Assembly (NCBI GenBank): GCA_038249055.1
Contig: JBBRWS010000001.1
Location: 14,244 to 78,243, forward strand
Direction: 5' to 3'
Origin: Minisyncoccia bacterium
GTDB taxonomy: Bacteria > Patescibacteriota > Minisyncoccia > Phycocordibacterales > UBA9973
Length of the DNA stretch: 64,000 nt
The notes beneath the pieces were generated by a model. The model ran no database searches and had not been told where the DNA came from. It saw only the letters and a program-made list of their open reading frames with translations. Shown one piece after another: positions 1 to 64,000 of this stretch (its first letter is position 1; the number at the start of each line of letters is the position of its first letter). The position numbers were made by a program, and so were the translations under genes.

Positions 1-121
1 ATTTTGGAAGGATTTACTTGAAGCAGGAAGTTATGGTGAAGCACGCTCAAAAGGGAAAGTAAGAACAGAAGGCAAGGATTATATAGTGAAAAATGGGGAT
101 GTCGTAGAATTCAAAATTTAG
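1..121 (+). CDS. ychF: Ribosome-binding ATPase YchF, C-terminal fragment (TGS domain); gene starts upstream of window
   Basis: Frame 2 translates to FWKDLLEAGSYGEARSKGKVRTEGKDYIVKNGDVVEFKI-stop, typical YchF C-terminus (GKDYIV.DGDV..F). Confidence 0.55.
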   Translation, partial: FWKDLLEAGSYGEARSKGKVRTEGKDYIVKNGDVVEFKI

Positions 122-164
122 AGGTCCAACCTCGACTGATTTCGGAGGTTGTACCTCTAAATTT
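115..164. repeat. Palindromic element family A, copy A1 (reverse orientation relative to A2), ~19-20 bp arms aaatttagaggtccaacctc / gaggttgtacctctaaattt around an 11-nt asymmetric centre
   Basis: Inverted repeat read directly; shares core GAGGTCCAACCTC..GAGGTTGGACCTC with 3593-3639 and 28946-29022. Confidence 0.7.
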
Positions 165-195
165 TTTAATTTATCCTCGTAAAATTTATCAATAA

Positions 196-236
196 AAAAG
201 TCCTCGGATGAGGGAGTGATGGAAGCCACCCGGTAG
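196..236. repeat. GC-rich element family B, copy B1 (gtcctcggatgagggag..gaagccacccggt)
   Basis: GC-rich ~40-bp block in AT-rich spacer, about 80% identical to core of 16729-16767. Confidence 0.5.
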
Positions 237-293
237 GTCATTCTACTGAATGAGATATTTTTTATTGAAAAAATTTACTATGATTAAAGTCAT

Positions 294-851
294 ATGCAAA
301 ATAACTGGCTAAAAGTAATAAAGATTTTAAAAAACGATGGGGTAGTAGTGCTACCTACAGATACTTTGTACGGGTTAATTGCCAGTGCTTTTTCAAAGAA
401 AGCAATAGATAAAATATATAAAATAAAAGAAAGAGATAAAAGTAAACCTCTAATAGTTTTAATATCTAAAATTGAAGATTTAAAGAAATTTGGTATTAAA
501 GGTGATTTTTCAAAAGTATTTTTACCAAAAGTGAGTGTTTTACTTTCTAGTAGAAGTTTAAAATTTAAATATATTCATAGGGGGACTGGTGAAATAGCAT
601 TTAGGTTAATAAGTCAAAAAAATAAGAATTTATTTAATCTTGTAGAAAAAGTAGGACCAGTTGTTGCTCCTAGCGCAAATATTGAGAGCCTTAAGCCAGC
701 TGAGACAATAAAAGAAGCTCGTGGATATTTTGGGGATAATGTGGATTATTATATTAATGGAGGATTACGAAAATCTAAACCATCAACATTAATAAGAGTA
801 AAAAATGGAAACGTAGAAATATTAAGACAAGGAGAAGTAAAGATAAAATAA
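294..851 (+). CDS. tsaC: L-threonylcarbamoyladenylate synthase, YrdC/TsaC domain
   Basis: VVLPTDTLYGL motif and YrdC-like length (185 aa). Confidence 0.75.
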   Translation: MQNNWLKVIKILKNDGVVVLPTDTLYGLIASAFSKKAIDKIYKIKERDKSKPLIVLISKIEDLKKFGIKGDFSKVFLPKVSVLLSSRSLKFKYIHRGTGEIAFRLISQKNKNLFNLVEKVGPVVAPSANIESLKPAETIKEARGYFGDNVDYYINGGLRKSKPSTLIRVKNGNVEILRQGEVKIK

Positions 852-943
852 ACTCATAAATTTAATTTACATATTTTATATGTTATCTCGTATAAAATAT
901 GTATAAATAAAAAATAGGATTAAAATCTTTTTTGGTTTTAATC

Positions 944-1507
944 CTATTTTTTATTCTTTATATCTTGATGCTGTTTTTTTAATTCCATTACTTCTTCGAT
1001 GAGCTTACCCATTGTGTCTTCTATTCTTGTGAGAATCTCTTCATCTTCCTTTTCTTCTTTTTCTTCGTTCTCATCATCTTCTTGAATTTCTTCAACATCT
1101 TCCTGAATCTCATCCACATCTTTTTGAATTTCATCAACATCTTTTTCAATACCTTCCACATCTTCCTGAATCTCATCCACGTCTTTTTGAATTTCATCAA
1201 CATCTTTTTCGATACCCTCCACATCTTCCTGGATTCCTTCAACATCAAGAGCAACTGCACTCAACTTATCATCTTGACGATTAACTGACATCTGAATAAA
1301 TATAGATAAATAGATTGCCTCAAGAGATACGATTGTAGTTACTACTAAGAGTATTTTTTCAAAGGGGATTCCTAAAAAATATAATGTGAATGAAGATATA
1401 AATAATACTGTATGAATAAAAAGGGAACCAGTGGAACCCATCCACCTAGTTGCTCTAATGGAAACTTTTTCAAGCGCGTTACTTGATTTTGTGACTAATC
1501 TTCTCAT
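944..1507 (-). CDS. DUF1003-family membrane protein with acidic heptad-repeat C-terminal tail
   Basis: SLEAIYLSIFIQMSVNRQ resembles DUF1003 signature; tail DVEGIQE/DVDEIQK repeated about 9 times. Confidence 0.55.
   Translation of the reverse strand: MRRLVTKSSNALEKVSIRATRWMGSTGSLFIHTVLFISSFTLYFLGIPFEKILLVVTTIVSLEAIYLSIFIQMSVNRQDDKLSAVALDVEGIQEDVEGIEKDVDEIQKDVDEIQEDVEGIEKDVDEIQKDVDEIQEDVEEIQEDDENEEKEEKEDEEILTRIEDTMGKLIEEVMELKKQHQDIKNKK
1079..1250. repeat. Coding tandem repeat, 21-bp period with 63-bp super-period (2 full copies plus partials)
   Basis: Direct repeats ttcctgaatctcatccacatctttttgaatttcatcaacatctttttc(a/g)atacc(t/c)tccacatc; generates the spurious overlapping ORFs 1021-1260 and 1082-1288. 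Confidence 0.7.
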
Positions 1508-1673
1508 ATCCGGTGTTTATTATACACCCTAATTCTGTTATAATACAATAACTATGAATCTCGTTGGAGGATGTTATTACGGGATTGTTTATATTTTTAT
1601 TAATCATTATTAATTTAATCATACAGATTCGGTTTTTTTTGAAAGATAACGACCGAAACCTGCTTTTAGTTAT

Positions 1674-2690
1674 ATGGAAACACCAATACAAAAACCATCA
1701 TTAACACCAAGATTTTTCTTTATTTCTTTAGGTGTTCTTATAGCTCTTATAACTTCCGTTTCGTCTTTTCTTGTTTTGTATTTTGAAACTTTAAATAAGA
1801 AGTTTCCTGATGTATTAACTTCAACATATCAATATGGTTATAATTCTTACACATATGATACGATACGTTCCACATTAGCAACTCTTATAATATTTTTCCC
1901 CGTTTATTTATTATTGTCATATTACTGGAAAAAATTATCCAAGGCTGAATTAGGAATAAAAGATAATATTATTTTTAAGTGGATGATATATTTAATAATA
2001 TTTATTGCTAGTCTCGTAGTTGTTATTGATTTAGTTACACTTGTTAATTATTTTGTTTCGGGAGAAATTACAATTAGATTTATATTAAAGGTTTTAGGAG
2101 CTGCTATTCTTGCTTCTTTGGTTGGTTTTAATTATTTTTTTGAATTAAAAGATCATGTTATTTTAGATTCTAAAAGCAAAAAATCAATTATTTATGCTTC
2201 TTTTTCTATATTATTGTTTTTGGGTTTAATTATATGGAGTTTTGCAATTATGGGTAGCCCCTCACAACAACGCACCTGGAGATTAGATGATAAAAGGGTA
2301 AGTGATTTGCAGGGTATACAATATCAAATTATTAATTATTGGCAACAGAAAGAAAAATTACCAATTACATTATCCGAATTGTCGAATCCTATTTCCGGAT
2401 ATTCTGTGCCAGTTGATCCAGAATTTGAAAAAGGTTTAATTTATGAGTACAATCCTAAGGATACACTTTCATTTGAACTATGTGCTACTTTTGGGGCAGA
2501 TATACCCAAAGGATGGCAGGATTCTAATGTCACAGCATATAGAATGCAGGTTCCCATAGCAGAATACGACAAAACAACATCGTCATATCCTTATCCTGGC
2601 GGAGTTAATGAATCATGGGATCATAAAATAGGTAGAACTTGTTTTACTCGCACTATAGATAAAGATTTGTATCCACCAATAAAGAAATAA
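1674..2690 (+). CDS. Multi-pass membrane protein with C-terminal pseudopilin (GspG)-like region
   Basis: N-terminal hydrophobic helices; C-terminal LPITLSEL..PVDP..YEYNP..SFELCATF pattern reminiscent of type II secretion/type IV pilin globular domains. Confidence 0.4.
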   Translation: METPIQKPSLTPRFFFISLGVLIALITSVSSFLVLYFETLNKKFPDVLTSTYQYGYNSYTYDTIRSTLATLIIFFPVYLLLSYYWKKLSKAELGIKDNIIFKWMIYLIIFIASLVVVIDLVTLVNYFVSGEITIRFILKVLGAAILASLVGFNYFFELKDHVILDSKSKKSIIYASFSILLFLGLIIWSFAIMGSPSQQRTWRLDDKRVSDLQGIQYQIINYWQQKEKLPITLSELSNPISGYSVPVDPEFEKGLIYEYNPKDTLSFELCATFGADIPKGWQDSNVTAYRMQVPIAEYDKTTSSYPYPGGVNESWDHKIGRTCFTRTIDKDLYPPIKK

Positions 2691-2694
2691 AAAT

Positions 2695-5694
2695 ATGAAA
2701 AATTACGATCATAAAAAAATTGAAAAAAAATGGCAAAAAGAATGGGATAAAAATGGAATCTATAAGACCGTTAATGGAAAAGGTAAAAAGATGTATGTTC
2801 TTGATATGTTTCCATATCCGTCTGGAGTGGGTCTTCATGTGGGACACCCTCGTGGTTATATAAGTAGTGATGTATATGCTCGTATGAAGAGTATGCAAGG
2901 CTATAATGTGCTTCACCCTATGGGATATGATGCGTTTGGTTTACCAGCTGAACAGTATGCATTGCAACATAAAATACATCCCAGAAAAGCCGTTTTAGAA
3001 AATGTTAAGACTTTTAAGAAACAGCTTTCTATTATAGGACTTTCTTATGATTGGTCTCGAGAAGTAAATACAACTGACCCCAAATATTATAAATGGACAC
3101 AATGGATATTTCTTCAAATTTATAATTCTTGGTATGACAAAACAAAAAATAAAGCACGACCTATAAAAGAGCTTGAAATTATTTTTGAAAAAAGTGGAAA
3201 TCTAAAAGTAAATGCTAGTTGTAGTTTTGATGTAAAATTTTTTTCAGCAAAGGTGTGGTCTAGTTTTTCAAAAAAAGATAAGCAAGATATTTTAATGAAA
3301 TATCGTCTTGCTTATGAAGGACACAGTGAAGTAAATTGGTGTGAAAAAATGGGCACAGTTTTGGCAAATGATGAAATAGTAAATGATGCAAAAGGAAATC
3401 CAGTTTCAGAAAGAGGAGGATTTCCTGTTGAAAAAAAAATAATGCGTCAATGGTTTATGAGGATTACTGCATATGCAGACAGGTTACTATCTGGTCTTGA
3501 GGGGTTAGATTGGAGTGATCATATAAAAGAAATTCAGAAAAATTGGATAGGGAAAAGTGAGGGTAGTGAATTAGAATTTAAGATTTCAATTTCTTCAGAG
3601 GTCCAACCTCCGAAGTCAGTTGAGGTTGGACCTCTGAAGGTATTCACAACTCGTGCCGATACTATTTTTGGTGCGACGTATGTAGTGCTTGCGCCGGAAC
3701 ATCCTTTGGTTAATACCTTAAAATCAAATATATTAAACCAAGAGGAAGTTATTAAATATATAAAGTTAATAAAAAATAAGACTGATGAAGATCGTACTAA
3801 AAATGATAAGGAAAAAACAGGCGTAGAATTAAGGGGGGTTATGGCTATTAATCCAGCCAATGGAAAAGAAGTACCAATTTGGATAGCTGATTATGTACTC
3901 GCTACTTATGGTACAGGTGCTGTTATGGCAGTGCCCGCGCATGATGAGCGAGATTTTGAATTTGCAAAAAAATACAATTTAAATATAAAGCAGTCAGTAA
4001 TGCCAGTTTATGGGAATAGTGTTAAAGGAGAGGAATATAGATATGCTGTCTCAGCTTTTGTTAAAAGACCATCAGATGGTAAATATTTATTTATTAAGGC
4101 AAAAGAATTTAATCAAATTTCAAAAGTTTATGGTGGAATAGAAGAAGGTGAAAATCCTGTACTAGCTGGAATTCGAGAAGTTTTTGAAGAAACTGGATAT
4201 AAAACAAAATCAGTTACAGATTTTGGATTTTCAATTCAATCACATTTTCACCATCCCCATAAAAAAGTAAACCGTAAATTGATTAGTGATTTAGTAGAGT
4301 TGGAATTAATAGATGAAGAACAATATGAGGTAGACGAAGAAGAAGCATTGCTACATGAAGTAGTGTGGCTTACTCTCGATCAAGCAAAGAAATTAATCAC
4401 AAATCCAAAAGAATTATATGATTTTGAAATACGTGAGGGAAAAAAGTGTTTTACTGATGATGGTGTTTTGTGTAATTCAGACAATTTTTCGGGAATCTCT
4501 TCAGAGGCTGCTCGCATGCAAATAACAGAATTTGTTGGTGGAAAAATAGTCACAAAATATAAAATGAGAGACGCAATATTTGCACGTCAAAGATATTGGG
4601 GTGAACCAATACCGTTAAGGCATAATCTTGATGGAACTATAACTGAATTTAAAGAAAAAGATTTACCCCTTGAATTACCAAATGTTAAATCTTATGTTTC
4701 TATCGGTACAGGTGAGTCGCCACTTGCAGGTGTAAAGTCATGGGTAAAAGAAGGTTTTGAAACAAACACAATGCCAGGATGGGCAGGTTCATCTTGGTAT
4801 TTTTTAAGATACATGGACCCACTAAATTCAAAACAATTTGCATCAAAAAAGGCTATTGAATATTGGAGAGAAGTTGATATGTATGTAGGTGGACAAGAAC
4901 ATGCAACTGGACATTTACTCTACTCACGTTTTTGGAATAATTTCTTGTTTGATTTAGGTTGTGTTCCATTTAAAGAGCCATTTAAAAGATTAAAAAATCA
5001 AGGTATGATTCTTGCTACGGATGGGCGTAAAATGAGTAAACGTTGGAATAATGTTATAAATCCAGATGATATTGTTAATAATTATGGAGCTGATACATTA
5101 CGCATATATGAAATGTTCATGGGGCCATTTGAACAAAGTTTACCTTGGTCAACTGACAGCATTATTGGCTCACGTAGATTTTTAGATCGTATATACAGAA
5201 TTCAGGAGAAAGTTACAAATACAAAAAGTATTTTAGGTGTAGAAAAAATTATTCATAAGACTCTTAAAAAAGTAAGTGAAGATATTGAAAATTTTGCTTT
5301 CAATACAGCAGTATCTTCTATGATGATTTTAGTAAATGAGATTGAAAAGAGTGAATTTATTGGAAAAAATGATTTTAAAATATTTTTACAGATGCTCGCT
5401 CCTTTTGCCCCTCATATTACAGAAGAACTATGGGGTAATATAGGGGAAAAGAAATCTATTCATAAAAGTTCATGGCCTAAATGGGATAAAAAGAAAATAA
5501 TAGACGATGTGATTAAAATCGCTGTTCAAGTTAATGGAAAAGTTCGTGCTGAAATAATAATATCAAAGGACATGACAGAAGAAGAAATAAAAGATGTATC
5601 TTTGAAAGACAAAAATATAGTAAATTGGATTTTAAATAAAGAAATAAAAAGAATTATTTATGTTCCAAATAGAATTGTAAATATTGTTGTCTAG
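2695..5694 (+). CDS. leuS: Leucyl-tRNA synthetase, unusually long (999 aa) with editing domain plus an embedded Nudix domain and a small palindromic insertion
   Basis: HVGH and KMSKR class I motifs, TTRADTIFGATY editing domain entry, AHDERDFEFAKKY. Confidence 0.95.
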   Translation: MKNYDHKKIEKKWQKEWDKNGIYKTVNGKGKKMYVLDMFPYPSGVGLHVGHPRGYISSDVYARMKSMQGYNVLHPMGYDAFGLPAEQYALQHKIHPRKAVLENVKTFKKQLSIIGLSYDWSREVNTTDPKYYKWTQWIFLQIYNSWYDKTKNKARPIKELEIIFEKSGNLKVNASCSFDVKFFSAKVWSSFSKKDKQDILMKYRLAYEGHSEVNWCEKMGTVLANDEIVNDAKGNPVSERGGFPVEKKIMRQWFMRITAYADRLLSGLEGLDWSDHIKEIQKNWIGKSEGSELEFKISISSEVQPPKSVEVGPLKVFTTRADTIFGATYVVLAPEHPLVNTLKSNILNQEEVIKYIKLIKNKTDEDRTKNDKEKTGVELRGVMAINPANGKEVPIWIADYVLATYGTGAVMAVPAHDERDFEFAKKYNLNIKQSVMPVYGNSVKGEEYRYAVSAFVKRPSDGKYLFIKAKEFNQISKVYGGIEEGENPVLAGIREVFEETGYKTKSVTDFGFSIQSHFHHPHKKVNRKLISDLVELELIDEEQYEVDEEEALLHEVVWLTLDQAKKLITNPKELYDFEIREGKKCFTDDGVLCNSDNFSGISSEAARMQITEFVGGKIVTKYKMRDAIFARQRYWGEPIPLRHNLDGTITEFKEKDLPLELPNVKSYVSIGTGESPLAGVKSWVKEGFETNTMPGWAGSSWYFLRYMDPLNSKQFASKKAIEYWREVDMYVGGQEHATGHLLYSRFWNNFLFDLGCVPFKEPFKRLKNQGMILATDGRKMSKRWNNVINPDDIVNNYGADTLRIYEMFMGPFEQSLPWSTDSIIGSRRFLDRIYRIQEKVTNTKSILGVEKIIHKTLKKVSEDIENFAFNTAVSSMMILVNEIEKSEFIGKNDFKIFLQMLAPFAPHITEELWGNIGEKKSIHKSSWPKWDKKKIIDDVIKIAVQVNGKVRAEIIISKDMTEEEIKDVSLKDKNIVNWILNKEIKRIIYVPNRIVNIVV
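3593..3639. repeat. Palindromic element family A, copy A2, inserted within leuS coding sequence (18-bp perfect arms cttcagaggtccaacctc / gaggttggacctctgaag)
   Basis: Perfect inverted repeat read directly; encodes EVQPPKSVEVGPLK in LeuS, which has no counterpart in E. coli LeuS at that position (about 10 residues longer than E. coli here). Confidence 0.75.
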
Positions 5695-5775
5695 TTATAT
5701 TAATTTTCATTGTGTATAATTACTCAATCTTATTCATTACTTATCAAAAAAAAATAATTTCTATCAAAATTAGCA

Positions 5776-7464
5776 ATGGTCAATCGAATTATTACATTTC
5801 TTAATAAAGAATTTCGGGGAGTAAATGAAGCCGCCTTATTGCTTGGCGGTTTTGCTTTCCTTTCTCAGTTACTTGGGCTTATTCGAGATAGAACACTTGC
5901 TCACATAGTTGGACCAGGTCCAATGTTAGATGTCTATTATGCCGCCTTTAGAATACCAGATTTTTTATATATATCTATAGCATCTCTTGCTTCTGTTACA
6001 GTTCTGATGCCATTTTTAGTAGATAAAATAAATAACAATAGCGATACTGCAGATAAAGCACGTTCATTTATAAATAATATTTTTAGCGCTTACATGATAT
6101 TTATGGTATCTGCCAGCATAATAATTGCTATATTTATGCCATATATAGTTTCTTATATGGTTCCTGGTTTTAATGAATATCAAATTAATTTACTTATTAC
6201 AACAAGTAGAATAATGCTATTATCTCCGATTTTTATTGGACTTTCAAATTTAATCGGTACAATAACTCAGCTATTTAGAAATTTTCTTATTTTCTCTTTA
6301 TCTCCAGTTTTTTATAATGTTGGAATTCTTTTTGGAATAATATTTCTTTATCCAAGGTTTGGTATTTATGGTTTAAGTATGGGAGTTATACTAGGAGCTT
6401 TGATGCATTTTCTTATTCAAGTTCCTGTTGTTATAAAACATAATTTCTTTCCTAAATTTATTTTAAAAATTAGATGGAAAGAAATACTTCACGTTGTAAA
6501 ATTATCAGCACCAAGAACGCTGACTCTTTCTTGTAATAGTTTAGCTTTCATTTTTCTCATTGCGATGGCTTCAACTCTTAAAGAGGGTTCTATCTCTTTA
6601 TTTACTTTTGCTTTTAATCTACAATCTGTTCCTGTTGGAATTATTGGAATTTCATATTCTGTCGCGGCTTTTCCAATCTTAGTTAAATCATTTTCCATGA
6701 AAGATATGGATAATTTTATAGATCAAATAATTTTTGCTGCTAGACAGATTATATTTTGGTCTTTACCAGTTATTACTCTTTTAATAGTGCTTCGTGCTCA
6801 GATTGTACGTGTTATACTTGGTTCCAATACTTTTTCTTGGGCCGATACTCGTTTAACTGCTGCATCAGTTGCTCTGTTTGTAATTTCTCTTGCATCTCAA
6901 GGACTTGTTTTATTATTTGTTCGAGGATATTATGCTGCAGGGAATACAAAAAAACCATTATTTATAAATGTTTTTTCATCTGTAATGGTTATTGTCTTTG
7001 CTCAATTGTTAATTTATATATTTAATAATTATCCTAATGTTCTCTTAAAATTAGAATTAATTTTAAGAGTTAAAGATGTTCCCGGAACCATAATGCTCGC
7101 ATTACCACTAGCTTATGCAACAGGTTCACTTTTGAATTTCTTTTTAATCTGGTTTTTATTTAAAAAAGACTTTCTACATAATAAAAAAATAAATTTATCT
7201 TTAACTTTTATTCAAAGTTTTGCAGGAGCAGTTGTTATGGGGTCAGTCGCATATCTTTCATTGGGATTTTTTGATAATATATTTAATTTAAATACAGGTT
7301 TAGGTATTTTCCTTCAAGGATTAATATCTGGAATTATGGGTATTGCTTCTGGGGTATTTGTTTTAATTCTGTTAAAAAGCAATGAATTATTTGGTATTAT
7401 TCATGCTCTTAGAAATAAATTTTGGAGAAACAGAGTTATTGCACCAGAACAGGCGGATTTATAA
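5776..7464 (+). CDS. murJ: Lipid II flippase MurJ (MviN)
   Basis: N-terminal LSQLLGLIRDRTLAHIVG..DVYYAAFRIPDFLY, 14-TM-like profile, 562 aa. Confidence 0.85.
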   Translation: MVNRIITFLNKEFRGVNEAALLLGGFAFLSQLLGLIRDRTLAHIVGPGPMLDVYYAAFRIPDFLYISIASLASVTVLMPFLVDKINNNSDTADKARSFINNIFSAYMIFMVSASIIIAIFMPYIVSYMVPGFNEYQINLLITTSRIMLLSPIFIGLSNLIGTITQLFRNFLIFSLSPVFYNVGILFGIIFLYPRFGIYGLSMGVILGALMHFLIQVPVVIKHNFFPKFILKIRWKEILHVVKLSAPRTLTLSCNSLAFIFLIAMASTLKEGSISLFTFAFNLQSVPVGIIGISYSVAAFPILVKSFSMKDMDNFIDQIIFAARQIIFWSLPVITLLIVLRAQIVRVILGSNTFSWADTRLTAASVALFVISLASQGLVLLFVRGYYAAGNTKKPLFINVFSSVMVIVFAQLLIYIFNNYPNVLLKLELILRVKDVPGTIMLALPLAYATGSLLNFFLIWFLFKKDFLHNKKINLSLTFIQSFAGAVVMGSVAYLSLGFFDNIFNLNTGLGIFLQGLISGIMGIASGVFVLILLKSNELFGIIHALRNKFWRNRVIAPEQADL

Positions 7465-7475
7465 TTTTATAATAT

Positions 7476-7504
7476 CCCAGATAGGGCTCCAAGCCCTATC
7501 TGGG
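7476..7504 (+). terminator. Hairpin cccagataggg-ctccaag-ccctatctggg downstream of murJ
   Basis: Perfect 11-bp stem read directly. Confidence 0.55.
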
Positions 7505-7668
7505 AGTTCTTTGAATTTAAGGCTCTTTTTGGTAGTATAGATTTATGTCTCCCGTTAGAGATGTGTATGTCATAATCTACGGGATAGTTTACAATAGAAA
7601 TAAGGTTTATATTACTAAATAAAATTAATAAGATACGTCCCATATAAAGAGGGACTATCTCTAACGGG

Positions 7669-9492
7669 ATGGATATCAAATCAATTAGAAATTTTTCAAT
7701 CATTGCCCACATTGATCACGGCAAGAGTACTTTGGCTGACAGAATGATTGAAGTTACTGGTACGATTGAAAAGCGTAAAATGAAAGACCAGGTTCTAGAT
7801 TCAATGGATTTAGAAAGAGAGAGAGGAATTACTATAAAAATGCAACCTGTTCGTATGGAATATAAGTTAAAAAATGATAATTACATTTTAAACTTAATCG
7901 ATACACCTGGTCACATAGATTTCTCGTATGAAGTATCTCGTGCCCTAAAGGCTGTGGAAGGGTCTATACTCCTTGTGGATGCGACTCAGGGAGTGCAAGC
8001 ACAAACACTGACCACTTTACAAATGGCTCGTGACTCAGGGCTCGTAATCATTCCAGTGCTTTCAAAGATTGATTCTCCACTAGCCCGCGTTGATGAAATA
8101 AAAATGGAAGTTTCTATTTTATTAGACATAGATCCTGATTCTATATTACTTGTTTCTGGAAAGACTGGAGAAGGAGTAGCTTTATTACTTGAAGAAATAA
8201 TAAAAAAAATACCTTGTCCTCATGTAAATGAAAACCTTTTATTAGCAACTAATACTGGGCGTGCCTTAGTTTTTGATTTTAAATATGATAATCATAGAGG
8301 AGTTATAGTTTATATTCGGGTTGTTGACGGGGGTTTTAAAAAAGGGGAATCTCTTCTTTTTGCTGTTTCTTCAGAAAAATTTATTTCACTTGAAGTTGGA
8401 ACATTTTCTCCAGAAGAAGAGCCTCGGGATTATTTGGGTAGTGGAGAAATTGGATATATAGTTACTGGAATTAAAAAGCCAGGAATAGCATCCGTAGGAG
8501 ATACTATTACTTTTCTTAAAAAACCAATGCCACCTTTACCAGGTTATCAAAATCCTAAACCAGTAGTTTGGGCTTCTATATATCCAGAAAGTCAGGATGA
8601 TTTTCCAAATCTTAAACAAGCACTAAGCAGATTGCGTTTATCAGATTCATCTTTTTCTTATGAAGAAGAAAATTCTGGATCACTCGGTAGGGGGTATAGA
8701 TGTGGATTTTTGGGAATGCTTCATTTAGAAATTATTACAGAAAGATTAAATCGTGAATTTAATTTGGAATTAATAGTAACTATGCCTTCAATCACTTATA
8801 AAGTATTACTCCGTAACGGTGTTGAACAAATTATATATTCTCCTCATCTTTTTCCTGACGATGGAAATATTGTAAAAGTATTTGAACCGTGGGTTAACGT
8901 AAAGATTATAACCCCTTCTATTTATATAAGTTCGCTTATGCCATTTTTATATGATCATGAAGGATTAATAAAAGGCACAGATAATTTTGGAGATAATAGG
9001 TCATCTATTGATTTAGAAATGCCGTTACGCGAACTAATGCGTAATTTCTTTGATGATATGAAAAGTATTACTTCTGGTTATTCATCAATTTCTTATGAAA
9101 TAGGAGAGTATAAAGAAGCCGATGTAGTTAGACTAGATATAATTGTAGCAGATGAACCAATGGCAGCTTTTTGTAGAGTAGTATCACGTAGAAAAGTTGA
9201 AGAGGAAGCTAAGCAACAAGTTGAAAAATTGAAAGATATTATTCCAAGGCAGCAGTTTAATTTTAAAATTCAAGGCAAAGCGTTAGGTAGAATTATTTCA
9301 TCTGAATCAGTTTCTGCCTTCCGTAAAGATGTTCTTATGCATGGTAGTAAAATGGTTGGAGGAGGGGATGTGAGTCGTAAAAAGAAATTACTTGAGAAAC
9401 AAAAAAAGGGTAAAAAGAGAATGCAGGCAAATGCAAAAATAAATATATCTCATGAAGTTTTTTTGAAAATGATGAGAGGAACAAATAGTTAA
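7669..9492 (+). CDS. lepA: Elongation factor 4 (LepA)
   Basis: IAHIDHGKSTLADR G-domain, length 607 aa, LepA C-terminal domain. Confidence 0.95.
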   Translation: MDIKSIRNFSIIAHIDHGKSTLADRMIEVTGTIEKRKMKDQVLDSMDLERERGITIKMQPVRMEYKLKNDNYILNLIDTPGHIDFSYEVSRALKAVEGSILLVDATQGVQAQTLTTLQMARDSGLVIIPVLSKIDSPLARVDEIKMEVSILLDIDPDSILLVSGKTGEGVALLLEEIIKKIPCPHVNENLLLATNTGRALVFDFKYDNHRGVIVYIRVVDGGFKKGESLLFAVSSEKFISLEVGTFSPEEEPRDYLGSGEIGYIVTGIKKPGIASVGDTITFLKKPMPPLPGYQNPKPVVWASIYPESQDDFPNLKQALSRLRLSDSSFSYEEENSGSLGRGYRCGFLGMLHLEIITERLNREFNLELIVTMPSITYKVLLRNGVEQIIYSPHLFPDDGNIVKVFEPWVNVKIITPSIYISSLMPFLYDHEGLIKGTDNFGDNRSSIDLEMPLRELMRNFFDDMKSITSGYSSISYEIGEYKEADVVRLDIIVADEPMAAFCRVVSRRKVEEEAKQQVEKLKDIIPRQQFNFKIQGKALGRIISSESVSAFRKDVLMHGSKMVGGGDVSRKKKLLEKQKKGKKRMQANAKINISHEVFLKMMRGTNS

Positions 9493-9536
9493 AACTACAT
9501 AAAAACACCTATAAATAGGTGTTTTTATGTAGTTTT
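9492..9536 (+). terminator. Long hairpin aaactacataaaaacacctat / ataggtgtttttatgtagttt after lepA
   Basis: About 20-bp perfect stem followed by T-rich run. Confidence 0.7.
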
Positions 9537-9709
9537 ACTCCAAGATTAGACGTAAAAAGGAAGTTTAAGCACCTCTTTTAATTCATAAGGCCCGGAATAT
9601 ATAGTAAAATCATACTTATTATTACAAGTATTGAAACTACTGCAAAAGCTCTCTCTATTCTTTTTTTATTTCTTGAATTGAAATTCATGATATAATACTA
9701 CCATTAAAT

Positions 9710-10090
9710 ATGATGAAATCCAAGAAAACTAATTATAAATTTTGGCACTCGCCCATAGCACTTGGTCTTCTTTTTGTAATTTTAATTTTCTTCGGGTATA
9801 AGATTATTGATTTAATAAAAAGAGAAAGGGAAACTGCTCATGTAAAAGGGGATATTTTAGATAATTTAGAAATTTTACAGAAGAAAGAAACATCTTTGTT
9901 AAAGGATTTAGCTAGACTTGAGACAGAAGAAGGAAAAGAAGAGATTATTCGAGAAAAATATCCATTCGTTAAAAATGGTGAAAAGATGGTTACAATAGTT
10001 AACGAGAGTGAAAAAATTATATCTTCATCAGAGACAGAGAAAAATAATCATGGTTTTTGGAATTGGATTAAAGGAATTTTTAATAAGTAA
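9710..10090 (+). CDS. ftsB: Septum formation initiator FtsB/DivIC-like
   Basis: N-terminal TM, coiled coil, EEIIREKYPFVKNGEKMV motif typical of FtsB/DivIC. Confidence 0.6.
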   Translation: MMKSKKTNYKFWHSPIALGLLFVILIFFGYKIIDLIKRERETAHVKGDILDNLEILQKKETSLLKDLARLETEEGKEEIIREKYPFVKNGEKMVTIVNESEKIISSSETEKNNHGFWNWIKGIFNK

Positions 10091-10093
10091 AAT

Positions 10094-10164
10094 GCGGGAT
10101 TGGTTTAGTGGTAGGATGCGACCTTCCCAAGGTTGAGGCACGAGTTCGATTCTCGTATCCCGCA
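10094..10164 (+). tRNA. tRNA-Gly (anticodon CCC)
   Basis: Acceptor gcgggat/atcccgc, anticodon loop ttCCCaa, T-loop ttcgatt; hand-folded. Confidence 0.75.
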
Positions 10165-10197
10165 CATATTTAAAAACACTGAAAGGTGTGTTTTTAA

Positions 10198-10342
10198 ATA
10201 TGTGCGGGATAGTAAGCCAACTGCTTGGCTTACGTGCGAGAATCGAAAAGCTTTTCGTTCTCCGATGGATATCGGAGCGAAAAGGTGTACTGAAGCTGTA
10301 AGCTTCGATAAACGTACTCGCGGTCTCGTATCCCGCACATAT
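10198..10342. repeat. tRNA-Gly-linked structured unit 1: 14-bp terminal inverted repeats atatgtgcgggata...tatcccgcacatat (right end identical to tRNA-Gly 3' end), internal hairpins
   Basis: TIRs and hairpins (gtaagcc-aactgc-ggcttac, ctccgat-ggat-atcggag, cgaaaagcttttcg) read directly. Confidence 0.6.
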
Positions 10343-10374
10343 CTAAAAAGACTCTTTAAAGAGTCTTTTTTAAT

Positions 10375-10540
10375 ATATGTGCGGGATAGCAAAAGAACTG
10401 CTTCTTTTGCGTGCAACGATTAGTAAATCGAACCGTGAGGAGAATCGAAAGGCTTTTCCTTGTCGAAGATGGAAAAGCACCAGCGACCGTGATTTACAAA
10501 AATCACCTACTGGGTCAGGCGAGATTTTTGTATCCCACAT
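10375..10540. repeat. tRNA-Gly-linked structured unit 2 (diverged paralog of unit 1; right TIR degenerate tatcccacat)
   Basis: Same start atatgtgcgggatag, same hairpin loop aactgc with compensatory stem caaaag/cttttg, shared gagaatcgaaag(g)cttttc block. Confidence 0.55.
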
Positions 10541-10552
10541 TCATTATGTCAA

Positions 10553-10580
10553 TATTTGCATATTTTATCACTATGCTATA
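10553..10580 (+). promoter_or_regulatory. Candidate sigma70-like promoter (tttgca N16 tataat) for glutaredoxin-like gene
   Basis: Consensus -10 TATAAT with plausible -35, 43 bp upstream of ATG. Confidence 0.35.
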
Positions 10581-10623
10581 ATTATAGAGCAGAATTAATT
10601 ATCATTTAACTTAAATAAATTAT

Positions 10624-10863
10624 ATGAAAAAAGTAACCGTATATAGCACACCATCATGTCATTTTTGTCACATGGCAAAAGATTTTTTTAAAGAGAAAAA
10701 TATAGCCTTTGAAGATTTTGACGTTTCTGTAGATTTAGTAAAAAGAAAAGAAATGGTAGATAAAAGTGGACAAATGGGTGTACCAGTAATTTTAATCGAT
10801 AACGATTTAATTGTTGGTTTTAATAAGCCAAAGATCGCAGAACTTTTAGGTATAACAGAGTAG
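10624..10863 (+). CDS. Glutaredoxin-like protein (NrdH/YruB-like) with CHFC active site
   Basis: VYSTPSCHFC..GQMGVPVILID glutaredoxin fold motifs; paralog of 46955-47191. Confidence 0.7.
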   Translation: MKKVTVYSTPSCHFCHMAKDFFKEKNIAFEDFDVSVDLVKRKEMVDKSGQMGVPVILIDNDLIVGFNKPKIAELLGITE

Positions 10864-10929
10864 TAATTTTTAAAATAATGACGTATTATAAGAGCATTCC
10901 AGTACGTATTGGAATGCTCTTATAATTTT

Positions 10930-11001
10930 GCCCTCGTAGTTCAATGGATAGAACAGTTCCGTCCTAAGGAATAGATGCACGTTCGATTCGTACCGAGGGC
11001 A
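10930..11001 (+). tRNA. tRNA-Arg (anticodon CCT)
   Basis: Acceptor gccctcg/cgagggc, anticodon loop gtCCTaa, T-loop ttcgatt (one C-A mismatch in T-stem); hand-folded. Confidence 0.6.
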
Positions 11002-11038
11002 CTTTTATTTTCGAACAAAATATGATAATATTCTTAAT

Positions 11039-11341
11039 ATGGATCCTGAGACAAAACAGTTATTAGAGGAAAACTTAAAGTTGTCTAAAGAAAACAACGA
11101 AATGCTGAGTAGTCTTATCCGTAGTAAAAAAAGAAATAATATATTTAAGGCGGTTTATTGGGGTATTATAATTATTATAACCATTGGAACTTATTATTTT
11201 ATTCAACCTTATATTAGCGGTTTGACTAGTTTATATACAGGAGGTGCTTCAGATTTACAAGGCATAGGAGATATAAAAGCAAAGTTGGGTGACCAAGAAC
11301 AAATAGATGCTTTGTTAAATCTTATAAATCAAAAAAAATAA
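11039..11341 (+). CDS. Hypothetical small membrane protein
   Basis: ORF with one hydrophobic helix; no recognisable domain. Confidence 0.35.
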   Translation: MDPETKQLLEENLKLSKENNEMLSSLIRSKKRNNIFKAVYWGIIIIITIGTYYFIQPYISGLTSLYTGGASDLQGIGDIKAKLGDQEQIDALLNLINQKK

Positions 11342-11386
11342 ATTGCCCAGATATAAAGTAAAAATGTTTTAAAATAAAATATAATT

Positions 11387-11459
11387 GCCTAGATAGCTCA
11401 GTTGGTAGAGCGCTCCCCTGAAGAGGGATAGGTCCCCAGTTCAAATCTGGGTCTAGGCA
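11387..11459 (+). tRNA. tRNA-Phe (anticodon GAA)
   Basis: Acceptor gcctaga/tctaggc, D-arm tagctcagttggtagagc, anticodon loop ctGAAga, T-loop ttcaaat. Confidence 0.7.
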
Positions 11460-11460
11460 C

Positions 11461-11608
11461 AATAAGTAATAGTCTTACAATTAAAATATTTATCTCAGAC
11501 TAGATAGCCAGTTCAAAGTCTTTGGTCTAGGCACAACAAATAATAGTCTTACAATTAAAATATTTACCTCAGACTAGATAGCCAGTTCAAAGTCTTTGGT
11601 CTAGGCAC
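11461..11608. repeat. Two tandem 74-bp direct repeats, each ending in a degenerate copy of the tRNA-Phe T-arm plus acceptor 3' end, followed by hairpin and an inverted partial copy (11642-11651)
   Basis: Units 11461-11534 and 11535-11608 nearly identical; ends gccagttcaaagtctttggtctaggcac vs tRNA cccagttcaaatctgggtctaggcac. Confidence 0.7.
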
Positions 11609-11756
11609 AATTAAAAAATACCTGTTAAGGTGTTTTTTTATTGTGCCTAGAAAGCGAGGATTGTGGGGTGGAGACTATTTAATTGTTTAAAAAAATTATA
11701 CAATTAAATTGTCGCAAAATTATAAAATATGAAGTTGTATAAATACCAATAATAAT

Positions 11757-12065
11757 ATGAAATCTATAAATCAAGAGGTTGTTAAAGAAATTGTTAGTTT
11801 TATTGAGGGTTCAAGTTTTTATAATAAAATTCAGATTATTACTGAAAATAGTGGACAGAAAACTGAAACTTTTTATTTTTTAAAAGAAGAAGGTATTGGG
11901 CATACTATTCTTCTTCAAAAAGAAGATGGTCAAATTGAGACAATACAAGAAACTCATATGATAGATAAAGACTTTGTTTATAAAAAATTAGATTTAATAG
12001 AAGATAATGCTAAGGTTAATATATGTGGAAATAGTGGAGACTTTATTCTCTCTATAAAATTATAA
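11757..12065 (+). CDS. Hypothetical protein
   Basis: ORF only. Confidence 0.35.
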   Translation: MKSINQEVVKEIVSFIEGSSFYNKIQIITENSGQKTETFYFLKEEGIGHTILLQKEDGQIETIQETHMIDKDFVYKKLDLIEDNAKVNICGNSGDFILSIKL

Positions 12066-12086
12066 TATCTTTTCGCTCGATAAAAT

Positions 12087-12116
12087 AAAAAATCCTGACT
12101 TAAGTCAGGATTTTTT
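12087..12116. terminator. Bidirectional hairpin aaaaaatcctgac-ttaa-gtcaggatttttt
   Basis: Perfect stem flanked by A/T runs between convergent genes. Confidence 0.6.
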
Positions 12117-12119
12117 ATT

Positions 12120-12614
12120 TTATATTGATTTAATCTTTAATTTTGTTTCTCTATTTTTATCCAACTTAGGAAGTTTGATAATTAATAGCCCGTGTTTTTC
12201 TATTGCCTCTGCTTCTTCTGGGTCAACTTCTTCTGGAAGGGAAATGGTTCTTGAGAATGAACCCCAATAAAGTTCTTGTACAAAATAATTATCTTTTTCT
12301 ATTGATTGGTTCTCTTCGCGTTTACCACGTATAGTAATCATATCGCGAGTTATAGTAATAGAAAGATTATCTGGCTGTACTCCTGCTACCATTGTTTGGA
12401 CAATAATATCTGTTGGAGTTTGGTATAAGTCTACAGTTAATTCTGCATCTATTTCTTCTTCCCATTTAGATTCTCTTTGTTCATGGTTATCTTTAGTGGG
12501 AGAATTAATTTTTCTATTTGCTCCACCAAGGTAATTTTCTTCTTCGTTTTCTTCGTTTTCTTCAAATCTCATACTACCAGTTAAACGTTCTAAAAATGAT
12601 CTCTTTTTTGGCAT
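12120..12614 (-). CDS. Small heat shock protein, Hsp20/alpha-crystallin family
   Basis: Alpha-crystallin domain pattern ..TVDLYQT..ITIRGKRE..GSFSRTISLPEEVD..AEAIEKHGLLIIKLPK. Confidence 0.75.
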   Translation of the reverse strand: MPKKRSFLERLTGSMRFEENEENEEENYLGGANRKINSPTKDNHEQRESKWEEEIDAELTVDLYQTPTDIIVQTMVAGVQPDNLSITITRDMITIRGKREENQSIEKDNYFVQELYWGSFSRTISLPEEVDPEEAEAIEKHGLLIIKLPKLDKNRETKLKIKSI

Positions 12615-12619
12615 ATAAT

Positions 12620-13333
12620 TTAATTTAGTACAGGAATATCGTCTCCCATACGTTTTAATTTTTCAAATATAAGTATATTGATAATCGTGACGACCCATAA
12701 AAATCCAAAAACAGAAAGGAAATTTTCGCCACTTCCTTTCATTATAAAAAAATTAAAGATACTATGCAATAGAATAGCACAGATGATACCAATAAAAAGA
12801 TATATTACTCTGTATTGTTTTAAATAAAATGATAATCCTAGTGCGCTACCAATCATAGCACTTGAGATAGCATGTAATAATGTGGAACCAAGAAATCTCA
12901 AATTACCTGTAAGCATTCCTACTATTGCTCCGCTTACACTAAATGGATTTAATAAATAAAGAATATTTTCTAATGCTGCAAAACCCAAAGCAGTTGCTAT
13001 AAAATACATAGGATAATCAATTGGTTTATCAACATTTTTATTTCCCCATATTATAATTATTACTCCTAAAAATTTAAGCAGCTCCTCTATGGCGGCCCAT
13101 ATTATTGTTTGTGCTGTTTTGTCATTAATAAAACTCATTGAGTATTTTTCAAGCCAAATAGCCATAAAAACAAGCAATCCTCCTATAATAAAAGATATAA
13201 TAATAAGTCCCGTTGGCTCGCGTTCATCGCTGTCTTCTTGTTTAAGCCAAAACCAAAGCCAAAAAATAGCTGGAATCAATCCACTTGCTATAGCTAAAAG
13301 TGAAGTTTTAGGATCTCTCAATAAATCAATCAT
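12620..13333 (-). CDS. PrsW-family intramembrane protease
   Basis: AAIEELLKF (EExxK) and ALGFAALENILY motifs, multiple TM helices. Confidence 0.6.
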   Translation of the reverse strand: MIDLLRDPKTSLLAIASGLIPAIFWLWFWLKQEDSDEREPTGLIIISFIIGGLLVFMAIWLEKYSMSFINDKTAQTIIWAAIEELLKFLGVIIIIWGNKNVDKPIDYPMYFIATALGFAALENILYLLNPFSVSGAIVGMLTGNLRFLGSTLLHAISSAMIGSALGLSFYLKQYRVIYLFIGIICAILLHSIFNFFIMKGSGENFLSVFGFLWVVTIINILIFEKLKRMGDDIPVLN

Positions 13334-13447
13334 TCCAGTAGTAAAATTTTAATATTAATTTGTATTTTATTCGACCTCATTTTATAAATATTATATTTTT
13401 TTATTTTGTAATCAAAAATTTACTACGGGACAAGTATGATTATATTT

Positions 13448-15658
13448 TTAATTTGGCCATTTTTCCACCATTAATAATCTTTTATTATTAATGGGCCCGC
13501 CTGCTAAAGCATTTCGGACAGGCATCATACTCCATATTTCTTCTGTTACGAATGGCATAAAAGGATGAAGAATTTTTAAAATATCCGCTAATGTTTCTAA
13601 TAGAAATTGAGCTCTTGAGTTTTTGTCTATATCATTACCATTTTGAAATATTTCTTTACTTTCTTCTAAAATTACGTCAGCAAATCGTGACCAAGTGTAT
13701 TGATAGATTTTATCTCCAACTAAGTAAAATTTATATTCTTCCATTTCTTTTGTCACCTCTATTATCAATTCATACCTTTCTTTTATTAGTTCTGTATCTT
13801 TTTCTGAATATTCCTTAAATTTATTGTTAAACTTTATTCCTTCAGTGCTACTTAATACAAATCGTGTTATATTCCAAAGTTTATTGGCGTAATTTTTATA
13901 TGCTCTTATTTTATCTTCAGACATTTTACTATCATTACCAGGGCCTGTACCTATAACGAGAGACATACGTGCTGCATCTGCTCCATACTTTTTAGTTAGT
14001 TCAAGTGGGTCTAGGGAATTACCTAAAGACTTACTCATTTTTCGCCCTTGTGCATCTCTAATTATTCCATGCAGGTATACAGTTTTAAAAGGTACGGTCC
14101 CAACAAGATATGTACTCATAAGTATCATACGGGCAATCCAAAAGAAGATAATGTCGTATCCCGTTTCGATGATTGTCGTTGGATGATATGTCTTGAAATC
14201 AGGTGAATTTAAATCAGGCCATCCAAGTGTGGAGAAAGTCCAAAGCCCAGAAGAAAACCATGTATCAAGTGTGTCTTCGTCTTGAATCCAGCCTTCTTCT
14301 TTTGGTGCTTCAAGTCCGCAATAGATTTCTTTTCCCTTGTACCAAACAGGAATTCTATGACCATACCAAATTTGTCTAGATATACACCAGTCACGAAGAT
14401 TCTCAATCCAGTTGAAGTATATTTTTTCAAATCGGTCAGGAATAATATTTATTCCCTTATTTCTAACAGCATCAAGCATTAATTCTTTTAGTGTTTTATT
14501 ATTTTTATCTTCAATGGGTTTATTTACATTTATAAACCATTGAAGCTTTGGAAGTGGCTCTATAATACCTCCTGTTCTTTCAGCTGTTGAAATATTTTGG
14601 TCTACATCTTCTTCTTTTTCAAGAAGCCCTTCATTTTTTAACCATTCTGCTATTACAAGTCTAGCTTCGGTTGTTTTTTTATTTAAAATTCTTTCATCCC
14701 CAACAGTCATTTTTGCAAATTCATTTATTACTTGTTTTGTAGGAAGTCCATGTCGCGCTGCAATTTCAGCATCTATTTGACTGTGTGCAGGTGTAACTCC
14801 AAGAGCCCCTGTTCCAAAATCTTTTTCAACAGCGTCATCGGCAACTATTTTTATTTCAAGCTTTACTCCACAAAAATCCTCAATGATATAAGTTCTACCG
14901 ACATACTCTTTATATCTTTCATCAGTTGGATTTACTGCTACCGCTACATCTCCAACTTTTGTTTCAGGTCGTGTTGTTGAAATAGAAATAGGGAAGTCTT
15001 TGCTGTATTTAAAAGTATAAAATTTTGCTTTTCTTTCTTCGTAAACAATTTCGTCATCGGAAATAACAGTTTGGCCTTTTGGGTCCCAATTTACAATACG
15101 ATGACCACGATAAATAAGACCATCATTATACATTTTTTTAAATGCTGTACGGACCGCAAAGTTTCTTTTTTCATCTAGAGTAAAAGCTTCACGAGACCAG
15201 TCGAGAGATGCCCCCATTTTTTTGGATTGGTTTATTATTGTGTCGTGACTTTCCTGGGCAAATTTATTTACTCTTTTTAAAAATTCTTCTCTTCCTAAAT
15301 CTGTTTTTCTTTTTCCTTCTTCTTTTTCTAATATTTTTTCAACTTTTGATTGAGTTGCGATTGCAGCATGGTCAGTTCCAGGAAGCCACAAAGTTCTTTT
15401 TCCTTGCATTCGAGCAAAGCGAGTCATGATGTCCTCAATAGTAAGTGTGGCAGCATGCCCCAAGTGTAGAGTTCCTGTTACATTTGGAGGAGGTAATACC
15501 ATAGAAAATACTTCTGCATCTTTATCTGTAACTCCTTTTTCTATACAAACATCAGGGTTAAAAAATCCACTTTCTTCCCATATTTTATAAATGCGATCTT
15601 CTGTTTCTTTCGGATCGTAGGGTTTTAATAATTTTGAATCAATATTTGGTTCATTCAT
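13448..15658 (-). CDS. valS: Valyl-tRNA synthetase (short form, 736 aa, lacks C-terminal coiled-coil extension)
   Basis: PPPNVTGTLHLGHA, TTRPETKVGDVAVAV editing, KMSKSLGN, DTWFSSGLW. Confidence 0.95.
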   Translation of the reverse strand: MNEPNIDSKLLKPYDPKETEDRIYKIWEESGFFNPDVCIEKGVTDKDAEVFSMVLPPPNVTGTLHLGHAATLTIEDIMTRFARMQGKRTLWLPGTDHAAIATQSKVEKILEKEEGKRKTDLGREEFLKRVNKFAQESHDTIINQSKKMGASLDWSREAFTLDEKRNFAVRTAFKKMYNDGLIYRGHRIVNWDPKGQTVISDDEIVYEERKAKFYTFKYSKDFPISISTTRPETKVGDVAVAVNPTDERYKEYVGRTYIIEDFCGVKLEIKIVADDAVEKDFGTGALGVTPAHSQIDAEIAARHGLPTKQVINEFAKMTVGDERILNKKTTEARLVIAEWLKNEGLLEKEEDVDQNISTAERTGGIIEPLPKLQWFINVNKPIEDKNNKTLKELMLDAVRNKGINIIPDRFEKIYFNWIENLRDWCISRQIWYGHRIPVWYKGKEIYCGLEAPKEEGWIQDEDTLDTWFSSGLWTFSTLGWPDLNSPDFKTYHPTTIIETGYDIIFFWIARMILMSTYLVGTVPFKTVYLHGIIRDAQGRKMSKSLGNSLDPLELTKKYGADAARMSLVIGTGPGNDSKMSEDKIRAYKNYANKLWNITRFVLSSTEGIKFNNKFKEYSEKDTELIKERYELIIEVTKEMEEYKFYLVGDKIYQYTWSRFADVILEESKEIFQNGNDIDKNSRAQFLLETLADILKILHPFMPFVTEEIWSMMPVRNALAGGPINNKRLLMVEKWPN

Positions 15659-15826
15659 ATGTAAAATATAGCACTTTTTGGATTATTATTCAAAAAATTC
15701 AATTATAATTTTAAAATTATTTGATTAATTTTTTGTATTTTATTGACAATTAAAATTATAAAATATAGTGTAAATAAAAATGGTACTAAATCTGAACCAT
15801 TGTTGGTTCCTTAAAAATTATTTTAT

Positions 15827-16186
15827 ATGAATAGAATAGAATTAACTCATGATGAATTCGCATTTCTTTTTTCTTATATTTCGGGTTTCATTGATAAATC
15901 TGAAAAAAGAATTTGTGAGATTATTGAAAAAGCTTTAGATTGCACCGAAGTGTCTTTGTTAAAAGTAGAATCCTTTGCTACTACTATTGAAGAAGCAATT
16001 GATGAATTTTACGAATCTGCTTGGGGTTCAAAAAAAGAGTCAGCAGTTACGAGAAATCTTATAAGTCTTACGACTAATAAAGATGACTTACCTGCAATCT
16101 ATGAAGATAAAATCGCGTACTCTTTTGGTGATAATAGCGACGAAACTTTTTTGCTTATAAGAAGAGCAGTTGAAATTTTATTTTAA
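15827..16186 (+). CDS. Hypothetical protein
   Basis: ORF only. Confidence 0.35.
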   Translation: MNRIELTHDEFAFLFSYISGFIDKSEKRICEIIEKALDCTEVSLLKVESFATTIEEAIDEFYESAWGSKKESAVTRNLISLTTNKDDLPAIYEDKIAYSFGDNSDETFLLIRRAVEILF

Positions 16187-16204
16187 AAAAAGAAAAATTT
16201 AATT

Positions 16205-16237
16205 AAAAAGGTGATACTTATGAAGTATCACCTTTTT
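16205..16237. terminator. Bidirectional hairpin aaaaaggtgatactt-atg-aagtatcaccttttt
   Basis: Perfect stem between convergent genes. Confidence 0.6.
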
Positions 16238-16253
16238 TAATTTCCTGGATTTT

Positions 16254-17525
16254 TTATAAAGATAAATTGCCTTTGGCTTTAATAGTATTTATATTTTTTA
16301 TAAATTTTTTATTTTTAGCTTGGAAGTATCCCGCGATAGCTATCATTAGGGCATTGTCTCCAGTCAAACTTTTAGAAGGAAAATGAACTTTTACTTTTAA
16401 TTTATTTTCTTTAATTTTTTCAGACATTATTTTTTGCAGATAAGTATTTGCAGAAACACCACCCCCAACAATAAGAGTTTTTATTTTATATTCTTTAATT
16501 GCTTTAATTGTTTTATGAGTTAGTACTTCTACAACTGCATCCTCGAATTCGCAAGCTATTTTTTGCTTTATATCTATATCATTTAATATATTAGGATTTT
16601 GAATTTTTAAATCTCGCACAAGATATAGCACCGCTGTTTTTAACCCAGAAAATGAAAAATCATAATCTTTTGAATAAATCATAGGACGGGGTAAATTTAT
16701 TGCCTTCAGTAATATGCTTGATTTTTCAGGTCCTCGGACGAGGGAGGACGAGGAGCCAGACCGTGAAAAATCAAGCATATTACTTTCGTCCTTACGTTTT
16801 GCTGAAGCTAATTTTGAAATCTCTGGTCCTCCAGGATAAGGAAGTCCAAGCATACGAGCCACTTTGTCAAAAGCTTCGCCAGCCGCATCGTCTCTTGTTT
16901 GTCCAATTTTTTTATATTTTTGCCAATCTTTTACAATAACAAGTTCAGTATGTCCACCAGAAACTAAAAGAGAAAGCATTGGGAATTTAATGTTGTTTGT
17001 ATCTACTGTAAAATTTTTGGTTTTTTTAGGAAAAATAGAAAAGACATGTCCCTCCATATGATTAACAGAAACGATTGGTATATTCCAATAGGTACTGAGT
17101 GCTTTTGCAAAACTTATCCCTACCCATAGTGCAGGCTCTAAACCAGGTCCTGTTGTTACAGCAATAGCATCAATTTTAGGTTTTTTTATTAGAGGCATTA
17201 TTTCCATCCATCTATCTTGAATCTCGTTTTCTCTATCCAAAATTTTATGAACTTTATTTTCTAATTTATTATCAGATTGAGTCTTTTTATTTAAAGAATA
17301 CATTTTTGATTCTTTTAGTACTTTCACTAAAATGTGTAAAATATTTCTTCCATGTTCACGCTTGGCCATCATAGGGAAAACACCACCATATTGAGCATGA
17401 AGAGCTATTTGGGAAGATATTTCATTTCCAAGTATTTTAAATTTAATTTTTTTGCCTTCTTTTTGCGTATCTATTATAGACAAGGCTGTCTCATCACAGG
17501 AAGTTTCAATTGCTAATATTCTCAT
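16254..17525 (-). CDS. tsaD: tRNA N6-adenosine threonylcarbamoyltransferase TsaD (Kae1/Gcp), with ~27-aa insertion
   Basis: MRILAIETSCDETALSI.., ..GGPEISKLA.., DYDFSFSGLKTAV; 423 aa vs ~340 typical. Confidence 0.9.
   Translation of the reverse strand: MRILAIETSCDETALSIIDTQKEGKKIKFKILGNEISSQIALHAQYGGVFPMMAKREHGRNILHILVKVLKESKMYSLNKKTQSDNKLENKVHKILDRENEIQDRWMEIMPLIKKPKIDAIAVTTGPGLEPALWVGISFAKALSTYWNIPIVSVNHMEGHVFSIFPKKTKNFTVDTNNIKFPMLSLLVSGGHTELVIVKDWQKYKKIGQTRDDAAGEAFDKVARMLGLPYPGGPEISKLASAKRKDESNMLDFSRSGSSSSLVRGPEKSSILLKAINLPRPMIYSKDYDFSFSGLKTAVLYLVRDLKIQNPNILNDIDIKQKIACEFEDAVVEVLTHKTIKAIKEYKIKTLIVGGGVSANTYLQKIMSEKIKENKLKVKVHFPSKSLTGDNALMIAIAGYFQAKNKKFIKNINTIKAKGNLSL
16708..16788. repeat. 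Element family B, copy B2: 20-bp perfect inverted arms gtaatatgcttgatttttca / tgaaaaatcaagcatattac flanking 41-bp GC-rich core, in-frame within tsaD
   Basis: Read directly; 81 bp = 27 codons encoding MLDFSRSGSSSSLVRGPEKSSILLKA, which has no counterpart in E. coli TsaD. Confidence 0.7.
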
Positions 17526-17584
17526 TTCAGTACTATATCACAAGGGTTTTTATTTGACCATTTTTATGATAATATTAAATTTAT

Positions 17585-18199
17585 ATGAAAAAAGAACGAC
17601 TCGGTTTTAATCTAGCTTTGATGGGAATGATTGCTTCAGGTAAAGAAACTCAGACAGATCTTTTAAAAAAAAGATACTCGCTTCAATCCGTCGAAACAGG
17701 TGTTTACACCAGAAAACTTTTAAAAGAAAAAACTGAAAATGGTGAATGGGCCAGACGTACAGCAGGAAAAGGTGGACCCTTGCCTGTTGTATTAATGAAA
17801 AAATTTCTTCTAGATCAAATAAGTAAAAAATCTAAAAATAAAGATTTAATTTTTATTGGTGGACCACGTCTTAAGCCAGAAGCACAATTAACTAAAAAAA
17901 TACTTCAAGAAAAAGGACAAGATATATTTGTGATATATATTACTCTTCCAGATAATGAAGTATACAAGAGATCGATAAAACGTAAGACTGGTAACATGAA
18001 AGCCATTTATAAAGTTTTTGATACAAAAGAAATTATTGGTAAACGTATCAAGTGGCACAAAGAACAAGTGGGTAAAACTGTAAAATATTTTGAGTCTTTA
18101 GGTAAATTAAAAAAGATAAATGGTAATCAGCCTATTGATAAAGTATATTTAGACATAGAGAAGGCCTTGACCTATTTTAAAAAATTAAATAATAAATAA
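17585..18199 (+). CDS. adk: Adenylate kinase-like nucleoside monophosphate kinase (divergent P-loop GMIASGKETQ)
   Basis: P-loop, VETGVYTR and IFIGGPRLKPEAQ resembling Adk NMP-binding and LID-flanking motifs. Confidence 0.5.
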   Translation: MKKERLGFNLALMGMIASGKETQTDLLKKRYSLQSVETGVYTRKLLKEKTENGEWARRTAGKGGPLPVVLMKKFLLDQISKKSKNKDLIFIGGPRLKPEAQLTKKILQEKGQDIFVIYITLPDNEVYKRSIKRKTGNMKAIYKVFDTKEIIGKRIKWHKEQVGKTVKYFESLGKLKKINGNQPIDKVYLDIEKALTYFKKLNNK

Positions 18200-18203
18200 A
18201 AGG

Positions 18204-19634
18204 ATGAAAATATTAAGCGAAGTATTAGAAAATATAAAAGTAATAGAAAGTCATGGTAATCTTGAAACCCGTATATCTTCGGTATCACTTAATTCAAAAA
18301 TGATTGAACCTAGGTCTTTGTTTGTGGCTATTGCTGGTAATATGGTAGATGGTCATTTTTATATAGATGAAGTTATTGAAAAAGGAGCAACTGCTATTGT
18401 TTACGAGCGCGACCCCTCAGAATTTAAAAGCGGTGTTACTTATATTAAAGTAGCTGATACTCATAGTGCAGTGGGAATAATTGCGGATAATTTTTATGGT
18501 AATCCATCCAGTAAATTAAAATTAATAGGAGTGACTGGTACAAATGGTAAAACAACTACAGCCACGCTATTACATCAACTTTTTCGAGATTTAGGTCATA
18601 AGGCTGGAATGATTGGAACAATAGTAAATAAAATAAATGATGAATCTTTTGAATCAGTTAGAACAACTCCAGACCCAATAAATTTAAATAGATTATTGGC
18701 TGAAATGAACGACGCTGGTTGTGAATATTGTTTTATGGAAGTTTCATCACACTCTGTATGTGAAAAGAGAATAGAAGGTCTTACTTTTGCGGGTGGAATA
18801 TTTACAAATCTTACACTAGATCATTTGGATTATCATAAAACTTTTGAAAATTATTGTGATGCCAAAAAAAGTTTTTTTGATATATTACCTGCGTCTTCAT
18901 TTGCGGTTGCAAACATAGATGATGATAAAGGAGAATATGTGCTAAGTTCTACAAAGGCAAAGAAATATACTTTTAGTTTAAAAAAAGAAGCGGATTTTAA
19001 TGAAAGATTAGAAAGTAAACTTATAGGTGAATTCAACGCATATAATATTTTGGGAATTTATGCTGTAGCTGTTTTACTTCTATATGGAGATAAACCTGCC
19101 CGACTTGGTAGTCATTCAGGCGGGGAAAAAGTGAAAGAAGTTATAAAAAGTTTGGAATCTGTCGCTGGACGTTTTCAATATATAAAAAGTGAAAGTGGTG
19201 TAACTGGTATAATAGATTATGCTCATACTCCAGATGCACTTCTAAATGTTTTAAAAACAATAAATGGAATGAAAGGTGATAATAAAGTTATATCAGTTAT
19301 TGGTTGCGGGGGGGATCGTGATAAAAGTAAACGTCCAATAATGGCAAAAATTGGTTATGATATGAGTGACATTCTTATTCTAACATCAGATAATCCTCGT
19401 ACTGAGAAACCAGAAGATATTTTAAATGATATGCAAAAAGGTTTACCTCTTGATGGTCTTGATAAAGTAGAAATAATAATTGATAGACATGTAGCCATAA
19501 AAAAAGCTTGTACATTTGCAAAACCTGGTGACTTTATGCTTGTAGCGGGGAAGGGGCATGAAAATTATCAAGAAGTAAATGGTGTTAAAACACATTTTGA
19601 TGACATGGAAGAATTGCAGAAAAATTTGAAATAA
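18204..19634 (+). CDS. murE: UDP-N-acetylmuramoyl-L-alanyl-D-glutamate--2,6-diaminopimelate ligase MurE (DNPR motif, meso-DAP type)
   Basis: GVTGTNGKTTT, DNPRTE motif, Mur ligase length. Confidence 0.9.
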   Translation: MKILSEVLENIKVIESHGNLETRISSVSLNSKMIEPRSLFVAIAGNMVDGHFYIDEVIEKGATAIVYERDPSEFKSGVTYIKVADTHSAVGIIADNFYGNPSSKLKLIGVTGTNGKTTTATLLHQLFRDLGHKAGMIGTIVNKINDESFESVRTTPDPINLNRLLAEMNDAGCEYCFMEVSSHSVCEKRIEGLTFAGGIFTNLTLDHLDYHKTFENYCDAKKSFFDILPASSFAVANIDDDKGEYVLSSTKAKKYTFSLKKEADFNERLESKLIGEFNAYNILGIYAVAVLLLYGDKPARLGSHSGGEKVKEVIKSLESVAGRFQYIKSESGVTGIIDYAHTPDALLNVLKTINGMKGDNKVISVIGCGGDRDKSKRPIMAKIGYDMSDILILTSDNPRTEKPEDILNDMQKGLPLDGLDKVEIIIDRHVAIKKACTFAKPGDFMLVAGKGHENYQEVNGVKTHFDDMEELQKNLK

Positions 19635-19642
19635 AATAAACT

Positions 19643-19670
19643 ACGCATATAAGCCATGGTGTATATGCGT
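19643..19670 (+). terminator. Hairpin acgcatata-agccatggtg-tatatgcgt after murE
   Basis: 9-bp perfect stem. Confidence 0.5.
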
Positions 19671-19691
19671 AAAAAGATATTTTAATCTAAA

Positions 19692-21026
19692 ATGAAAAAT
19701 TATAAACAACATTTTAAAGGAAAGAAGATTACTGTGATGGGGCTTGGTCTTTTGGGTCGTGGTATTGGATACACTAAATTTTTATCTGAATGTGGTGCGG
19801 ACTTGATAGTTACAGATTTAAAAACAAAAGAACAACTCGTATCTTCAATAAAAGCTTTGAAAAAATTTAAAAATATTAAATTTATACTTGGCGAACATAG
19901 ACTGGAAGATTTTAGAGATAGAGATATGATTATAAAAGCTGCTGGGGTACCACTTGATTCTATTTATATAAAAGAAGCAAAGAAAAATAATATCCCAGTT
20001 GAAATGGATGTATCTCTCTTTGCTAAATGTGCACCTAAGGTGGTAATAATTGGTGTTACAGGAACAAGAGGTAAATCAATGACAACTACACTTATATATG
20101 AAATATTAAAAGCTAATGAAAAATTTTTAAACAAGAATGTTTATGTTGGGGGTAATCTCCGTGGAGTAGCAACTTTACCTTTACTTAAAAAGGTAAAAGA
20201 AGGGGATATTTTAATTTGTGAACTAGACTCTTGGCAGTTACAAGGTTTTGGTGAAGCAAAACTTTCACCGCATATTTCTATATTCACATCATTTATGCCT
20301 GATCATATGAATTATTATAAAGATAATATGGAAAAGTATTTTGATGATAAGGCAAATATTTACAAATATCAAAAGGAAAATGATATTCTTATTATTCGTC
20401 CTAAAATGAAAAAATTAATTCCTCCAAATATTAAAAGTAAATTGATAGTTATAAATAAAAAAGAAATAGAAAGTTGGAAATTTATTGTTCCTGGGGAAAA
20501 TCAAAGAGAAAATTTAGCTTGTGCCGTAAAGGTTGCAGAACAATTTGATATCCCTATATCTAAGATTAAAAAAGCTGTGGAAGATTTTAAGGGTCTTGAA
20601 GGACGCATGCAATTATTGAGTTCTTATAAAGGAATTAAGATTTATAATGATAATAACGCTACTACACCAGAGGCAACAATTTCGGGAATTGAATCATTAA
20701 AAAGTGAAAAGAAAAATATTATTTTAATTTGTGGAGGTGCAGATAAAAATCTTCCGTTAGATAATTTTGTAAAACTTATAAATAAAAACTGTAAAACTAT
20801 AGTGTTAATTCCTGGGACAGGGACTGATAAGCTAATTAATAATTTTAACTTAAAAATTAAAAATGAGATAGGTAAAGATTTAAAAGATGTAGTACAAAGA
20901 GCTGTTAAACATACAAAGAAAGGAGATATTATTTTATTCTCTCCAGCTTTTGCTTCTTTTGGTATGTTTAATAATGAATACGAACGCAATGATCTTTTTA
21001 TGAAGATTATAAAAAATTTGAAATAA
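19692..21026 (+). CDS. murD: UDP-N-acetylmuramoylalanine--D-glutamate ligase MurD
   Basis: KKITVMGLGLLGRG N-terminal Rossmann, GVTGTRGKSMTTTLI. Confidence 0.9.
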   Translation: MKNYKQHFKGKKITVMGLGLLGRGIGYTKFLSECGADLIVTDLKTKEQLVSSIKALKKFKNIKFILGEHRLEDFRDRDMIIKAAGVPLDSIYIKEAKKNNIPVEMDVSLFAKCAPKVVIIGVTGTRGKSMTTTLIYEILKANEKFLNKNVYVGGNLRGVATLPLLKKVKEGDILICELDSWQLQGFGEAKLSPHISIFTSFMPDHMNYYKDNMEKYFDDKANIYKYQKENDILIIRPKMKKLIPPNIKSKLIVINKKEIESWKFIVPGENQRENLACAVKVAEQFDIPISKIKKAVEDFKGLEGRMQLLSSYKGIKIYNDNNATTPEATISGIESLKSEKKNIILICGGADKNLPLDNFVKLINKNCKTIVLIPGTGTDKLINNFNLKIKNEIGKDLKDVVQRAVKHTKKGDIILFSPAFASFGMFNNEYERNDLFMKIIKNLK

Positions 21027-21030
21027 TTTT

Positions 21031-21594
21031 ATGAGTAATCCATTAGAACTGTTAGAGGTGGTAGATGATAATGACAATGTCATAAGGATTGAGACAAAAG
21101 AAAAAATTCATGAAGATGAGTTGCTTCATCGTGATGTCCATATTTGGTTTATAACCCCTAATGGAGAAATGGTTTTTCAACATAGGTCAAAAAATAAAAA
21201 TCTATTACCAGATAAGTTGGATTCAACAGTTGCTGGTCACGTAGAATTAAATGATTCCTATGAAAAGACCGCGATTAAGGAGTGTAAAGAAGAGACTGGT
21301 ATAGATATAGATGTTAATAAACTTGTGTTTTTAATAAAAAAGAAAAAAAGTGCAGTCAATCATGTTAATGGAAAATCTCATAATACTATAGGCGTTTTGT
21401 ATGTGTATTTGTACGAAGGCAAAATAAGTGATTTAAAAGTAGAAAAAGATGACGGGGAAGGTTTTGAGCTTTGGAAGATTGATGAATTGCCTCATCTCTC
21501 TCTAGAAGATAAATCTAAATTTATTCCAGAAATTCTTTGTGAAGAAATGTTTATTCTTTTTAATAAAGCAAAAAATATTTTTAATATAAAATAA
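21031..21594 (+). CDS. Nudix hydrolase
   Basis: Nudix-box-like GHVELNDSYEKTAIKECKEETGI. Confidence 0.65.
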   Translation: MSNPLELLEVVDDNDNVIRIETKEKIHEDELLHRDVHIWFITPNGEMVFQHRSKNKNLLPDKLDSTVAGHVELNDSYEKTAIKECKEETGIDIDVNKLVFLIKKKKSAVNHVNGKSHNTIGVLYVYLYEGKISDLKVEKDDGEGFELWKIDELPHLSLEDKSKFIPEILCEEMFILFNKAKNIFNIK

Positions 21595-22043
21595 TGAAAA
21601 ACAAAAATAAAAAAACAATAGTTATTTGTTCAAGTGCTTCTTTTTATACTCAAGCCGTTGAAATAGAGAAGCAGTTAAAAATTTTGGGTTTTAAAGTCAA
21701 GATTCCATTAGTAGCTAATAAAATGAAGAAAAGCGGAGATTTTAATGTTGATACATATAAAACTTGGAACGAAAGACCAGAAGATTATAAAATAAAATCA
21801 TATCTTACAAAGAAGCATTTTATTGAAATAGAAAAAGGTGATATTGTTTTAGTTTTGAATTATAAGAAAAATGTGAAAGACGGATATATTGGCGGGGCTG
21901 TTTTATGTGAAATGGCGATTGCTTTTTATCTTAAAAAACCTATTTACATATTAAATAAAATAGATGAAAGTTCTTCTCTTAAAGAAGAAATTTATGCGAT
22001 GTCCCAAAAAATAATTAATGGCGATTTATTAAAAATTAAATAA
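21594..22043 (+). CDS. Nucleoside 2-deoxyribosyltransferase-like protein
   Basis: C-terminal GGAVLCEMAIAFYLKKPIYIL resembles G..FE.G.A.A.GKP motif of the family; weak. Confidence 0.4.
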   Translation: MKNKNKKTIVICSSASFYTQAVEIEKQLKILGFKVKIPLVANKMKKSGDFNVDTYKTWNERPEDYKIKSYLTKKHFIEIEKGDIVLVLNYKKNVKDGYIGGAVLCEMAIAFYLKKPIYILNKIDESSSLKEEIYAMSQKIINGDLLKIK

Positions 22044-22047
22044 TAAT

Positions 22048-22656
22048 ATGAAAAAACAAATTATTTTTATCAGGGGAGGGGAAACTTTTGCTAATAAAGA
22101 AGATTTTTATACTTTTCTTAATACAACAGATATTAATCCATACGAAAACAAAAAACATTGGAGAGATGAAGTTATTGAAAAAATAGCAGAAACTTATGAC
22201 CCTTTGGTTCCCAATATGCCATTGAGAGAAAATTCGGATTATAAAGCTTGGAAAATTTGGTTTGATAGACATTTGGATTTTATATATGACGAAAGTCCTA
22301 TTCTTGTTGGAACTTCATTGGGTGCTACTTTTTTATTAAAATATTTATCTGAAAATGGTTTTTCAAAAAAAATTTCTCAATTACATTTAATGGCTCCTTG
22401 TGTTACAGATGAAGGGCAACAACTAGAGAAACTTTCAACTTTTGAGTTTGATGTAACTAAAATAAATAAGATTTCTAATCTTTGTAAAGATATTCATTTA
22501 TGGCATTCAAAAGATGATAAATTTGTGCCATTTAAAAATTCGGAAATTGTTAAAGAGAATCTCCCAGATGCTTTCTTCCATATTCTTGAAGATAAAGGTC
22601 ATTTTAACATAGAATCGTTTCCTGAAATATTGGAAGTTATAAAAAAAGTTAATTAA
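22048..22656 (+). CDS. Alpha/beta serine hydrolase, YdeN/RBBP9-like
   Basis: GTSLG nucleophile elbow, 202 aa. Confidence 0.5.
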   Translation: MKKQIIFIRGGETFANKEDFYTFLNTTDINPYENKKHWRDEVIEKIAETYDPLVPNMPLRENSDYKAWKIWFDRHLDFIYDESPILVGTSLGATFLLKYLSENGFSKKISQLHLMAPCVTDEGQQLEKLSTFEFDVTKINKISNLCKDIHLWHSKDDKFVPFKNSEIVKENLPDAFFHILEDKGHFNIESFPEILEVIKKVN

Positions 22657-22660
22657 TTTT

Positions 22661-23290
22661 ATGAAATTAATTCTTTCTTCAGACGGTAGTTTTTTGCTCA
22701 AATATGGATATGGACTAACTGGTATTCCAAAAGATCAGATGAGAATTGGCTATATTACAACTGCTTACAAGGTTTCTCGTAATAATTGGGATTTTTTTGA
22801 TAATTATAAAAATAAAGTCATAAAAGAAGGATATAATCTTGAAGAAATAGATATTGAAGACAAAAGCGAAGAAGAATTAAGAATTTTTTTTAAAGATAAA
22901 AATGTAATTCACATAGAAGGCGGAAATACTTTTTATTTGTTAAAAGTTATAAAAGAAACTGGTTTTGATAAAATTCTTAAAGAATTATTGGAAGAGGGTA
23001 GAGTCTATATTGGAACAAGTGCTGGAGCTTATGTTGCTTGTCCTACCATAGAAGTTTCTACTTGGAACGAAGATGGAAAGGATAGATTTGGGATTACAGA
23101 TTTTAATGCATTAAATTTAGTTCCATTTGTTTTAAAAGTTCATTATAAAGATGAACAAAAAGAAAAAGTGAAATTAAATATGAAAAATTGTAAATATCCT
23201 ATTAGAATATTAAGGGATGGACAAGGTATAATAGTAGATGATACTAATTATATATTTTCAGGTGATGGGGAAGAATTAATTTTAAATTAA
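22661..23290 (+). CDS. Peptidase E-like (S51 family / class I glutamine amidotransferase-like)
   Basis: IHIEGGNTFYLL and YIGTSAGA motifs. Confidence 0.6.
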   Translation: MKLILSSDGSFLLKYGYGLTGIPKDQMRIGYITTAYKVSRNNWDFFDNYKNKVIKEGYNLEEIDIEDKSEEELRIFFKDKNVIHIEGGNTFYLLKVIKETGFDKILKELLEEGRVYIGTSAGAYVACPTIEVSTWNEDGKDRFGITDFNALNLVPFVLKVHYKDEQKEKVKLNMKNCKYPIRILRDGQGIIVDDTNYIFSGDGEELILN

Positions 23291-23398
23291 AACTTGTCCC
23301 GTACTAAATTTACGGTTAGTAAAAAGTTTTAAAAATATGTTTACAACATAAAGTCGTGATAAAAAATAATTAATATTAAAAATTTTAGTACGGGGATG
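23291..23398. repeat. Junction stem-loop element C, copy C1: arms cttgtcccgtactaaattt / aaattttagtacggggatg, right arm ends at start codon of next gene
   Basis: ~15-bp inverted repeat with ~65-nt AT-rich loop; loop ~85% identical to copy at 24437-24536. Confidence 0.6.
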
Positions 23399-23905
23399 TA
23401 TAAAAGAATTATAATTTTTGGTGGAGGTGGATCTGGAAAATCTACTCTCGCAAATAGAATCGGTCTTTATACTGGTTATCCTGTGTATCATTTGGATAAT
23501 ATACTTTTAAATTCTGATTGGAGTATAAAAGATAAAAATGATTGGGAAGAAATAAGTAAGCAGTTTCTGTTAAGAGATACTGGGGTTGTTGATGGTAATT
23601 ATTCATCATCCTTACCTAATAGATTAAGTTGGGCTGATTTGGTTATTTATATTGATATTTCAACTAGAGTTCAATTATGGCGTATTTTTATAAGAAATAT
23701 TAAAATAAGAGTTGGAATAGATAAAAGACATGGGTTCCCTGATGGTTCAAAAGAAAAATTAAGTTTTAAATTTATTTCATGGGTGTATCATTGGAATTCA
23801 TCTCATCGGGTTAAAATGTTTTCTTTGTTAGAATCTATAGAAGATAAAAAAGTTTTAATTATTAAAGAACCAAGAAAATTAGATTTAAAAAAATTATTTA
23901 ATTAA
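23396..23905 (+). CDS. P-loop NTPase, FlaR/topology-modulation-protein-like kinase
   Basis: IIIFGGGGSGKSTLANR Walker A at N-terminus, ~170 aa. Confidence 0.5.
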   Translation: MYKRIIIFGGGGSGKSTLANRIGLYTGYPVYHLDNILLNSDWSIKDKNDWEEISKQFLLRDTGVVDGNYSSSLPNRLSWADLVIYIDISTRVQLWRIFIRNIKIRVGIDKRHGFPDGSKEKLSFKFISWVYHWNSSHRVKMFSLLESIEDKKVLIIKEPRKLDLKKLFN

Positions 23906-23916
23906 ATAAAATTATA

Positions 23917-24024
23917 CTTGCCCCGTACTAAATTTTCGATTAAGTTAGATATAATTTTAAAAATAAATTATTAATAAAATATTAGATATAAATATATGAT
24001 AAATAATAAAAATTTTAGTACTGT
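23917..24024. repeat. Junction stem-loop element C, copy C2: arms cttgccccgtactaaatttt / aaaattttagtactgtggtg
   Basis: Same inverted repeat as C1; right arm lies inside the annotated N-terminus (MINNKNFSTVV) of the next ORF. Confidence 0.6.
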
Positions 24025-24424
24025 GGTGAAAACAATTTTAGTTGATGCGGTGTTTTGTTTTATTATAGAAAAAGAAGAGGGTAAATTTGAGATTTTTCAA
24101 GATATGTATAAATTACTTGAAACATATCCAAATAAAAAAATAATTCTTACTGGTGCGAGTGATGATAAAAGAGAGCTATATGGTTTGGATAAAATGCCTT
24201 ATGAGGTTTTTACTTTAAAGCATAATCCAGAAAAAACAGACCCAGAATATTATAAAATTTTATTAAAGAATTTTGATTTAAATAAAAATGATGTAATATA
24301 TTTTGAGCATGATATTAACGCAGTAAAAAGTGCTCAATCTTTAGGAATAAATACTTATCACTATGATAATGATATAAAAGACCTGGAAAGTCTTAAAAAG
24401 TTTATAGATGAAAACTTAAAATAA
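23996..24424 (+). CDS. Hypothetical protein (possibly HAD-like); true start may be the GTG at ~24023 directly after the repeat arm
   Basis: ORF; N-terminal 9 codons encoded by repeat element C2. Confidence 0.35.
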   Translation: MINNKNFSTVVKTILVDAVFCFIIEKEEGKFEIFQDMYKLLETYPNKKIILTGASDDKRELYGLDKMPYEVFTLKHNPEKTDPEYYKILLKNFDLNKNDVIYFEHDINAVKSAQSLGINTYHYDNDIKDLESLKKFIDENLK

Positions 24425-24436
24425 TATACTTCTTTC

Positions 24437-24536
24437 TAAATTTTTGATTAGTAAAAAATCTTGAAAATATGTAGTATGTATAATATAAGGATGTGTTAAA
24501 AATAATTAATATTAAAAATTTTAGTACTGGGATGGA
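24437..24536. repeat. Junction element C, copy C3 (left arm degenerate), immediately upstream of murC start
   Basis: ttagtaaaaaatcttgaaaatatgt...taaaaataattaatattaaaaattttagtactgggatgg about 85% identical to C1 interior and right arm. Confidence 0.55.
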
Positions 24537-25854
24537 ATTAGATTTATCAAAAATTAAAAATGTGCACTTTATAGGTATTGGAGGAATAGGTATTTCAGCG
24601 ATTGCCCGTATGATGCTTCATGATGGAAAAATAGTAACTGGGCAGGATATGCAAGAAGGAGAAGTGGTAAAAGAGCTTATTAAACTTGGAGTTGATATAA
24701 AAATAGGGCAATCATATGAAAATATACCCTTAGATACTGATTTAATAGTTTATACTATTGCAATAGATACTTATGACTCAGATTTGGCTTTAAAAATAAA
24801 AACTCAAACAGAAATTCCAGTTCGTTCATATCCTCAAATGCTTGATATTATAAGTAAGGATAAATATACAATTGCGGTTTCGGGAACTCATGGAAAGACA
24901 ACTACAACAGCTATGATTGCCCAAATTCTGCGTGGAGCGGAATATGATCCAACTGTAATAGTTGGAAGTTTACTTGTGGGTGAAAAAAGTAACTTTATTG
25001 CTGGAGATAGTAAATATTTGGTTGTTGAAGCATGTGAATATAGAAGGTCATTTTTAAATATAAATCCTAAAATTTTGGTTATTACTAATATTGATAATGA
25101 CCATTTAGATTATTATAAAGACATAGAAGATATTAAGAGCGCATTTCACTCGATGGCTTTGAAAGTACCAGAAGATGGATATGTAATTTGTAATCCAGAG
25201 GATAAAAATATCGCTGATGTGATAAAAGATATTAATGCTAAAGTTGTAAATTATAATGATTTTTTTAATGTAAATTTAAAGTTGAAAATTCCTGGAATTC
25301 ACAATAAAAAAGATGCAGCAGCAGCGATTACAGTAACCACAATCCTAGGTGTTTCTATTGTTGACTCAGAAAAATATATCGGCGAATTCCCAGGGACCTG
25401 GAAACGATTTGAATTTAAAGGCACTTTATCTCAGGGTTCACTCTTGTATGATGATTATGCTCACCACCCTACAGAAATAAAAGCAACACTTGAAGGATTT
25501 AGAGAATTATATCCCAAGAAAGATAAATGGATAATTTCTGTTGTTTTTCAACCTCATTTATTTAGTCGTACAAAATTACTTTTATATGATTTTGCAAAAA
25601 GTTTTAAAGAAGCCGATGAAGTTATCATTTTACCAATTTATTATGCAAGAGAAACTGACGACGGGACTATAAGCTCAGATATTTTATGCTCGGAGATAAA
25701 TAAAATTAGTAACAATTCTAAATCTTTTGAAAACTTTGAAAGTGCAGAAATATATTTAAAAAATAATCTTTTAAAAATGGATAATAAAAATATTATAATT
25801 ACTATGGGGGCAGGTGATGCTGGAGATGTTGGGGACTCTCTTTTAAAAGGATAA
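24532..25854 (+). CDS. murC: UDP-N-acetylmuramate--L-alanine ligase MurC (start placed at ATG of MELDLSKIKNVHFIGIGG; the ORF-track GTG start at 24493 lies in repeat C3)
   Basis: VHFIGIGGIGISAIA, GTHGKTTTTAMIAQIL. Confidence 0.9.
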   Translation: MELDLSKIKNVHFIGIGGIGISAIARMMLHDGKIVTGQDMQEGEVVKELIKLGVDIKIGQSYENIPLDTDLIVYTIAIDTYDSDLALKIKTQTEIPVRSYPQMLDIISKDKYTIAVSGTHGKTTTTAMIAQILRGAEYDPTVIVGSLLVGEKSNFIAGDSKYLVVEACEYRRSFLNINPKILVITNIDNDHLDYYKDIEDIKSAFHSMALKVPEDGYVICNPEDKNIADVIKDINAKVVNYNDFFNVNLKLKIPGIHNKKDAAAAITVTTILGVSIVDSEKYIGEFPGTWKRFEFKGTLSQGSLLYDDYAHHPTEIKATLEGFRELYPKKDKWIISVVFQPHLFSRTKLLLYDFAKSFKEADEVIILPIYYARETDDGTISSDILCSEINKISNNSKSFENFESAEIYLKNNLLKMDNKNIIITMGAGDAGDVGDSLLKG

Positions 25855-25971
25855 ATATTCATTGTGGTATAATACACGAGTATCTGAACTTTTAGGTAGG
25901 TGGCTTTTTTAAGTAAATTATAAAATATAATAAAGAAATGATTAATTCATAATGTCATTTTTATTAAATAA

Positions 25972-26802
25972 ATGAAAAATTTTTTTCTCTCTCTGGTCAT
26001 TCCAATATATATTTTTACAGCTATACCAGTTTTTGCTGGTGAGCTTATTAATTCAGGGTTTATCCCTGGTCAAATTTGGTATTCAAAAGATACTTTAATT
26101 GAAGGTGATACTGTAAATATACATTCTGCTGTTTGGAATGGAGAAAAGGAGTCAATTATAGTGAAGATTGAATTTTACGATAAAAATGTAATTTTGGGGA
26201 ATAGGGAAGTTGTTGTAAATTCGATGGAGTTAAGGGATATTTATGTACCATGGAAAATTACATCTGGAGATCATGTTATATCAGCAAAGATTATTTCATC
26301 ATTGGTGACCATTTCTGGGAAAAAAGAAACAGTTTTATTAGAAAGAAACACAACTTCTAATGATAGACAATTTATAGAGGTCGTAGTTAAAAATAGTCTT
26401 GGTGAATCTGTATCTCAAACAGATGCATTAAAAAATCAAATAGGTAGGACAACTTCTGAAATAAGTAATATTGTTCCCGAAGAAGTAAGTACGACAATTT
26501 CGGGTGGTTTTTTGAGTATAGATAATTTACGTGATAAAACTTTTACAAAAGTAGATTCTATAAGGAATGAAACTAAAAAAGAAATAAACTTACTAAATGA
26601 TAAAGAAATCGTTGTAAACAAAAATCCAGAAAATAAAAGTAGTATAGAAGATGCGACAAAGAAACCTATTACATATATTAAATTATTTTTATTTTCAATT
26701 CTTTCTTTTATTTTTGGTAGCAAGATAGTTTTTTATGGTTTCATAATAGCCATCTTATTTTACTTTTTTCGTTTTATTTATCGTAAAATAAGAAACAAAT
26801 AA
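25972..26802 (+). CDS. Hypothetical exported protein with C-terminal membrane anchor
   Basis: N-terminal signal-like helix, C-terminal hydrophobic segment; no recognisable domain. Confidence 0.35.
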   Translation: MKNFFLSLVIPIYIFTAIPVFAGELINSGFIPGQIWYSKDTLIEGDTVNIHSAVWNGEKESIIVKIEFYDKNVILGNREVVVNSMELRDIYVPWKITSGDHVISAKIISSLVTISGKKETVLLERNTTSNDRQFIEVVVKNSLGESVSQTDALKNQIGRTTSEISNIVPEEVSTTISGGFLSIDNLRDKTFTKVDSIRNETKKEINLLNDKEIVVNKNPENKSSIEDATKKPITYIKLFLFSILSFIFGSKIVFYGFIIAILFYFFRFIYRKIRNK

Positions 26803-26842
26803 TAGATTTGTCAATATATGTTTTTTACAGTATAATCTCATT

Positions 26843-27133
26843 ATGAAGAGGATAATTTTTGATATAATATTGTTTATTACTATATATATATTTCCTTGGT
26901 GGGTTGGGTTTTTACTGTTAATGGTAGGATTATTTTATTTTGATAATTTTTATGAATTTATAATTATTAGTGCAATTATTTACTCATTATATTCAGTTCC
27001 TGGTTTAGGAGTAATTTCTTCTTCGGTATTTTTCCCTTCAATTATTATTATTTTATATATTATTGTTCAATCTGTAAAAAATAATATTATTCATTATAAA
27101 AATGAATCGTATAGTATAAATAGAATTATTTAA
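26843..27133 (+). CDS. Small polytopic membrane protein (MreD-like by position upstream of PBP2; weak)
   Basis: Three hydrophobic helices; mreD-mrdA synteny is the only support. Confidence 0.3.
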   Translation: MKRIIFDIILFITIYIFPWWVGFLLLMVGLFYFDNFYEFIIISAIIYSLYSVPGLGVISSSVFFPSIIIILYIIVQSVKNNIIHYKNESYSINRII

Positions 27134-27220
27134 AAAACAAACACAATCAGTATATTATTTAAACTTTAATAAAATAAAAAGAGAAATGATTGAATCATAA
27201 CGTCATTTATCAATATTCGA

Positions 27221-28918
27221 ATGAAATTTCATATAAATCAAAAAAGAATAAAAAAAGATATTGATCCTGATGAAATTTTTCTAGATTCCAAGAATTTACC
27301 TAATTTTAATACTCAACAATTTGAAGGAAGGCTAGAAAAGGCAATTCCAAAACACTCTATTTTTTTAATAGGAATATTTTTTATTTCAGTTCTTTTTATC
27401 TTTATTTGGCAAGTATTTAATCTTCAAATAATAAAGGGAGAGGCTTATTTAAAAAAAAGTGAAAATAATACGCTAATGAAAAAACCTATTTTTGCGGATA
27501 GGGGCTTAATTTACGACCGTAAGGGAGTAATACTTTCTTGGAATAAATGGGATAATGAGGATATTAATAAGTTATCATCTCCACAAAGATCTTATTTTCC
27601 TTCACCTGGATTTGGATTATTGCTTGGTTATGTAAGCCAACCAGCGAAAGATTCTTCTGGTTATTATTGGCAAGATGAATTTATCGGAAAAGATGGAGTA
27701 GAAAAATTTTTTAATGATAGGTTAACTGGCATTAACGGTGTTCGCATAACAGAAACAGACGTAGGTGGTATTGTTCAATCTGAGAACATGATATTATCTC
27801 CGCAGTCAGGAGAAAATATTAATCTTTCTATTGATTCACAAATTCAAAAAAAAATGTACGAATCAATTTCTTTAATGGCAAAAAATTCTAATTTTATGGG
27901 AGGTGCAGGTGTTATTATGGATATAAAATCTGGCGAAATTTTGGCAATTACAAGCTATCCTGAATATGATGGCAATGTTTTGTCTTTAGGTAAAGATACT
28001 AAAACTATAAATGGATATTTTTCAGATAAACGAAAAGTTTTTTTGAATCGTGCAGTTTCTGGGTTGTATAGTCCAGGGTCAATAATCAAACCATTTTTGG
28101 GTTATGCAGCATTAGTTGAAAATGTTATTAGTCCAGTAAAAGTAATCCTTTCAAATGGTTCTATTTCAATTCCAAATCCATACTATCCCGAAAAAAGATC
28201 TGTATTTAGAGACCACGGTTCTTTTGGTTATGTAGATATGAAAAAGGCTATTGCTATTTCTTCTGACGTATATTTTTATCAAATAGGAGGAGGTTTTGAG
28301 AGTCAAAAAGGGTTAGGTATTATTAATATTGATAAATATTCACGAATATTTGGAATTGGAGAAAAAACAGGTATTAATCTTAATGGTGAAAAAGATGGAA
28401 CAATTCCGACTCCCGAATGGAAAACAAAAACATTTAAAGGTGAACCTTGGAGAGTTGGAGATACATACAATACATCCATTGGACAGTATGGTTTTCAGGT
28501 TACTCCTATACAGATGGTAAAAGCTATTGCTGCTATTGCTAACATGGGTATGGTTTATACTCCTCACATAACACTTGCTGATAAAAGTTTTGAATCACAA
28601 ATTACAAATATTCCAATTGATGCAAATAAAATAAAAACAATATACGAGGGTATGAGAATGGCCGTGACGGAGGGAACTTGTGTAGCACTTAATATCCCAA
28701 AAGTTAAAGTTGCAGCAAAATCAGGTACAGCTCAGGTTGGTTTAGGAAATACTAATACAAACTCATGGATTGTTGGATTTTTCCCATACGAGAATCCAAG
28801 ATATTCTTTTGCTTTGGTTATGGAAAGAGGTCCTAAGGCCGCATCGGGGAATGCTACTCGAGTAATGAGTGAAGTAGTAGATTATATGAGTGTTTACACA
28901 CCCGAATATTTACAATAG
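27221..28918 (+). CDS. mrdA: Penicillin-binding protein 2 (class B transpeptidase)
   Basis: SxxK (SIIKP), SxN-like SSD, KSG(T) triad; N-terminal TM and dimerisation domain. Confidence 0.8.
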   Translation: MKFHINQKRIKKDIDPDEIFLDSKNLPNFNTQQFEGRLEKAIPKHSIFLIGIFFISVLFIFIWQVFNLQIIKGEAYLKKSENNTLMKKPIFADRGLIYDRKGVILSWNKWDNEDINKLSSPQRSYFPSPGFGLLLGYVSQPAKDSSGYYWQDEFIGKDGVEKFFNDRLTGINGVRITETDVGGIVQSENMILSPQSGENINLSIDSQIQKKMYESISLMAKNSNFMGGAGVIMDIKSGEILAITSYPEYDGNVLSLGKDTKTINGYFSDKRKVFLNRAVSGLYSPGSIIKPFLGYAALVENVISPVKVILSNGSISIPNPYYPEKRSVFRDHGSFGYVDMKKAIAISSDVYFYQIGGGFESQKGLGIINIDKYSRIFGIGEKTGINLNGEKDGTIPTPEWKTKTFKGEPWRVGDTYNTSIGQYGFQVTPIQMVKAIAAIANMGMVYTPHITLADKSFESQITNIPIDANKIKTIYEGMRMAVTEGTCVALNIPKVKVAAKSGTAQVGLGNTNTNSWIVGFFPYENPRYSFALVMERGPKAASGNATRVMSEVVDYMSVYTPEYLQ

Positions 28919-28945
28919 TTAGTAGGATAAAACCTTTACTTCTAT

Positions 28946-29022
28946 ACCTACTTGTAGAGGTCAAACCTCCGAAACCAATTAGCCCAGTAGGTGATTGTAC
29001 TCAATCAAGGTTGGACCTCTAA
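28946..29022. repeat. Palindromic element family A, copy A3 (~23-bp arms cctacttgtagaggtcaaacctc / gaggttggacctctaaaagtagg with ~38-nt centre)
   Basis: Inverted repeat read directly between mrdA and greA. Confidence 0.65.
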
Positions 29023-29203
29023 AAGTAGGTGTGGGGGGTTTACTTATTTGTAAAAAATGAGTAATATACGTCTATCATAGATCCCGTTAGTTTATATATT
29101 TTATATAAGCTAACGGGAATTATGTTTATAAAAATGGTTAATATGTCAGTCTTATTAGTTAATCAATGTATGAGAATTTTAATTTTCTCTACCCTTAAAC
29201 AGA

Positions 29204-29668
29204 ATGGATGAAATAAATTATATAACAGAAGAAAAAAAGAAGTCATTACAAGAAGAACTTGATTATCTTAAAACAACTAAACGTAAAGAAATACTCGAGT
29301 CTTTAGAGGCGGCTCGTGCTCTAGGGGATTTGTCTGAAAATGCAGAATATCATCAAGCTCGTGAAGATCAAGGAAAAACAGAAGATCGTGTTCATCAAAT
29401 AGACCATATGTTAAAATCTGCGGTGGTTGTTAAAAAACATTCAAGCCGTAATGTTGAAATCGGTACTACTGTTATAGTAAAAAAAGAAAATTCAAAAGAT
29501 GAAATAACTTATAGTATTGTAGGAGCCGAGGAAGCTGATATGAAAAATAATAAAATTTCAAATAAATCACCACTTGGAGAAGCATTGTTTGGTAAAACAA
29601 AAGGAGATGTTGTTTCAATTAAAACTCCAAAGGGGCTAGTCAAATACACTCTAGTTGATATACAATAG
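29204..29668 (+). CDS. greA: Transcription elongation factor GreA
   Basis: LGDLSENAEYHQAREDQ coiled-coil signature, 154 aa. Confidence 0.9.
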   Translation: MDEINYITEEKKKSLQEELDYLKTTKRKEILESLEAARALGDLSENAEYHQAREDQGKTEDRVHQIDHMLKSAVVVKKHSSRNVEIGTTVIVKKENSKDEITYSIVGAEEADMKNNKISNKSPLGEALFGKTKGDVVSIKTPKGLVKYTLVDIQ

Positions 29669-29673
29669 AGAAT

Positions 29674-31161
29674 ATGGCATCAATAGAAGAATTACGCGAT
29701 ACGCGTCTTATAAAAATTAATAAATTAATTGAAGCAGGAATGGAACCATTTCCGGTTTCTGTTTTACGTGATTACTCAATAAAAGAAGTAAAAGATTCTT
29801 TTGAAAAACTTTTACCTAAATCGGAAGAAAAAAATATTTCAATCGCAGGCAGAGTGATTGTTGTTCGTGGACAAGGAGCAATACTTTTTATAGTGTTGCA
29901 AGATGGAGATGAAAGATTTCAGGCTGTATTGAAAAAGGATTCTTTGGAAGAAAAATTATTTAACTTATTTGTTGATACTATTGATAATGGAGATTTTATT
30001 TCTGTAACGGGATCACTTTTTGTAACTCAAAGAGGGGAACAAAGTATTTTGATTAAAAATTGGAAGATGGCAACTAAGGCACTTCTACCACTTCCTGATA
30101 AATGGCATGGACTTCAAGATGTAGAGGAAACTTATCGTAAAAGATATTTAGATATTTTAATGGACAAGGAAGTTTACAATAGATTTGTTTTGCGTTCAAA
30201 AATAATTAAATTTGTCAGAGGATTTTTTGATAATAAAAATTTTCTTGAAGTAGAAACACCTATTTTACAAAATCAGGCTGGAGGAGCAATGGCAAAAGTA
30301 TTTGAAACTCATCACAATGACTATGATATGGATATGGTTCTTCGTATTTCACTTGAATTAGAGCATAAAATGCTTATGGTGGGAGGATATGAAAGAGTTT
30401 ATGAAATAGGTAAAAATTTTAGGAATGAAGGTTCTGATCCTACTCATTTACAAGAATTCACAATGATAGAATGGTATGCTGCTTACCAGACCTTAGAAAC
30501 AAATATGAAGTGGACTGAGGAACTCATTAAATCTATTGCAAAAGACCTAATGAACAAAACTACTTATAAGATTTATGATAACGATGGTAATGCAGTAGAT
30601 GTTGATTTAGGTGAAGAATGGCCTCGAATTACTTTTGGAGAATTATTAAAAAAAGATGCCGGAATAGATATAGAAACTATAACTTTAGAGGAAGCTAAAG
30701 CACAGGCTCTAAAATGGGGGGTAAAAGAAGAAGAAGTTAAAAAATTAGGAAGGGGTAATTTACTTGATAAAATTTATAAAAAATCTTCTAGAGGTAAAAT
30801 AATTAATCCGACTTTCATCACAGATTTTCCTGGAGATTTAAAACCTCTTGCTCAACAGAATAGTAATGGGACTGCAAAAGTTTGCCAGCTCATAATTGCT
30901 GGAGCAGAAATTACAAATCAATATGCAGAATTAGTGAATCCTATAATTCAAAGAGAATTACTTGTTTCTCAGTCAAATGCAAAAGAAGGTGGGGATGAAG
31001 AAGCGATGGATGTAAATGAAGGATTTATAACTGCAATGGAACATGGTATGCCTCCGATGACAGGGTTTGGTATGGGGATAGATCGTCTGGTTTCTATTTT
31101 TACAGAACAGAAAAATTTAAGAGATGTAGTTTTCTTTCCAATAATGAAACCAAGAGAATAA
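29674..31161 (+). CDS. lysS: Lysyl-tRNA synthetase, class II
   Basis: OB-fold N-term, FRNEGSDPTHLQEFTMIEWY motif 2 region, GMGIDRL motif 3. Confidence 0.95.
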   Translation: MASIEELRDTRLIKINKLIEAGMEPFPVSVLRDYSIKEVKDSFEKLLPKSEEKNISIAGRVIVVRGQGAILFIVLQDGDERFQAVLKKDSLEEKLFNLFVDTIDNGDFISVTGSLFVTQRGEQSILIKNWKMATKALLPLPDKWHGLQDVEETYRKRYLDILMDKEVYNRFVLRSKIIKFVRGFFDNKNFLEVETPILQNQAGGAMAKVFETHHNDYDMDMVLRISLELEHKMLMVGGYERVYEIGKNFRNEGSDPTHLQEFTMIEWYAAYQTLETNMKWTEELIKSIAKDLMNKTTYKIYDNDGNAVDVDLGEEWPRITFGELLKKDAGIDIETITLEEAKAQALKWGVKEEEVKKLGRGNLLDKIYKKSSRGKIINPTFITDFPGDLKPLAQQNSNGTAKVCQLIIAGAEITNQYAELVNPIIQRELLVSQSNAKEGGDEEAMDVNEGFITAMEHGMPPMTGFGMGIDRLVSIFTEQKNLRDVVFFPIMKPRE

Positions 31162-31175
31162 AATAATTACTAATT

Positions 31176-31210
31176 AAAAATGACCAAGCTTTAAACAGCT
31201 TGGTCATTTT
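31176..31210 (+). terminator. Hairpin aaaaatgaccaagct-ttaaac-agcttggtcatttt after lysS
   Basis: Perfect 15-bp stem flanked by A/T runs. Confidence 0.7.
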
Positions 31211-31482
31211 GTGGACTAATGTCATCTTCGCTTACGTATTCACTTCCACTATGCGGAAGAGGAAGATTTGTAGCAATTTTAATGTGCATTTTAGTTAAAG
31301 TTGCTACACCTTGTTCGTCTTTACCAGGAAGGTAAAATCCCAGTTGTAATTCGGGTATTTTTTGGGTGTCAGTCATATAACTATTTTTTTAGAAGTTTTA
31401 TAAATAATATAACAAAATAAGGGTTTTGTCTAGTGCTAAAAAATATTTTAAATATTTTTTAGCATAGTTATCCACACTTTAA

Positions 31483-31548
31483 GTGGGGGATTGTATTTGT
31501 ATTGTGGGACGAAGTGGTTTATAATCAAACTAAGTGGGATATAGTGGG
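31483..31548 (+). promoter_or_regulatory. Array of five direct GTGGG(G/A) repeats with 10/20-bp phasing upstream of mraZ (candidate MraZ-binding repeats in dcw promoter)
   Basis: GTGGG at 31483, 31504, (degenerate GTGGT 31514), 31534, 31544; MraZ is known to bind GTGGG direct repeats in its own promoter. Confidence 0.5.
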
Positions 31549-31581
31549 GAATAATTAATAACTATATTTTACTTTATTATT

Positions 31582-32016
31582 ATGCTCATAGGGGAATATA
31601 CACATACATTAGATGACAAAAATAGAATGTCATTACCCGTAAAATTCCGAAAGGAGATGGGCAAGAGTGTTGTTGTTGCTCCAGGTTTAGATAATTGTCT
31701 TTCAATTTTTACAACTCGTGAGTGGCAAAAAGTTTCAGAAAAGTTATCTGATTCATCAATGCTCGCAAGTGATAATAGAAGTTTTTCGAGATTTATGTTT
31801 GGTCAAGCTGTCATTGTAGATGTTGATAGTAACGGTCGAATATTAATCCCGGAAAATTTAAAAAATCGTTCAAGCCTAACAAACAAGGTGGTTGTTATTG
31901 GTGTGCAAAATCGTGCTGAAATCTGGAATGAAAAAGCATGGAACGATTATAAGAAAGTAGTAGAGAAACAAGCTGATGCCCTTGCGGATAAATTAGGGCA
32001 AATAGGAGTTCTTTAA
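31582..32016 (+). CDS. mraZ: Transcriptional regulator MraZ
   Basis: Two SpoVT/AbrB-like halves, DDKNRMSLP and DSNGRILIP motifs. Confidence 0.9.
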   Translation: MLIGEYTHTLDDKNRMSLPVKFRKEMGKSVVVAPGLDNCLSIFTTREWQKVSEKLSDSSMLASDNRSFSRFMFGQAVIVDVDSNGRILIPENLKNRSSLTNKVVVIGVQNRAEIWNEKAWNDYKKVVEKQADALADKLGQIGVL

Positions 32017-32017
32017 T

Positions 32018-32914
32018 ATGAAACATATTTCTGTATTACTAAACGAATCAATCGACGGTTTAAATATTAAACCCAACGATGTAATTGTTGACGGTACTCT
32101 CGGAGGGGGAGGACACACTTTAGAAATAATTAATCGTTTTGGTTCTAAGGTAAAAATAATTTGTTTAGACTTAGATTCTGATGCTATCGCTCGCTCTAAA
32201 AAATTGATAGATAAGACAGACTCCAATGTATCTTATGTAAATATTGGATTCCAGGACATTGATAAAGCGTTAGATGGCTTAGGTGTTAAAAGTGTAGATA
32301 AAATATTGCTTGATTTGGGTCTTAGTTCATTTCAATTAGAAGAAGGAAATAGAGGATTCTCATTTTCTAAAGATGAGCCACTTCTAATGACCATGAACAA
32401 GAGTCCACAAAGTGATGCTGTTACCGCTCATGGAATTGTTAACACTTGGGATGAAGAAACATTAGCAGATATTATATTTGGGTTTGGAGAAGAAAGATTT
32501 TCACGCAAAATAGCAAAAGCAATAGTAGAGGCACGTTTAGAAAAAGAAATAAAAACTACTTTTGATTTAGTTGAAATTATAGAGAAGACAGTAGGAAAGT
32601 TTTATAGAGGTAAAAAGATAAATCCTTCCACTAGAACATTTCAGGCAATCAGAATAGCAACCAACAGTGAGTTATCTAATTTAGAGCAAGTAATACAAAA
32701 AGGTTTTAATTATTTATCAAAAGGGGGAAGGATGGCCATAATATCATTTCATAGCTTAGAAGACAGAATAGTAAAAAAAGCCTTTGTAGAATTAAAAGAA
32801 AAAGGGGAAGTAAACATTATTACTAAAAAACCAATAGTTCCAAGTGATGAAGAGATAAAATTAAACCCACGTTCTCGTAGTTCAAAATTAAGAATAATAG
32901 AAAGAATAATATGA
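32018..32914 (+). CDS. rsmH: 16S rRNA (cytosine1402-N4)-methyltransferase RsmH (MraW)
   Basis: VDGTLGGGGH SAM motif, mraZ-adjacent. Confidence 0.9.
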   Translation: MKHISVLLNESIDGLNIKPNDVIVDGTLGGGGHTLEIINRFGSKVKIICLDLDSDAIARSKKLIDKTDSNVSYVNIGFQDIDKALDGLGVKSVDKILLDLGLSSFQLEEGNRGFSFSKDEPLLMTMNKSPQSDAVTAHGIVNTWDEETLADIIFGFGEERFSRKIAKAIVEARLEKEIKTTFDLVEIIEKTVGKFYRGKKINPSTRTFQAIRIATNSELSNLEQVIQKGFNYLSKGGRMAIISFHSLEDRIVKKAFVELKEKGEVNIITKKPIVPSDEEIKLNPRSRSSKLRIIERII

Positions 32915-33234
32915 TAAGAGCAAAAAAAATTACAAATGATATAGCCCAAAACATGAACACGCAAAAAATACTTTTTCGTATTCTTATTGTTAGTTCAGTA
33001 TTAATGTTTACTGTATATATCTATTTAGTTGGTTCAATTACTTTTAATATAATTGCTCGTAAATCATTGGAAAATACTCTAACTGAATTAACTAGTCATG
33101 TAAATAAGCTTGAATTATCGTATTTAAGTAATATTAATACAATTGATAAAGAATATGCCATATCTAAAGGTTTTGTAGACGTACATCAGAGTATATTTGC
33201 TGCACGTAATATTAACCATGTTGCTATTCGCTAA
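32911..33234 (+). CDS. ftsL: FtsL-like cell division membrane protein
   Basis: Single TM small protein between rsmH and ftsI; positional inference. Confidence 0.45.
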   Translation: MIRAKKITNDIAQNMNTQKILFRILIVSSVLMFTVYIYLVGSITFNIIARKSLENTLTELTSHVNKLELSYLSNINTIDKEYAISKGFVDVHQSIFAARNINHVAIR

Positions 33235-34940
33235 TGAAATTATTATCGTTTCAATCAAGAATAAGAATTATAATAGCTTGTATTTTTATAGTTTCAGCTA
33301 TTCTTTTGAGTAGGCTTTTTTTTGTTCAAGTTGTTCATAAAAACTTTTATGCAGAGAGAGCGGACAAGCAATATGTAACCCCCTCAAGTAATATATTTAA
33401 TCGTGGTTCAATATTTTTTTCAAAAAAGGATGGTTCTTTTGTAACGGCTGGAACTGTAACTTCAGGTTTTAAATTAGCGATGGTGCCAAAAGATATATTA
33501 AATGGCGAATCTGCTTATATTAAATTGAATCCTTATATTGAGATGGATGAATCTACTTTTTTATCAAAAGTTTCTAAAAAAAATGATCCCTATGAAGAAA
33601 TAGCCACTGGTTTAACAAAAGAACAAATTACTGAAATAGAAAATTTAAGTATAAAAGGAATTTCAATTTTTAAAGATAATTGGAGGTTTTATCCAAGCAA
33701 TAGTCTCGCTTCTCACACGATAGGGTTTTTAGCATTTAAAGGAGATTCTTTGGTTGGACAATATGGATTAGAGAGATATTATAATTCAACTCTTTCTAAG
33801 CCAAAAAATGAATCATATGTTAATTTTTTTGCAGAAGTTTTTTCAAATATAAGTGATACTATTACCAATACTAATAGGGGGGATATTATAACAACAATAG
33901 AACCCTCAGTTCAGTATTCGCTAGAGTCTGAATTATTAGCGACCTTAAATAAATGGAATGCTGATCAGGCAGGCGGTATAATAATGAATCCTCAAACTGG
34001 AGAAATATATGCAATGGTTGGTTTACCAGATTTTGATTTAAATAATTTTAAAAAAGTTTCTGATATTGGAGTTTATCGTAATCCTATTGTTGAAAATGTT
34101 TTTGAGTTTGGTTCAGTTATTAAACCATTAGTAATGGCAGGTGCTATTGATGCTGATGTAGTTTCTCCTGAAACAAAATATACCGATAATGGATTTATTG
34201 TTGTAGATAAGAAAACAATAAATAACTTTGATAAAAAAGGAAGAGGTGTAGTTACTATGCAAGACGTTTTAAACCAATCTCTAAATACTGGTATGGTTTT
34301 TGCTGAAAATAAGCTTGGACACGATAAGTTTCGTTCATATATGAAATCATATGGGATAGGAGATAAGACAGGTATTGATCTTCCAAATGAAACTTCAGGA
34401 CTTATTAGTAATCTAAACAGTCCAAGAAATATCGAATATGCGAATGCATCTTTTGGTCAAGGTATTGCTCTTACTCCCATAGAAGCAGCTAGAGCCTTTT
34501 CTATTCTTGCAAATGGAGGTAAATTAATTACACCACATTTAGTAAAAGAAATTAAATATGAAAACGGGCTATCAAAAAAAATAAATTATCCTTATACAAA
34601 AGAAAATATTCTTAAAAAAGAATCCACGGATACTATTACAAGAATGTTAATTAAAGTATTTGAGTCCTATGATAGTGGAAAATATAAATTTGATAACTAT
34701 AGTGTTGCAACAAAAACAGGAACTGCACAAGTAGCCCTCGAGGACGGAAAGGGGTATTATACAGACCGTCACATGCATTCTTTCTTTGGTTATTTCCCCG
34801 CATATGATCCTAAATTTTTAGTATTTCTTTTCTTAAAAAATCCAAAAGAGATAAAATATGCCTCGCAAACATTAATACCACCTTTTTTAAATATTACTAA
34901 GTTTATTTTAACTTATTATGGTGTTCCACCAGATAGATAA
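33234..34940 (+). CDS. ftsI: Penicillin-binding protein FtsI (class B transpeptidase)
   Basis: SVIKP (SxxK), SLN (SxN), KTGTAQV (KTG). Confidence 0.8.
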   Translation: MKLLSFQSRIRIIIACIFIVSAILLSRLFFVQVVHKNFYAERADKQYVTPSSNIFNRGSIFFSKKDGSFVTAGTVTSGFKLAMVPKDILNGESAYIKLNPYIEMDESTFLSKVSKKNDPYEEIATGLTKEQITEIENLSIKGISIFKDNWRFYPSNSLASHTIGFLAFKGDSLVGQYGLERYYNSTLSKPKNESYVNFFAEVFSNISDTITNTNRGDIITTIEPSVQYSLESELLATLNKWNADQAGGIIMNPQTGEIYAMVGLPDFDLNNFKKVSDIGVYRNPIVENVFEFGSVIKPLVMAGAIDADVVSPETKYTDNGFIVVDKKTINNFDKKGRGVVTMQDVLNQSLNTGMVFAENKLGHDKFRSYMKSYGIGDKTGIDLPNETSGLISNLNSPRNIEYANASFGQGIALTPIEAARAFSILANGGKLITPHLVKEIKYENGLSKKINYPYTKENILKKESTDTITRMLIKVFESYDSGKYKFDNYSVATKTGTAQVALEDGKGYYTDRHMHSFFGYFPAYDPKFLVFLFLKNPKEIKYASQTLIPPFLNITKFILTYYGVPPDR

Positions 34941-35046
34941 ATATGAATTCACCAAACTTTTTATCAGACAACCATTACAAATTAATTAATTTTTATAAAA
35001 TATATACACGTGGATTAGATAGTATTTTTAATGAAAATTCAGGCCT

Positions 35047-36348
35047 ATGAAAAAAAATTTCAAACAAATTATAGTCTTAATAATAACTTGGCAGGCAAAG
35101 TTAATCCTTTCAAGGTATCATCCAAAAATAATTGCCATTACTGGATCTGTAGGGAAGACTTCTACGAAAGATGCAATTTTTACTGTATTGTCAAAGTTTA
35201 AAAAAGTTAGAAAAAGTGAAAAAAGCTTTAATAGTGAAATAGGTTTACCTCTAACTATTTTAGGTTCTCCTAATGGTTGGAATGATCCATTTATATGGTT
35301 AGAAAATATAATCCATGGATTTTATTTAATTTTATGGAAACAGCCATATCCAGAATATTTAGTACTTGAAATAGGAGTTGGTAAGCCTGGTGATATAAAG
35401 AAAAATGTCGTTCCTTGGTTAAAACCAGATGTAGTTATAGTTACTCGTTTTCCTGATAAACCTGTCCATGTAGAATTTTTTGGTTCAGTTGAAAAAATTA
35501 TTGAAGAAAAAAGTGCACTTGTTTATGCATTAAAAAAAGATGGAATACTTATTTTAAATCATGATGATGAAAAAGTTTATTCACTACATCTTAAATCAAA
35601 TTGTAGGACTATATCATATGGAATGAATAAAAATTCAACTTATCATTCTGTTTATCCAACATATTTATATACAACAAAAAATAAAGTAAAAATTCCTGTC
35701 GGTATTAATTTTAAGTTAGAATATGAAGGAAATGTTTTTCCAGTAATGTTACCAAATATCTTAGGTATGCATAACATAGGGCAAGCATGTGCGGCTCTTG
35801 CATGTGCATGTGAATTGGGTTGTGATTTATTGGAATCAATAAAAGCAATTAGTGAATATGTAACACCACCAGGAAGATTGTCTCTTATTGAAGGTATAAA
35901 TAATTCTATAATAATTGATGATACTTATAATTCGTCACCCGTTGCTATGGATGCAGCAATAGAAGTATTAAAAGATATTGATGGGGGAAGAAAGATTGCG
36001 GTAATTGGAGATATGCTTGAATTGGGTAAATTTACAGAAGAAGAACACTATATAATAGGCGAAAAGATAAATGGAGTTGCAGATATTTTAGTTGTTGTTG
36101 GGCCACGGGCAAAATCTATTGCACAAGGCGCAATGGAAAATGGATTTTTACAAAAAAATATTTATAGTTTTGATTCTTCAAAAACAGCTTCTAAATTTTT
36201 AGAAGGTATAGTAGAAAAAGGAGATATTGTTCTAATAAAAGGCTCTCAAGGAGTACGCCTAGAAAGAGCTGTAGAGGCTATTATGGAACATAAAGAGCTT
36301 AAAGGGACTCTTTTGTGTAGACAGGATAAACATTGGTTAAATAGATAA
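35047..36348 (+). CDS. murF: UDP-N-acetylmuramoyl-tripeptide--D-alanyl-D-alanine ligase MurF
   Basis: ITGSVGKTSTKD P-loop, Mur ligase domains. Confidence 0.85.
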   Translation: MKKNFKQIIVLIITWQAKLILSRYHPKIIAITGSVGKTSTKDAIFTVLSKFKKVRKSEKSFNSEIGLPLTILGSPNGWNDPFIWLENIIHGFYLILWKQPYPEYLVLEIGVGKPGDIKKNVVPWLKPDVVIVTRFPDKPVHVEFFGSVEKIIEEKSALVYALKKDGILILNHDDEKVYSLHLKSNCRTISYGMNKNSTYHSVYPTYLYTTKNKVKIPVGINFKLEYEGNVFPVMLPNILGMHNIGQACAALACACELGCDLLESIKAISEYVTPPGRLSLIEGINNSIIIDDTYNSSPVAMDAAIEVLKDIDGGRKIAVIGDMLELGKFTEEEHYIIGEKINGVADILVVVGPRAKSIAQGAMENGFLQKNIYSFDSSKTASKFLEGIVEKGDIVLIKGSQGVRLERAVEAIMEHKELKGTLLCRQDKHWLNR

Positions 36349-36356
36349 AAATAAAG

Positions 36357-36382
36357 AAAACCCCTCCTAAAAAGGGGTTTTT
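36357..36382. terminator. Bidirectional hairpin aaaacccctcc-taaaaa-ggggtttt
   Basis: GC-rich perfect stem with flanking A/T. Confidence 0.65.
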
Positions 36383-36405
36383 CTGATAATTCTACATTAA
36401 AGTAG

Positions 36406-36786
36406 TTATTTAAGGCATACAACAATATGAGGAAAAATTGTGTTAAATTTTTTGATATCGATGAATTCACTTTTGGTAAATTCTATCCATTTTGATTCCT
36501 CTTTGTAAAAAACTCCAAAAACAACCAGACCATCATTGTTGATTGAAATCATTAACAACTTATTAGTTGGTAATCCTTCAATCTCAAAATCTGCGCTGTG
36601 AAATTTTGGATTTTTTTCTGCCTTCATACTGGGGATGATTTTATCTTTCTCGATGATTTTTAAATTTGAAGTTTCCAGATTTATAATCACCGACTGGATG
36701 AAGATAAGAATTTTTTCTTCAAATAATTTCCCTTTTTCTATTTCGAGAAAAGGGATTAAATCCACTTTAACAATTGATTCGCCCAT
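36406..36786 (-). CDS. Hypothetical protein
   Basis: ORF only. Confidence 0.35.
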   Translation of the reverse strand: MGESIVKVDLIPFLEIEKGKLFEEKILIFIQSVIINLETSNLKIIEKDKIIPSMKAEKNPKFHSADFEIEGLPTNKLLMISINNDGLVVFGVFYKEESKWIEFTKSEFIDIKKFNTIFPHIVVCLK

Positions 36787-37078
36787 GTTTTATTTTTTAT
36801 GTTTATGAATAACTTTTTTATAAATATAATATGTTTTTACCGTATTGTCAAATTTATTTTTATAGGTTATATAAATAAAAAAAGAGCCCCAAAATATATG
36901 GGACTCATTCTTTTATTTATTCTCTATTTAATTATTAAGACAAAAAATAGTTTGAGGCGATTTTGTAGTAGTATTCTTCGAAAATGAACACTAGATAATC
37001 ACAACATACATACTTTTTGACAAAGTAATATCAAAAGGGTACTTAGTGATACAATTTATTTCATAATATACTCCCTTT

Positions 37079-37432
37079 TTATATTACAAATGCTTCATCT
37101 CTATACATAACTAAAGCGTTCCAATTAGAAACCGTAGTTGCTCCGTGAATCCATTTTGCTTCATCAAGGCAAATATAATTTCTTCCATTTTCTTTTGCAA
37201 TATAGGTTCCACATTTATCCATACAACATATTCTTTTGTAATAGACAACGTTTCCCTTTGTAAACTTTAGTTTATATATATGAGGAACATATCCTCTCTT
37301 ATTACTTTTTTCGGAAATTAACCCCCTATATATATTTGAGGTTTTTCCAAAAACAATAAAATTTTGATCTATTTTTGGGCGCCCTTCCTTGAAGCACTTT
37401 TTACAATAACCCAATCTAGTAATTGTTGTCAT
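37079..37432 (-). CDS. Hypothetical Cys-rich protein (possible zinc-binding)
   Basis: CKKC ... CCMDKC ... C pattern; no confident family. Confidence 0.35.
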   Translation of the reverse strand: MTTITRLGYCKKCFKEGRPKIDQNFIVFGKTSNIYRGLISEKSNKRGYVPHIYKLKFTKGNVVYYKRICCMDKCGTYIAKENGRNYICLDEAKWIHGATTVSNWNALVMYRDEAFVI

Positions 37433-37555
37433 AATAGTGAGTTATCAAGTTTTTTAAAGACTGTGTATTTAGTTTAATTATATACCTATTAATTAAATTA
37501 ATATACAAATAGCAAATTAGTTTATAATAATTTATAAAAATGATAGTATTACTAA

Positions 37556-38554
37556 ATGAACTCCAAGGCCATAATAGTATCCAATTTAACAAAAAAGTTT
37601 TCTTTCTCCGCAAAGAATCCGTCTTTTAGTTGGATTAAGAATTTATTTTATCCTGAAAAAAAAGAAATTATAGCGGTTAAGGATATTTCATTTTCTGTTA
37701 ATCATGGGGAACGCATAGCCTTTATAGGTCCTAATGGTGCTGGTAAATCCACCACAATCAAAATGCTTACAGGTATTCTTTTTCCAACTTCAGGGGAAGT
37801 TAGTATTCTCGGCCTAGATCCAACAAAAGATAGAAAAAAGTTAGCTTATCAAATAGGTACAGTATTTGGACAGCGCTCACAACTTTTACCAAATCTCCCT
37901 TTGACTGACTCCTTCGAATTTTTTGGAGTTATGTATGATATGTCAGAGGAAGACATAAAAAAAAGAATTATTGAACTTGTAGAAATTTTTGATCTTGGAT
38001 CATTTGTGACTCAACCAGTACGAAAGCTTTCACTAGGTCAGCGCATGCGAGCAGAAGTTGCTGTTTCTTTAATTCACAAACCCAAAATTATATTATTAGA
38101 CGAACCAACCATAGGTTTAGATGTAGTCGCTAAAAAGTCACTTCGTGATTTATTAATTAAAATAAATAAGGAAGAAAATACAACTATTTTTTTAACCTCA
38201 CACGATGTTGGTGATATTGAATCACTTTGCGACAGAACAATAATTATTAACCATGGAGTAATGGTAAAAGATTTACCTACATCTGATTTAGCAAAAGCTT
38301 TTGTTTATGAAAAATACATAGACCTTATTCCAGAAAAAATTTTTAATAATTTTCCTTTACTTCCACACGGTATAAGGTATTCTTTACAGGATAAAAATAA
38401 AATCACAGTTATTGTAGATATAAATAAAATTAATGTTCAAGAATCATTGCGGAAATTACTTGATCTATTTTTAGTCGAAGATATTGATGTATATAATGCT
38501 GACTTAGAAACTGTTATTAGGCACATATATGAAAGAGATTCGATTAGCAAATAA
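37556..38554 (+). CDS. ABC transporter ATP-binding protein (ABC-2/DrrA-like exporter)
   Basis: Walker [10 protein letters not shown], signature LSLGQRMR, Walker B ILLDEPT. Confidence 0.85.
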
Positions 38555-39329
38555 AATACTAAAAACACTTATAAAGGATAGTTTTCAATATCCTAGTAGG
38601 CTTATAGCGGATACAATCGTTGTTATTGCAAGATGCGGAGTTCTCCTTGTTCTATATTGGTATGTATTCAAATTAAATAATGGTGTTATTAATAATACTA
38701 CTTTTCTTTTTTCTGCATGGAGTATATTTTTTTACTTTTCTTTATCAACTTTAAAATTACGTCAAATTTCAAGATTAATAATGCAAGATGTGCAATCTGG
38801 GAATGTAGAAGTATTATTTAGTAAACCCATATCATATCTTTTTTACAGAATGTGGTGGCAGATAGGTGAAGGACTATATTCATTTTTGGTTATAACAGTA
38901 TTCGCGGTTATTATATTGTTTTTGATTATTGGCTTTCCTTCAACTATGCTAATTGGTATATTTATACCAACATTAATTTTAACTTTTATTTTTGCAGTAA
39001 TCCTGTCGTTACTTTTATATTCTATTATTGGTTTGCTATCTTTTTGGATAGAAGATATAAATCCAGTATTTTGGATAGTTGATAAAACTATTATGATTCT
39101 TGGCGGTTCATATCTTCCTATTGCTCTTTTCCCCACATTTATGTATAAAATTGCTTTATATAGTCCATTTGGTGCATCTCAATTTGTGTCCCATACAGTT
39201 TATACTTCTTGGCAAACTAATTGGTATAAGCTCATTGGTATCCAATTATTTTGGATTATATTGATGGGGTTTATTGTTTATTTGATTTTTAGAAAAGTTA
39301 AACAAAGAGTATCTGTGAATGGGGGATAA
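38529..39329 (+). CDS. ABC-2 family transporter permease
   Basis: 6 TM-like helices, adjacent to ABC ATPase with overlapping stop/start. Confidence 0.55.
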
Positions 39330-40134
39330 TATATTAAATTATATGAGAGAATTAAATTTTGCATTATATGCAATAAAAAAGAATATACAAAGTAGTGCGG
39401 AACTCCGTACGAGTTTTTTGTTAAATATTTTTGGCATGGCTATTAACAATACAGCTTTTATAATTTTATGGGTATTTTTTGTTAGATCAGTCGGCGTAGT
39501 CGGAGGTTGGACAGCAGCAGATATAGTTGGGCTCCAAGGATTTGTTGCCCTTTGTTTTGGTATTGTATTTTCAGCAGGAGCAGGAATAAGAAAAATGGCA
39601 GACTATGTTACATCCGGAGCATTTGATCGTTTTATGCTTTCACCAAAGAATTTACTTACAAGAATTGCAACATCATCATTCGGTGTATCTGCGTTAGGAG
39701 ATATATTTTTTGGTATTATTTGTTTAGGGATTTATGCTTTTCTAATACATGCAAGTATTTTTCAAATTATACTTATATTTTTACTTGTAATTATTACATC
39801 TATTATATTTTTAGCAGTAGGGATAGTAATTTATTCAATGAGTTTTTTATTTACAGATGCCAATTCAGTCACAATTGGTCTTTTTGAATTATTTTTAACT
39901 TCATCCTTATTCCATGGTGGAGCTTTTCAAGGTGCAATGAGATTTATTTTTACTTTTGCAATCCCATCTCTTTTAATAGGAACTTTACCTGTTGAAATAG
40001 TCAGGGATATTTCATTAAAAAAACTTTTATTAGTTGTTGTTCTAGGACTAATTTGGTTTATTATTTCTATAAAAATTTTTAATAAAGCTGTGAGAAAATA
40101 TGAAAGCTCAAATTTTATGACTTTTGGTAATTAA
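39319..40134 (+). CDS. ABC-2 family transporter permease (second subunit)
   Basis: Polytopic membrane protein in same operon. Confidence 0.5.
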   Translation: MGDNILNYMRELNFALYAIKKNIQSSAELRTSFLLNIFGMAINNTAFIILWVFFVRSVGVVGGWTAADIVGLQGFVALCFGIVFSAGAGIRKMADYVTSGAFDRFMLSPKNLLTRIATSSFGVSALGDIFFGIICLGIYAFLIHASIFQIILIFLLVIITSIIFLAVGIVIYSMSFLFTDANSVTIGLFELFLTSSLFHGGAFQGAMRFIFTFAIPSLLIGTLPVEIVRDISLKKLLLVVVLGLIWFIISIKIFNKAVRKYESSNFMTFGN

Positions 40135-40191
40135 TTAAATATTGTAATATAACAAATTAAAATACCCATAAATTTATGGGTATTTTAATAA

Positions 40192-41097
40192 TTAAATTTC
40201 AGATTTTTTATTAACTTCTTTTTTTAATTTAATCATTTCTAATTCTCTGCCTATCATTAAATCATTCATTTTTTCTATTTCCTCTAATTTTTCCTTGAGT
40301 GAATCCTCATCCATCTTTTTTTCAGTAACATCTTGAACTGTTGATACCATTAAATCTTGTTCAGGAACAGGTATATTGATTGCGGTTATGTATATATTTT
40401 TACCAGCAAGAGTAGTGATAGGGATATTTTCCCATTTCATTTTAGCTGGATCCTTAGTCATCATAGCTTCTGTTGTTTTTTCACGCATTTCTTTTCTATA
40501 AGTAGGATCTATATAAACTTTTTCATAAAAATCATCAGTACTGTTTATACTCTTTCTTTCAACTCCATAAATTTCTTCAAATTTACTACTTACAAACAAT
40601 GCTTTTCCGTCGCTAATTTTATTAACAGCAAAACCGATAGGTGCATTTTCAAGAATAGTATTTAACAATAAGTTTTGTTTTTGTAATTCTTTTTCTATTA
40701 TTTTACGGTCGGTGATATCTTTAATAATAGCAACAGAATATTTAATATTACCATTAGGTTCTCTAACACATCCAACAGAGAGATTTGTCCAGATGGTTGT
40801 TCCGTCTTTACGAATATATCTCTTGTCTAAATTATAGTTTTCAATTTGACCAGATAAAATTTTATTAAATTCTTTTTCATCAGCATCAATATCATCGGGA
40901 TGAGTCATTTCTGACCAAGTTTTTTTAAGGAGTTCATCTCTAGTGTATCCAAGCATTGAGCACAATTCATTATTGACTTCTAGCCAGCCTTTTTCTGGAG
41001 AGGTCATTGCAATTCCATTTAATGGCATATTAAAATAACTATAAAATCTATCCTCGCATTCTTTTAGTTTATCTTCGGTGCTTTTATTTTCAGTCAT
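40192..41097 (-). CDS. Tandem PAS-domain sensor protein without recognisable output domain
   Basis: PAS S-box like segments (..THPDDID..YRKDGT.IW..), C-terminal LMIGRELEMIKLKKEV motif shared with 49988-50956. Confidence 0.65.
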   Translation of the reverse strand: MTENKSTEDKLKECEDRFYSYFNMPLNGIAMTSPEKGWLEVNNELCSMLGYTRDELLKKTWSEMTHPDDIDADEKEFNKILSGQIENYNLDKRYIRKDGTTIWTNLSVGCVREPNGNIKYSVAIIKDITDRKIIEKELQKQNLLLNTILENAPIGFAVNKISDGKALFVSSKFEEIYGVERKSINSTDDFYEKVYIDPTYRKEMREKTTEAMMTKDPAKMKWENIPITTLAGKNIYITAINIPVPEQDLMVSTVQDVTEKKMDEDSLKEKLEEIEKMNDLMIGRELEMIKLKKEVNKKSEI

Positions 41098-41182
41098 ATA
41101 TAATTTAATTTATTAAACGTAATATTATTATAACAAATATATTTTTATTATACTATTAATCTATATTAATTATGAAGATTAA

Positions 41183-41211
41183 TTGACAATTAAGTATAAA
41201 AATGTTATATT
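41183..41211 (+). promoter_or_regulatory. Candidate sigma70-like promoter ttgaca-N17-tatatt
   Basis: Consensus -35 with 17-bp spacer 32 bp upstream of ORF 41243. Confidence 0.35.
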
Positions 41212-41242
41212 AAAACTAATTTTGAAATTTAAAATATAAGAC

Positions 41243-41728
41243 ATGTTGAGTAAAAATACAATTAAGTACGCTGAAATGTTAAATTATCAGGGGCATCGTC
41301 ATCCTGTAATAAAAGTAATGGTTATTATTTTAGTAATACTTTCAGATTTTGAGAGTAGAAAAAAAACTGACGAAGATCCTGAAAAATTTCTTTCAACTTT
41401 AGGGTTTAATAAAGAGGATAGAAATCAATTACTTAAAACTGGACCAGAAGCGTTTTCTGGAAGAGGTTTTTTCTTTAAGGATGATTCTAGTGAGGTTTTA
41501 TCTTTAATCGGCTTAACTGAAAAATCAAATGAAATGCTTGAAAAATACAATGTAATTTTAAATGTATTTAGTTCTAAAAAAGGGAAGGAATTAAATTCTT
41601 TCTCAACTGAGGATATAATTGATGGATTATGTTTTACTCATGAAGGGAAAAATTTACTCAAGCAAATGTCTTCACTTTATAATAATAATATTGTTTTACT
41701 ATATTATCATTATTTTAATGTAAAATAA
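41243..41728 (+). CDS. Hypothetical protein
   Basis: ORF only. Confidence 0.35.
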   Translation: MLSKNTIKYAEMLNYQGHRHPVIKVMVIILVILSDFESRKKTDEDPEKFLSTLGFNKEDRNQLLKTGPEAFSGRGFFFKDDSSEVLSLIGLTEKSNEMLEKYNVILNVFSSKKGKELNSFSTEDIIDGLCFTHEGKNLLKQMSSLYNNNIVLLYYHYFNVK

Positions 41729-41853
41729 TTAATTAAAAATATTGTAAAAATGCCGTCGAATTAAGTAGGCGGCTTTTTTGTTTTAATTTTTGACAAAATC
41801 ATATATTGATGTTAACATCGAAAAATATGTAAGTTCCTTGATATTCGGGTTTA

Positions 41854-41896
41854 TTGGTGACCAAAGGAGATTTTAGGAGTCTTTTTTGGTCACCAA
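41854..41896 (+). promoter_or_regulatory. Inverted repeat TTGGTGACCAAA-N19-TTTGGTCACCAA, candidate operator upstream of 41913 gene
   Basis: 12-bp perfect inverted arms read directly; each arm itself near-palindromic. Confidence 0.4.
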
Positions 41897-41912
41897 ATTT
41901 AAAACCCAAAAA

Positions 41913-42647
41913 ATGAAAAAATCAGTATTGTTGTTTTCTTTCTCGGTACTAGTTATTTGTACAGTTATGGCTCAGGATTTTAATCTAAGTGGCCAAAAGG
42001 TACTTCGTTCAAAATATGTTGGACCTGATGGTCTAACATTTTATGACAAGCCTGTCATTCAAGGTAATATTACTTTAGATCATAAGTCAGGATTTTTTGT
42101 TGATCTATGGATTTCTTCCGGATTAAATACTAACTGGTCCACGGACTGGGATGATGAGATGGATTACACCTTAGGGTGGAGTGGTAAAATTAAGCCAATT
42201 CAAATAAGTACTTCTATCTCATATTTTGATGATATTAATATTTGGCAGTTTTCATACAATGATGTAATCAAATCAGAAGTGAGGATTGATTTGCCAAAAA
42301 AAATCAACAAATGGTTGGAAGTTATTTATTTTGTAGATTATGCAAACTATTTTATTCCAGACAAGAAAACCCCATTTAATGGAGGTAATATTTATTCACT
42401 AGGTATTGATAATGAAATTATCATTTCTGAAAAAATAAAAATTACACCTTCTGTACAATTTTCATATGATGACGGAGCATTCGAAGTAAAACCTGGATGT
42501 TTTATAAAAATGTCATCAAATTTAAATTTAACTCTTACTAAGCATTTTGTTTGGAATATAGTGGAAGCTACTTTTTACGGTCCCTTAGGTGAACGTGAAA
42601 TGAAGAACCAACTAATTCTTGGTACGGGTTTATCCTGGACACTTTAA
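41913..42647 (+). CDS. Hypothetical secreted beta-rich protein (signal peptide; ORF-track TTG start at 41886 likely too early)
   Basis: MKKSVLLFSFSVLVICTVMAQ signal-like N-terminus from ATG at 41913; alternating hydrophobic pattern. Confidence 0.4.
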   Translation: MKKSVLLFSFSVLVICTVMAQDFNLSGQKVLRSKYVGPDGLTFYDKPVIQGNITLDHKSGFFVDLWISSGLNTNWSTDWDDEMDYTLGWSGKIKPIQISTSISYFDDINIWQFSYNDVIKSEVRIDLPKKINKWLEVIYFVDYANYFIPDKKTPFNGGNIYSLGIDNEIIISEKIKITPSVQFSYDDGAFEVKPGCFIKMSSNLNLTLTKHFVWNIVEATFYGPLGEREMKNQLILGTGLSWTL

Positions 42648-42821
42648 AAATGATTTTTCTTTTAATTAAAATAAACCGCTCTATAAATGGGCGGTTTGTT
42701 TATTTAAAGTGAGACACAATAGAAAGAGGCCTCTAATTCATTTATTATGGGATGTATTTTAAATTAATATAAAAATGATATAATTTTTATATTAATTAAT
42801 AATAGATAATAAATAAAATAT

Positions 42822-43253
42822 ATGTTAAAAGAAGGAACAAAAATTATCGATTTTACACTTGTTGATCAGGACAATATAGAACATAAATTATCAGATTATT
42901 CTACAGGTAGGGTACTTTTATATTTTTACCCAAAAGACGATACACCAGGGTGCACAAAAGAGGCCTGCACAATTACCGAAGTTTATGATGATTTTATTAA
43001 GAAAGGTATCACCGTCCTTGGAGTGTCGTCAGATTCACCAGAGAGCCATAAAAAGTTTAGAGAAAAATATAGCATACCGTTTACTTTATTATCTGACCCA
43101 GAAAAAAAAGTAATAAAAGAATACGGTGCTTCATCTTTATTATTTACTAAACGCATTTCATATTTAATTGAAAATGGAATAATTATAAAAACATATACAA
43201 AAGTAGATCCTGCGAGTCATGCCAGTTTAATATTAAAAGATATAGGTAATTAA
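42822..43253 (+). CDS. bcp: Peroxiredoxin Bcp (thiol peroxidase)
   Basis: PKDDTPGCTKEAC active-site motif. Confidence 0.8.
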   Translation: MLKEGTKIIDFTLVDQDNIEHKLSDYSTGRVLLYFYPKDDTPGCTKEACTITEVYDDFIKKGITVLGVSSDSPESHKKFREKYSIPFTLLSDPEKKVIKEYGASSLLFTKRISYLIENGIIIKTYTKVDPASHASLILKDIGN

Positions 43254-43265
43254 AAATCATTAACT

Positions 43266-43295
43266 AAAAATCCTCATTTAGAAATGAGGATTTTT
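43266..43295. terminator. Bidirectional hairpin aaaaatcctcattt-agaa-atgaggattttt
   Basis: Perfect stem between convergent genes. Confidence 0.6.
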
Positions 43296-43305
43296 AGTTC
43301 TAACT

Positions 43306-43572
43306 TTATTTCTTTAAATCAGCTACTTGAATAGGGCTTTGTATTTGAGGTATAACCATATCAATTTCTCCAAATTGCTTTTCGTAATTTTGAACTTGTT
43401 CATTCATCCACATTGCTATGCTTTTCATAATTTGCGGAGTTGTTGCATAGGCATCCATATTATTACCAGAAGTAATAATAAATGAAAATATTTCTTTTCC
43501 GTGTGCACCTATCGCTCCATCACAAAATTTCTTTGGCACTTGATTTAAATCTACTTTTGTTGGGTCAATCAT
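43306..43572 (-). CDS. DUF3467-family small protein
   Basis: C-terminal YEKQFGEI resembles DUF3467 signature YESQFGEI; 88 aa. Confidence 0.55.
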   Translation of the reverse strand: MIDPTKVDLNQVPKKFCDGAIGAHGKEIFSFIITSGNNMDAYATTPQIMKSIAMWMNEQVQNYEKQFGEIDMVIPQIQSPIQVADLKK

Positions 43573-44010
43573 AATTATTTATTTAAATTATATATTATTA
43601 ATATGTAAATATTAGCACACAATTGAAGTTAAAGTGAATTATGCTATAAAAAAAGACAATTATAAGTATATTATATTTCATTGTAATATAATTATATTAA
43701 TGTATCATTAGCGCATTGATATCTATGATTATATATGAAAATTATTAATTATTAGTTATTTATAAAATATGATTTATATACTTTTAATTATCATAATAGT
43801 TGAACTATCTGCACTTCTTTACTCTAATAAGAAGCACAAAGAAGAGAATCTAAATAAATTATTTAGGCCTATTAAAAATATCAAATTTTTTAACGGTAAT
43901 GGGAATAGGGATATAACAGAATTAGAAAATTAACAATAATATTGTATCTAATTATTATTAGATACAATTTTTAGTAATAAATTATTAAGTTCAGATTTAT
44001 ATATCTATGA

Positions 44011-44439
44011 TTAATCTGAACTTGTATTTGTTTTTAAATACCAAATAGAAAGAATAAAAATTAGAATATAAAAAATAAGCCCGTAAGTGCAGGTTGGTAA
44101 ACCTAAAGTAGATATTTTTTCGTTACTTGAAATAAGTTTTGTAATTTCAGGGGTTGTAAAATACCCAGCGAAAAGTATTCCTAAAAATGATACAGTCACT
44201 ATTATTTTTGACATAATTTTTTCAGAAATTTTTTTAAGGAAGCCTAAGGTAGCAGATAAAAAAATAATTAGAAACATAGCAAATCCATACCAACAAGCGG
44301 GGTATCCTAAAAAATATGGACAAGTTTCATTAAAAGCACAAGTAGAAGTAAAAAGTTTTATAGCACTTAAATATCCAGAAAATAATAAACCCCCAAGACC
44401 AAGGAAAAACATAGTTTTTGAATAAATTGATATACTCAT
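44011..44439 (-). CDS. Polytopic membrane protein with paired cysteines (possible VKOR/DsbB-like thiol oxidoreductase)
   Basis: 4-5 TM helices, CAFNETC and PACW/PTCTYG cysteine motifs; weak. Confidence 0.3.
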   Translation of the reverse strand: MSISIYSKTMFFLGLGGLLFSGYLSAIKLFTSTCAFNETCPYFLGYPACWYGFAMFLIIFLSATLGFLKKISEKIMSKIIVTVSFLGILFAGYFTTPEITKLISSNEKISTLGLPTCTYGLIFYILIFILSIWYLKTNTSSD

Positions 44440-44668
44440 ATATTTAAATTTAGATATTAATACTTTTATTATATCATACCCACGAGGCTATTCCAGAATT
44501 AATTTATTTGAACTCAACTATATGTAGTATTAGGAGATTAAGAGATTTATATTATTTAATTTATTAAATAAAAATTGATATTTAAAATTTATAGTACTAT
44601 AATTTACTATTATTAAACAATTATGGCTATTTGATAAATAGTTATAATAAATAATTTATAAAATTTAT

Positions 44669-45013
44669 ATGACTATAATATATGGTGTTGATACAGAAAA
44701 ACCAATTAAACCGGAAGATGTACGGGATGCAATTATTGAATGTTTTACACAGGCACATGGTGAAGCATTAGAAGATTTAAAAAATTATAATAAGAATTTG
44801 ACCGAGGTTTCTTTTGAAGAAATTAAGCGTATAAATATCAGACAAATGGTAAGAAATTATTTTAATGAAGTTGGTGGCGATTATGATCATCCTACTCGTG
44901 ATTCAATTGTAAAAATAACTGAAAAACTAAAAGAATTTGCTAATAATTTTCGTGACCAAAAGTTAATTGAAGAACATTTTAAAGAAATAAAAATTTTATT
45001 AGAAAAGTTATAA
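44669..45013 (+). CDS. Hypothetical protein
   Basis: ORF only. Confidence 0.35.
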   Translation: MTIIYGVDTEKPIKPEDVRDAIIECFTQAHGEALEDLKNYNKNLTEVSFEEIKRINIRQMVRNYFNEVGGDYDHPTRDSIVKITEKLKEFANNFRDQKLIEEHFKEIKILLEKL

Positions 45014-45055
45014 AATAATTTATTTAATAATTTTGTAATCTTACGTTTAACCCAA

Positions 45056-45090
45056 TCAACCCCCACTTACAAATAGTAAGTGGGGGTTGA
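45056..45090 (+). terminator. Hairpin tcaacccccacttac-aaatag-taagtgggggttga
   Basis: 15-bp perfect GC-containing stem followed by tttt. Confidence 0.65.
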
Positions 45091-45223
45091 TTTTGCGTGT
45101 TTAATTAAAATATTCAGGAGGATAAATTTTAAGAGAAAAATATGCAATAACTATACTTTAAAATAATCTTTATATAACATAAAAAAGAAAAAATGTTATT
45201 AAATAAATAAGGTCCTTTAGTAG

Positions 45224-45252
45224 TTGACAATAATTTAAAGGTAGTATATCAT
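45224..45252 (+). promoter_or_regulatory. Candidate promoter ttgaca-N17-tatcat ending 7 bp before arsR-family ATG (leaderless-like), overlapped by palindrome cattcaaa-N6-tttgaatg
   Basis: Consensus -35, 17-bp spacer; 8-bp inverted repeat spanning -10 and start codon (45250-45271). Confidence 0.4.
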
Positions 45253-45258
45253 TCAAAT

Positions 45259-45531
45259 ATGCGTTTGAATGAATTAGCAAAATTAATGCGAACAGCTGGA
45301 GATGAAAGTAGGCTTAAAATTCTATGTATCATTTTTGGTAAAAATAAAGTATGTGTTTCTGATATAGCAAAAGACCTCGGTGTGAGTGTTGCTATTGTGT
45401 CACATCATCTTCAGGTTATGTCTCACGAAGGGTTAGTAATTCCTGTACGTGAAGGGAAAAAGATTTGTTATGAAATTCCAAAAGATCCATTCGTCAAGGA
45501 CTTAAAAAAATTTATATGCAAATATAAGTAA
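45259..45531 (+). CDS. ArsR/SmtB-family transcriptional regulator
   Basis: HTH segment VCVSDIAKDLGVSVAIVSHHLQVMSHEGLV. Confidence 0.75.
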   Translation: MRLNELAKLMRTAGDESRLKILCIIFGKNKVCVSDIAKDLGVSVAIVSHHLQVMSHEGLVIPVREGKKICYEIPKDPFVKDLKKFICKYK

Positions 45532-45548
45532 TTATAAATAAAATACAT

Positions 45549-46835
45549 ATGAAAATAACTTATTTAAAATCATCAGATGAATTTAATATCTTGAAACAAA
45601 GTAATTCGTTACTAGTTTTGGATTTTTATTCTGAAGATTGTCCACCGTGTGAAAAATTGGCTCCAATTTATGAAAAAATGGCACAAGTTTTTCCATCAAT
45701 TATGTTTGTAAAAGCTTTTCGTCAACAAAATCGTGAATTAGCTTTATCTTTAGGAGTTAGTGGGTCACCTACCGTTTTGTTTTTTAAAGATGGAGAATTA
45801 TTAGAAAATCGTTTATCTGGTGAAATCGAAGAAAATAAATTTAGAGAAATTCTTCAATATATAAGTGGGGAAAGTGGATTAGATGATTTGGCTGTTACAA
45901 ATGAAGCTATCGAGGAGTATGATTTATGTATTATTGGTAACGGTCCAGCTGGATTATCAGCTGCTGTTTATGCTGCTCGTTATAAAATAAATCAGGTTTT
46001 AATTGGGGATCTACCTGGAGGATTAATGACCACTGCACATAAAATATGCAATTTTCCTTCAGAAGTTGAAATATCTGGGACAGAATTAACTCAAAAAATG
46101 ATGGATCAAGTTGTTTCACTTTCTGTACCTCAGAAAAAATTTAAAAGAGTTAACTTGATAGAACAAGTAGGAGAGTCATACAAACTTATATTATCAAATG
46201 GGGAAGCAATTAAAGCTAAAGCTATATTACTAGCTACCGGTACAAAGCATCGTCATTTGAATTTACCAAATGAAGAAGCATTGGTAGGCAGAGGTATATC
46301 TTATTGTGCAACTTGTGATGCTTCGTTTTATGCTGATAAGATAGTAGCAGTAATTGGTGGTAGTGATAGTGCAAATACTGCTGCTTTGTATTTAGCTCAA
46401 ATAGCTAAACATGTTTATCAAATTTATCGTGGAAATGATTTACGAGGGGAGGTGGCTTGGATAGACCAAGTAAAAGATAATGATAAAATTACAGTTATTT
46501 ATAACACCAAAATAACTAAAATTCTTGGTGAAAAGCAATTGTCGGGTTTGATATTAGATAAAGAATTTAATGGTAAAAATGAATTAATTGTTGACGGGGT
46601 GTTTGTTGAGATTGGGTCAGATCCGGATCCAGTTTTAATTAAACAATTATCCTTAGATGTAGATTCTAGTGGTTATATAATCACAAAACCAAATCAAATG
46701 ACTAGCAGGGTAGGTGTTTGGGCTGCTGGAGATATTACTACTAACTCAGATTCTTTCCAACAAATTATCACAGCTTGTTCTGAAGGTGCAGTATCGACAC
46801 AGAGTATTTTTAAATACCTTCAAGCAAAAAAATAA
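45549..46835 (+). CDS. trxB: Thioredoxin domain (CPPC) fused to thioredoxin-disulfide reductase
   Basis: N-terminal ~110 aa Trx fold with CPPC; then GNGPAGLSAAVYAAR FAD motif, CATCD redox-active disulfide, NADPH motif GGSDSA. Confidence 0.85.
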   Translation: MKITYLKSSDEFNILKQSNSLLVLDFYSEDCPPCEKLAPIYEKMAQVFPSIMFVKAFRQQNRELALSLGVSGSPTVLFFKDGELLENRLSGEIEENKFREILQYISGESGLDDLAVTNEAIEEYDLCIIGNGPAGLSAAVYAARYKINQVLIGDLPGGLMTTAHKICNFPSEVEISGTELTQKMMDQVVSLSVPQKKFKRVNLIEQVGESYKLILSNGEAIKAKAILLATGTKHRHLNLPNEEALVGRGISYCATCDASFYADKIVAVIGGSDSANTAALYLAQIAKHVYQIYRGNDLRGEVAWIDQVKDNDKITVIYNTKITKILGEKQLSGLILDKEFNGKNELIVDGVFVEIGSDPDPVLIKQLSLDVDSSGYIITKPNQMTSRVGVWAAGDITTNSDSFQQIITACSEGAVSTQSIFKYLQAKK

Positions 46836-46954
46836 TGAAAAGAGTTTATCAAAATTTATTAAAGATCTATTAGTCGTAGGTCATAAAAATTATTAGAAAT
46901 TATTAATTAAATTAAATTCGTCATTATTTATATCATGACGAAAAAATAAAATAT

Positions 46955-47191
46955 ATGAAAAATCATAATGTTATCGTTTATTCAACTCCAACTTGTCCAT
47001 ATTGTGTATATGCAAAAGAATATTTTAAGGATAAAGGTGTAGATTTTAAAGATATAGATGTTTCAAGAGATAGAGCATTAGCAGAAGAGATGATTAAAAA
47101 AAGTGGTCAAATGGGTGTACCTGTAATAGATATTGATGGAAAAATTTTAGTCGGTTTCCAGCCAAATGAATTTGATAAATTGTTAAAATAA
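46955..47191 (+). CDS. Glutaredoxin (CPYC active site)
   Basis: VYSTPTCPYCVYAKE..GQMGVPVIDIDG. Confidence 0.8.
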   Translation: MKNHNVIVYSTPTCPYCVYAKEYFKDKGVDFKDIDVSRDRALAEEMIKKSGQMGVPVIDIDGKILVGFQPNEFDKLLK

Positions 47192-47194
47192 AAT

Positions 47195-47578
47195 ATGAAA
47201 AAAACGATATTTATAACTTTAGGAATTGTTGTTTTAGTGGGTATTATAATTGCGTTTAGTTCAACAAGTGCAAGTGGTCTTTTGGATTCTCAGGATTTTA
47301 TGACAAAATATAAAAATACACCAGATGCTATTTTAATGGATGTCCGTACTCCAGCTGAATTTGATGCGGGTCACATACAGGGATCAGTAAATGTAGATTA
47401 TGAGAATGTTAATTTTGAAAGTGAAGTCAATAAATTGGATGCTTCAAAAACATATTTTGTGTATTGTCGTTCTGGTAACAGGTCTTCAAAAGCAATTCCG
47501 ATAATGAAAAATATAGGTATTGAAAATATTTATGATTTACAGGGAGGCGTTAGTAATGCCCCAGAGTTACTAAATTAA
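47195..47578 (+). CDS. Rhodanese-domain sulfurtransferase with N-terminal membrane anchor
   Basis: Active-site loop CRSGNRS, rhodanese fold length. Confidence 0.75.
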   Translation: MKKTIFITLGIVVLVGIIIAFSSTSASGLLDSQDFMTKYKNTPDAILMDVRTPAEFDAGHIQGSVNVDYENVNFESEVNKLDASKTYFVYCRSGNRSSKAIPIMKNIGIENIYDLQGGVSNAPELLN

Positions 47579-47596
47579 TTAATATTATTATATTTC

Positions 47597-47624
47597 AAAA
47601 AAACTGCTTTTAAGCAGTTTTTTT
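47597..47624 (+). terminator. Hairpin aaaaaaactgctt-ttaa-gcagttttttt
   Basis: Perfect stem plus T-run. Confidence 0.6.
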
Positions 47625-47718
47625 GATTTGTTACCTTGTTGCTAATTTAAATGATTAAGGTTTATATATTTTAAATTCATTACTATTTCTTTTGATATTG
47701 TTTTGATATAATTATTTT

Positions 47719-48333
47719 ATGAAAAAAATTGGGCAAGGATGGCAATATACAACATACGACTTAGAAAATGGAAGGGTTTTAAAGAAATTTCATTCTTGGC
47801 AAAAAGCTTACTTTGTAATTTTTAGAGAAATTTTTCCATTCAACAAAGATTCATTTTTTGAAATTCCTAGTTTTATTAAAGATGTAAAAAGAAAAGCTGA
47901 TGAATCTTTTGAAATATTAAAAAGAAAAAATATTCCAAAAGAGTGGATGGCTAATCCAAAATTTATTAATAAATATGATTTTGAACAAGATAAAGTACTT
48001 CCTCTTCATGAAGTCTTTAAAGAATTAGATACTAAAGGCATCAAAAGCATCGTTAATCAATTTATTAAATTTAATTTAAAGTTATTAACTCTCGGTGTAA
48101 TAGATAAGGGTTTTAATATTACAAAAAATTATGGAATAGATAATAAGGGGCAAATTGTACTTATTGATATTGGGGAACTTTTTGATGATAGAAAGTTGAT
48201 AATAAAACAATTTAGAAATCATGGATGGGACAAGAGCTATGTGGCAGGGTGCATACAGAATAAAGAAGCACGAGAATATTTTATAGTAGAAATGTGTAAA
48301 AATTTTAATGAAGTTAAACTAACGAATATCTAA
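47719..48333 (+). CDS. Hypothetical small kinase-fold-like protein
   Basis: GQGWQYTTYDL..GRVLKK (Gly-loop plus Lys-like) and VLIDIGE (DFG-like); speculative. Confidence 0.3.
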   Translation: MKKIGQGWQYTTYDLENGRVLKKFHSWQKAYFVIFREIFPFNKDSFFEIPSFIKDVKRKADESFEILKRKNIPKEWMANPKFINKYDFEQDKVLPLHEVFKELDTKGIKSIVNQFIKFNLKLLTLGVIDKGFNITKNYGIDNKGQIVLIDIGELFDDRKLIIKQFRNHGWDKSYVAGCIQNKEAREYFIVEMCKNFNEVKLTNI

Positions 48334-48445
48334 TTAATTTTTTTATAACCTTACAGCCATTTATCAGAACTTGCTTATAGGAAATATAAGGAGGTTTTGA
48401 ATGATTGAGGGTCTATGGTTATAAATTTAATTAAAGGGTAGGGTA

Positions 48446-48474
48446 TTGACAAATAATTAAATATATGCTAAACT
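48446..48474 (+). promoter_or_regulatory. Candidate promoter ttgaca-N17-taaact
   Basis: Consensus -35 with 17-bp spacer in long 5' region of ORF 48588. Confidence 0.35.
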
Positions 48475-48587
48475 GTAAAGTAACTTTGTTTTTTGACATT
48501 TTTGATTCTAAGTTATTTTGTTTGCTGTTTCAAGGGTCTCTAAGGATTTTTGAGACAGTAAATAATTTAACTTAAATCTATAATAAA

Positions 48588-49304
48588 ATGGAAGTTCAAA
48601 AAACATTATCACTAACAACTAAGCAAGAAAAAAACTTATTACTCTTACTTTTGGGTGAACCAAATGATTTGGATCTTACAAAAGATCAAGCAAATCAGAT
48701 TATGGCTAATCTTGAGAAAACATTATCAACAATGTATTTAAGTGATGATAATCGATTTGGTCCAGCTTCTGAAACTTTCAGAATCACGGTTCCAGAAAAT
48801 TATAATCACGAAACACAAATTGATGAGTTTGCTAGCTCATGGATGGTGGAACAATCAGAGCATGATAAATACCACAACAAACCTCAACTCGTTGGATATT
48901 TTGATAGAGGTTTAACTAGTAAAAACTACGAAAAGGCTACTTATCAATTGGTCCCTGGTAAAAAATACTGGGTAAAATTGATTCCTATCCTAGATACAGT
49001 TAATGGTAAAGACTGCTTAGAGTTTTCGAAAAAACAAGGGGCTGTATTGGTTGGAGTACAAGGTCTAACCTTACTATGTGAGATTGAACTTAAGAAGTTA
49101 TTAAGTGGATATTACACAAAAGGAACTCGGGTTTATTCTTTAGATGAGCAACAGGCATTATTTAACAACAATATACCTGTGTTATGCTTTACTGAAGATA
49201 GACACTTTGTTTCTTGTCCTAACTCTTTAGATTTTTATACTCATGAGTATGAAAAGGAGATATATTATAAAAATTTTTTGTTGTGTTTCTTTGAACTGAC
49301 ATAA
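48588..49304 (+). CDS. Hypothetical protein, GC-richer than neighbours
   Basis: ORF; locally elevated GC by eye. Confidence 0.35.
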   Translation: MEVQKTLSLTTKQEKNLLLLLLGEPNDLDLTKDQANQIMANLEKTLSTMYLSDDNRFGPASETFRITVPENYNHETQIDEFASSWMVEQSEHDKYHNKPQLVGYFDRGLTSKNYEKATYQLVPGKKYWVKLIPILDTVNGKDCLEFSKKQGAVLVGVQGLTLLCEIELKKLLSGYYTKGTRVYSLDEQQALFNNNIPVLCFTEDRHFVSCPNSLDFYTHEYEKEIYYKNFLLCFFELT

Positions 49305-49383
49305 CAAAAAATTACTATTTGATAGTAGCAGTCTAATTGATTGCTACTATTTTTTTTATAAAGTATTATAATAAGCAGATTAT

Positions 49384-49905
49384 ATGGAAAAATTTACTAT
49401 AGCCGTCGGTACAACTTCAAACCAAAAGATTGGCTATTTAAAAGAGGTCTTAAAAGAATTAGATATTAAATCCGTTATTATACCCATTAGTGTAGAAAGT
49501 GGAGTTGCTGAACAGCCAATAACATCAAATGAAACTAAAAAAGGTTCTAAAAATAGAGCAAAAAATGTGATTAAAGAAGTTAATCATTTTGATTTTGCTT
49601 TAGGTATTGAAATTGGATATCATAAATATTTAAAAAATAAATATGAAATTTTTTGCTGGGTGACTTTAATCGATAAACTTGGCTATAAAATATCCGGACA
49701 ATCTCATAAATTTCTTTTACCAAAATATCACCAAAATTTTTTAAATGATGGCAAAAATCTTGGTGATAACTTAGACGGTTACTCTAAAAAAATAAAAAAT
49801 TCTATGGACATATATATAGAAGATATGATTCGTCACAGAAAACCTTTTATAGTAGGTGCATTGAAAGATGTATTGGTTAGATATTTTAAAAAAGAAGATT
49901 ATTAA
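49384..49905 (+). CDS. Inosine/xanthosine triphosphatase-like (YjjX/DUF84, Maf/Ham1 superfamily)
   Basis: N-terminal FTIAVGTTSNQKI and VESGVAEQP resemble YjjX motifs. Confidence 0.5.
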   Translation: MEKFTIAVGTTSNQKIGYLKEVLKELDIKSVIIPISVESGVAEQPITSNETKKGSKNRAKNVIKEVNHFDFALGIEIGYHKYLKNKYEIFCWVTLIDKLGYKISGQSHKFLLPKYHQNFLNDGKNLGDNLDGYSKKIKNSMDIYIEDMIRHRKPFIVGALKDVLVRYFKKEDY

Positions 49906-49987
49906 AAAAGTGAATAATTATAATAATTTTTAAAATGTTTTTATGTTATAATTAAAATAAAATTATCAATTTTAAATAAATAAATTC

Positions 49988-50956
49988 ATGGATACTAATA
50001 AAATAAATATTGATATGTCAGATGATGAAAAAGAAAAAAAGATGCTTCAAATGATTGAAGAGCGTTTTAAAACCATATTTGAGCAAGCACCTTTAGGTAT
50101 TGCTTTAATTGATTCTAATACAGGGCATATATACGAAGTTAATTCACGCTTTGCTAAAATTTGTGGCAGATCAGTAGAAGAGATGTCAAATATTGATTGG
50201 ATGCAAATAACGCATCCTGATGATATAAAAAAAGACCAAGAAAATATGGCTTTATTAAATGCTGGTAAAATACATGAGTTTAGTATGGAAAAACGCTATA
50301 TTCATCCTGATGGTAAAATTGTTTGGATTAATATGACGATTGCCCCATTAAAATCCGATGATAATACAAGCCCACGTCATTTGTGTATGATAGAAGATAT
50401 TACTGAACGTAAGCATCTGGATGAAAATATTTATAATTCTCAAATGTTGTTAAAAAGAATAATTAATCTTTTGCCGGTAAGAATATTTTGGAAGGATAAA
50501 AAATTAGTATATCTTGGTTGTAATAATATTTTTGCCAAAGATGCAGGTAAAAATAGTCCCGAGGAGCTAATTGGTAAGGATGATTTCGATATGGGATGGA
50601 AAGATCAAGCTAAATTATATCAAGACGACGATTTATTGGTTATAAATTCAGGAAAACCAAAACTTAATTTTGAAGAAGTTCAAACTACCCCTAATGGAGA
50701 AACAATATGGTTACGAACAAATAAAGTACCTCTAACTAATTTAGAAGGTAATGTAATTGGTATTTTGGGCTCCTATGAAGATATTACAAAAAATAAACTA
50801 GCGGAAGATGAAATAAAAAAATCTAAAGATGATTTACTATTAAAAATTGATGAATTAGATAGGACTATAAAATTAATGGTTGGAAGAGAATTAAGTATGA
50901 TTGAATTAAAAAATAAAATTACTGAATTAGAAAAAATTATTTCAAATTGTAAATAA
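49988..50956 (+). CDS. Tandem PAS-domain sensor protein without recognisable output domain (paralog of 40192-41097)
   Basis: ..THPDDIKKD..YIHPDGKIVW.. PAS S-box; C-terminal LMVGRELSMIELKNKI. Confidence 0.65.
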   Translation: MDTNKINIDMSDDEKEKKMLQMIEERFKTIFEQAPLGIALIDSNTGHIYEVNSRFAKICGRSVEEMSNIDWMQITHPDDIKKDQENMALLNAGKIHEFSMEKRYIHPDGKIVWINMTIAPLKSDDNTSPRHLCMIEDITERKHLDENIYNSQMLLKRIINLLPVRIFWKDKKLVYLGCNNIFAKDAGKNSPEELIGKDDFDMGWKDQAKLYQDDDLLVINSGKPKLNFEEVQTTPNGETIWLRTNKVPLTNLEGNVIGILGSYEDITKNKLAEDEIKKSKDDLLLKIDELDRTIKLMVGRELSMIELKNKITELEKIISNCK

Positions 50957-51026
50957 CAACTATACTATTCTTTTATATTTAAACATTATATAAAAAATAG
51001 GGGCATAATATTACAAAATATATTAC

Positions 51027-51060
51027 AATAAATAACCATCTAATTAGATGGTTATTTATT
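51027..51060. terminator. Bidirectional hairpin aataaataaccatct-aatt-agatggttatttatt
   Basis: Perfect 15-bp stem between convergent genes. Confidence 0.6.
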
Positions 51061-51076
51061 GTAATATATTTACTAT

Positions 51077-52288
51077 TTAAATATTATTATATTTTTCACC
51101 AATAATTTTATATGCATCTCGAAAAGGTATATTTTTTTCTTTTACAAGTTCGTATGCTTCTTCTGTTGCATATATTTCAGTTGAACATGCTTTTTTTAAC
51201 ATTTCTTTATTTATGACGATGTTATCTACTATAAGTGAAGTTATTTTAATTGTGTCGATAGCATTTTTTACACCTTTTAAATATGGTTCTTTTGTTAACT
51301 GAAAACCTCTGCTGTATCCCGAAGGTAATTTCTCCGTTATGTTTTGAAGTTGAGAAATAATTCCATTAAACAAAGATACGTTGGCGATTGAAAGTTCTAA
51401 CACATCATAATTATGTTTCTGTGGCATAACACTTGAGCCAGTAGTAAATTCATTTGGCAAAGAGACAAAATTATATTCTTTGGTTGTAAACAACATTAAA
51501 TCAGTGCAAAGTTTTCCAATATCAAACATTATTAATGATAAAGTTTGAAGTATAATAAGTTCAAATTTTCCTCTTGATAATGCACAGTACATAGGATTTT
51601 CTTGTGTATGTGAAAACCCTAATATTTTCGTTGTTAAATTTCTATTTAAACCTAAAGTATTTTCACCATATCCTGCAACTGAACCAAGAGGATTTTGGTC
51701 TATTATTTTTAAGGTGCTATTTAATATAATTAAATCGTCCCTTAATGCATCTCTAAATGATCCTAGCCAAACAGAAACTGAGCTCGGCATTGCTTTTTGC
51801 ATATGCGTATATCCAGGCATAATTACTTTATTATGTTTTTTTATTTTTTTATTCAATGAATGAATTAATTTGTTAGTTTCTTTAATGGATTCAATTATTT
51901 TTTCCTTCATATGTAATCTCAGAGCAGTTAATATTTGGTCATTTCTTGATCTTCCTGTATGAATTTTTTTACCTACATCACCACAAATATTGGTTAAATA
52001 ATTCTCTATAGCTGTATGACAATCTTCATCATTTTTTTCAATCTTAAAATTTCCAGTTCTTAAATCTTTGATTAAAAGTTTTAATCCTTTAATTAAGGAA
52101 TTCAATTCTTTATTTGAGAGAATTTTAATTGCATAAAGCATTTTAGCGTGAGCAATAGATGCTTTAATATCATATTCGATAAGTTCTTTATCTAATATGT
52201 AATCTATCCCTACCGTATAATTTTCAATTTGTTTATTAAGTGTATTTTGGCCCGATTTTTGCCAAAGTTTACTATTTTTTGTTTCCAT
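51077..52288 (-). CDS. argH: Argininosuccinate lyase (short, 403 aa)
   Basis: HTGRSRNDQ and GSSVMPQKHN fumarase/lyase signatures. Confidence 0.9.
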   Translation of the reverse strand: METKNSKLWQKSGQNTLNKQIENYTVGIDYILDKELIEYDIKASIAHAKMLYAIKILSNKELNSLIKGLKLLIKDLRTGNFKIEKNDEDCHTAIENYLTNICGDVGKKIHTGRSRNDQILTALRLHMKEKIIESIKETNKLIHSLNKKIKKHNKVIMPGYTHMQKAMPSSVSVWLGSFRDALRDDLIILNSTLKIIDQNPLGSVAGYGENTLGLNRNLTTKILGFSHTQENPMYCALSRGKFELIILQTLSLIMFDIGKLCTDLMLFTTKEYNFVSLPNEFTTGSSVMPQKHNYDVLELSIANVSLFNGIISQLQNITEKLPSGYSRGFQLTKEPYLKGVKNAIDTIKITSLIVDNIVINKEMLKKACSTEIYATEEAYELVKEKNIPFRDAYKIIGEKYNNI

Positions 52289-53513
52289 CTTTTTTTATAT
52301 TATTTCTTTTAATGTTTTGAAGTCGAAGTGGTAGAGCCATTAGTTTAATAAATCCGATTGCATCTTTTGGTGTATATGCTCCACCATCATCATCCATGGT
52401 TGCAATATTTATGTCATACAATGAACATGGAGATTTTCTACCAGTGATAGTTATATTTCCCTTATAAAGTTCTAACCTTACAGTTCCAGTTACATATTTT
52501 TGAGTTTCATCAATAAATGCATTCAGCGCTTTCATTTTATCGGAAAACCAAAATCCATTATATGTAAGTTCTGCAAATTCAGGCATTAATTTGTCTCTTA
52601 AATGAATAAGGTCTCTATCTGTTGTTATACTTTCCATAGCTCTGTGAGCTTTCCATAATATAGTTGCTCCAGGAGTTTCGTAAACTCCACGTGATTTCAT
52701 TCCAACAAAACGATTTTCTACTAAGTCTAAACGACCAATCCCGTTTATTGAACCCAAGTTATTTAGAGTCTGCATAATTTTTAATGGGTTCATTTTTTTA
52801 TCATTTATTTTAATTGGAATACCTTTTTCAAATGCAATCGTTATACCAGTTATTTTATTTGGTGCTTTTTGGGGAGAGACTGTATACTCATACATTTCGG
52901 TTGGTGGTTTGAACCAAGGGTCTTCTAATACTCCTGATTCAAAAGATATGTGCATTAAATTTTCATCTGTTGACCAAGGGGCCTTTTTTGTAGCTTTGAT
53001 AGGGATATTATTTTCTTTAGCAAAAGCGATCATTTCCGCTCTTCCTGGAAATTGAGCTAAAAATTCCTCATTTTTCCAAGGTGCCAGTATTTTTATATCA
53101 GGTTTTAATGCATAGTATGTTATTTCAAAACGTACTTGGTCATTTCCTTTTCCTGTAGCTCCATGAGATACAATAGTTGCTTTTTCTTTATTTAGAATTT
53201 CAATTTGTTTCTGAGCTATTATTGGACGTGCAAGGGAAGTTCCCAAATAATATTCTCCCTCATATTGAGCATTCCATTTTAGTGCGGTAAAAACATATTT
53301 ATTTATAAATTCTTCTTTAGCATCTATAACATATACTTTGGATGCTCCACAAATTGTAATTGCCTTATGCTTTATTTTTTCTATATCTGATACTTTTTGT
53401 CCTATATCGACCAAACAACAAATAACCTCATAACCTTTATCGACTAACCATTTTACAATAATGGAAGTATCTAAACCTCCAGAGTATGCCAAAACAATTT
53501 TTTCTTTTTTCAT
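52272..53513 (-). CDS. argG: Argininosuccinate synthase
   Basis: AYSGGLDTS PP-loop, full-length 413 aa. Confidence 0.95.
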   Translation of the reverse strand: MKKEKIVLAYSGGLDTSIIVKWLVDKGYEVICCLVDIGQKVSDIEKIKHKAITICGASKVYVIDAKEEFINKYVFTALKWNAQYEGEYYLGTSLARPIIAQKQIEILNKEKATIVSHGATGKGNDQVRFEITYYALKPDIKILAPWKNEEFLAQFPGRAEMIAFAKENNIPIKATKKAPWSTDENLMHISFESGVLEDPWFKPPTEMYEYTVSPQKAPNKITGITIAFEKGIPIKINDKKMNPLKIMQTLNNLGSINGIGRLDLVENRFVGMKSRGVYETPGATILWKAHRAMESITTDRDLIHLRDKLMPEFAELTYNGFWFSDKMKALNAFIDETQKYVTGTVRLELYKGNITITGRKSPCSLYDINIATMDDDGGAYTPKDAIGFIKLMALPLRLQNIKRNNIKKDGNKK

Positions 53514-53791
53514 AAAAAATAGTTTTTTAATAATAAAAGCGACCTCTGGACTTGAGATCGCTTTTAAATATTTATATTTTTTGGAGTTAGTTAATTATCA
53601 AATTAAATACTCTGAAGCGACCTCAAATTTTTTGAGTCGCCCCGACGAGATATTAAGTTGATAATCACTTTTGATATCATATTGATATGTTAGCAATATT
53701 ATAATCTTTTTGTCAAGATATGAATCTTATCATATAAAAAACCTGGCCACGGATGGTCAGGTTTTTTTTGTATTTATCTTTAAGAATATTC

Positions 53792-55114
53792 TTAAAGTAG
53801 GTTACTGGCAAGTTCCGCCAGATAAGAGCGTTCTCCTTTCATTAAAGCAACATGAGCATAAATGCTTTGCCCTTTAAATTTGGAAATGACATAGCTTAGC
53901 CCGTTTGAATTTTGGTCGAGATACGGAGAATCAATTTGGGTTACATCACCCATAAAAATGATTTTTGTATCTTCTCCAGCGCGAGTAATAATAGCTTTTG
54001 CATCTTTGGGAGTTAAATTCTGGGCTTCATCAACAATGAAATATGTTTTTGGAATGCTCCTCCCTCGAATGAAGGTTAGGGGCTCCATGATGAAAATCCC
54101 ATCCTTTTCAAATTTGTCAATTATTTCCTTGTTTTTCCCTATGCTTTTAATAAGAGCAACATTGTCATATATACCACGCATATACGGAGAAAGTTTTTCT
54201 TTTGTATCACCAGGTAAATATCCAATATCCTTGTTCGAAAGTCCAATTATCTCACGAGTAAAGTAGAATTGGTTCATTTTATTCTCCTTTAATAGTTGTA
54301 ATCCTACAGCCGCAGCAATGAGAGTCTTACCTGTACCTGCTTTGCCCACAAGAGTTACAAAAGAAATATTAGGATCAAATAAAGCTGACATCGCAAATGT
54401 TTGTTCAGCATTTAATGCGCTTATTCCGAAAGGTTTTAAATTTCCTTTTGTAACCAAGTGAATTTCTTTTTTCTTGAAACAAGCAAGAGCTGTATTTTTT
54501 TCAGACTCAAGAAAAATGAATTCATTTTCGTATAGATTCTCTTTCTTTTGTAAATTGATTTTTCCCTTGGAATACAATTCTTCAACTTCTTTTTCAGATA
54601 CAATAATTTCTTGTGCTTTTGCATAGAATGAATTTACATTTGAAACGATATCATTCTTGTAGTCTTCGGCAGCTACTCCCAAAGCCCCAGCTTTTAAGCG
54701 AAGATTTCCATCTTTAGAAACTAAAATAACTTTAATTCCTTTTTTCACAATTTCATCATCAATTGAGAGATTGTAGGCAGCATTTAGAATCAGGTGGTCA
54801 GTTTCTTTCGATGAGAAAATTTTCTTTACATTCTCATGAAAAGGATATCCTACAATAATTCTCATCTTGCCCAAGCCTTCTCCTAAAGGCGCACCGCCAT
54901 TGTAAAGAAGTTTAACAGGTAATTTTTCAATTTCCCGGATTGCTTCTCTCGCGTTGAAATTAATCGAGTCAGATCCTTTTTTAAACTTATCCAACTCGCT
55001 AATAACTTCAATAGGAATCACAATATCATTCTCTTTAAAAGATGAGAGGGACTCACTGTCATGCAAGATGACATTTGTGTCCAAGACAAAAAGCTTCTTT
55101 TGTTGCTTTTTCAT
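53792..55114 (-). CDS. phoH: PIN-domain plus PhoH-like ATPase (YlaK-type)
   Basis: N-terminal LFVLDTNVILHD PIN, Walker A GKAGTGKT, PhoH C-terminal. Confidence 0.85.
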   Translation of the reverse strand: MKKQQKKLFVLDTNVILHDSESLSSFKENDIVIPIEVISELDKFKKGSDSINFNAREAIREIEKLPVKLLYNGGAPLGEGLGKMRIIVGYPFHENVKKIFSSKETDHLILNAAYNLSIDDEIVKKGIKVILVSKDGNLRLKAGALGVAAEDYKNDIVSNVNSFYAKAQEIIVSEKEVEELYSKGKINLQKKENLYENEFIFLESEKNTALACFKKKEIHLVTKGNLKPFGISALNAEQTFAMSALFDPNISFVTLVGKAGTGKTLIAAAVGLQLLKENKMNQFYFTREIIGLSNKDIGYLPGDTKEKLSPYMRGIYDNVALIKSIGKNKEIIDKFEKDGIFIMEPLTFIRGRSIPKTYFIVDEAQNLTPKDAKAIITRAGEDTKIIFMGDVTQIDSPYLDQNSNGLSYVISKFKGQSIYAHVALMKGERSYLAELASNLL

Positions 55115-55238
55115 AACCTAGTTTTTAGTGAATATCAAAGACTATATTTATCTTAAAATTACTCTTTATCGGGGGATATGTCAATTAAATAAACGCCTGC
55201 AAAGATTAATCTTTGCAGGCATTTTAAATGTCATTTTT

Positions 55239-55670
55239 TTAGTTCAATCCAGTAAAATTTAAACCAACGGAGTCAAAAGTATAAACAGCTATTTCTATAT
55301 ATTTCCATAATATAATAAAAATAGGTCTTTTAATTTTTCCTTCACTTAACAACATAACTCCATGCAGTAAATACCTTTGACTGTCTAAATTACCGAGTAA
55401 AACTCTGGTTGACAAGGATAATTGTGAAGTCATTTCTTCACCCATAGTTGTTTCTATGTAGCAATTATTGTTGGTAAAAAATGTACCCGGTAAAATTACT
55501 TCGTCGATAATAATTTTTGATTTAATTTCAATCGGTTCTCCATGTTCAGTTTGTTTTTCTATTAACCCAGACATTTCGATTTCAGGGATTAAATAGTCGA
55601 CAAATAATTTCCATTTTTCCTCATCATATTCTAAATAGATGATATCAGTAGCCAAAATTGTTAAATCCAT
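55239..55670 (-). CDS. Hypothetical protein
   Basis: ORF only. Confidence 0.35.
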   Translation of the reverse strand: MDLTILATDIIYLEYDEEKWKLFVDYLIPEIEMSGLIEKQTEHGEPIEIKSKIIIDEVILPGTFFTNNNCYIETTMGEEMTSQLSLSTRVLLGNLDSQRYLLHGVMLLSEGKIKRPIFIILWKYIEIAVYTFDSVGLNFTGLN

Positions 55671-55900
55671 AGTCTATTTTTTTTAGTTTTGTTTACTGGT
55701 TTTAATTTAGATTATTCTTTTTAATATTTATTGTCAACGTTTAGTAATAATTGTTCTTGTTGGTTCATGTGGCAAGAATTGGTGATTTGCGGATAGTTTA
55801 TTAGAACTTGACCATATAAAATTCAAGTGGATTTAAGGATTTTGAATATAAAAAGAAGCATCCATTTCTGAATGCTTCTATTTCATTAACACAATAAAAA

Positions 55901-56344
55901 TTAATTTTCATCGCCAACTTCTTGGATTATTTTCACAAAAGAGCCACGACTTTTACCATAAGAATGTCCAAGTAAAAGATTTCGTATTCCTCTATAAGTT
56001 TCCTGGTCAGAATTGAACGAGAAACGATTATACCACCAGTAATAACGGAAGCCTTCGAATTTTATAAGTTCTTTCCACTGCGTAGTGTCAAACTGTACGA
56101 GTCTGCAATCCATGTTGCGAGTCGCAGAAGTAATACAAACTCTTTGGGGTCTGGTATCAATCTTTGTTGCCAAAACCCACGGTAAAGTTAAATGGTGTCC
56201 AGCACGTTGATCTGATTTTAATTCACCAGTAAAAACATTGAATGTTATACCAAATTCATAACTATCCGTGTAGTGGTAAAAAGAAAGATAACAAGTAAAA
56301 ATTATTATTGCGATAATACTCACAATTTTTATGTTCTTTTTCAT
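55901..56344 (-). CDS. Membrane-anchored SPFH-like (band 7-like) short protein
   Basis: TM then SYEFGITFNVFTGEL..LTLPWVLATKIDTRPQRV resembling SPFH N-terminal strand motifs; weak. Confidence 0.35.
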   Translation of the reverse strand: MKKNIKIVSIIAIIIFTCYLSFYHYTDSYEFGITFNVFTGELKSDQRAGHHLTLPWVLATKIDTRPQRVCITSATRNMDCRLVQFDTTQWKELIKFEGFRYYWWYNRFSFNSDQETYRGIRNLLLGHSYGKSRGSFVKIIQEVGDEN

Positions 56345-56917
56345 TTACTGCGTTTTTACAGGTAGATAATTTTGCAGAGTATCTGCTGTTGTTGATGTTG
56401 TGGTCATAATTTCAAGGAACGTATATTTCTTTTGTAAATGTTCCTTGCTGTAACCATCTGTTGCACATCCTTCATACGCATATATTTTCAATATCTGCGA
56501 TAAAGTTTCCTGGTCGTAATCCATTCTTCCGTGGTATTCAAGTAATTGAATGAGACCTACCGGTTTGAAGCGTACCAACATTGCGTTTAGCACGCGAGTA
56601 TTTACACCACTCGTACTAGTACTACTACCTGATATATTTGCCTCAATACGAATTTGTACGGGGCGTGTATCGATAGTATGTATTTCTACAAAAAAGGGTG
56701 TAATACGGTGCCAACCAGTTCTTGTAAGCATAGTAGTTTGGCCTGTAGCTTTGTCAAATTTATAGCCCAGTTCATAACTGTCTACGAATGTCCACCAATT
56801 GTAACGGTAGATTATTCCTCCAATCAAAATTACAACTACAAGAATCCCAGTAATGATCCATCTTTTTTCCGAAGTTTCCATAATATTAGTGTTTTTTAAG
56901 GTGACGCCTTTCGGCAA
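56345..56917 (-). CDS. Membrane-anchored SPFH-like short protein, tandem paralog
   Basis: SYELGYKFDKATGQ..ITPFFVEIHTIDTRPVQIRI aligns with neighbour; locally higher GC. Confidence 0.35.
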   Translation of the reverse strand: MPKGVTLKNTNIMETSEKRWIITGILVVVILIGGIIYRYNWWTFVDSYELGYKFDKATGQTTMLTRTGWHRITPFFVEIHTIDTRPVQIRIEANISGSSTSTSGVNTRVLNAMLVRFKPVGLIQLLEYHGRMDYDQETLSQILKIYAYEGCATDGYSKEHLQKKYTFLEIMTTTSTTADTLQNYLPVKTQ

Positions 56918-57054
56918 TTTTGTCCTAATATATCATATAAAGTACATTTTGTCAATGGTGACTCTACAGGTATTTATTAAAACTCTATTGTTGATAACAC
57001 AAGGAGATTTAATGGTTTTATGTTTATTTATTATAAGATGCTAATATCTAAAAT

Positions 57055-57612
57055 ATGGATGAAGATATTAAATTAATTAATTTATATATTTCAGGTGATG
57101 ATAAAGTTTTAAAACAAATCATAGAAAAGTATACTCCGCAAATTTATAACTTTGTTCGACGTTTTGTTGGAAGTGATGAATCAAACGATGTTACTCAAGA
57201 AATTTTTATTAAAATCTGGAAAAATCTTAAAAAGTTTAATAAAGATAAATCAAGTTTTAAAACTTGGATTTTTGTTATTGCTCGAAATACAGTTATTGAT
57301 TTTAATCGAAAAAGGAAGGTCGTTGTATTTTCTAGTTTAGATGATGAAGAAAATAATTTTGAAGAAAATATAAAAGATGAAATAATTTTACCTGATGAAG
57401 CATTACAAAAATTACAAGATTCTGATTTTTTAAATTCATTATTAGAAAAACTACCAGAACAATATAAAACGGTTTTGATTCTTTACTATCAAGAAGAAAT
57501 GACTTTTAATGAAATATCTCAAGTTTTAAAAAAACCATTAAATACAATCAAAAGTCATCATTTTCGTGCTATCTCTCAATTAAGGAAGATAATTGCACCA
57601 AATGTTGATTGA
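57055..57612 (+). CDS. ECF-family RNA polymerase sigma-70 factor
   Basis: Region 2 (FVRRFVGSDESNDVTQEIFIKIW) and region 4 HTH (MTFNEISQVLKKPLNTIKSHHFRA). Confidence 0.85.
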   Translation: MDEDIKLINLYISGDDKVLKQIIEKYTPQIYNFVRRFVGSDESNDVTQEIFIKIWKNLKKFNKDKSSFKTWIFVIARNTVIDFNRKRKVVVFSSLDDEENNFEENIKDEIILPDEALQKLQDSDFLNSLLEKLPEQYKTVLILYYQEEMTFNEISQVLKKPLNTIKSHHFRAISQLRKIIAPNVD

Positions 57613-58031
57613 CCTTCGTATATATAAGTGTGGATAATAATCTTAATAATATATTTAAAAAAGCTATATATATACCCGAAAATAGACTTTCGAATGATAT
57701 TTTACTTGCAATTTCTGATAAGGACAGAAAAAATGCCCATATTAAACTCTGGGTAAATTCTACTATTGGAGTCTTTTCTTTTGTGGGATTTTTTCCAGCA
57801 TTTAAATTACTTTTGTCAGATTTTGCTCAATCTGGGTTTTATCAGTATTTATCATTAGTATTTTCTGATGGCCATATTACTTCATATTGGAAAGAAATTA
57901 TCTTGTCTATAACAGAATCTATACCAATGATTAGTTTAACTTTATCTCTAGCTTTGGTTTTTATTTTTATATTATCATTACGTTTTATAGCACGGAATAT
58001 TCGAGTTCGTCCTAGTTTATTAGCAGTATAA
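57609..58031 (+). CDS. Putative anti-sigma factor-like membrane protein
   Basis: Overlaps sigma gene stop by 4 bp; two TM helices; positional inference. Confidence 0.35.
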   Translation: MTFVYISVDNNLNNIFKKAIYIPENRLSNDILLAISDKDRKNAHIKLWVNSTIGVFSFVGFFPAFKLLLSDFAQSGFYQYLSLVFSDGHITSYWKEIILSITESIPMISLTLSLALVFIFILSLRFIARNIRVRPSLLAV

Positions 58032-58041
58032 TTTATTATTT

Positions 58042-58575
58042 ATGAAAGAAATAAAAGAAAGTATTAAGAAAGTTTTTGAATCAAAAAAAGTTTTAGTTAT
58101 TGCATCAATCTTTGGGGTGTTGTTTATAATTTCACTTATTTTTCAGGCTGGAGTTTCTGTGGGTTTCCACAAGGCTTCATTTGGGCGTGATTGGGGTGAA
58201 AATTATGGACGCAATTTTGGAATGATGAGAGGTGGTGATAAAGGTTTTCCAATTGGAGGAATGATGAATCAAGGAAATTTTCCTAATGCACATGGAACTG
58301 TGGGTAAAATTATTAAAAATGAGTTACCTATAATTGTAGTACAAGACAAAGATGGTACAGAAAAATTTATTCTTATTAATGATGACACAAGTATTCGTTC
58401 TGAGAAAGAGAATATAAATGGAAGTGATTTAAAAGTAGATGATTTTATTGTGGTGATTGGTTCTCCAAATGAGGAAGGTCAAATAGTAGCAAAACTTGTC
58501 AGGCTTATGCCTTTTGGCATGCCACAAGGACCACTACCATCTCTAGATCAATCATTAATAAAACCAATTCAATAA
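58042..58575 (+). CDS. Small Gly-rich membrane-anchored protein
   Basis: N-terminal TM, Gly-rich linker; resembles 62227-62649. Confidence 0.35.
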   Translation: MKEIKESIKKVFESKKVLVIASIFGVLFIISLIFQAGVSVGFHKASFGRDWGENYGRNFGMMRGGDKGFPIGGMMNQGNFPNAHGTVGKIIKNELPIIVVQDKDGTEKFILINDDTSIRSEKENINGSDLKVDDFIVVIGSPNEEGQIVAKLVRLMPFGMPQGPLPSLDQSLIKPIQ

Positions 58576-58576
58576 T

Positions 58577-60250
58577 ATGGAAAATTCTAAGTTAACAAAA
58601 TTTCAAAATATTAAAAATTATATTTATTCTCACAAAACTATTAGTGTAGTTGTTTTAATGGCTGTAATTATCCTAGGATACTTTGGTGATAAATTAATTT
58701 TTAAAGCAACAGCAGAAACAAGCTATGTTACTTCTACTGTTGTCAAAGGCTCTGTTTTTGTTTCTGTCGCTGGTAGTGGTCAAGTTGAATCTTCAAGTTC
58801 TATTGATTTGAAGGCAAAGACATCAAGTTACATTACTTATGTAAGTGTGAAGGCAGGTGATGTTGTAAGAAAAGGTAAATTACTTTTTTCTCTTGATTCT
58901 AAGGATGCAGAGAGGTCTGTTCGTGACGCAGAGTTAAGTTTAGCCAGTTCAAAATTATCACTAGAAAAACTTGAAAATCAAAACTCAGAGGAAAATATAA
59001 GTGCAGACTTAAATAAGGCGTATGAAGACGGTTTTAATGATGTTTCAAATGCTTTTCTTGATTTACCGACGGTTTTGACTGGATTAGAGAGTATTTTAGT
59101 AGAACAAAATTTATCTGATAATTCAGCTAGAATGGTTAGTAAGACAGCTCGAGATTATAGAAACAAAGCTGAAGAATTATATTATAAAGCTAATAATTCT
59201 TTTTTTATAAATCAAAAAAATTATAGATTATTAACTCGTGATGGAGAAGTAGAAAAAATAGAAGAAATTATAAACGAAACCTACGAAACAACTAAGTTGA
59301 TTTCAGATGCGGTAAAGAGTTATAGAAATTTCGTAGATTATATGGCAGATGAAACTGATAGACCATCTGATTATACTTCTTATCAGAATACTTTAGGAAA
59401 TTATACCAGTACAATAAATAGTCATTTATCAAATCTTCTTTCAACCAGAACTAATATAGAAGATTATAAAGACAATTCAACTAATGGTGGATTAGATATA
59501 GAGAGTTCTATTCTTGGAGTTAAACAAAAAGAAAATTCTTTACAGGATGCAAAAGATGCATTAGCTGATTACTATGTCTATGCACCATTTGATGGAACTA
59601 TTTCTTCAGTCACAGCAAAAGTAGGAGATATAGCTTCTGGAACACTTGCTACAATTATTACTAAACAAAAAATAGCGACCATATCACTCAATGAAGTTGA
59701 TATTGCTAAAATAAAATTAGGACAAAAAGCCACTCTTACATTTGATGCTATTGATACTCTGAGCATTACTGGTGAAGTTTCTGAGATTGATTCCATTGGT
59801 GCTGTTTCTCAGGGAGTTGTTTCTTATAACGTAAAAATTAGTTTTGATGTATCAGATGATAGAGTTAAACCAGGAATGAGTGTTTCTGCATCAATTATCA
59901 CCGATATAGTGCAAGATGTGCTTATTATTCCAAATAATGCTGTTAAAAATCAAAATGGAGTAAATTTTGTTCAAACATTTGATACTCCGCTCGTGTCTTC
60001 CTCAATTAGTTTACAAGGTGCCCCTTCGACAATTCCTCCTAAACAGACAGAGGTTGTAATTGGTTTGGTTGATGATACAAATACAGAAATTATTTTAGGA
60101 TTAAAAGAAGGGGATATTATAGTTACTAAAACCATAGCCGGGTCTAATACTACAGTGAAGTCAACAGCCCCAAGTCTAATGAGTGCTGTTGGTGGAAATA
60201 AAACTACTGGTGGTACTGGTGGAGCAAGGATGGGTATTCCACACGATTAA
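58577..60250 (+). CDS. HlyD/MacA-family periplasmic adaptor (membrane fusion protein)
   Basis: N-terminal TM, biotin-lipoyl-like YYVYAPFDGTISSVTAKVGD, long coiled-coil. Confidence 0.75.
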   Translation: MENSKLTKFQNIKNYIYSHKTISVVVLMAVIILGYFGDKLIFKATAETSYVTSTVVKGSVFVSVAGSGQVESSSSIDLKAKTSSYITYVSVKAGDVVRKGKLLFSLDSKDAERSVRDAELSLASSKLSLEKLENQNSEENISADLNKAYEDGFNDVSNAFLDLPTVLTGLESILVEQNLSDNSARMVSKTARDYRNKAEELYYKANNSFFINQKNYRLLTRDGEVEKIEEIINETYETTKLISDAVKSYRNFVDYMADETDRPSDYTSYQNTLGNYTSTINSHLSNLLSTRTNIEDYKDNSTNGGLDIESSILGVKQKENSLQDAKDALADYYVYAPFDGTISSVTAKVGDIASGTLATIITKQKIATISLNEVDIAKIKLGQKATLTFDAIDTLSITGEVSEIDSIGAVSQGVVSYNVKISFDVSDDRVKPGMSVSASIITDIVQDVLIIPNNAVKNQNGVNFVQTFDTPLVSSSISLQGAPSTIPPKQTEVVIGLVDDTNTEIILGLKEGDIIVTKTIAGSNTTVKSTAPSLMSAVGGNKTTGGTGGARMGIPHD

Positions 60251-60251
60251 A

Positions 60252-60959
60252 ATGATTGAAATAAAAAATATTACAAAAATATATGACACTGGAGGAGAGC
60301 CACTTAGTGCTTTGGGTGGTGTAAGTTTTACCATTAACGATGGCGAGTTTGTTGCCATAATGGGACCGTCTGGTTCTGGTAAGTCTACGCTTATGCATAT
60401 ACTAGGAGCCCTGGATAATCCTACCTCTGGAACATATCTTCTTGATGGAAAAGATGTTTCTAAACTTTCAGATGATAAATTGGCTGATATTCGAAAAAAC
60501 AAAATTGGTTTCGTTTTTCAATCTTTTAATTTACTTCCAAGAACAACTGTTATTCGTAACGTTGCATTACCACTTATATATGATGGTGTAGGAGAAAAAG
60601 AAAGAGTTGAAAGAGCCAAAGCATCTTTATTTGCTAGTGGTCTTGATGAAAAACATTTCTCACATTTATCAAATCAACTTTCGGGTGGACAAATTCAGAG
60701 AGTTGCTATTGCTCGAGCATTAGTAAATAATCCAACTCTTATTCTTGCCGATGAACCTACTGGAAATCTTGATACAAAAACTGGAGATATTGTTTTAGGA
60801 ACTTTCCAGAAATTAAATAAAGAACAAGGTCATACAATTGTTTTAATTACTCATGAACATGAAGTAGCTGAACATGCAGATAGAATTATTACTATTCGTG
60901 ATGGGCTGATAACTTCTGATAATGGCTTACATAAAAAAAGAATTATTAAAAATATATGA
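60252..60959 (+). CDS. MacB/LolD-type ABC transporter ATP-binding protein
   Basis: GPSGSGKSTLM Walker A, LSGGQIQRVAIARAL, ILADEPTGNLD. Confidence 0.9.
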   Translation: MIEIKNITKIYDTGGEPLSALGGVSFTINDGEFVAIMGPSGSGKSTLMHILGALDNPTSGTYLLDGKDVSKLSDDKLADIRKNKIGFVFQSFNLLPRTTVIRNVALPLIYDGVGEKERVERAKASLFASGLDEKHFSHLSNQLSGGQIQRVAIARALVNNPTLILADEPTGNLDTKTGDIVLGTFQKLNKEQGHTIVLITHEHEVAEHADRIITIRDGLITSDNGLHKKRIIKNI

Positions 60960-62176
60960 AAACTCAGGATATTTTACAAGAAACATTTATTTCATTATCT
61001 AGCAACAAAGCTCGTTCAGGCTTAACTATGCTTGGTATAGTGATTGGTATCGCTTCAGTTATAGCCATGACGGCTATTGGAGCTGGAGCTCAAAAATCTA
61101 TTTCATCTTCAATACAATCAATGGGTGCAAATTTAATTGTTGTTTCTCCAGGTGCACCAAGAGGTGTTGGTCAGCAAGTAAATCAAGGACGTGGTTCTGC
61201 AAAAACATTAACCATGCAAGATGTTACAGCTATAACCAAACTTGATTATGTGAAAGCTGTGACGGCAGAAGTTTCAAGTCGTTATCAGGTGACAGCAAAA
61301 GGTACAAATACAAATACAACAGTTGATGGCGTGACTTCAAGCTATACAGATGTCCGTAATTTACAAATTGATCAAGGAAATTTTATTACCGATCAAAATA
61401 ATCAAAGTGGAGCAAAGGTTGCAGTTTTAGGTCCGACAGTTGTCACTGATCTTTTTCCTGACGGTACAGACCCTATGGGGCAAATAATTCGTATTAAAAA
61501 TACACAATTTAAAATAGTAGGAATAACAAAAGCAAAAGGTGGCTCAGGTTTTCAAAATCCAGATGATATGATTTACATTCCTCTCACAACTGCTCAACGT
61601 TATTTTTCCGGTGACCAGTATGTGAGTTCTATTAGCGTCTCAGCTGAAAATTCTGAATTAATGACAGAACTTCAAACAAATATTACTTCTACTCTTTTAT
61701 CAGAACATAACATTTCTGATCCAACTTTGGCTGATTTTAATACAATGAATCAAGCTGATATTATTGCTACCGCATCTTCTATTACAGGTACTCTTACTGC
61801 ATTACTTGCAGCTATAGCTGGTATCTCGCTTGTTGTTGGAGGAATTGGAATTATGAATATGATGCTTACAACTGTCACAGAACGAACTCGTGAGATTGGT
61901 TTAAGAAAAGCTATTGGTGCGAAAAGAAGAGATATAAATAGACAGTTTTTAATTGAAGCAATAATCTTAACATTCATTGGAGGTTTAATTGGAGTTATTC
62001 TTGGTTGGGGAATAGCATTTTTTATAAATTCTTTTGGAATACTTCAAGCAGTAGTTTCTATAAAATCAGTTCTGCTTGCTTTTGGAGTATCAGCTTTGAT
62101 TGGAATTGTTTTCGGATATTATCCAGCACAACGTGCCGCAAAACTTAACCCAATTGAGGCATTAAGATATGAGTAA
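60956..62176 (+). CDS. MacB-type ABC permease (MacB periplasmic domain plus FtsX)
   Basis: N-terminal TM, large periplasmic domain, C-terminal FtsX-like 3 TM. Confidence 0.85.
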   Translation: MKTQDILQETFISLSSNKARSGLTMLGIVIGIASVIAMTAIGAGAQKSISSSIQSMGANLIVVSPGAPRGVGQQVNQGRGSAKTLTMQDVTAITKLDYVKAVTAEVSSRYQVTAKGTNTNTTVDGVTSSYTDVRNLQIDQGNFITDQNNQSGAKVAVLGPTVVTDLFPDGTDPMGQIIRIKNTQFKIVGITKAKGGSGFQNPDDMIYIPLTTAQRYFSGDQYVSSISVSAENSELMTELQTNITSTLLSEHNISDPTLADFNTMNQADIIATASSITGTLTALLAAIAGISLVVGGIGIMNMMLTTVTERTREIGLRKAIGAKRRDINRQFLIEAIILTFIGGLIGVILGWGIAFFINSFGILQAVVSIKSVLLAFGVSALIGIVFGYYPAQRAAKLNPIEALRYE

Positions 62177-62226
62177 ATATAATTAAGAATTAAGAATTAT
62201 TAATAAAATAAAAATGAAACAAAAAG

Positions 62227-62649
62227 ATGAAAAATAAAAAAAATGTTTGGATTGTAGTAGTTTGTTTGGCGATAGCAGGGATTAGTTTTTATGGAGGTAT
62301 GATGTTTAGTAATTCTAAAAATCCTACCAGTCAGTTTGCAAATCGACAAGGGAATTTTCCTCAAAATGGAATAAATCAAAATATTGAAGGAAGGTCAAAT
62401 CAAGGAATGCGCACGGGAATGGGTGGTGGCTTTATTTCTGGAGAAGTTATTTCTATGGATGATAAAAGTATAATAGTGAAGCTTCGAGACGGTGGTTCAA
62501 AAATTATCTTTTTCTCACCTGTAACAAAAATTGAAAAAACTGTTGAAGGTTTAATTTCAGATGTTGTTGTTGGTGAGAATATTATGACCAATGGCACACC
62601 TAATCCTGACGGGAGTATTAATGCTATATCAATACAGATAAGAGATTAA
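62227..62649 (+). CDS. Small Gly-rich membrane-anchored protein (paralog-like of 58042-58575)
   Basis: N-terminal TM, Gly-rich region, C-terminal beta-rich segment. Confidence 0.35.
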   Translation: MKNKKNVWIVVVCLAIAGISFYGGMMFSNSKNPTSQFANRQGNFPQNGINQNIEGRSNQGMRTGMGGGFISGEVISMDDKSIIVKLRDGGSKIIFFSPVTKIEKTVEGLISDVVVGENIMTNGTPNPDGSINAISIQIRD

Positions 62650-62769
62650 ATTATCAAATAAATAAGTAAAAAACGTGGTGAACCACGTGGATAAGTTTTT
62701 AGAATTAAACTATATAGGATATAGGGGATATAAATATTTATAATTAAAATGCTAAAATGTAATTATATT

Positions 62770-63096
62770 ATGACAACCTTAACGTTAAATATAATAGAAC
62801 CATATGTATCTTTTATATTAAGTGGCCGAAAGATTATTGAAGGTCGTTTGAATAAGGATAAATTTAAAGATTTAAAAATAGGAGATATTTTACTTATTGG
62901 TCCTGAAAGAAAAAAATTTAATATAGAAAGAATAAGTATATATGAGAGTTTTAAAGATATGCTAAGCAAAGAGGGTGTTAATAATGTAGTTCCAAATAAA
63001 AATACAGTAGAAGAAGCGGTAAAAGTTTATTATAATTTCTACACCAAGGAGCAAGAAAAAGAATTTGGAGTTCTTGCTATTAAAATTAAAGAATAA
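62770..63096 (+). CDS. ASCH-domain protein (start placed at MTTLTL; ORF track starts 62749)
   Basis: ASCH-like N-terminal beta-barrel pattern ..YVSFILSGRKIIEGR..IGDILLI; weak. Confidence 0.45.
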   Translation: MTTLTLNIIEPYVSFILSGRKIIEGRLNKDKFKDLKIGDILLIGPERKKFNIERISIYESFKDMLSKEGVNNVVPNKNTVEEAVKVYYNFYTKEQEKEFGVLAIKIKE

Positions 63097-63100
63097 ATAT

Positions 63101-63499
63101 ATGTCTTGTATATTTTGTAAAATAATAAAAAATGAAATACCAGCATATAAAGTCTGGGAAAATAATAATTTTCTAGTGTTTTTGGATGTAAATCCAATAA
63201 ACCCTGGTCATATTCTTTTAATACCCAAAAAACATTTTGAAGAAGTTTTTGATTTAGATGATGATTTGTATGATGAAGTATTTCAAATAATTAAAAAAAT
63301 ATCAAAACCATTAAGAAATATAACAAATGCTAAAAAAGTAGGTGTTGCAATAGAAGGATTGGGTGTATCTCATTGTCATATACATATTGTTCCTATACAT
63401 AATGGTAATGAATTAAATCCAGAAAGAGCAAAGAAGGCAACTGAAGAAGAACTTAAAGAAATGCAAACTAAATTAGTAGAGTGTTTTAAAAATATATGA
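63101..63499 (+). CDS. HIT-family hydrolase (start at MSCIFCKII; ORF-track start overlaps previous gene)
   Basis: CIFCKII N-terminus and histidine triad HCHIHIVP. Confidence 0.8.
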   Translation: MSCIFCKIIKNEIPAYKVWENNNFLVFLDVNPINPGHILLIPKKHFEEVFDLDDDLYDEVFQIIKKISKPLRNITNAKKVGVAIEGLGVSHCHIHIVPIHNGNELNPERAKKATEEELKEMQTKLVECFKNI

Positions 63500-63975
63500 T
63501 CATATTTCTTAACGGCTCAATAAATTCAGGTAAATCAACAGTTGCTAACATATTAGCTGAAAAGATTTCTAATATCGCGTTATTGGAAATAGATACACTT
63601 AGACAAATGATAAATTGGATGCCTATCAATCAGGCTGTTCCTATAAATTTAGAGAATGCAGTTTCCTTAATTAAAAATTTTTCAAACAAAGGATTGAATG
63701 TAATAGTTCCGTATCCACTTTCCGAAAAGAATCATGATTTTATTATGAATGAATTAAAAGATATTGATACTAAAATATTTGTATTTACTCTTTCTCCTAA
63801 ATTAGAAAAAGTACTGACTAATAGAGGGAGTAGGGAATTAGATAGTTGGGAAATAGAAAGAATTAAATATCATTATGATGTTGGTATACATAATCCGAAA
63901 TTTGGAGAAATAATAGATAACGGAGACCAGAATCCAGAAGAAACCGCAAATTATATTTTGAGTAAAATATCTTAA
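63496..63975 (+). CDS. P-loop kinase-like protein
   Basis: IIFLNGSINSGKSTVANIL Walker A at N-terminus. Confidence 0.45.
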   Translation: MIIFLNGSINSGKSTVANILAEKISNIALLEIDTLRQMINWMPINQAVPINLENAVSLIKNFSNKGLNVIVPYPLSEKNHDFIMNELKDIDTKIFVFTLSPKLEKVLTNRGSRELDSWEIERIKYHYDVGIHNPKFGEIIDNGDQNPEETANYILSKIS

Positions 63976-64000
63976 TTAAATATGTGGTCCTACAGCTATT

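Follow-up and report, generated by a model that had tools for sequence, protein, structure and literature searches.

The palindromic repeats described here as family A are probably mobile repeats of the REP/REPIN type that are associated with a RAYT transposase. Three copies (A1, A2 and A3; Table 1) occur in the 64-kb stretch of DNA that was analysed (the window), each where the initial annotation had placed it and each built as the doublet GAGGTCCAACCTC-loop-GAGGTTGGACCTC. The REP unit is a mini-hairpin, AGGT-N3-ACCT, which reads AGAGGT-CCA-ACCTCT in the lineage of the window. A doublet joins two inverted units across a spacer of 10-12 nt or, in the ancestral long form, of 37 nt with a small inner hairpin. 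Each 13-mer makes a mini-hairpin and the inverted pair a longer one, and the doublet can adopt either fold, a single long hairpin or a pair of mini-hairpins. Many copies have one conserved mismatch between their arms (CCA vs TGT).

Table 1. Positions of the repeats and of related features in the window
Feature	Position	Strand	Description
A1, core	121-157	.	arms GAGGTCCAACCTC / GAGGTTGTACCTC, loop GACTGATTTCG
A1, doublet hairpin	113-165		13-mers 121-133 and 145-157, loop 134-144
A1, mirrored flanks	113-120 and 158-165		copy-specific, aaattta/taaattt
Family W element	200-256	+	GTCCTCGGATGAGGG...CCCGGTAGGT-CATTC-TACT-GAATG-AGAT
leuS ORF hosting A2	2695-5694	+	999 aa, intact; Pfam
A2, core	3598-3634	.	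perfect arms, loop CGAAGTCAGTT
A2, doublet hairpin in leuS	3593-3639		13-mers 3598-3610 and 3622-3634, loop 3611-3621
A2, mirrored flanks	3593-3597 and 3635-3639		cttca/tgaag
Family W short core in TsaD	16708-16784, core 16729-16763	.	in frame
A3, full extent	28947-29029	.	13-mers 28957-28969 and 29007-29019
A3, outer mirrored stem	28947-28956 and 29020-29029		cctacttgta/taaaagtagg
A3, core	28957-29019		long-centre form, arms GAGGTCAAACCTC / AAGGTTGGACCTC, centre 37 nt
A3, inner module	28970-29006	+	CGAAACCAATTA, then GCCCAGTAGGT, then hairpin GATTG-TACT-CAATC
Single AGGT-CTA-ACCT unit	49061-49071	.	from unit search of the window

Copies in the window

The core 13-mer, with at most two mismatches, occurs 7 times in the window, about 28-fold above the 0.25 expected from 100 dinucleotide shuffles, none of which reached 7. 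AGGT-N3-ACCT units also number 7, against 0.45 expected, which means that about half a unit would arise by chance; the lone unit at 49061-49071 may be either such a chance match or a singlet REP in a different dialect. With their flanks, the stems extend over 21 nt at 95% pairing in A1 (113-133/145-165), over a perfect 18 bp in A2 (3593-3610/3622-3639), and with three mismatches in A3 (28947-28969/29007-29029). Folding of the copies gives z = -5.5 to -6.0 for RNA (vs 200 shuffles) and -17.8 to -21.5 kcal/mol for DNA.

At its 3' end, ychF (+) runs straight into A1, after which comes a T-run; the TAG stop codon of ychF (119-121) lies across the junction, being made of the flank bases TA and the first G of A1. 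The A1 loop is the reverse complement of the A2 loop at 9/11 positions, and A1 therefore has the reversed orientation assigned to it in the initial annotation. A3 follows a PBP2-like gene at a distance of 28 nt from the stop codon and is itself upstream of a greA-like gene; the A3 centre was originally put one nucleotide too long, at 38 nt. Homologous long forms exist at L010 and L030 (position 5762), and the A3 inner module is common to them and to a related family, W. The inner hairpin covaries among GATTG/CAATC, CATTC/GAATG and CAATC/AATTG. The family W element at 200-256, enclosed by an AT-rich inverted repeat (170-199/258-287), has this module without the GAGGTCC arms, and at L008, L043, L091 and L101 a family-A doublet is nested within an element of this type. 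The L030 site orthologous to A1 holds a long-centre form next to a separate ychF TAA stop, where A1 has the short loop; judged by such comparisons, the form with the 11-nt loop arose from the A3-type long-centre form by internal deletion.

Family distribution and turnover

The proposal that these palindromes constitute a repeat family is borne out: family A occurs widely among the Patescibacteria, which have tiny genomes. The element-centred loci retrieved from many MAGs and metagenomes of this phylum total 835 kb and contain 103 unique copies. No copies were found on viral contigs among the sampled loci, and Rfam holds no match. Copies are fairly sparse, with 3 in the 64 kb here and with 2-3 exact doublets per contig of 180-600 kb. 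About one third sit in frame within housekeeping genes, including those for LeuS, an IleRS-like synthetase, Tgt, UvrB, LigA and TsaD; in the main subfamily, 28/77 copies analysed lie inside ORFs with a length of 200 aa or more. A total of 34 uninterrupted reading frames (150 aa or longer) run through a copy, some copies giving two; of these frames, 26 start EVQP, 7 GGPTS/RGPTS, and 1, from a GC-rich genome, uses the third frame. The arms are free of stops in all frames, one frame being closed only by the element's terminal CTC-TRA; as a result, a 39- or 42-bp doublet lengthens the protein harmlessly by about 13 residues, which in LeuS read EVQP...EVGPL.

Orthologous loci reveal turnover. Copies in Tgt orthologs differ in offset, orientation and loop length, and at the UvrB site the copy is decayed in L079, unrecognisable in L035 and exactly inverted in L072. 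Nested copies occur at L015 (2804-2884) and L001. Such comparisons show that copies can decay, invert, be overwritten in place, or have their centre deleted. No clean pair of filled and empty sites at high identity was found; the 'empty' sites differ by replacement rather than by simple insertion, including that of leuS in L029.

Could these be non-mobile structures, such as a structured RNA, a terminator or a protein-binding site under selection, with the flanks representing covariation of a basal stem? A1 is built like a bidirectional intrinsic terminator (A-tract, GC-rich stem, T-run), many copies directly follow stop codons, flank positions covary as base pairs, and the orthologous leuS copies differ at 1/26 nt in the arms vs 6/11 nt in the loop. 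We nevertheless regard this as very unlikely, given that orientation relative to transcription is mixed, that A/T-tracts flank only 9-11/49 intergenic copies, that a third of copies interrupt coding sequences and add residues homologs lack, that copies decay in some lineages, that Rfam has no counterpart, and that units cluster tightly around a transposase gene.

Link to a RAYT-like transposase

The transposase in question is a Y1_Tnp protein, identified at L108 by a Pfam score of 39.5 bits (cut-off 23). Its only NCBIfam match is REP_Tyr_transpos, at 45.6 against the equivalog cut-off of 80 for REP-associated transposases. The family comprises 6850 homologs at E <= 1e-5, with a median identity of 59% among the best 120 of these, and carries the motifs PNHFH (HUH) and YIHLNP (Tyr). 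The gene at L108 has exact GAGGTCCAACCTC/GAGGTTGGACCTC doublets at both ends, and at L098, whose GC content of 0.30 resembles that of the window, the 3' end of a family member (E = 8e-47) is abutted by two doublets in the window's dialect. At nine further homologs, all on independent contigs, a palindrome built to the same plan adjoins or overlaps the gene; the AGGT-N3-ACCT core is kept at 8/9 of them and has diverged to AGGC-CCG-GCCT at L120. Thus all 11 genes examined have adjoining or overlapping units, 2/11 in the exact dialect of the window. For seven of the genes, a count gave 15 units in flanks totalling 3.4 kb and 4 in the other 25.6 kb; a further 7 lie within the genes themselves. The dialect varies with the lineage of the transposase gene, and the internal unit keeps a conserved position. 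Two genomes share the gene order Tgt-LigA-RAYT-pilins. An HMM search found no RAYT in the 64-kb window; its genome is linked to a putative RAYT by the dialect that L098 and L108 share with it.

Selfish palindromes akin to RPEs or MITEs and unrelated to any Y1 transposase might simply have piled up near these genes. Rickettsia RPEs characteristically insert into genes in frame, and most copies have no transposase within 4-7 kb. That all of the genes examined carry units, in dialects that track the gene lineage and with the internal unit in a fixed place, makes such a coincidence highly improbable, as does the finding of neither direct target-site duplications nor IS-derived terminal repeats at the copies.

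The 13-mers might instead be DNA uptake sequences for competence, with Neisseria-like inverted pairs doubling as terminators. Patescibacteria rely on DNA uptake, copies often have pilin and competence-type genes as neighbours, and units do stand in inverted pairs after genes. This idea is hardly credible, however, since known uptake sequences are far denser than the roughly 1 per 20 kb seen here, singlets are almost lacking from the window, conservation extends to the loop and inner module, and a transposase gene is associated with the units.

Insertions in leuS and tsaD

A2 occupies the linker that joins WIGKSEG to VFTTRADT at the LeuS editing-domain entry, and contributes EVQPPKSVEVGPL in frame. 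This peptide is 13 aa long rather than the 14 first counted, the K that follows being native, as it is conserved in a homolog without the element. The linker measures 15 aa in 70/117 homologs vs 25 aa in the window. That the segment is an insert and no conserved feature of LeuS, as originally argued, agrees with this variable linker and with the lack of the insert in 116/117 homologs and in the closest other homolog, L029 (81% identity). Two related genomes share A2 at the identical leuS codon; the site is filled in L018 and in L030/L052.

The family W copy in TsaD, whose gene occupies about 16257-17525 on the minus strand, encodes SNMLDFS-RSGSSSSLVRGP-EKSSILL and has copy-specific, perfectly mirrored arms of 21 bp. 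It behaves as family A does, with a conserved core and locus-specific mirrored arms. The TsaD linker has a baseline of 13-14 aa, and about 45/120 homologs carry element-derived peptides.

Origin of the mirrored flanks

Each copy in the window has its own mirrored flank, with the sequences first reported. The mirroring is statistically real: flanks of at least 5 bp occur in 43% of copies, in both the intergenic (n=49) and the ORF (n=28) sets, against 7-8% in a permuted null. Subfamilies that form two separate hairpins lack it. The earlier description of the flanks as inverted, not direct, and locus-specific also holds, since junction dinucleotides are TA..TA in 25 copies, CA..TG in 18 and mixed pairs in 1, and CA..TG junctions allow no direct duplication.

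We propose, tentatively and with less than even confidence, that the flanks originate by template switching, the least certain step of our model. A long hairpin would permit intra-hairpin template switching during replication, by which one flank is rewritten as the complement of the other, lengthening the stem without changing the length of the sequence. Such quasi-palindrome correction, an intramolecular template switch that makes imperfect inverted repeats perfect at constant length, has been described in E. coli, phage T4 and yeast. It fits the flanks of L109 TsaD (27 aa = 14 + 13) and LeuS, which add no length, as well as the compensatory differences between orthologous copies (L008/L043/L091; at the peptide level, the window vs P0249). 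However, it should erase the conserved arm mismatch, C.T, which about two thirds of copies retain, and no correction accompanied the decay of the L079 copy.

Alternatively, the same elements may have integrated into the single-stranded hairpin apex of existing palindromes, including old terminators and older copies, so that the stem of the target became the outer stem. The constant length in TsaD and LeuS suits this too, as do copies nested in hairpin loops (L015 2804-2884; the L008-type family W) and the A3 outer stem, CCTACTT/AAGTAGG, which resembles the GC-containing cores of the genome's ordinary terminator palindromes; moreover, HUH enzymes require single-stranded substrates (PMC8266576). 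We consider it rather doubtful, because palindromes of 14-18 bp would be needed exactly in the few permissive protein loops, and flank statistics in ORFs equal those in intergenic copies. The arms in the window's TsaD would even require a perfect 42-bp palindrome in an essential gene. In addition, the 7-bp mirrored flank of the inner L015 copy lies outside any normal loop sequence, and the compensatory changes between orthologs arose after insertion.

Comparison with known repeats

The closest known systems are the 'REPtrons' of E. coli, Pseudomonas and Stenotrophomonas, in which REP/REPINs accompany a RAYT (TnpA-REP). Like these, family A consists of short, dispersed, over-represented palindromes whose replicating form is an inverted doublet, folding as one hairpin or a two-hairpin clover, with a less conserved spacer that shows compensatory changes (PMC3116915, PMC8266576, PMC6006769). 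Both insert into or beside existing copies, both conserve a stem mismatch, which in REPs serves strand discrimination, and in both, repeats border the Y1/HUH transposase gene and in some cases lie within it, as in tnpA-REP genes (PMC3116915, PMC8266576, PMC6006769). The REP of S. maltophilia has the same short perfect stem and 3-nt loop (PMC3116915, PMC8266576, PMC6006769). There are also differences. The family-A unit is much shorter (11-15 nt conserved), its foot reads NYAG in place of the canonical 5' GT[AG]G, its copy number is modest, its stems are extended by copy-specific mirrored flanks, and the third of its copies in genes contradicts the 'extragenic' definition. Classical REPs are species or genus specific, whereas the AGGT-N3-ACCT core is constant across classes of a phylum. 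The transposase is longer (about 220 aa), falls below the NCBIfam equivalog cut-off, and has LFQG where the W motif is WQ/WE in known class 2 subclasses.

The initial annotation had likened family A to Rickettsia RPEs. The likeness stands as regards in-frame palindromic repeats at tolerated surface positions of genes, adding peptide, with no adjacent transposase; as the closest kind, however, RPEs give way to REP/REPINs. RPEs are about 100-150 bp vs 37-63 bp for family A and, judged by their description, unrelated in sequence and lineage. We know of no mobilising enzyme for RPEs, whereas family A has a candidate in RAYT. MITEs such as the Neisseria Correia elements are likewise small, non-autonomous inverted-repeat elements that sit at the ends of genes or, occasionally, within ORFs and have effects resembling those of terminators. 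They have IS-type terminal inverted repeats and direct target-site duplications, in contrast to the inverted flanks of family A, whose partner enzyme would be a HUH single-strand transposase.

Proposed mechanism and implications

From the gene association and from known Y1 enzymes, we infer that RAYT mobilises family-A doublets. The repeats would be the cognate DNA of conserved RAYT-like Y1 (HUH) transposases of Patescibacteria, enzymes of a kind that cut and rejoin single-stranded DNA at hairpins, and AGAGGTCCAACCTCT hairpins are the putative single-stranded substrate. Acting in trans, probably at replication forks, a RAYT encoded elsewhere in the genome would move the doublets in the form of single-stranded hairpins. 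Copies would survive where they are harmless, directly after stop codons or in protein surface loops, and those after stop codons (A1, A3) may double as terminator-like hairpins.

A REP/REPIN-RAYT system would be new for Patescibacteria (CPR). It would also be an unusual one, since family A, in contrast to classical REPs, often lies in frame inside essential genes such as leuS.

Distribution and architecture of family A

The three hairpin repeats reported in the initial annotation lie at the positions given there and belong to a family (family A) of paired inverted 13-mers with the core AGGT-N3-ACCT. A1 lies at the end of ychF, A2 inside leuS and A3 in the spacer between a PBP2-like gene and greA. 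A1 had been described as reversed, and its loop is indeed the reverse complement of the A2 loop at 9/11 positions; each copy carries its own mirrored flank, and the longer centre claimed for A3 is present at 37 nt rather than 38. The window contains seven 13-mers with at most two mismatches where 0.25 would be expected, a count that none of the shuffles reached, and as AGGT-N3-ACCT/13-mer units these seven stand against 0.25-0.45 expected. All three copies fold far better than shuffled sequence (z ~ -6).

Repeats and related features; plain coordinates refer to the window, and those with an L-number to fetched Patescibacteria or metagenome loci
Feature	Location	Arms, termini or core	Centre or remark
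A1	121-157 (core)	GAGGTCCAACCTC / GAGGTTGTACCTC	11 nt, GACTGATTTCG
A2	3598-3634 (core)	perfect	11 nt, CGAAGTCAGTT
A3	28957-29019 (core)	one change per arm	37 nt
Lone unit	49061-49071	AGGT-CTA-ACCT	~0.45 such units expected by chance in the window
Family W	200-256; 16708-16784; L030:2735-2843, 5636-5719; L025:7365; L072:2646, 4999, 8257	GTCCTCGGAYGAGGG...	inner module shared with long family-A form
CCCAGTAGGT-plus-small-hairpin module	~10490-10540 (minus strand)	GATTT-TTGT-AAATC	no family-A or family-W ends
Segment abutting lepA start codon	~7556-7677	TCCCGTTAGAGAT / ATCTCTAACGGGA	~122 nt
Palindrome between A3 and greA	29076-29124	CATAGATCCCGTTAG... / ...CTAACGGGAATTATG	CCCGTTAG motif
Two long palindromes adjoining tRNA genes	10156-10211; 10329-10388	TATCCCGCACATAT	
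tRNA genes near these palindromes	10094-10164; 10930-11001; 11387-11459		
Spacer palindromes (examples)	9490-9537; 12080-12123; 43262-43299; 51016-51071	18-28 bp, perfect	A-tract, small GC-containing core, T-tract
leuS	2695-5694		NUDIX domain at aa 448-569
IS200-type TnpA	L029:1237-1752		PF01797, 122 bits
Unit inside RAYT-like genes	L108:682; L114:2665; L116:1225; L117:2662; L118:2671; L122:3861		~160-200 nt from gene start

The suggestion that these copies represent a wider repeat family is borne out. Species-representative genomes contain 28 loci with the two-arm pattern; their labels are Morani-, Nomura-, Uhr-, Lipton- and Paceibacteria and Saccharibacteria, and one bin is labelled Bdellovibrionales. 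Metagenomes add 84 loci, and viral contigs gave no match. Allowing one mismatch per arm, 835 kb of fetched loci contain 103 unique doublets (two inverted units plus spacer), 84 of which have a spacer of 10, 11 or 12 nt. The elements are 37-63 bp long and their hosts are Patescibacteria MAGs. The arms are nearly invariant and the loops sort into several classes (TAGCTGGCTTCG, ATGTGGCCCCA, TTTGGTTTTC and others). Because loops are conserved between loci, doublets must have been copied as units, and we dropped the hypothesis that they are born in place from singlets. A single inter-arm mismatch (CCA vs TGT) is kept in most copies, which argues against synthesis of the second arm by fold-back.

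Long and short forms of the element are related. The A1-orthologous site in locus L030 holds an A3-like, long-centre form, and in the alignment the 11-nt loop of A1 corresponds to the 3'-terminal part of that long centre, which makes the short form an internal-deletion derivative. The long centre contains GCCCAGTAGGT and then a small hairpin showing covariation between copies; the same module occurs at the first window site of a second repeat family (family W), which lacks the family-A arms. Family W is itself repeated, with two copies in L030, one of them with a compensatory hairpin change. Its copies sit in spacers as well as within the reading frames of TsaD, Tgt and UvrB, and their mirrored arms, which reach 21 bp, are copy-specific. 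A family-A doublet sits within family W in L008, L043, L091 and L101, and in L015 copies are nested in another copy's loop.

Other identities for family A were considered and set aside. An Rfam gathering scan of the whole window returned three tRNAs only, and scanning permissively around A1 and A3 turned up nothing beyond chance matches below threshold; a tRNA-like or T-box-like RNA was dropped for this lack of Rfam support and for the mixed orientation of the copies. A small ORF (MTYW...) over the inner module is too short and likewise of mixed orientation. GTCCAAC/GTTGGAC matches the R''/R' consensus of integron attC sites, but cassette context and L boxes are missing, and parS- or matS-like binding sites would leave the added protein residues unexplained.

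The window holds further repeats. The segment abutting the lepA start codon, which L052, a syntenic relative, lacks, is bounded by 13-bp inverted repeats and looks like a MITE insertion; the palindrome between A3 and greA shares a motif with it. The two long palindromes adjoining tRNA genes share a sequence and are another repeat family, and the many locus-specific spacer palindromes look like ordinary bidirectional terminators.

In-frame copies in leuS and other genes

The initial annotation had A2 lengthening the linker before the LeuS editing domain, and alignment agrees with this. The host ORF is intact (999 aa), and A2 encodes EVQPPKSVEVGPL, the next residue, K, being native. The WIGKSEG-VFTTR linker is 25 aa long in the window versus 15 aa in 70/117 homologs (range 13-37). 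An element occupies the same codon in LeuS of L018 and L030/L052 and is absent from L029; LeuS identity among the window, L018 and L029 is about equal, at 81-83% each way. Compared with the copy in L018, the leuS copy of the window differs at 1/26 nt of the arms and 6/11 nt of the loop, while nearby third-codon positions are heavily diverged. The window and L029 do not form a clean filled/empty pair, since another short repeated peptide, KNYELRI, replaces SISS plus 13 aa in L029, and other lineages have different low-complexity inserts at this loop.

Several other features of leuS were observed. The NUDIX domain in the window protein (PF00293, 37.8 bits vs a cut-off of 21.1) lies within the CP1 editing domain, whose match ends at profile position 146 of 185, immediately ahead of it; this insert is absent from the LeuS of L018 (868 aa) and present in L030/L052 and the homolog P0003. 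In L029, the relative without the element, leuS ends prematurely at aa 380 and the TnpA gene lies directly 3' of it. In the same permissive loops, different proteins share the peptide I(K/T)NYEL(R/L/K)IK: it occurs in the LeuS linker of L029, where heptanucleotide-like repeats (GAATTA + C/A) encode it, and in the TsaD linkers of P0248, P0251, P0254, P0288, P0333 and P0342.

In-frame insertion of the kind known from Rickettsia palindromic elements (RPEs), which had been proposed for the leuS copy, is general in family A. Of the 77 analysed copies of the main subfamily, 28 fall within ORFs that reach 200 aa or more and encode identified housekeeping proteins. Stop-free frames of at least 150 aa that span a copy number 34 (some copies give two); they start with EVQP in 26 cases and with GGPTS/RGPTS in 7. 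The third frame is closed because the element end, CTC-TRA, gives a stop codon, and the only frame read as the third comes from a GC-rich genome. Hosts include LeuS, an IleRS-like synthetase, Tgt, a UvrB-like protein, LigA, TsaD and the transposase gene described below.

The same sites are used recurrently. The copy in the IleRS-like synthetase lies immediately ahead of AWTTTPWT, the analogous editing-domain entry. Seven Tgt orthologs have copies, whose offsets, orientations and loop lengths vary. At the UvrB site, L066 and L072 hold good copies, that of L072 being the exact inversion of its orthologs; the copy is decayed in L079 and unrecognisable in L035. The TsaD loop has a baseline of 13-14 aa, yet in ~45 of 120 close homologs it is 10-30 residues longer, the addition stemming from family A, family W or other repeats; the closest TsaD relative of the window, L123, has a family-A doublet in the loop that holds family W in the window. 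Both flanks of every copy were blasted, and no clean filled/empty pair was found at high identity, the apparent empty sites in L079, L035 and L066 being in fact decayed or drifted copies.

A RAYT-like transposase associated with family A

All-against-all clustering of 716 neighbouring ORFs yielded housekeeping families only; a transposase was found afterwards by a motif and phmmer screen. L108 contains a 221-aa ORF (HVHLLL...YIHLNP) with exact family-A doublets at both ends and a single unit inside. It passes Pfam Y1_Tnp (PF01797; 39.5 bits vs a cut-off of 23), and its sole NCBIfam match is to REP_Tyr_transpos, the REP-associated tyrosine transposase (RAYT), at 45.6 bits against a model cut-off of 80. 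The family motifs are PNHFH, LFQG and YIHLNP. The protein has 6850 homologs at E <= 1e-5; the best 120 of these are ~220 aa long and 56-71% identical to it, and all of those 120 that have a source name are Patescibacteria.

Family A is associated with this gene family. Nine homologs were fetched from independent contigs, and 9/9 have a palindrome of the same design ~2-140 nt from the gene or overlapping it. The AGGT-N3-ACCT core is kept in 8/9, and the outer stem is a lineage-specific version, or dialect: GCAAGGT..ACCTTGC, GCGAGGT..ACCTCGC, ATCAAGGT..ACCTTGAT, CGTAAGGT..ACCTTACG or CCCGAGGT..ACCTCGGG. The unit in L120, where the downstream flank is masked, has diverged to AGGC-CCG-GCCT. Around seven RAYT-like genes we counted 15 units in 3.4 kb of flanks (~0.05 expected by chance), 4 in 25.6 kb elsewhere and 7 within genes. 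In L098, which resembles the window in composition (GC 0.30), two doublets of the exact window dialect abut the 3' end of a divergent family member recognised by the family HMM; the same HMM found no RAYT-like member in the 64-kb window. L121 has a doublet of its own dialect in frame in Tgt. Two genomes share the same Tgt-LigA-RAYT-pilin neighbourhood, and this conserved gene order suggests a fixed, non-mobile RAYT-like gene. The units inside RAYT-like genes lie at a conserved position and encode a ...G.T(S)L... segment. From this association we infer that the RAYT-like enzyme mobilises family A, in which case single-stranded AGAGGTCCAACCTCT would be a candidate substrate for its binding or cleavage.

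Comparison with known repeat systems

Work on REP/REPIN-RAYT systems has centred on Proteobacteria, and their definition places them outside genes, whereas about one third of family-A copies are intragenic, as Rickettsia RPEs behave. REPINs are inverted REP doublets that fold as a hairpin or clover, with a less conserved spacer and compensatory changes; they insert into or beside each other and are linked to a flanking RAYT (PMC3116915). What TnpA-REP enzymes recognise is the REP hairpin in single-stranded form, with strand choice guided by irregularities in the stem; in S. maltophilia the REP stem is 8 bp long and its loop 3 nt (PMC8266576). REP units within tnpA-REP genes are recorded for some subclasses in a complete-genome survey that never mentions CPR (PMC6006769). 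The doublet with its hairpin or clover fold, the less conserved spacer with compensatory changes, nesting, a flanking RAYT-type gene, the stem irregularity, the short stem with a loop of 3 nt and units within the transposase gene are all common to family A. However, the conserved 5' GT[AG]G foot is absent; family A reads N-Y-A-G, with A at position -1 in 65/77 copies and C or T at -2 in 57/77, GTAG being found in a minority that includes A3. Family A also differs in its much shorter conserved unit, its core constant across the whole phylum and its modest copy number.

Rickettsia RPEs share with family A the in-frame insertion of a palindrome into protein-coding genes. Compared by length and host only, they are ~100-150 bp long and found in Rickettsia, whereas family A measures 37-63 bp and occurs in Patescibacteria. 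The known kind closest to family A is REP/REPIN-RAYT rather than RPE, and we class family A as a variant of REP/REPIN-RAYT and not as a canonical member. The family-A core sequence was not found in the published literature; a literature search returned no paper tying Patescibacteria/CPR to REP, RAYT or MITE elements and no published description of a REP/REPIN-RAYT system in Patescibacteria.

Origin of the mirrored flanks

The initial annotation had contended that the flanks are inverted rather than direct repeats, and the junctions support this. Junction bases covary, with TA..TA in 25 copies (ambiguous in this respect), CA..TG in 18 and a mixed pair in 1, and pairing continues outward, falling off gradually over positions 1-6 (88, 73, 69, 61, 49 and 39%, where 76% is expected at the nearly invariant position 1 and 25-36% at the others). 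MITEs have direct target-site duplications; the flanks of family A are inverted complements instead. Flank stems of at least 5 bp are present in 43% of the copies of the main, AT-rich subfamily, both intergenic (n=49) and in ORFs (n=28); permuting the right flanks between copies gives 7-8%. Family W in ORFs has mirrored arms of 8-21 bp, and the 21-bp perfect arms in the window TsaD are unmatched elsewhere in the data.

Terminator anatomy (a GC-rich hairpin and T-run at a gene 3' end) fits A1, which is followed by a T-run. A3, which starts 28 nt past the stop codon of the PBP2-like gene, has no T-run, A2 is intragenic, and A- or T-rich flanks occur in just 9-11 of 49 intergenic copies. In the Moraniibacteria and GC-rich subfamilies, whose 13-mers fold singly, there is no excess of flank stems; terminator selection can therefore be dismissed as the origin of the mirrored flanks. 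At A1 itself the 3' end of ychF is fused to the element, the stop codon TAG (119-121) being flank TA plus the element's first G. In the corresponding part of L030 (L030:5825-5900 vs window 100-121), ychF has its own TAA stop; after it come another copy of AATTCAAAATTTA and then, 56 nt downstream, the long element. The window lacks this interval, and its ychF takes the stop codon from the element.

In the TsaD of L109 (27 aa, or 14 baseline plus 13 core) and in LeuS the flanks contribute no additional length, and must thus have been either pre-existing or rewritten in place; the length of the window TsaD fits two extra arms or one. Orthologous copies show compensatory flank differences (CTTA/TAGG in L008, CATA/TATG in L091, TTTA/TAAA in L043). 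At the peptide level, the arms of the homolog P0249 allow an 18-nt perfect inverted repeat unlike that of the window (maximum of 15 in 40 shuffles), a comparison that was uninformative for six other homologs. We tentatively favour in-place symmetrisation, in which template switching within the hairpin rewrites the flanks, while giving it somewhat less than an even chance. Insertion of the element into the apex of pre-existing hairpins we rank lower and consider rather unlikely. Neither template switching nor apex insertion accounts for the persistence of the internal arm mismatch or for the uncorrected decay of the L079 copy.

Implications

As a whole, the original observation is confirmed and its interpretation supported. 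A system of the REP/REPIN-RAYT kind is now seen across a phylum of reduced genomes, and a core conserved across classes would make this partnership among the most ancient repeat-transposase pairs known. In its fullest form, which we regard as doubtful, the hypothesis is that a phylum-wide, anciently co-inherited RAYT-REPIN partnership keeps adding ~13-residue surface-loop segments to essential enzymes of ultra-small Patescibacteria genomes, and that a hairpin-templated process, acting at insertion or during maintenance, writes copy-specific inverted duplications of up to 21 bp into the flanks, even in essential genes. To our knowledge, such active writing is undescribed for any transposable element; the mirrored flanks, found in two element families and equally in genes and spacers, point to an uncharacterised step.

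RPE-like peptide additions occur at recurrent hotspots in LeuS, an IleRS-like synthetase, Tgt, UvrB, LigA and TsaD. The RAYT-like protein is a candidate for in-frame palindrome insertion, a step for which RPEs are not known to have an enzyme. By creating stop codons, as in ychF, and changing the length of proteins, these repeats may lead gene prediction in MAGs astray, and family A provides a concrete source for the many lineage-specific loop insertions in CPR proteins.

What the first reader, a model, noticed from the sequence alone, without database searches (positions are those of the whole stretch)
4000..4440. Complete Nudix hydrolase domain embedded inside leucyl-tRNA synthetase
Between the editing-domain motif AHDERDFEFAKKYNLNIKQ and the return to the catalytic body (..RDAIFARQRYWGEPIP), LeuS carries about 145 residues. 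The segment RYAVSAFVKRPSDGKYLFIKAKEFNQISKVYGGIEEGENPVLAGIREVFEETGYK matches the Nudix box G-x5-E-x7-REVxEETGY exactly, with upstream beta-strand pattern and a downstream W. A Nudix (nucleoside diphosphate-X hydrolase) fold fused into an aminoacyl-tRNA synthetase is not a standard LeuS architecture. It could give the enzyme a proofreading or signalling activity (Ap4A or aminoacyl-adenylate hydrolysis), or it could be a selfish in-frame domain insertion. A stand-alone Nudix gene with a different box is also present at 21031-21594.
Basis: partly seen in the sequence, partly recalled or inferred. Interest (0 to 1): 0.8.

Follow-up and report, generated by a model that had tools for sequence, protein, structure and literature searches.

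The report
Swappable Nudix hydrolase nested in LeuRS
The leucyl-tRNA synthetase of this candidate-phyla-radiation (CPR) bacterium carries a complete, selectively maintained Nudix nucleotide-hydrolase domain inside its proofreading domain; related synthetases swap, lose or multiply this module like a cassette, and no searchable paper describes it.

Summary

It is not a one-off. The same architecture occurs across the candidate phyla radiation (CPR, Patescibacteria) and in some DPANN archaea. Catalytic residues and a family-specific R…HKxxNR…E…W signature are conserved in about 90% of 226 copies. In the window's lineage dN/dS is 0.10, the same as the LeuRS body.

- The module behaves as a cassette. 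LeuRS bodies 90-95% identical carry Nudix domains about 30% identical, and loss is frequent.
- One to three copies sit at three different sites of LeuRS.
- Five of eight free-standing relatives examined are encoded directly next to leuS, including an archaeal-type leuS.

The nearest characterised Nudix enzymes are RppH and diadenosine-polyphosphate (ApnA) hydrolases, but no subfamily threshold is met.

Best reading: an autonomous, active pyrophosphohydrolase functionally coupled to LeuRS. Its substrate is unknown; Ap4A-type by-products are the leading guess. I rate it a new variant of known kinds, and I found no paper on it.

The parts
2695..5694 (+). leuS, bacterial-type leucyl-tRNA synthetase, 999 aa (HIGH motif HVGHP nt 2836-2850; KMSKS motif KMSKR nt 5029-5043)
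   Evidence: ORF. phmmer vs PDB: 1h3n E 5.7e-183, E. coli LeuRS E 4e-156. Pfam tRNA-synt_1, tRNA-synt_1_2, Anticodon_1. Motif positions.
3538..3999 (+). CP1 editing domain, N-terminal part (aa 282-435), with an intact T-rich region (TTRADT), GTG motif and AHDERD motif
   Evidence: Pfam PF13603 matches aa 282-441 to profile 1-146/185. T318, T319, R320, D322, T323, G406, T407, G408, H416, D417, R419 and D420 are invariant in 52 Nudix-bearing LeuRS.
4000..4440 (+). Nested Nudix hydrolase module (aa 436-582); the Pfam NUDIX match proper is aa 448-569 = nt 4036-4401
4132..4200 (+). Nudix box G480-Y502 (GGIEEGENPVLAGIREVFEETGY), the catalytic metal-binding helix motif
   Evidence: Exact match to GX5EX7REUXEEXGU. 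G480, G481, E486, R494, E495, E498, E499 and G501 are conserved in 85-99% of 226 related domains. The strict box is kept in 133 of 152 site-A copies.
4261..4275 (+). Family-specific motif K523-x2-N526-R527 on the beta-hairpin after the Nudix helix. Together with R449 (nt 4039-4041), E550 (nt 4342-4344) and W558 (nt 4366-4368) it forms the signature of this LeuRS-linked Nudix clade.
   Evidence: K523 in 216/226, N526 in 205/226, R527 in 199/226, R449 in 205/226, E550 in 201/226, W558 in 214/226.
4441..4554 (+). CP1 editing domain, C-terminal part (aa 583-~620), which returns to the catalytic body at RDAIFARQRYWGEPIP (nt 4567-4614)
   Evidence: Alignment to 1h3n resumes at query aa 583. The segment aligns to the end of the Aquifex editing domain.

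Best explanation
The segment is a complete, independently folding and most likely catalytically active Nudix pyrophosphohydrolase. It is nested in a surface loop of the CP1 editing domain of a Patescibacteria (CPR) LeuRS.

Shown:
- It is an old, selectively maintained module found across CPR LeuRS.
- It is exchanged between leuS genes as a cassette by homologous recombination, and is often lost or multiplied.
- Its closest free-standing relatives are encoded directly beside leuS, in bacteria and in an archaeon.

Inferred:
- It works as a tethered but autonomous enzyme. It has no tight, co-evolving interface with the synthetase, because near-identical LeuRS bodies accept Nudix modules only 30% identical.
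- It belongs to the RppH / diadenosine-polyphosphate (ApnA) hydrolase / decapping branch of the superfamily.
- It removes a nucleotide species linked to LeuRS activity. The leading candidate is ApnA (Ap3A/Ap4A), which synthetases make by attack of ATP or ADP on the aminoacyl-adenylate.
- It is not part of the tRNA-deacylation chemistry of the editing site, which is itself intact.

Confidence by layer: genuine Nudix domain, 0.97. Active enzyme under selection, 0.85. Function specifically coupled to LeuRS, 0.6. ApnA as the substrate, about 0.3. The overall figure of 0.55 refers to the statement up to and including the coupling to LeuRS.
For: Identity:
- Pfam above threshold and an exact Nudix box.
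- AlphaFold pLDDT 91 alone and about 88-93 within the full protein.

Selection:
- Catalytic residues plus six family-specific residues are conserved in about 85-99% of 226 copies.
- dN/dS of the insert is 0.096-0.145, against 0.08-0.12 for the LeuRS body.

Spread:
- 63 of the 120 best LeuRS homologues carry PF00293.
- 257 relatives have E<=1e-3 among 1.84 billion representatives, and most of the best 150 are LeuRS or LeuRS fragments.
- Loci come from Moran-, Berkel-, Taylor-, Falkow-, Komeili-, Nomura-, Magasanik-, Gracilibacteria and Saccharibacteria.

Autonomy and cassette behaviour:
- P0098 and P0118 are 95% identical in the body and 30% in the Nudix. P0059 and P0062 are 90% and 31%.
- At DNA level, contigs L081 and L082 are syntenic and 87-92% identical, but about 580 nt inside leuS are unalignable.
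- There are 22 Nudix types among 52 LeuRS. Of 29 pairs with bodies at least 80% identical, 13 differ in type.

Coupling to LeuRS:
- Copies occur at three sites, up to three per protein.
- Free-standing relatives P0152, P0270, P0272 and P0273 lie directly upstream of bacterial-type leuS.
- P0127 lies 35 nt downstream of an archaeal-type leuS.

Subfamily:
- The NCBIfam models most often hit are RppH variants, in 26 of 30 members.
- An aromatic pair, often Tyr, sits 16-17 residues after the box.
Against: - No biochemical data exist. No curated Nudix subfamily cutoff is approached (about 21 bits against 103-241 for the window copy), so the substrate is a guess.
- From my own knowledge, LeuRS is not an outstanding Ap4A producer among synthetases. 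A diffusible substrate also does not obviously require tethering, so ApnA does not explain why LeuRS is the partner.
- 57 of the 120 closest LeuRS lack the module. About 12% of site-A copies have a degenerate box. The module is therefore dispensable in many lineages.
- None of the roughly 45 Nudix-less leuS loci among L036-L080 has a family member within 4 kb. Three of eight free-standing relatives are not leuS neighbours.
- Other hydrolase domains (Ham1, HAD, ASCH, alpha/beta-hydrolase) also sit in CPR LeuRS. This fits a generic scaffold model as well as a LeuRS-specific one.
- The window copy has F518-H519 rather than Tyr at the position I recall as the Ap4A-hydrolase signature.
Confidence: 0.55

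Rival explanations
1. Generic nucleotide house-cleaning or salvage enzyme riding on LeuRS. In streamlined CPR genomes LeuRS would act as a permissive, constitutively expressed scaffold. Its loops would collect small nucleotide hydrolases whose substrates (oxidised or deaminated NTPs, modified nucleotides from scavenged RNA) have nothing to do with leucylation.
For: - Other CPR LeuRS carry Ham1/ITPase (P0185, 197 bits; P0097), a HAD phosphatase (P0132), ASCH (P0104) and an alpha/beta-hydrolase (P0080) in their loops, usually together with the Nudix.
- Near-identical LeuRS bodies tolerate very different Nudix modules, so there is no specific interface.
- Weak MutT and NudI matches occur among family members.
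- JGI labels the free-standing relatives MutT-like.
Against: - This model does not explain why the same Nudix clade is found repeatedly at three different LeuRS sites.
- It does not explain why free-standing members sit next to leuS of both the bacterial and the archaeal type.
- The family signature (R449, K523, N526, R527, E550, W558) is not that of MutT, and no MutT model cutoff is approached.
Confidence: 0.22
2. LeuRS-specific adenylate hydrolase or guard module. The Nudix would hydrolyse a LeuRS-bound or LeuRS-directed adenylate. Candidates are a non-cognate aminoacyl-AMP such as norvalyl-AMP (a third, pre-transfer proofreading route) or a natural leucyl-adenylate-mimic toxin. Turnover of cassette types would then reflect an arms race.
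For: - The link to LeuRS holds across nested, upstream and downstream arrangements and across both LeuRS types.
- The presence/absence polymorphism and lateral replacement of types resemble the behaviour of resistance and defence genes.
- The insert follows the AHDERD editing motif by about 20 residues.
Against: - As far as I know, no Nudix enzyme is known to cleave acyl-adenylates or phosphoramidate adenylate mimics.
- Substrate-facing conserved residues are the same in all cassette types. Variation therefore lies in the surface, not the pocket.
- The editing site is intact in all carriers, so nothing obviously needs compensating.
Confidence: 0.1
3. RNA 5'-end pyrophosphohydrolase or decapping enzyme (RppH-like), brought to tRNA-Leu or to translating RNA by LeuRS.
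For: - RppH and YtkD models are the NCBIfam families most often hit.
- The decapping Nudix enzymes AvrM14 and an oomycete Nudix effector, together with DIPP1, a diphosphoinositol-polyphosphate phosphohydrolase, are among the best structural neighbours.
- Conserved basic residues R449, K523 and R527 would suit a polyphosphate or RNA substrate.
Against: - Scores are far below the RppH cutoffs.
- Mature tRNA carries a 5' monophosphate after RNase P, which is established knowledge.
- Nothing ties mRNA decay to LeuRS.
Confidence: 0.1
4. Selfish or neutral in-frame passenger. The DNA cassette would spread by recombination through the conserved leuS flanks and be merely tolerated, with no benefit to the cell.
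For: - Patchy presence and absence among close relatives.
- Cassette replacement, with breakpoints in the conserved flanks.
- Several copies and several sites.
- Other insertions at LeuRS site B include a DUF559 endonuclease-like domain and an in-frame palindromic repeat.
Against: - dN/dS is about 0.10, equal to the essential body.
- Catalytic and family-specific residues are conserved across CPR-wide divergence.
- There is no Hint/intein or homing-endonuclease signature in the insert.
- There is no phage match.
- Free-standing homologues are kept as separate genes beside leuS.
Confidence: 0.06
5. Catalytically dead structural or RNA-binding Nudix-fold domain, comparable to the MutY C-terminal domain or mitoribosomal L46.
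For: - About 12% of site-A copies have degenerate boxes.
Against: The window copy and 88% of site-A copies keep the full catalytic box. Known binding-only Nudix folds have lost it, which is established knowledge.
Confidence: 0.03

Closest known systems
RppH/NudH and Nudix dinucleoside-polyphosphate hydrolases (T. thermophilus Ndx1, M. tuberculosis Rv2985, lupin and Aquifex Ap4A hydrolases)
   Same: - Same fold and the same catalytic Nudix box.
- These are the characterised enzymes most often matched by sequence profiles and by structure.
- An aromatic residue lies 16-17 positions after the box.
   Different: - Those enzymes are free-standing. Here the domain is nested inside LeuRS.
- Scores are far below every curated family cutoff.
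- This clade has its own signature (R449, HK-x2-NR, E550, W558) and an N-terminal extension.
- Its activity is untested.
E. faecalis MutT/nudix family protein 2azw and B. thuringiensis 3smd (structural-genomics Nudix proteins)
   Different: Only 17-23% identical, free-standing, and of unknown function, so they say nothing about the substrate.
Canonical bacterial LeuRS with CP1 editing domain (T. thermophilus 1H3N/2BYT, E. coli 4AQ7)
   Same: - Full-length homology.
- HIGH and KMSKS motifs, T-rich, GTG and AHDxRD editing motifs, and the anticodon-binding and C-terminal domains are all present.
   Different: - 147-aa Nudix module in place of an 11-residue loop (T. thermophilus residues 363-373).
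- An extra ~60 aa at residues 145-204.
- No leucine-specific domain: query 775-779 corresponds to T. thermophilus 580-637.
Accessory hydrolases coupled to synthetases (HINT with LysRS; trans-editing factors AlaX, YbaK/ProX, D-Tyr-tRNA deacylase) - from my own knowledge
   Same: The concept is the same: a small hydrolase genetically or physically coupled to an aminoacyl-tRNA synthetase, occurring both fused and free-standing.
   Different: - Different folds and chemistry. Those enzymes cleave aminoacyl esters or acyl-adenylates, whereas Nudix enzymes cleave pyrophosphate bonds.
- None of them is nested inside CP1.
- None is reported to be exchanged as a polymorphic cassette.
Inteins and other in-frame mobile insertions in essential genes
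   Same: In-frame insertion in a conserved essential gene, patchy distribution, and lateral replacement through conserved flanks.
   Different: - No Hint domain, splicing residues or homing endonuclease.
- The insert stays in the mature protein.
- It is under purifying selection as an enzyme.

Membership tests
Nudix hydrolase superfamily (Pfam PF00293) | Nudix box GX5EX7REUXEEXGU | tested here: met
   G480-Y502, GGIEEGENPVLAGIREVFEETGY, matches exactly. Conserved across 226 relatives.
Nudix hydrolase superfamily (Pfam PF00293) | Profile score above Pfam's gathering threshold | tested here: met
   37.8 bits in the whole protein and 42.2 bits for the excised segment, against a cutoff of 21.1.
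Nudix hydrolase superfamily (Pfam PF00293) | Alpha/beta/alpha sandwich Nudix fold | tested here: met
Nudix hydrolase superfamily (Pfam PF00293) | Divalent-cation-dependent hydrolysis of a nucleoside diphosphate-X substrate | not testable with these tools
   Needs an enzyme assay. Indirect support only: catalytic residues conserved and dN/dS about 0.10.
RppH / NudH RNA pyrophosphohydrolase (NCBIfam PRK00714 equivalogs) | Score above the curated equivalog cutoff | tested here: not met
   The window insert scores 19.5-21.3 bits against cutoffs of 116-241. It is the model group most often hit by family members (26 of 30), but the best E-value is only 2.3e-12.
Nudix Ap4A/ApnA hydrolases | Tyr 16-18 residues downstream of the Nudix box (subfamily signature recalled from Dunn et al. 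1999; not re-read here) | tested here: inconclusive
   The window copy has F518 and H519 at +16 and +17. Across 226 relatives, +16 is F in 157 and Y in 58, and +17 is Y in 107 and F in 92.
ADP-ribose pyrophosphatase subfamily | Pro 16 residues downstream of the box (recalled from the same source) | tested here: not met
   Position +16 is F or Y in 215 of 226 copies. P521 in the window is at +19 and is not conserved.
Bacterial-type leucyl-tRNA synthetase | Class I HIGH and KMSKS motifs and full-length homology to solved LeuRS | tested here: met
   HVGHP at aa 48-52 and KMSKR at aa 779-783. 1h3n E 5.7e-183 and E. coli LeuRS E 4e-156, with four collinear segments.
Bacterial-type leucyl-tRNA synthetase | CP1 editing domain with T-rich region, GTG motif and the conserved Asp of AHDxRD | tested here: met
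   PF13603 at 202 bits. TTRADT, GTG and AHDERD are invariant in 52 Nudix-bearing homologues.
Intein / homing element | Hint splicing domain, with or without a homing endonuclease | tested here: not met
   Pfam finds only NUDIX in the excised segment at E<=1. The model is a single Nudix fold that fills the insert.

The most novel reading that the evidence does not exclude
The Nudix module may be a LeuRS-specific guard that acts directly on an adenylate at the synthetase. Its target would be a non-cognate aminoacyl-AMP (a third, Nudix-based proofreading route) or a natural leucyl-adenylate-mimic toxin. The 22 or more cassette types, the repeated loss and regain, and the exchange between CPR bacteria and DPANN archaea would then be the footprint of an arms race centred on an essential translation enzyme.
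Probability: 0.12. Interest if true: 0.92.

Novelty: new variant of a known kind. Interest (0 to 1): 0.76.

Why it matters
Aminoacyl-tRNA synthetases are among the most conserved enzymes known. In bacteria, their added domains are few and well catalogued. Here an intact nucleotide pyrophosphohydrolase sits inside the proofreading domain of LeuRS across a whole superphylum of ultra-small, host-dependent bacteria, and in some DPANN archaea.

Three features make it more than a curiosity:
- The module is kept under selection as strong as that on the synthetase itself.
- It is nevertheless exchanged laterally as a cassette between almost identical leuS genes.
- Its free-standing relatives are encoded beside both bacterial-type and archaeal-type leuS.

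Together these point to an unrecognised functional partnership between a Nudix enzyme and leucylation. Possible roles are control of Ap4A or other adenylate by-products, an extra quality-control step, or protection of LeuRS.

The question is directly testable with one recombinant protein and a standard substrate panel. The case also shows that essential genes of CPR organisms act as landing pads for enzymatic domains and repeat elements, which matters for annotation and for understanding genome streamlining.

Tried and rejected
- A word-indexed search with the insert alone found nothing. The exhaustive HMMER search was needed.
- A locus search with the Nudix alignment failed because no stretch was conserved enough. 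I replaced it with the insert plus its flanks.
- NCBIfam gave no subfamily assignment.
- The afdb50 fold library was unavailable.
I therefore could not measure the distance or orientation of the Nudix pocket relative to the editing and synthetic sites.
- tblastn found no phage match to the insert.
- Eight literature searches found no paper on a Nudix domain in LeuRS. The one paper containing all of Nudix, aaRS and CPR mentions them in unrelated places.
- Intein or homing element rejected: no Hint or endonuclease domain.
- Frameshift or gene-fusion artefact rejected: a single ORF with LeuRS sequence on both sides, reproduced in more than 100 homologues from independent assemblies.
- Assembly chimera as the cause of cassette swaps rejected: the flanks of L081 and L082 are 87-92% identical, not 100%; P0118 recurs in two independent assemblies; and 13 independent high-identity pairs show the pattern.
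- No direct or inverted repeats of note flank the insert.
- GC content of the insert (0.30-0.34) does not differ from the rest of the gene.
Full report
**1. Observation**

The window holds one uninterrupted ORF, 2695..5694 (+), of 999 aa. It is a bacterial-type LeuRS. It matches T. thermophilus LeuRS 1h3n at E 5.7e-183 and E. coli LeuRS at E 4e-156, in four collinear segments. Pfam finds tRNA-synt_1, the LeuRS editing domain PF13603 and Anticodon_1. The HIGH motif is HVGHP (aa 48-52) and the KMSKS motif is KMSKR (aa 779-783).

Against 1h3n, query residues 436-582 (nt 4000-4440) replace residues 363-373 of the Thermus enzyme. The insert therefore lies inside the CP1 editing domain, about 20 residues after the AHDERD motif. 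The Pfam editing-domain model breaks at position 146 of 185 and resumes after the insert.

**2. The insert is a Nudix domain**

- Pfam NUDIX scores 37.8 bits in context and 42.2 bits for the excised segment; the gathering score is 21.1.
- The box G480-Y502 matches GX5EX7REUXEEXGU exactly.
- An AlphaFold model of aa 436-584, built on 30 homologous inserts, has pLDDT 91 and pTM 0.84, with the expected strand-helix-strand order.
- In the full-length model (pLDDT 84) the same region scores about 88-93, so it folds as a separate domain within LeuRS.

**3. It is a family, not an accident**

Of the 120 best full-length LeuRS homologues (56-87% identical), 63 carry PF00293 and are about 1,000 aa or longer. 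The other 57 are 820-905 aa, apart from P0028 at 1,043 aa (a DUF559-type insert), and lack it. Source names point to Paceibacterota and Patescibacteria.

An exhaustive HMMER search with the insert against 1.84 billion representatives found 257 relatives at E<=1e-3. Local phmmer with the two LeuRS halves shows that the great majority of the best 150 are LeuRS or LeuRS fragments.

A scan of species-representative genomes found the nested architecture in Moran-, Berkel-, Taylor-, Falkow-, Komeili-, Nomura- and Magasanikbacteria, and in Saccharibacteria. In Gracilibacteria loci it appears as Nudix pieces split by UGA under table 11. It also occurs in a contig labelled Pacearchaeota, which carries an archaeal tRNA-splicing endonuclease 1.7 kb upstream.

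**4. It is under selection as an enzyme**

Across 226 related domains, these positions are conserved in 85-99% of copies: G480, G481, E486, R494, E495, E498, E499, T500, G501 and Y502. So are six positions outside the box: R449, K523, N526, R527, E550 and W558. The strict box is intact in 133 of 152 site-A copies.

For the window's own lineage I fetched the leuS DNA of P0002 and P0003. Both loci are syntenic with the window: leuS is followed by MurJ and LepA, with a Sua5 homologue upstream. Nei-Gojobori dN/dS is 0.096-0.145 for the insert and 0.08-0.12 for the LeuRS body, with dS about 0.9-1.2, which is near saturation.

The editing site itself is intact in all 52 aligned carriers: TTRxDT, GTG and AHDxRD are invariant. 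The Nudix does not replace a lost editing function.

**5. The module behaves as a cassette**

A neighbour-joining tree of 802 well-aligned LeuRS body columns shows site-A Nudix in all the more distantly related clades. In the window's own clade, presence and absence are interleaved between sister sequences.

Identity in the Nudix is decoupled from identity in the body (r = 0.20 over 1,326 pairs):

| Pair | Body identity | Nudix identity |
|---|---|---|
| P0098 / P0118 | 95% | 30% |
| P0059 / P0062 | 90% | 31% |
| P0005 / P0009 | 83% | 33% |
| P0098 / P0105 | 73% | 79% |

Sliding identity along P0098 versus P0118 is 97-100% over most of the protein (no 30-residue window outside the cassette below 80%). 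It falls to 13-57% over about 180 residues centred on the Nudix, and the differences extend 25-40 residues into the LeuRS flanks.

At DNA level the two contigs are syntenic and 87-92% identical, but about 580 nt inside leuS are unalignable. P0118 recurs in two independent assemblies.

Single-linkage clustering at 55% identity gives 22 Nudix types among 52 LeuRS. Of 29 pairs with bodies at least 80% identical, 13 carry different types.

The simplest reading is homologous recombination between divergent leuS alleles, through the conserved flanks. This is inference.

The window's own type (P0001-P0006) looks vertically inherited: Nudix identity is 75-93% against body identity of 77-93%.

**6. Several sites and copy numbers**

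Besides site A (this window), the same clade occurs at two other sites:
- site B, at the entry to the editing domain, around query aa 272-313;
- site C, after query aa ~645-690.

There are up to three copies per protein: P0121 and P0122 have three Pfam NUDIX stretches, and P0137 has two. P0168 has one at site B with an uninterrupted editing domain.

**7. Free-standing relatives are leuS neighbours**

I could place eight free-standing relatives of about 160 aa on contigs. Five are directly next to leuS:

| Protein | Position relative to leuS | Neighbouring LeuRS |
|---|---|---|
| P0152 | 2 nt upstream | 951 aa, also carries a nested Nudix |
| P0272 | ~530-580 nt upstream | Nudix-less |
| P0270 | overlaps the start | Nudix-less |
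| P0273 | upstream, one small ORF between | Nudix-less |
| P0127 | 35 nt downstream | 965 aa, archaeal type |

P0127 is 45% identical to the window insert and is its closest free-standing relative. Its neighbouring LeuRS matches P. horikoshii 1wz2 at E 1e-201 over the full length. The other neighbours on that contig look archaeal.

Three relatives are not leuS neighbours. No family member lies within 4 kb of the roughly 45 Nudix-less leuS loci among L036-L080. The link is therefore strong but not universal.

The first four examples are related to each other (60-82% identity). That leaves at least two independent neighbourhood associations, plus the nested form.

**8. What kind of Nudix**

No curated subfamily threshold is approached. 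The window insert scores about 20 bits against NCBIfam cutoffs of 103-241.

Three lines of evidence point to the same branch:
- Across 30 family members, the models most often hit are RppH variants (26 of 30, best E 2.3e-12), then NudB and YtkD.
- The best PDB profile hits are 2azw and 3smd (function unknown), followed by the lupin Ap4A hydrolase, AvrM14 and the Aquifex Ap4A hydrolase.

Positions +16 and +17 after the box are an aromatic pair, Y in 58 and 107 of 226 copies respectively. The window copy has F and H there. I recall a Tyr at +16 to +18 as the ApnA-hydrolase signature and a Pro at +16 as the ADP-ribose pyrophosphatase signature. The first is inconclusive here and the second is not met.

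The clade therefore sits nearest the ApnA / RppH / decapping branch but is its own family.

**9. Mechanism**

Shown: an intact Nudix domain, conserved and under purifying selection, modular, and genetically linked to leuS.

Inferred: it is an active pyrophosphohydrolase that works as a tethered but autonomous unit. Near-identical LeuRS bodies accept 30%-identical modules, which argues against a specific interface or allostery.

The most likely substrate class is an adenylate-derived polyphosphate such as Ap3A or Ap4A. Synthetases make these from the aminoacyl-adenylate (established knowledge). Conserved basic residues would suit such substrates.

Weak points:
- LeuRS is not a notable Ap4A producer.
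- A diffusible substrate needs no tether.
- The module is dispensable in many lineages.

Main rivals:
- Generic nucleotide house-cleaning on a permissive scaffold. This is supported by Ham1, HAD, ASCH and alpha/beta-hydrolase inserts in other CPR LeuRS.
- A LeuRS-specific adenylate hydrolase or guard. This would fit the LeuRS link across both LeuRS types and the cassette turnover, but has no chemical precedent.
- RppH-like action on RNA ends.
- A selfish passenger. This is disfavoured by dN/dS and residue conservation.
- A dead binding domain. This is disfavoured by the intact box.

**10. Novelty**

Eight full-text searches found no paper describing a Nudix domain in LeuRS or in any CPR synthetase. 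Subscription-only literature was not searchable. The architecture is visible in precomputed Pfam annotation, so it is unstudied rather than unseen.

Both components are known kinds. What is new is the nested architecture, its spread across CPR and into DPANN archaea, the cassette dynamics inside an essential gene, and the leuS-neighbour relationship. I therefore rate it a new variant of a known kind.

Noticed in passing
window 3594-3638 (inside leuS); also 119-159 and 28955-29021: A perfect 17-nt-arm palindrome, TTCAGAGGTCCAACCTC-(11 nt)-GAGGTTGGACCTCTGAA, lies in frame inside leuS. It encodes SSEVQPPKSVEVGPLK at the entry to the editing domain (site B). Two similar hairpins lie elsewhere in the window, outside every ORF of 110 aa or more. 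There are 7 arm matches against 0.27 expected. Relatives P0002 and P0009 keep the peptide, others have a different short peptide there, and P0014 has none. It looks like a REP/MITE-like repeat that can sit inside coding sequence.
   Followed up: partly
relatives P0185, P0097, P0132, P0104, P0080, P0028 (no window coordinates): Other CPR LeuRS carry further nested domains: Ham1/ITPase (P0185, 197 bits, before the anticodon domain; P0097 at site B), a HAD phosphatase (P0132, site C), ASCH (P0104), an alpha/beta-hydrolase (P0080) and a DUF559 endonuclease-like domain (P0028). LeuRS loops appear to be a general landing pad for hydrolase domains in this group.
   Followed up: partly
L002 784-1293 and 2990-5923; L072 780-1358 and 3035-5518: Contigs labelled Pacearchaeota encode an archaeal tRNA-splicing endonuclease next to a bacterial-type LeuRS. 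The L002 LeuRS carries the nested Nudix and the L072 LeuRS does not. This suggests transfer of the CPR-type leuS into DPANN archaea.
   Followed up: partly
window 3127-3306 (aa 145-204) and around 5017-5031 (aa 775-779): Relative to T. thermophilus LeuRS, the window enzyme has an extra ~60-aa segment at aa 145-204 that is confidently folded (pLDDT 84-95). It lacks the leucine-specific domain, T. thermophilus residues 580-637. Both features are conserved in the CPR homologues.
   Followed up: no
It belongs to another subfamily, with weak YfcD and type-1 IPP-isomerase-like matches far below cutoffs. It did not appear among the relatives of the LeuRS insert.
   Followed up: partly
relative P0028 (no window coordinates): P0028 contains the near-identical peptide VLPFGEDLGGV (VLPFGEDLGEV in the first copy) three times, each next to a PKG-containing stretch (PKGKG twice, PKGRE once). 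The copies lie at three separate places in LeuRS, one of them flanking the DUF559 insert. This is probably an in-frame repeated DNA element.
   Followed up: no
relative P0193 (no window coordinates); L030 both strands: P0193 (388 aa) joins an unrelated N-terminus to the end of a LeuRS editing domain plus a Nudix. L030 shows LeuRS-Nudix ORFs on both strands, which may reflect a palindromic or duplicated contig. Neither was examined further.
   Followed up: no
window 944-1507 (-): This 187-aa ORF has a highly repetitive acidic C-terminal half (DVEGIQEDVEGIEKDVDEIQKDVDEIQ... repeats) after a membrane-like N-terminus. In P0002's contig, a 166-aa minus-strand gene between the Sua5 homologue and leuS has a weak DUF1003 hit; whether it corresponds to this ORF was not tested.
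   Followed up: no

Follow-up and report, generated by a model that had tools for sequence, protein, structure and literature searches.

Islands and prophages that integrate at the 3' ends of tRNA and tmRNA genes insert directly behind an intact gene, are flanked by direct repeats running from its T-loop to its 3' end and a few bases into the trailer, stack in tandem and leave displaced tRNA fragments behind. The genomes of the Candidate Phyla Radiation are usually considered poor in mobile DNA. Here, we describe two units behind a tRNA-Gly(CCC) gene, and their homologs, which share all of these traits with tRNA-targeting islands and prophages. They differ from integrase-borne islands in that the whole module is only ~175 nt long (spacer hairpin included) and has no integrase and no credible ORF, carries an antisense copy of its target, and keeps a multi-helix fold as its conserved part. 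Moreover, the same conserved core occurs behind tRNAs of at least 14 identities, in contrast to the single target of a classical integrase. The units are members of a widespread, strongly structured non-coding family of the Candidate Phyla Radiation that has apparently gone undescribed, and we found no description of such an element in the literature.

In the window (the whole stretch of DNA that was analysed, 64,000 nt), ARAGORN calls three tRNAs only. The region around the tRNA-Gly(CCC) gene contains the following features:

10094-10164/10165, + strand: tRNA-Gly(CCC), intact (ARAGORN; Rfam tRNA, 61.9 bits)
10166-10200, + strand: spacer hairpin 1, stem AAAAACAC / GTGTTTTT, 8-nt loop (fold: 13 bp, -12.0 kcal/mol alone)
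10198-10342, + strand: unit 1, type A, intact (covariance model (CM) R1, 150 bits, E = 1e-41; fold; covariation)
10198-10211, + strand: unit 1, antisense of trailer and acceptor 3' strand
10212-10233, + strand: unit 1, P1 hairpin
10237-10247, + strand: unit 1, antisense of T-stem 3' strand and T-loop
10248-10286, + strand: unit 1, P2
10285-10291, + strand: unit 1, conserved joiner GUGUACU
10292-10306, + strand: unit 1, P3 (GAAGC-UGUAA-GCUUC)
10307-10312, + strand: unit 1, GAUAAA
10313-10320, + strand: unit 1, P4
10324-10342, + strand: unit 1, sense copy of the tRNA 3' end, 19/19 identical to 10151-10169
10343-10374, + strand: spacer hairpin 2, stem AAAAAGACTC / GAGTCTTTTT (fold: 11 bp)
10374-10541, + strand: unit 2, type B, degenerate (CM R1, 32.5 bits, E = 3e-6 / 2e-8; fold)
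10374-10388, + strand: unit 2, antisense strand
10389-10410, + strand: unit 2, P1
10417-10430, + strand: unit 2, extra hairpin
10440-10449, + strand: unit 2, antisense of T-stem/T-loop
10451-10478, + strand: unit 2, P2
10480-10513, + strand: unit 2, P3-like stem with inserted hairpin
10523-10539, + strand: unit 2, decayed sense copy of the tRNA end, GATTTTTGTATCCCACA, 82% identical
10555-10863, + strand: native downstream context, outside the element (promoter-like site TTTGCA-16-TATAAT with TG, then a glutaredoxin-like gene at 10624-10863)

An earlier note on this DNA had described the tRNA gene, a hairpin, two units and a second hairpin, and all of these are present at these coordinates. The tRNA-Gly(CCC) gene has A10164 as its discriminator base and does not encode CCA. 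The stretch from 10141 to 10169, which comprises the T-arm, the acceptor 3' strand and the trailer CATAT, is both copied and complemented by the units. The 19-mer TCTCGTATCCCGCACATAT at 10151-10169 recurs at 10324-10342, and the right repeat thus reproduces 19 nt of the tRNA 3' end, as had been claimed. Such a repeat at both junctions, with the tRNA intact, is a mark of tRNA-targeting integrative elements of the tyrosine-integrase type; the element-borne integrase gene that also marks them is absent. The sequence ATATGTGCGGGATAG occurs exactly at 10198 and 10375, and a complement with a single mismatch lies at the tRNA end (10155-10169) and at the end of unit 1 (10328-10342); no further match was found in the 64 kb with up to 3 mismatches allowed. 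The units also share the block GAGAATCGAAARGCTTTTC, at 10238 and 10440 (chance expectation 0.06), and CGAGAATCGAA complements the tRNA-Gly sequence TTCGATTCTCG at 11/11 positions, which bears out the antisense-like character given to this block. The 14-bp terminal inverted repeats of the earlier note do exist at these sites, but they are not fixed ends: they are the two strands of an acceptor-stem copy plus 5 bp of trailer, they vary with the neighbouring tRNA, and their complementarity resumes beyond the first hairpin, where it takes in the T-stem and T-loop.

At the level of folding, a perfect 24-bp palindrome runs from the tRNA 3' end through hairpin 1 into the start of unit 1 (10156-10179 / 10188-10211; -36.4 kcal/mol for 10156-10211). 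Hairpin 2, together with 10329-10342 and 10375-10388, makes a long imperfect palindrome (-34.1 kcal/mol for 10329-10388), and complementarity is 24/24 at unit 1 versus 90% at unit 2. The stems of the two hairpins differ by compensatory changes. Unit 1 folds at -65.8 kcal/mol (z = -7.4) and unit 2 at -47.1 kcal/mol (z = -2.8). In the sense copy of unit 2, two C-to-T changes give G-U pairs and one C-A mismatch lies in the acceptor stem.

Both units belong to one family and are matched by the covariance model R1, which gives 136 matches in metagenome loci and ~30 in related MAGs. A 26-nt core pattern is found exactly in more than 120 metagenome contigs, and unit 2 has homologs in loci L008, L006, L025, L017 and L005. 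For the window organism, look-ups of exact proteins gave a single short contig, and the nearest relative has a DivIC that is only 70% identical. The earlier note would have been refuted by units without homologs or belonging to a known RNA family; neither is the case. At the gathering threshold, Rfam 15 matches the 3 tRNAs of the whole window and nothing else. At E <= 10 over 9000-12500 the units overlap only sub-threshold miRNA-like hairpin noise, and the Rfam tRNA model has no match in 10198-10541 even at E <= 10. Searches of IMG/VR with the type A and type B patterns gave 0 matches, and blastn found no match to the units in phage and plasmid collections.

Other familiar identities were rejected too. 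ARAGORN calls no tRNA gene in the units, whose tRNA-like parts are acceptor and T-stem strands only, and no tmRNA anywhere in the window. Group I introns greatly exceed the units in length; no Rfam intron family matches the units, and the D-arm and anticodon loop that a tRNA with a group I intron would bring are absent. In Patescibacteria tRNAs, such introns are reported at position 35/36 (PMC13011429). Finally, the ORFs of 56-103 aa that cross the units on both strands are not credible as genes: the indels of homologs are not multiples of three, and the sequences covary as helices.

Across the family, the module has a constant order: a terminator-like hairpin; an antisense target copy, in which P1 separates the trailer and acceptor 3' strand from the T-stem 3' strand and T-loop; a conserved multi-helix core (P2, GUGUAC, P3 with its UGUAA loop and an optional P4); and the tRNA 3' end as a sense copy. 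Five helices (P1, P_T, P2, P3 and P4) were recovered de novo by RNAalifold from an independent MAFFT alignment of 62 non-redundant copies, in which 30/33 pairs have changed on both sides and 14 columns are invariant. In the CM-fitted alignment, 92% of cells are able to pair, versus 63.5% in shuffles and 34-46% in slid controls. The earlier argument from compensatory changes to a selected structure is therefore confirmed on 62-136 homologs. The loop AACTGC, which had been called conserved from the two units, did not hold up family-wide: it consists of two closing A-U pairs and a variable tetraloop.

A fold of this kind would also be expected if the units were genes for tRNA-shaped small RNAs, serving as a mimic, decoy or cofactor for a tRNA-binding protein. 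We keep this option of the earlier note as the main rival to the reading that we prefer, doubtful as it appears. Such an RNA would have an acceptor-like stem stacked on a T-like stem (12-13 bp), P1 in the place of the D/anticodon arm and an enlarged 'elbow' of P2-P4 instead of the T-loop. It would be co-transcribed with the tRNA by read-through, excised by tRNA-processing enzymes and spread by duplication. The multi-helix fold is strand-specific, with helices that covary strongly and junctions whose nucleotides are invariant, traits typical of functional RNAs; its architecture can be laid on the tRNA L-shape, the units are on the strand of the tRNA without exception, and the C-to-T changes of unit 2 retain pairing. 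In addition, in MAGs with LepA 70-90% identical, the core is about as conserved as the neighbouring tRNA genes, which would also fit an RNA useful to the host.

Several observations speak against a small RNA. The unit helices may lack a G-U excess: GU/UG versus AC/CA number 46 vs 44 in the MAFFT alignment and 189 vs 106 in the CM-fitted one, against 112 vs 28 for the tRNAs at these loci. The acceptor 3' strand is lost, and the 5' strand kept, in about half of the copies, so the tRNA-like closure is not the conserved feature. The stem runs 3-10 bp past the acceptor end, and extension beyond this end disfavours cleavage by RNase P. In a read-through transcript, a hairpin of 24-35 bp with the tRNA 3' half would compete with folding of the tRNA itself. 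A terminator-like hairpin stands ahead of each unit, no promoter-like site was found between hairpin and unit, where there is no room for one, and the presence of units among relatives is patchy.

The position of the units is highly regular. In Patescibacteria, the core follows a tRNA gene on the same strand at a distance of ~120-130 nt. At least 14 tRNA identities are represented, including Arg (4 anticodons), Glu, Gln, Lys, Pro, Trp, Gly, Val, Leu, His, Asn and Met, and the core is also found behind tmRNA (L096 and L150). The antisense part follows the target: its 8-mer has 0.54 mismatches to its own tRNA versus 2.81 to other tRNAs, and T-loop variants are mirrored in the antisense heptamer (four in the 8-mer set, five with L165, read by eye). 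The antisense strand matches the proximal tRNA with at most 1 mismatch in 8 in 51/59 cases, whereas just 26/59 units retain their own distal acceptor copy. The tRNA end, spacer and antisense strand form a single long hairpin in 53/56 cases, with a median of 23.5 bp. The tRNAs adjoining units have intact stems, and we saw no chimeric tRNAs among them that would be the trace of a crossover.

Since the best-kept feature of the module is its complementarity to the tRNA trailer and 3' strand, the units could also be host devices acting in cis: a terminator or insulator, or else a module for tRNA 3' maturation. How the upstream tRNA is terminated or processed would then depend on the hairpin and antisense strand, which would also protect the promoter downstream. 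Hairpin 1 is A/T-flanked, terminator-like and directly behind the tRNA, empty sites of relatives are without any hairpin, and a strong promoter follows immediately downstream. We nevertheless think a cis-acting device highly improbable: a terminator needs no conserved multi-helix core of ~140 nt downstream, the module is absent at most orthologous tRNAs, and pairing with the acceptor and T-arm would harm the tRNA rather than help it. The window hairpins, A/T-rich with fewer than 3 G-C pairs, are moreover not called in a standard terminator scan. At other loci, for example L165 (GCGTCAC-GAAA-GTGGCGT + T6), the spacer is a textbook terminator.

Comparison with related MAGs of conserved synteny shows occupied and empty versions of the same site. 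Units occupy 13/42 orthologous sites at tRNA-Gly, 10/48 at tRNA-Arg and 3/34 at tRNA-Phe. The empty sites are without exactly the hairpin, the unit and the duplicated tRNA end, and hairpin 1, missing from them, is therefore part of the insertion. The native trailer and promoter lie directly behind the tRNA at empty sites and behind the unit's distal copy at occupied ones; in the window, this native region is 10555-10863, which is directly 3' of the tRNA in empty-site relatives. At occupied sites, at least 17-19 nt of the tRNA end are present in duplicate. In tandem arrays, the tRNA-proximal unit outscores the distal one in 11/14 cases, a modest trend that is confounded by a model trained on type A when some distal copies are type B. 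The window units agree with the trend, with 150 bits for unit 1 vs 32.5 for unit 2, and tRNA-end copies that are 19/19 and 82% identical, respectively.

Our preferred reading, in which we have middling confidence, is that the units are non-autonomous insertion modules that target tRNA 3' ends specifically, stack behind one another and are moved by a putative unlinked enzyme. The combination of empty and occupied sites, many tRNAs plus tmRNA, and better preserved proximal copies favours stacked insertion. Among the options raised earlier, the miniature integrative or MITE-like element is thus the one favoured, stacked by repeated insertion but without the fixed ends of a MITE. Insertion would be a site-specific recombination event inside the stretch that runs from T-loop to 3' end, with new copies entering beside the tRNA and pushing older ones outward, where they would decay; with newcomers on the tRNA side, unit 1 would be the recent copy and unit 2, as we infer, the older one. 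When the module is free or single-stranded, its antisense copy may pair with its sense copy into a duplex mimicking the target site, and a recombinase with its gene elsewhere in the genome may use the conserved junction core as its handle.

The enzyme itself is the missing part of this reading. No recombinase, transposase or reverse transcriptase is present in the units or recurrent beside them. Clusters of downstream ORFs and of all ORFs of at least 150 aa (120 loci) contained housekeeping families only, and Pfam revealed no recombinase, transposase or reverse transcriptase among 20 candidate window ORFs and no integrase among 40 cassette and window ORFs. Further points weigh against insertion: neither within-species polymorphism nor a free, excised or circular form was observed, and the reading gives no account of how the antisense and sense copies both come to match a new tRNA. 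Part of the pattern could instead stem from gene conversion and template-switch correction of palindromes, not transposition. In locus L085, for example, units at tRNA-Pro and tRNA-Gly(TCC) have P1 and an unusual insert in common, and one of the units is chimeric; such exchange inside one genome also counts in favour of the insertion modules.

Fragments of tRNA ends without a core are also common, for example behind the tRNA-Gly of L004, and in L041 and L009 displaced tRNA-Arg 3' fragments adjoin a second tRNA-Arg allele. The window has its own case behind tRNA-Phe:

11387-11460: tRNA-Phe
11461-11655, + strand: related features behind tRNA-Phe

Two 74-nt tandem repeats follow this tRNA, each closing with a copy of its 3' end; from their sequence, we read them as probable tRNA-Phe pseudogenes with internal deletions. 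Next is a hairpin at 11613-11640 and then the orphan antisense strand TTGTGCCTAGA, after which no core is recognisable; CM R1 has a weak match at 11601-11650.

Fragments such as those of L004, of L041 and L009 and of the window tRNA-Phe would be expected if the units were inert scars, that is, attL/attR-type remnants or the reduced left ends of larger islands or cassettes whose cargo was removed by deletions between repeated tRNA ends. In support of this, and equally of insertion modules, at the tRNA-Asn of L165 and L143, units are interleaved with arrays of accessory ORFs (a nucleotidyltransferase, an ADP-ribosyltransferase and unknowns). Yet scars would not retain a compensated 5-helix fold and an exact 26-nt core over more than 120 contigs. 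The majority of units are solitary amid housekeeping genes, and near-identical tandem copies occur free of cargo (L118 and L037). We consider this explanation very unlikely.

To return to insertion modules, the question posed by the family is how one conserved core is matched to so many tRNA targets. The matching mechanism could be a guide-based or target-mimic recombination. A tentative and rather unlikely extension is that the module is a naturally programmable insertion element, in which nucleic acid, not protein, picks the insertion site. The antisense and sense copies would fold into a mimic of, or guide for, the 3' end of the tRNA gene, and one trans-acting enzyme would recognise the conserved junction core. 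Programmable insertion would account for the occurrence of a single core behind tmRNA and behind tRNAs of at least 14 identities. If mobile, the modules would be among the smallest site-specific insertion elements known. If also programmable, they would represent a minimal guide-defined DNA insertion system in reduced-genome bacteria, and possibly a tRNA-gene cassette-capture system with the units in an attC-like role. If they are RNAs instead, they would form a new tRNA-shaped class. In any case, the modules make tRNA-end fragments, long palindromes and tandem repeats beside tRNA genes, and such repeats can confuse tRNA annotation, island prediction and the assembly of Patescibacteria MAGs.

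Beyond the islands and prophages considered at the outset, the units can be set beside four groups of known systems. Miniature elements (MITEs, Correia, RUP and REPIN/BIME) are, like the units, small non-coding sequences that occur in multiple copies, with inverted repeats at their ends, strong folding and a patchy presence among relatives. A MITE was rejected on the terminal repeats, which in the units are copies of the adjacent tRNA and vary with it, and on the 'target duplication', which comprises at least 17-19 nt of the tRNA end. Insertion of the units is also confined to tRNA and tmRNA 3' ends, and we know of no parent IS.

The tRNA-like domain of tmRNA, viral TLS, mascRNA and YrlA share with the units an acceptor-like stem stacked on a T-like stem, a stem that in the units copies a real tRNA, and one arm in the D/anticodon position. 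The units differ in having no T-loop and no D-loop, a stem that continues past the acceptor end and a closure that is often lost.

Integron attC sites and the attP(+) of CTX phage resemble the units in a structure kept by base-pairing. The folded strand would rebuild a partner-like duplex, and a hairpin or extrahelical feature would be carried by one strand. As with attC, promoter-poor accessory ORFs can sit between the sites. An integron attC was rejected, however: the ends ATATGTGCGGGATA / TATCCCGCACATAT are tRNA-derived, without an R-box or L-box consensus (GTTRRRY), the fold is multi-branched, and there is no linked IntI or Xer gene. The apical region is conserved in the units and variable in attC, and the stem sequence of the units is that of the tRNA.

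Lastly, IS110 bridge RNAs and IS1111 seekRNAs were rejected as identities, given the lack of an adjacent recombinase in more than 100 contexts and of a two-loop bridge architecture in the consensus fold, which is multi-branched with a conserved apex. No DEDD/serine recombinase or TnpA is nearby, and the complementarity of the units covers 20-30 nt and is also self-paired. By analogy, though, these RNAs and the 4-nt DNA guides of IS200/IS605 may be likened to the units in placing a target-complementary sequence beside a structured scaffold, a layout that would let one machinery serve many targets.

The tRNA-Gly gene of the window is followed by two structured non-coding units, each preceded by a spacer hairpin, in the layout that the earlier note described:

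10094-10164/5, + strand: tRNA-Gly(CCC) (ARAGORN, Rfam)
10166-10200, + strand: hairpin 1, 13 bp
10198-10342, + strand: unit 1, type A, intact
10343-10374, + strand: hairpin 2
10374-10541, + strand: unit 2, type B

Both units start with ATATGTGCGGGATAG, the complement of which is restricted to the tRNA-Gly end and the end of unit 1. The duplicated tRNA end noted earlier is exact in unit 1, whose final 19 nt are the tRNA end and its trailer; in unit 2 the identity of the copy falls to 82%. The units also share a block, GAGAATCGAAARGCTTTTC (2 matches vs 0.06 expected by chance), which is indeed antisense to the T-arm, its first 11 nt being an exact complement of the T-loop and T-stem of tRNA-Gly. 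Unit 1, next to the tRNA, is intact: its repeats are perfect and its fold has a z-score of -7.4. In the distal unit 2 (z-score -2.8) there are additional hairpins, a C-A mismatch and two G-U pairs. A perfect 24-bp palindrome (-36.4 kcal/mol) runs from the tRNA 3' strand through hairpin 1 into the start of unit 1.

The source genome is a member of the Patescibacteria, of the Paceibacteria/Nomurabacteria kind, and its LepA (7669-9492) is 68-90% identical to LepA from 80 MAGs of that kind. Most of these MAGs keep the order LepA, DivIC/FtsB-like protein (PF04977), tRNA-Gly(CCC), glutaredoxin-like protein, tRNA-Arg(CCT), small ORF and tRNA-Phe. Twenty further window ORFs are housekeeping genes, with a recombinase in none. 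Directly after unit 2, at 10555-10582, a site resembling a strong promoter with extended -10 (TTTGCA-16-TG-TATAAT) precedes the glutaredoxin-like gene; the module is wedged between the tRNA and this site. Two perfect A/T-rich palindromic hairpins at gene ends, one after lepA (9489-9538) and one between convergent genes (12077-12126), look like the spacer hairpins and weakly match the outer stem of our covariance model.

That homologs should exist beyond the window is borne out: 26 nt of core sequence from unit 1 (GTGTACNGANNNTGTAAGNNTCGATA) recur in at least 120 metagenome contigs (exact-pattern scan), and nhmmer with the two units as query detects relatives at many of the 80 MAG loci, 3' of tRNA-Gly, tRNA-Arg and tRNA-Phe. 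The covariance model, trained on 11 copies, assigns 150 bits to unit 1 and 32.5 bits to unit 2, yields no further match above noise in the rest of the 64-kb window, and gives 136 matches across 100 metagenome loci. Two interior subtypes can be told apart. Unit 1 represents type A, which is marked by the joiner GGUGUAC and, as a rule, by a small hairpin, P4. In type B (unit 2), (G/U)ACC replaces this joiner, accompanied by either a GGCUA-UGUAA-UAGCC hairpin or a stem of the form CCN-GCGACNGUA-NGG; intermediates occur, for example in L150 (L-numbers are loci from related MAGs or metagenome contigs). Nothing resembling the units was found in Rfam 15, IMG/VR, or phage and plasmid collections, and a literature search found no description of such an element.

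In an alignment of 128 distinct sequences fitted to the covariance model, and thus leaning towards it, 92.1% of cells pair (shuffles 63.5%, slid controls 34-46%) and 47 of 48 pairs show both-sided changes. Because of this leaning, 62 non-redundant copies were realigned with MAFFT alone and the fold was predicted by RNAalifold, which recovers P1 (a hairpin of 7-9 bp), P_T (a closing, T-stem-like helix), P2 (ACCUU/AAGGU with a variable hairpin), P3 (GAnnC-UGUAA-GnnUC) and P4 (GYG-UACU-CRC). The compensatory changes first seen between the two units extend to the family, with double changes that keep pairing in 30 of 33 pairs of the MAFFT alignment. The junction holds the invariant nucleotides (GGAAUCGAA, GGUGUAC, UGUAA, CGAUAAG). 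The supposedly conserved P1 loop did not survive the comparison: across the family it consists of two closing A-U pairs and a variable tetraloop.

The units are closely tied to the adjoining tRNA. In about two thirds of metagenome matches the core (the P2-P3-P4 part and joiner) is preceded, at a distance of ~120-130 nt, by the end of a same-strand tRNA, with identities including Arg (GCG, TCT, CCT, TCG), Glu, Gln, Lys, Pro, Trp and Gly as well as Val, Leu, His, Asn and Met. The 5' part of a unit complements the trailer, discriminator base and acceptor 3' strand of its own tRNA and, after P1, the T-stem 3' strand and the entire T-loop (mismatches per 8 nt: 0.54 for the own tRNA vs 2.81 for tRNAs with another identity). 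Where the T-loop is a variant, the antisense heptamer mirrors it in four cases (TCCGATT twice, TTCGAAT, TGCGATT) and, when read by eye, in a fifth (TTCGATC, L165); one variant has no mirror. From the P3 3' strand on, the 3' part follows the tRNA colinearly, starting at ~position 52 and reaching the trailer, P4 in type A being inserted in the former T-loop. Since the 5' part is complementary and the 3' part colinear, a unit is, as read from sequence, an antisense and a sense copy of the last ~25 nt of the tRNA around a conserved core.

Units sit next to the real tRNA end. The antisense strand has at most 1 mismatch in 8 to the proximal tRNA in 51 of 59 cases vs only 26 of 59 for the unit's own distal acceptor copy, and tRNA end, spacer and antisense strand form one hairpin in 53 of 56 junctions (median 23.5 bp, -36.5 kcal/mol). 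The tie to the functional tRNA end is therefore better kept than the unit's tRNA-like closure.

Several 'orphan' units follow tmRNA, a tRNA-Asn with upstream sequence that we take for a group I intron, or a tRNA-end fragment. Units at tmRNA (L096 216-1044; L150 4980-5400, - strand) have ends that match the tmRNA 3' end (TGTGGAGATGAG ...). At L089 (~9750-9880) and L143 (~4446-4575, - strand), ARAGORN calls no tRNA upstream of the units; intron-like sequence and then a tRNA-Asn 3' half stand there, consistent with the group I introns reported at position 35/36 of tRNA-Asn in Patescibacteria (PMC13011429). In L125 (2519-2592, - strand) a matched unit follows an ARAGORN tRNA with anticodon UUA (which would read UAA; label 'tRNA-Stop') that may be a suppressor-type tRNA.

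Related MAGs offer both empty and occupied sites (occupancy: tRNA-Gly 13/42, tRNA-Arg 10/48, tRNA-Phe 3/34). At an empty site the native trailer and promoter region lie directly 3' of the tRNA (CATTGACTTAA... in L021, L012, L027 and L041), and at an occupied one (L016, L060) native sequence resumes after the distal copy that ends the last unit; a comparison of L004 with the window shows the equivalent arrangement at tRNA-Arg. The extra DNA is exactly hairpin and unit, including the second tRNA-end copy, and the adjoining tRNAs have intact acceptor and T stems. We give about an even chance to the reading that the units are stacked, non-autonomous insertion modules for the T-loop-to-3'-end segment of tRNA or tmRNA, a segment that site-specific recombination would duplicate on insertion. 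In the putative free form, the antisense copy would anneal to the sense copy and so resemble the target as a duplex, the conserved junction would be the handle for a presumed unlinked enzyme, and both copies would come to match a new tRNA. In tandem arrays the tRNA-proximal unit outscores the next in 11 of 14, under a model trained on type A; this pattern, along with the intact unit 1 and altered unit 2 of the window, fits successive insertion beside the tRNA and later decay of older copies. In L085, units at tRNA-Pro and tRNA-Gly(TCC) have in common P1 and an unusual insert (the CGATTAG-AAATCG hairpin also seen in window unit 2), and one unit of the Gly array bears a Pro-type T-stem strand; therefore, copies exchange sequence within a genome. 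That the units are inert integration scars seems improbable to us beside the paired changes of the core. In L008 (6340-6512), a deletion has left only the final ~11 nt of tRNA-Gly, joined to where the DivIC-like ORF ends; the hairpin and a type B unit are kept.

The analysis also bears on whether RNA or DNA is constrained. By construction, the unit fold belongs to the strand of the tRNA. A tRNA-shaped small RNA, with its T-stem-like closing helix, is a minority reading that we hold well below insertion modules. In the MAFFT alignment, unit helices have 46 G-U/U-G vs 44 A-C/C-A (189 vs 106 in the model-fitted alignment); a tRNA control (acceptor and T stems, 215 tRNAs, same loci) has 112 vs 28. 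No promoter was found between hairpin and unit, and the spacer is a textbook terminator in other loci. A host terminator or processing device is the reading that we rate lowest, a shade below inert scars. A long hairpin on a read-through transcript would compete with tRNA folding. Given this competition, the terminator-like spacers, the missing promoter and the lack of G-U excess in the MAFFT alignment, we lean towards constraint at the DNA level, as a folded single strand or palindrome. In some copies, GAGCGAAGCGAG-type sequences with GCGAAGC or GCGTAGC replace the long spacer hairpin (L131, L133, L135) or the P2 apex (P2 loops of L094, L132, L142, L171); these motifs are very stable mini-hairpins in single-stranded DNA.

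ORFs downstream of or near units are diverse and mostly housekeeping, with no recurring family and no recombinase among them. At tRNA-Asn in L165, L143 and L089, accessory ORFs (Pol-beta-type nucleotidyltransferase, ART-PolyVal ADP-ribosyltransferase, DUF1428, methyltransferase and unknowns) take turns with the units. The arrays in L165 (560-3400, - strand) and L143 (460-4445, - strand), where the ORF blocks are bounded by inverted repeats of their own around TTCGAAC / GAAGTTCGAAC, look like a cassette array. These blocks lie within a split pseudo tRNA-Asn 3' end (CCTACC ... TTCGGAGCA).

Other variants were seen at tRNA-Phe and tRNA-Arg. Window 11461-11655, 3' of tRNA-Phe, holds two 74-nt tandem repeats, each terminating in a tRNA-Phe 3'-end copy; they look like tRNA-Phe that has lost its interior between two CAGTT motifs. 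Next come a hairpin and then an orphan antisense strand (TTGTGCCTAGA) without recognisable core. The mini-repeat recurs in L009, L013 and L017, and the tRNA-Phe site of L008, L041 and L065 has type B units. In L041 (6860-7100), L009 (3229-3470) and L025 (7050-7230), a tRNA-Arg copy that is truncated at its 5' end and has the native trailer on its 3' half encloses a P2-P3 core in its anticodon arm; a complete tRNA-Arg of a different allele stands just upstream.

Among known systems, the unit module most resembles, in how it works, the integrative elements of tRNA genes, which differ in having an integrase. It possibly works like folded att sites (attC, CTX attP), yet lacks the R/L boxes that define integron attC. 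Nor does it have the constant inverted repeats that define a MITE or the adjacent recombinase that defines bridge-RNA systems, and it belongs to no Rfam family. A categorically new kind of system, with insertion defined by a guide or mimic, is to us a minority possibility. Because the module is likest integrative elements yet lacks what defines each family, we place it with site-specific insertion at tRNA 3' ends, as a variant outside each family compared.
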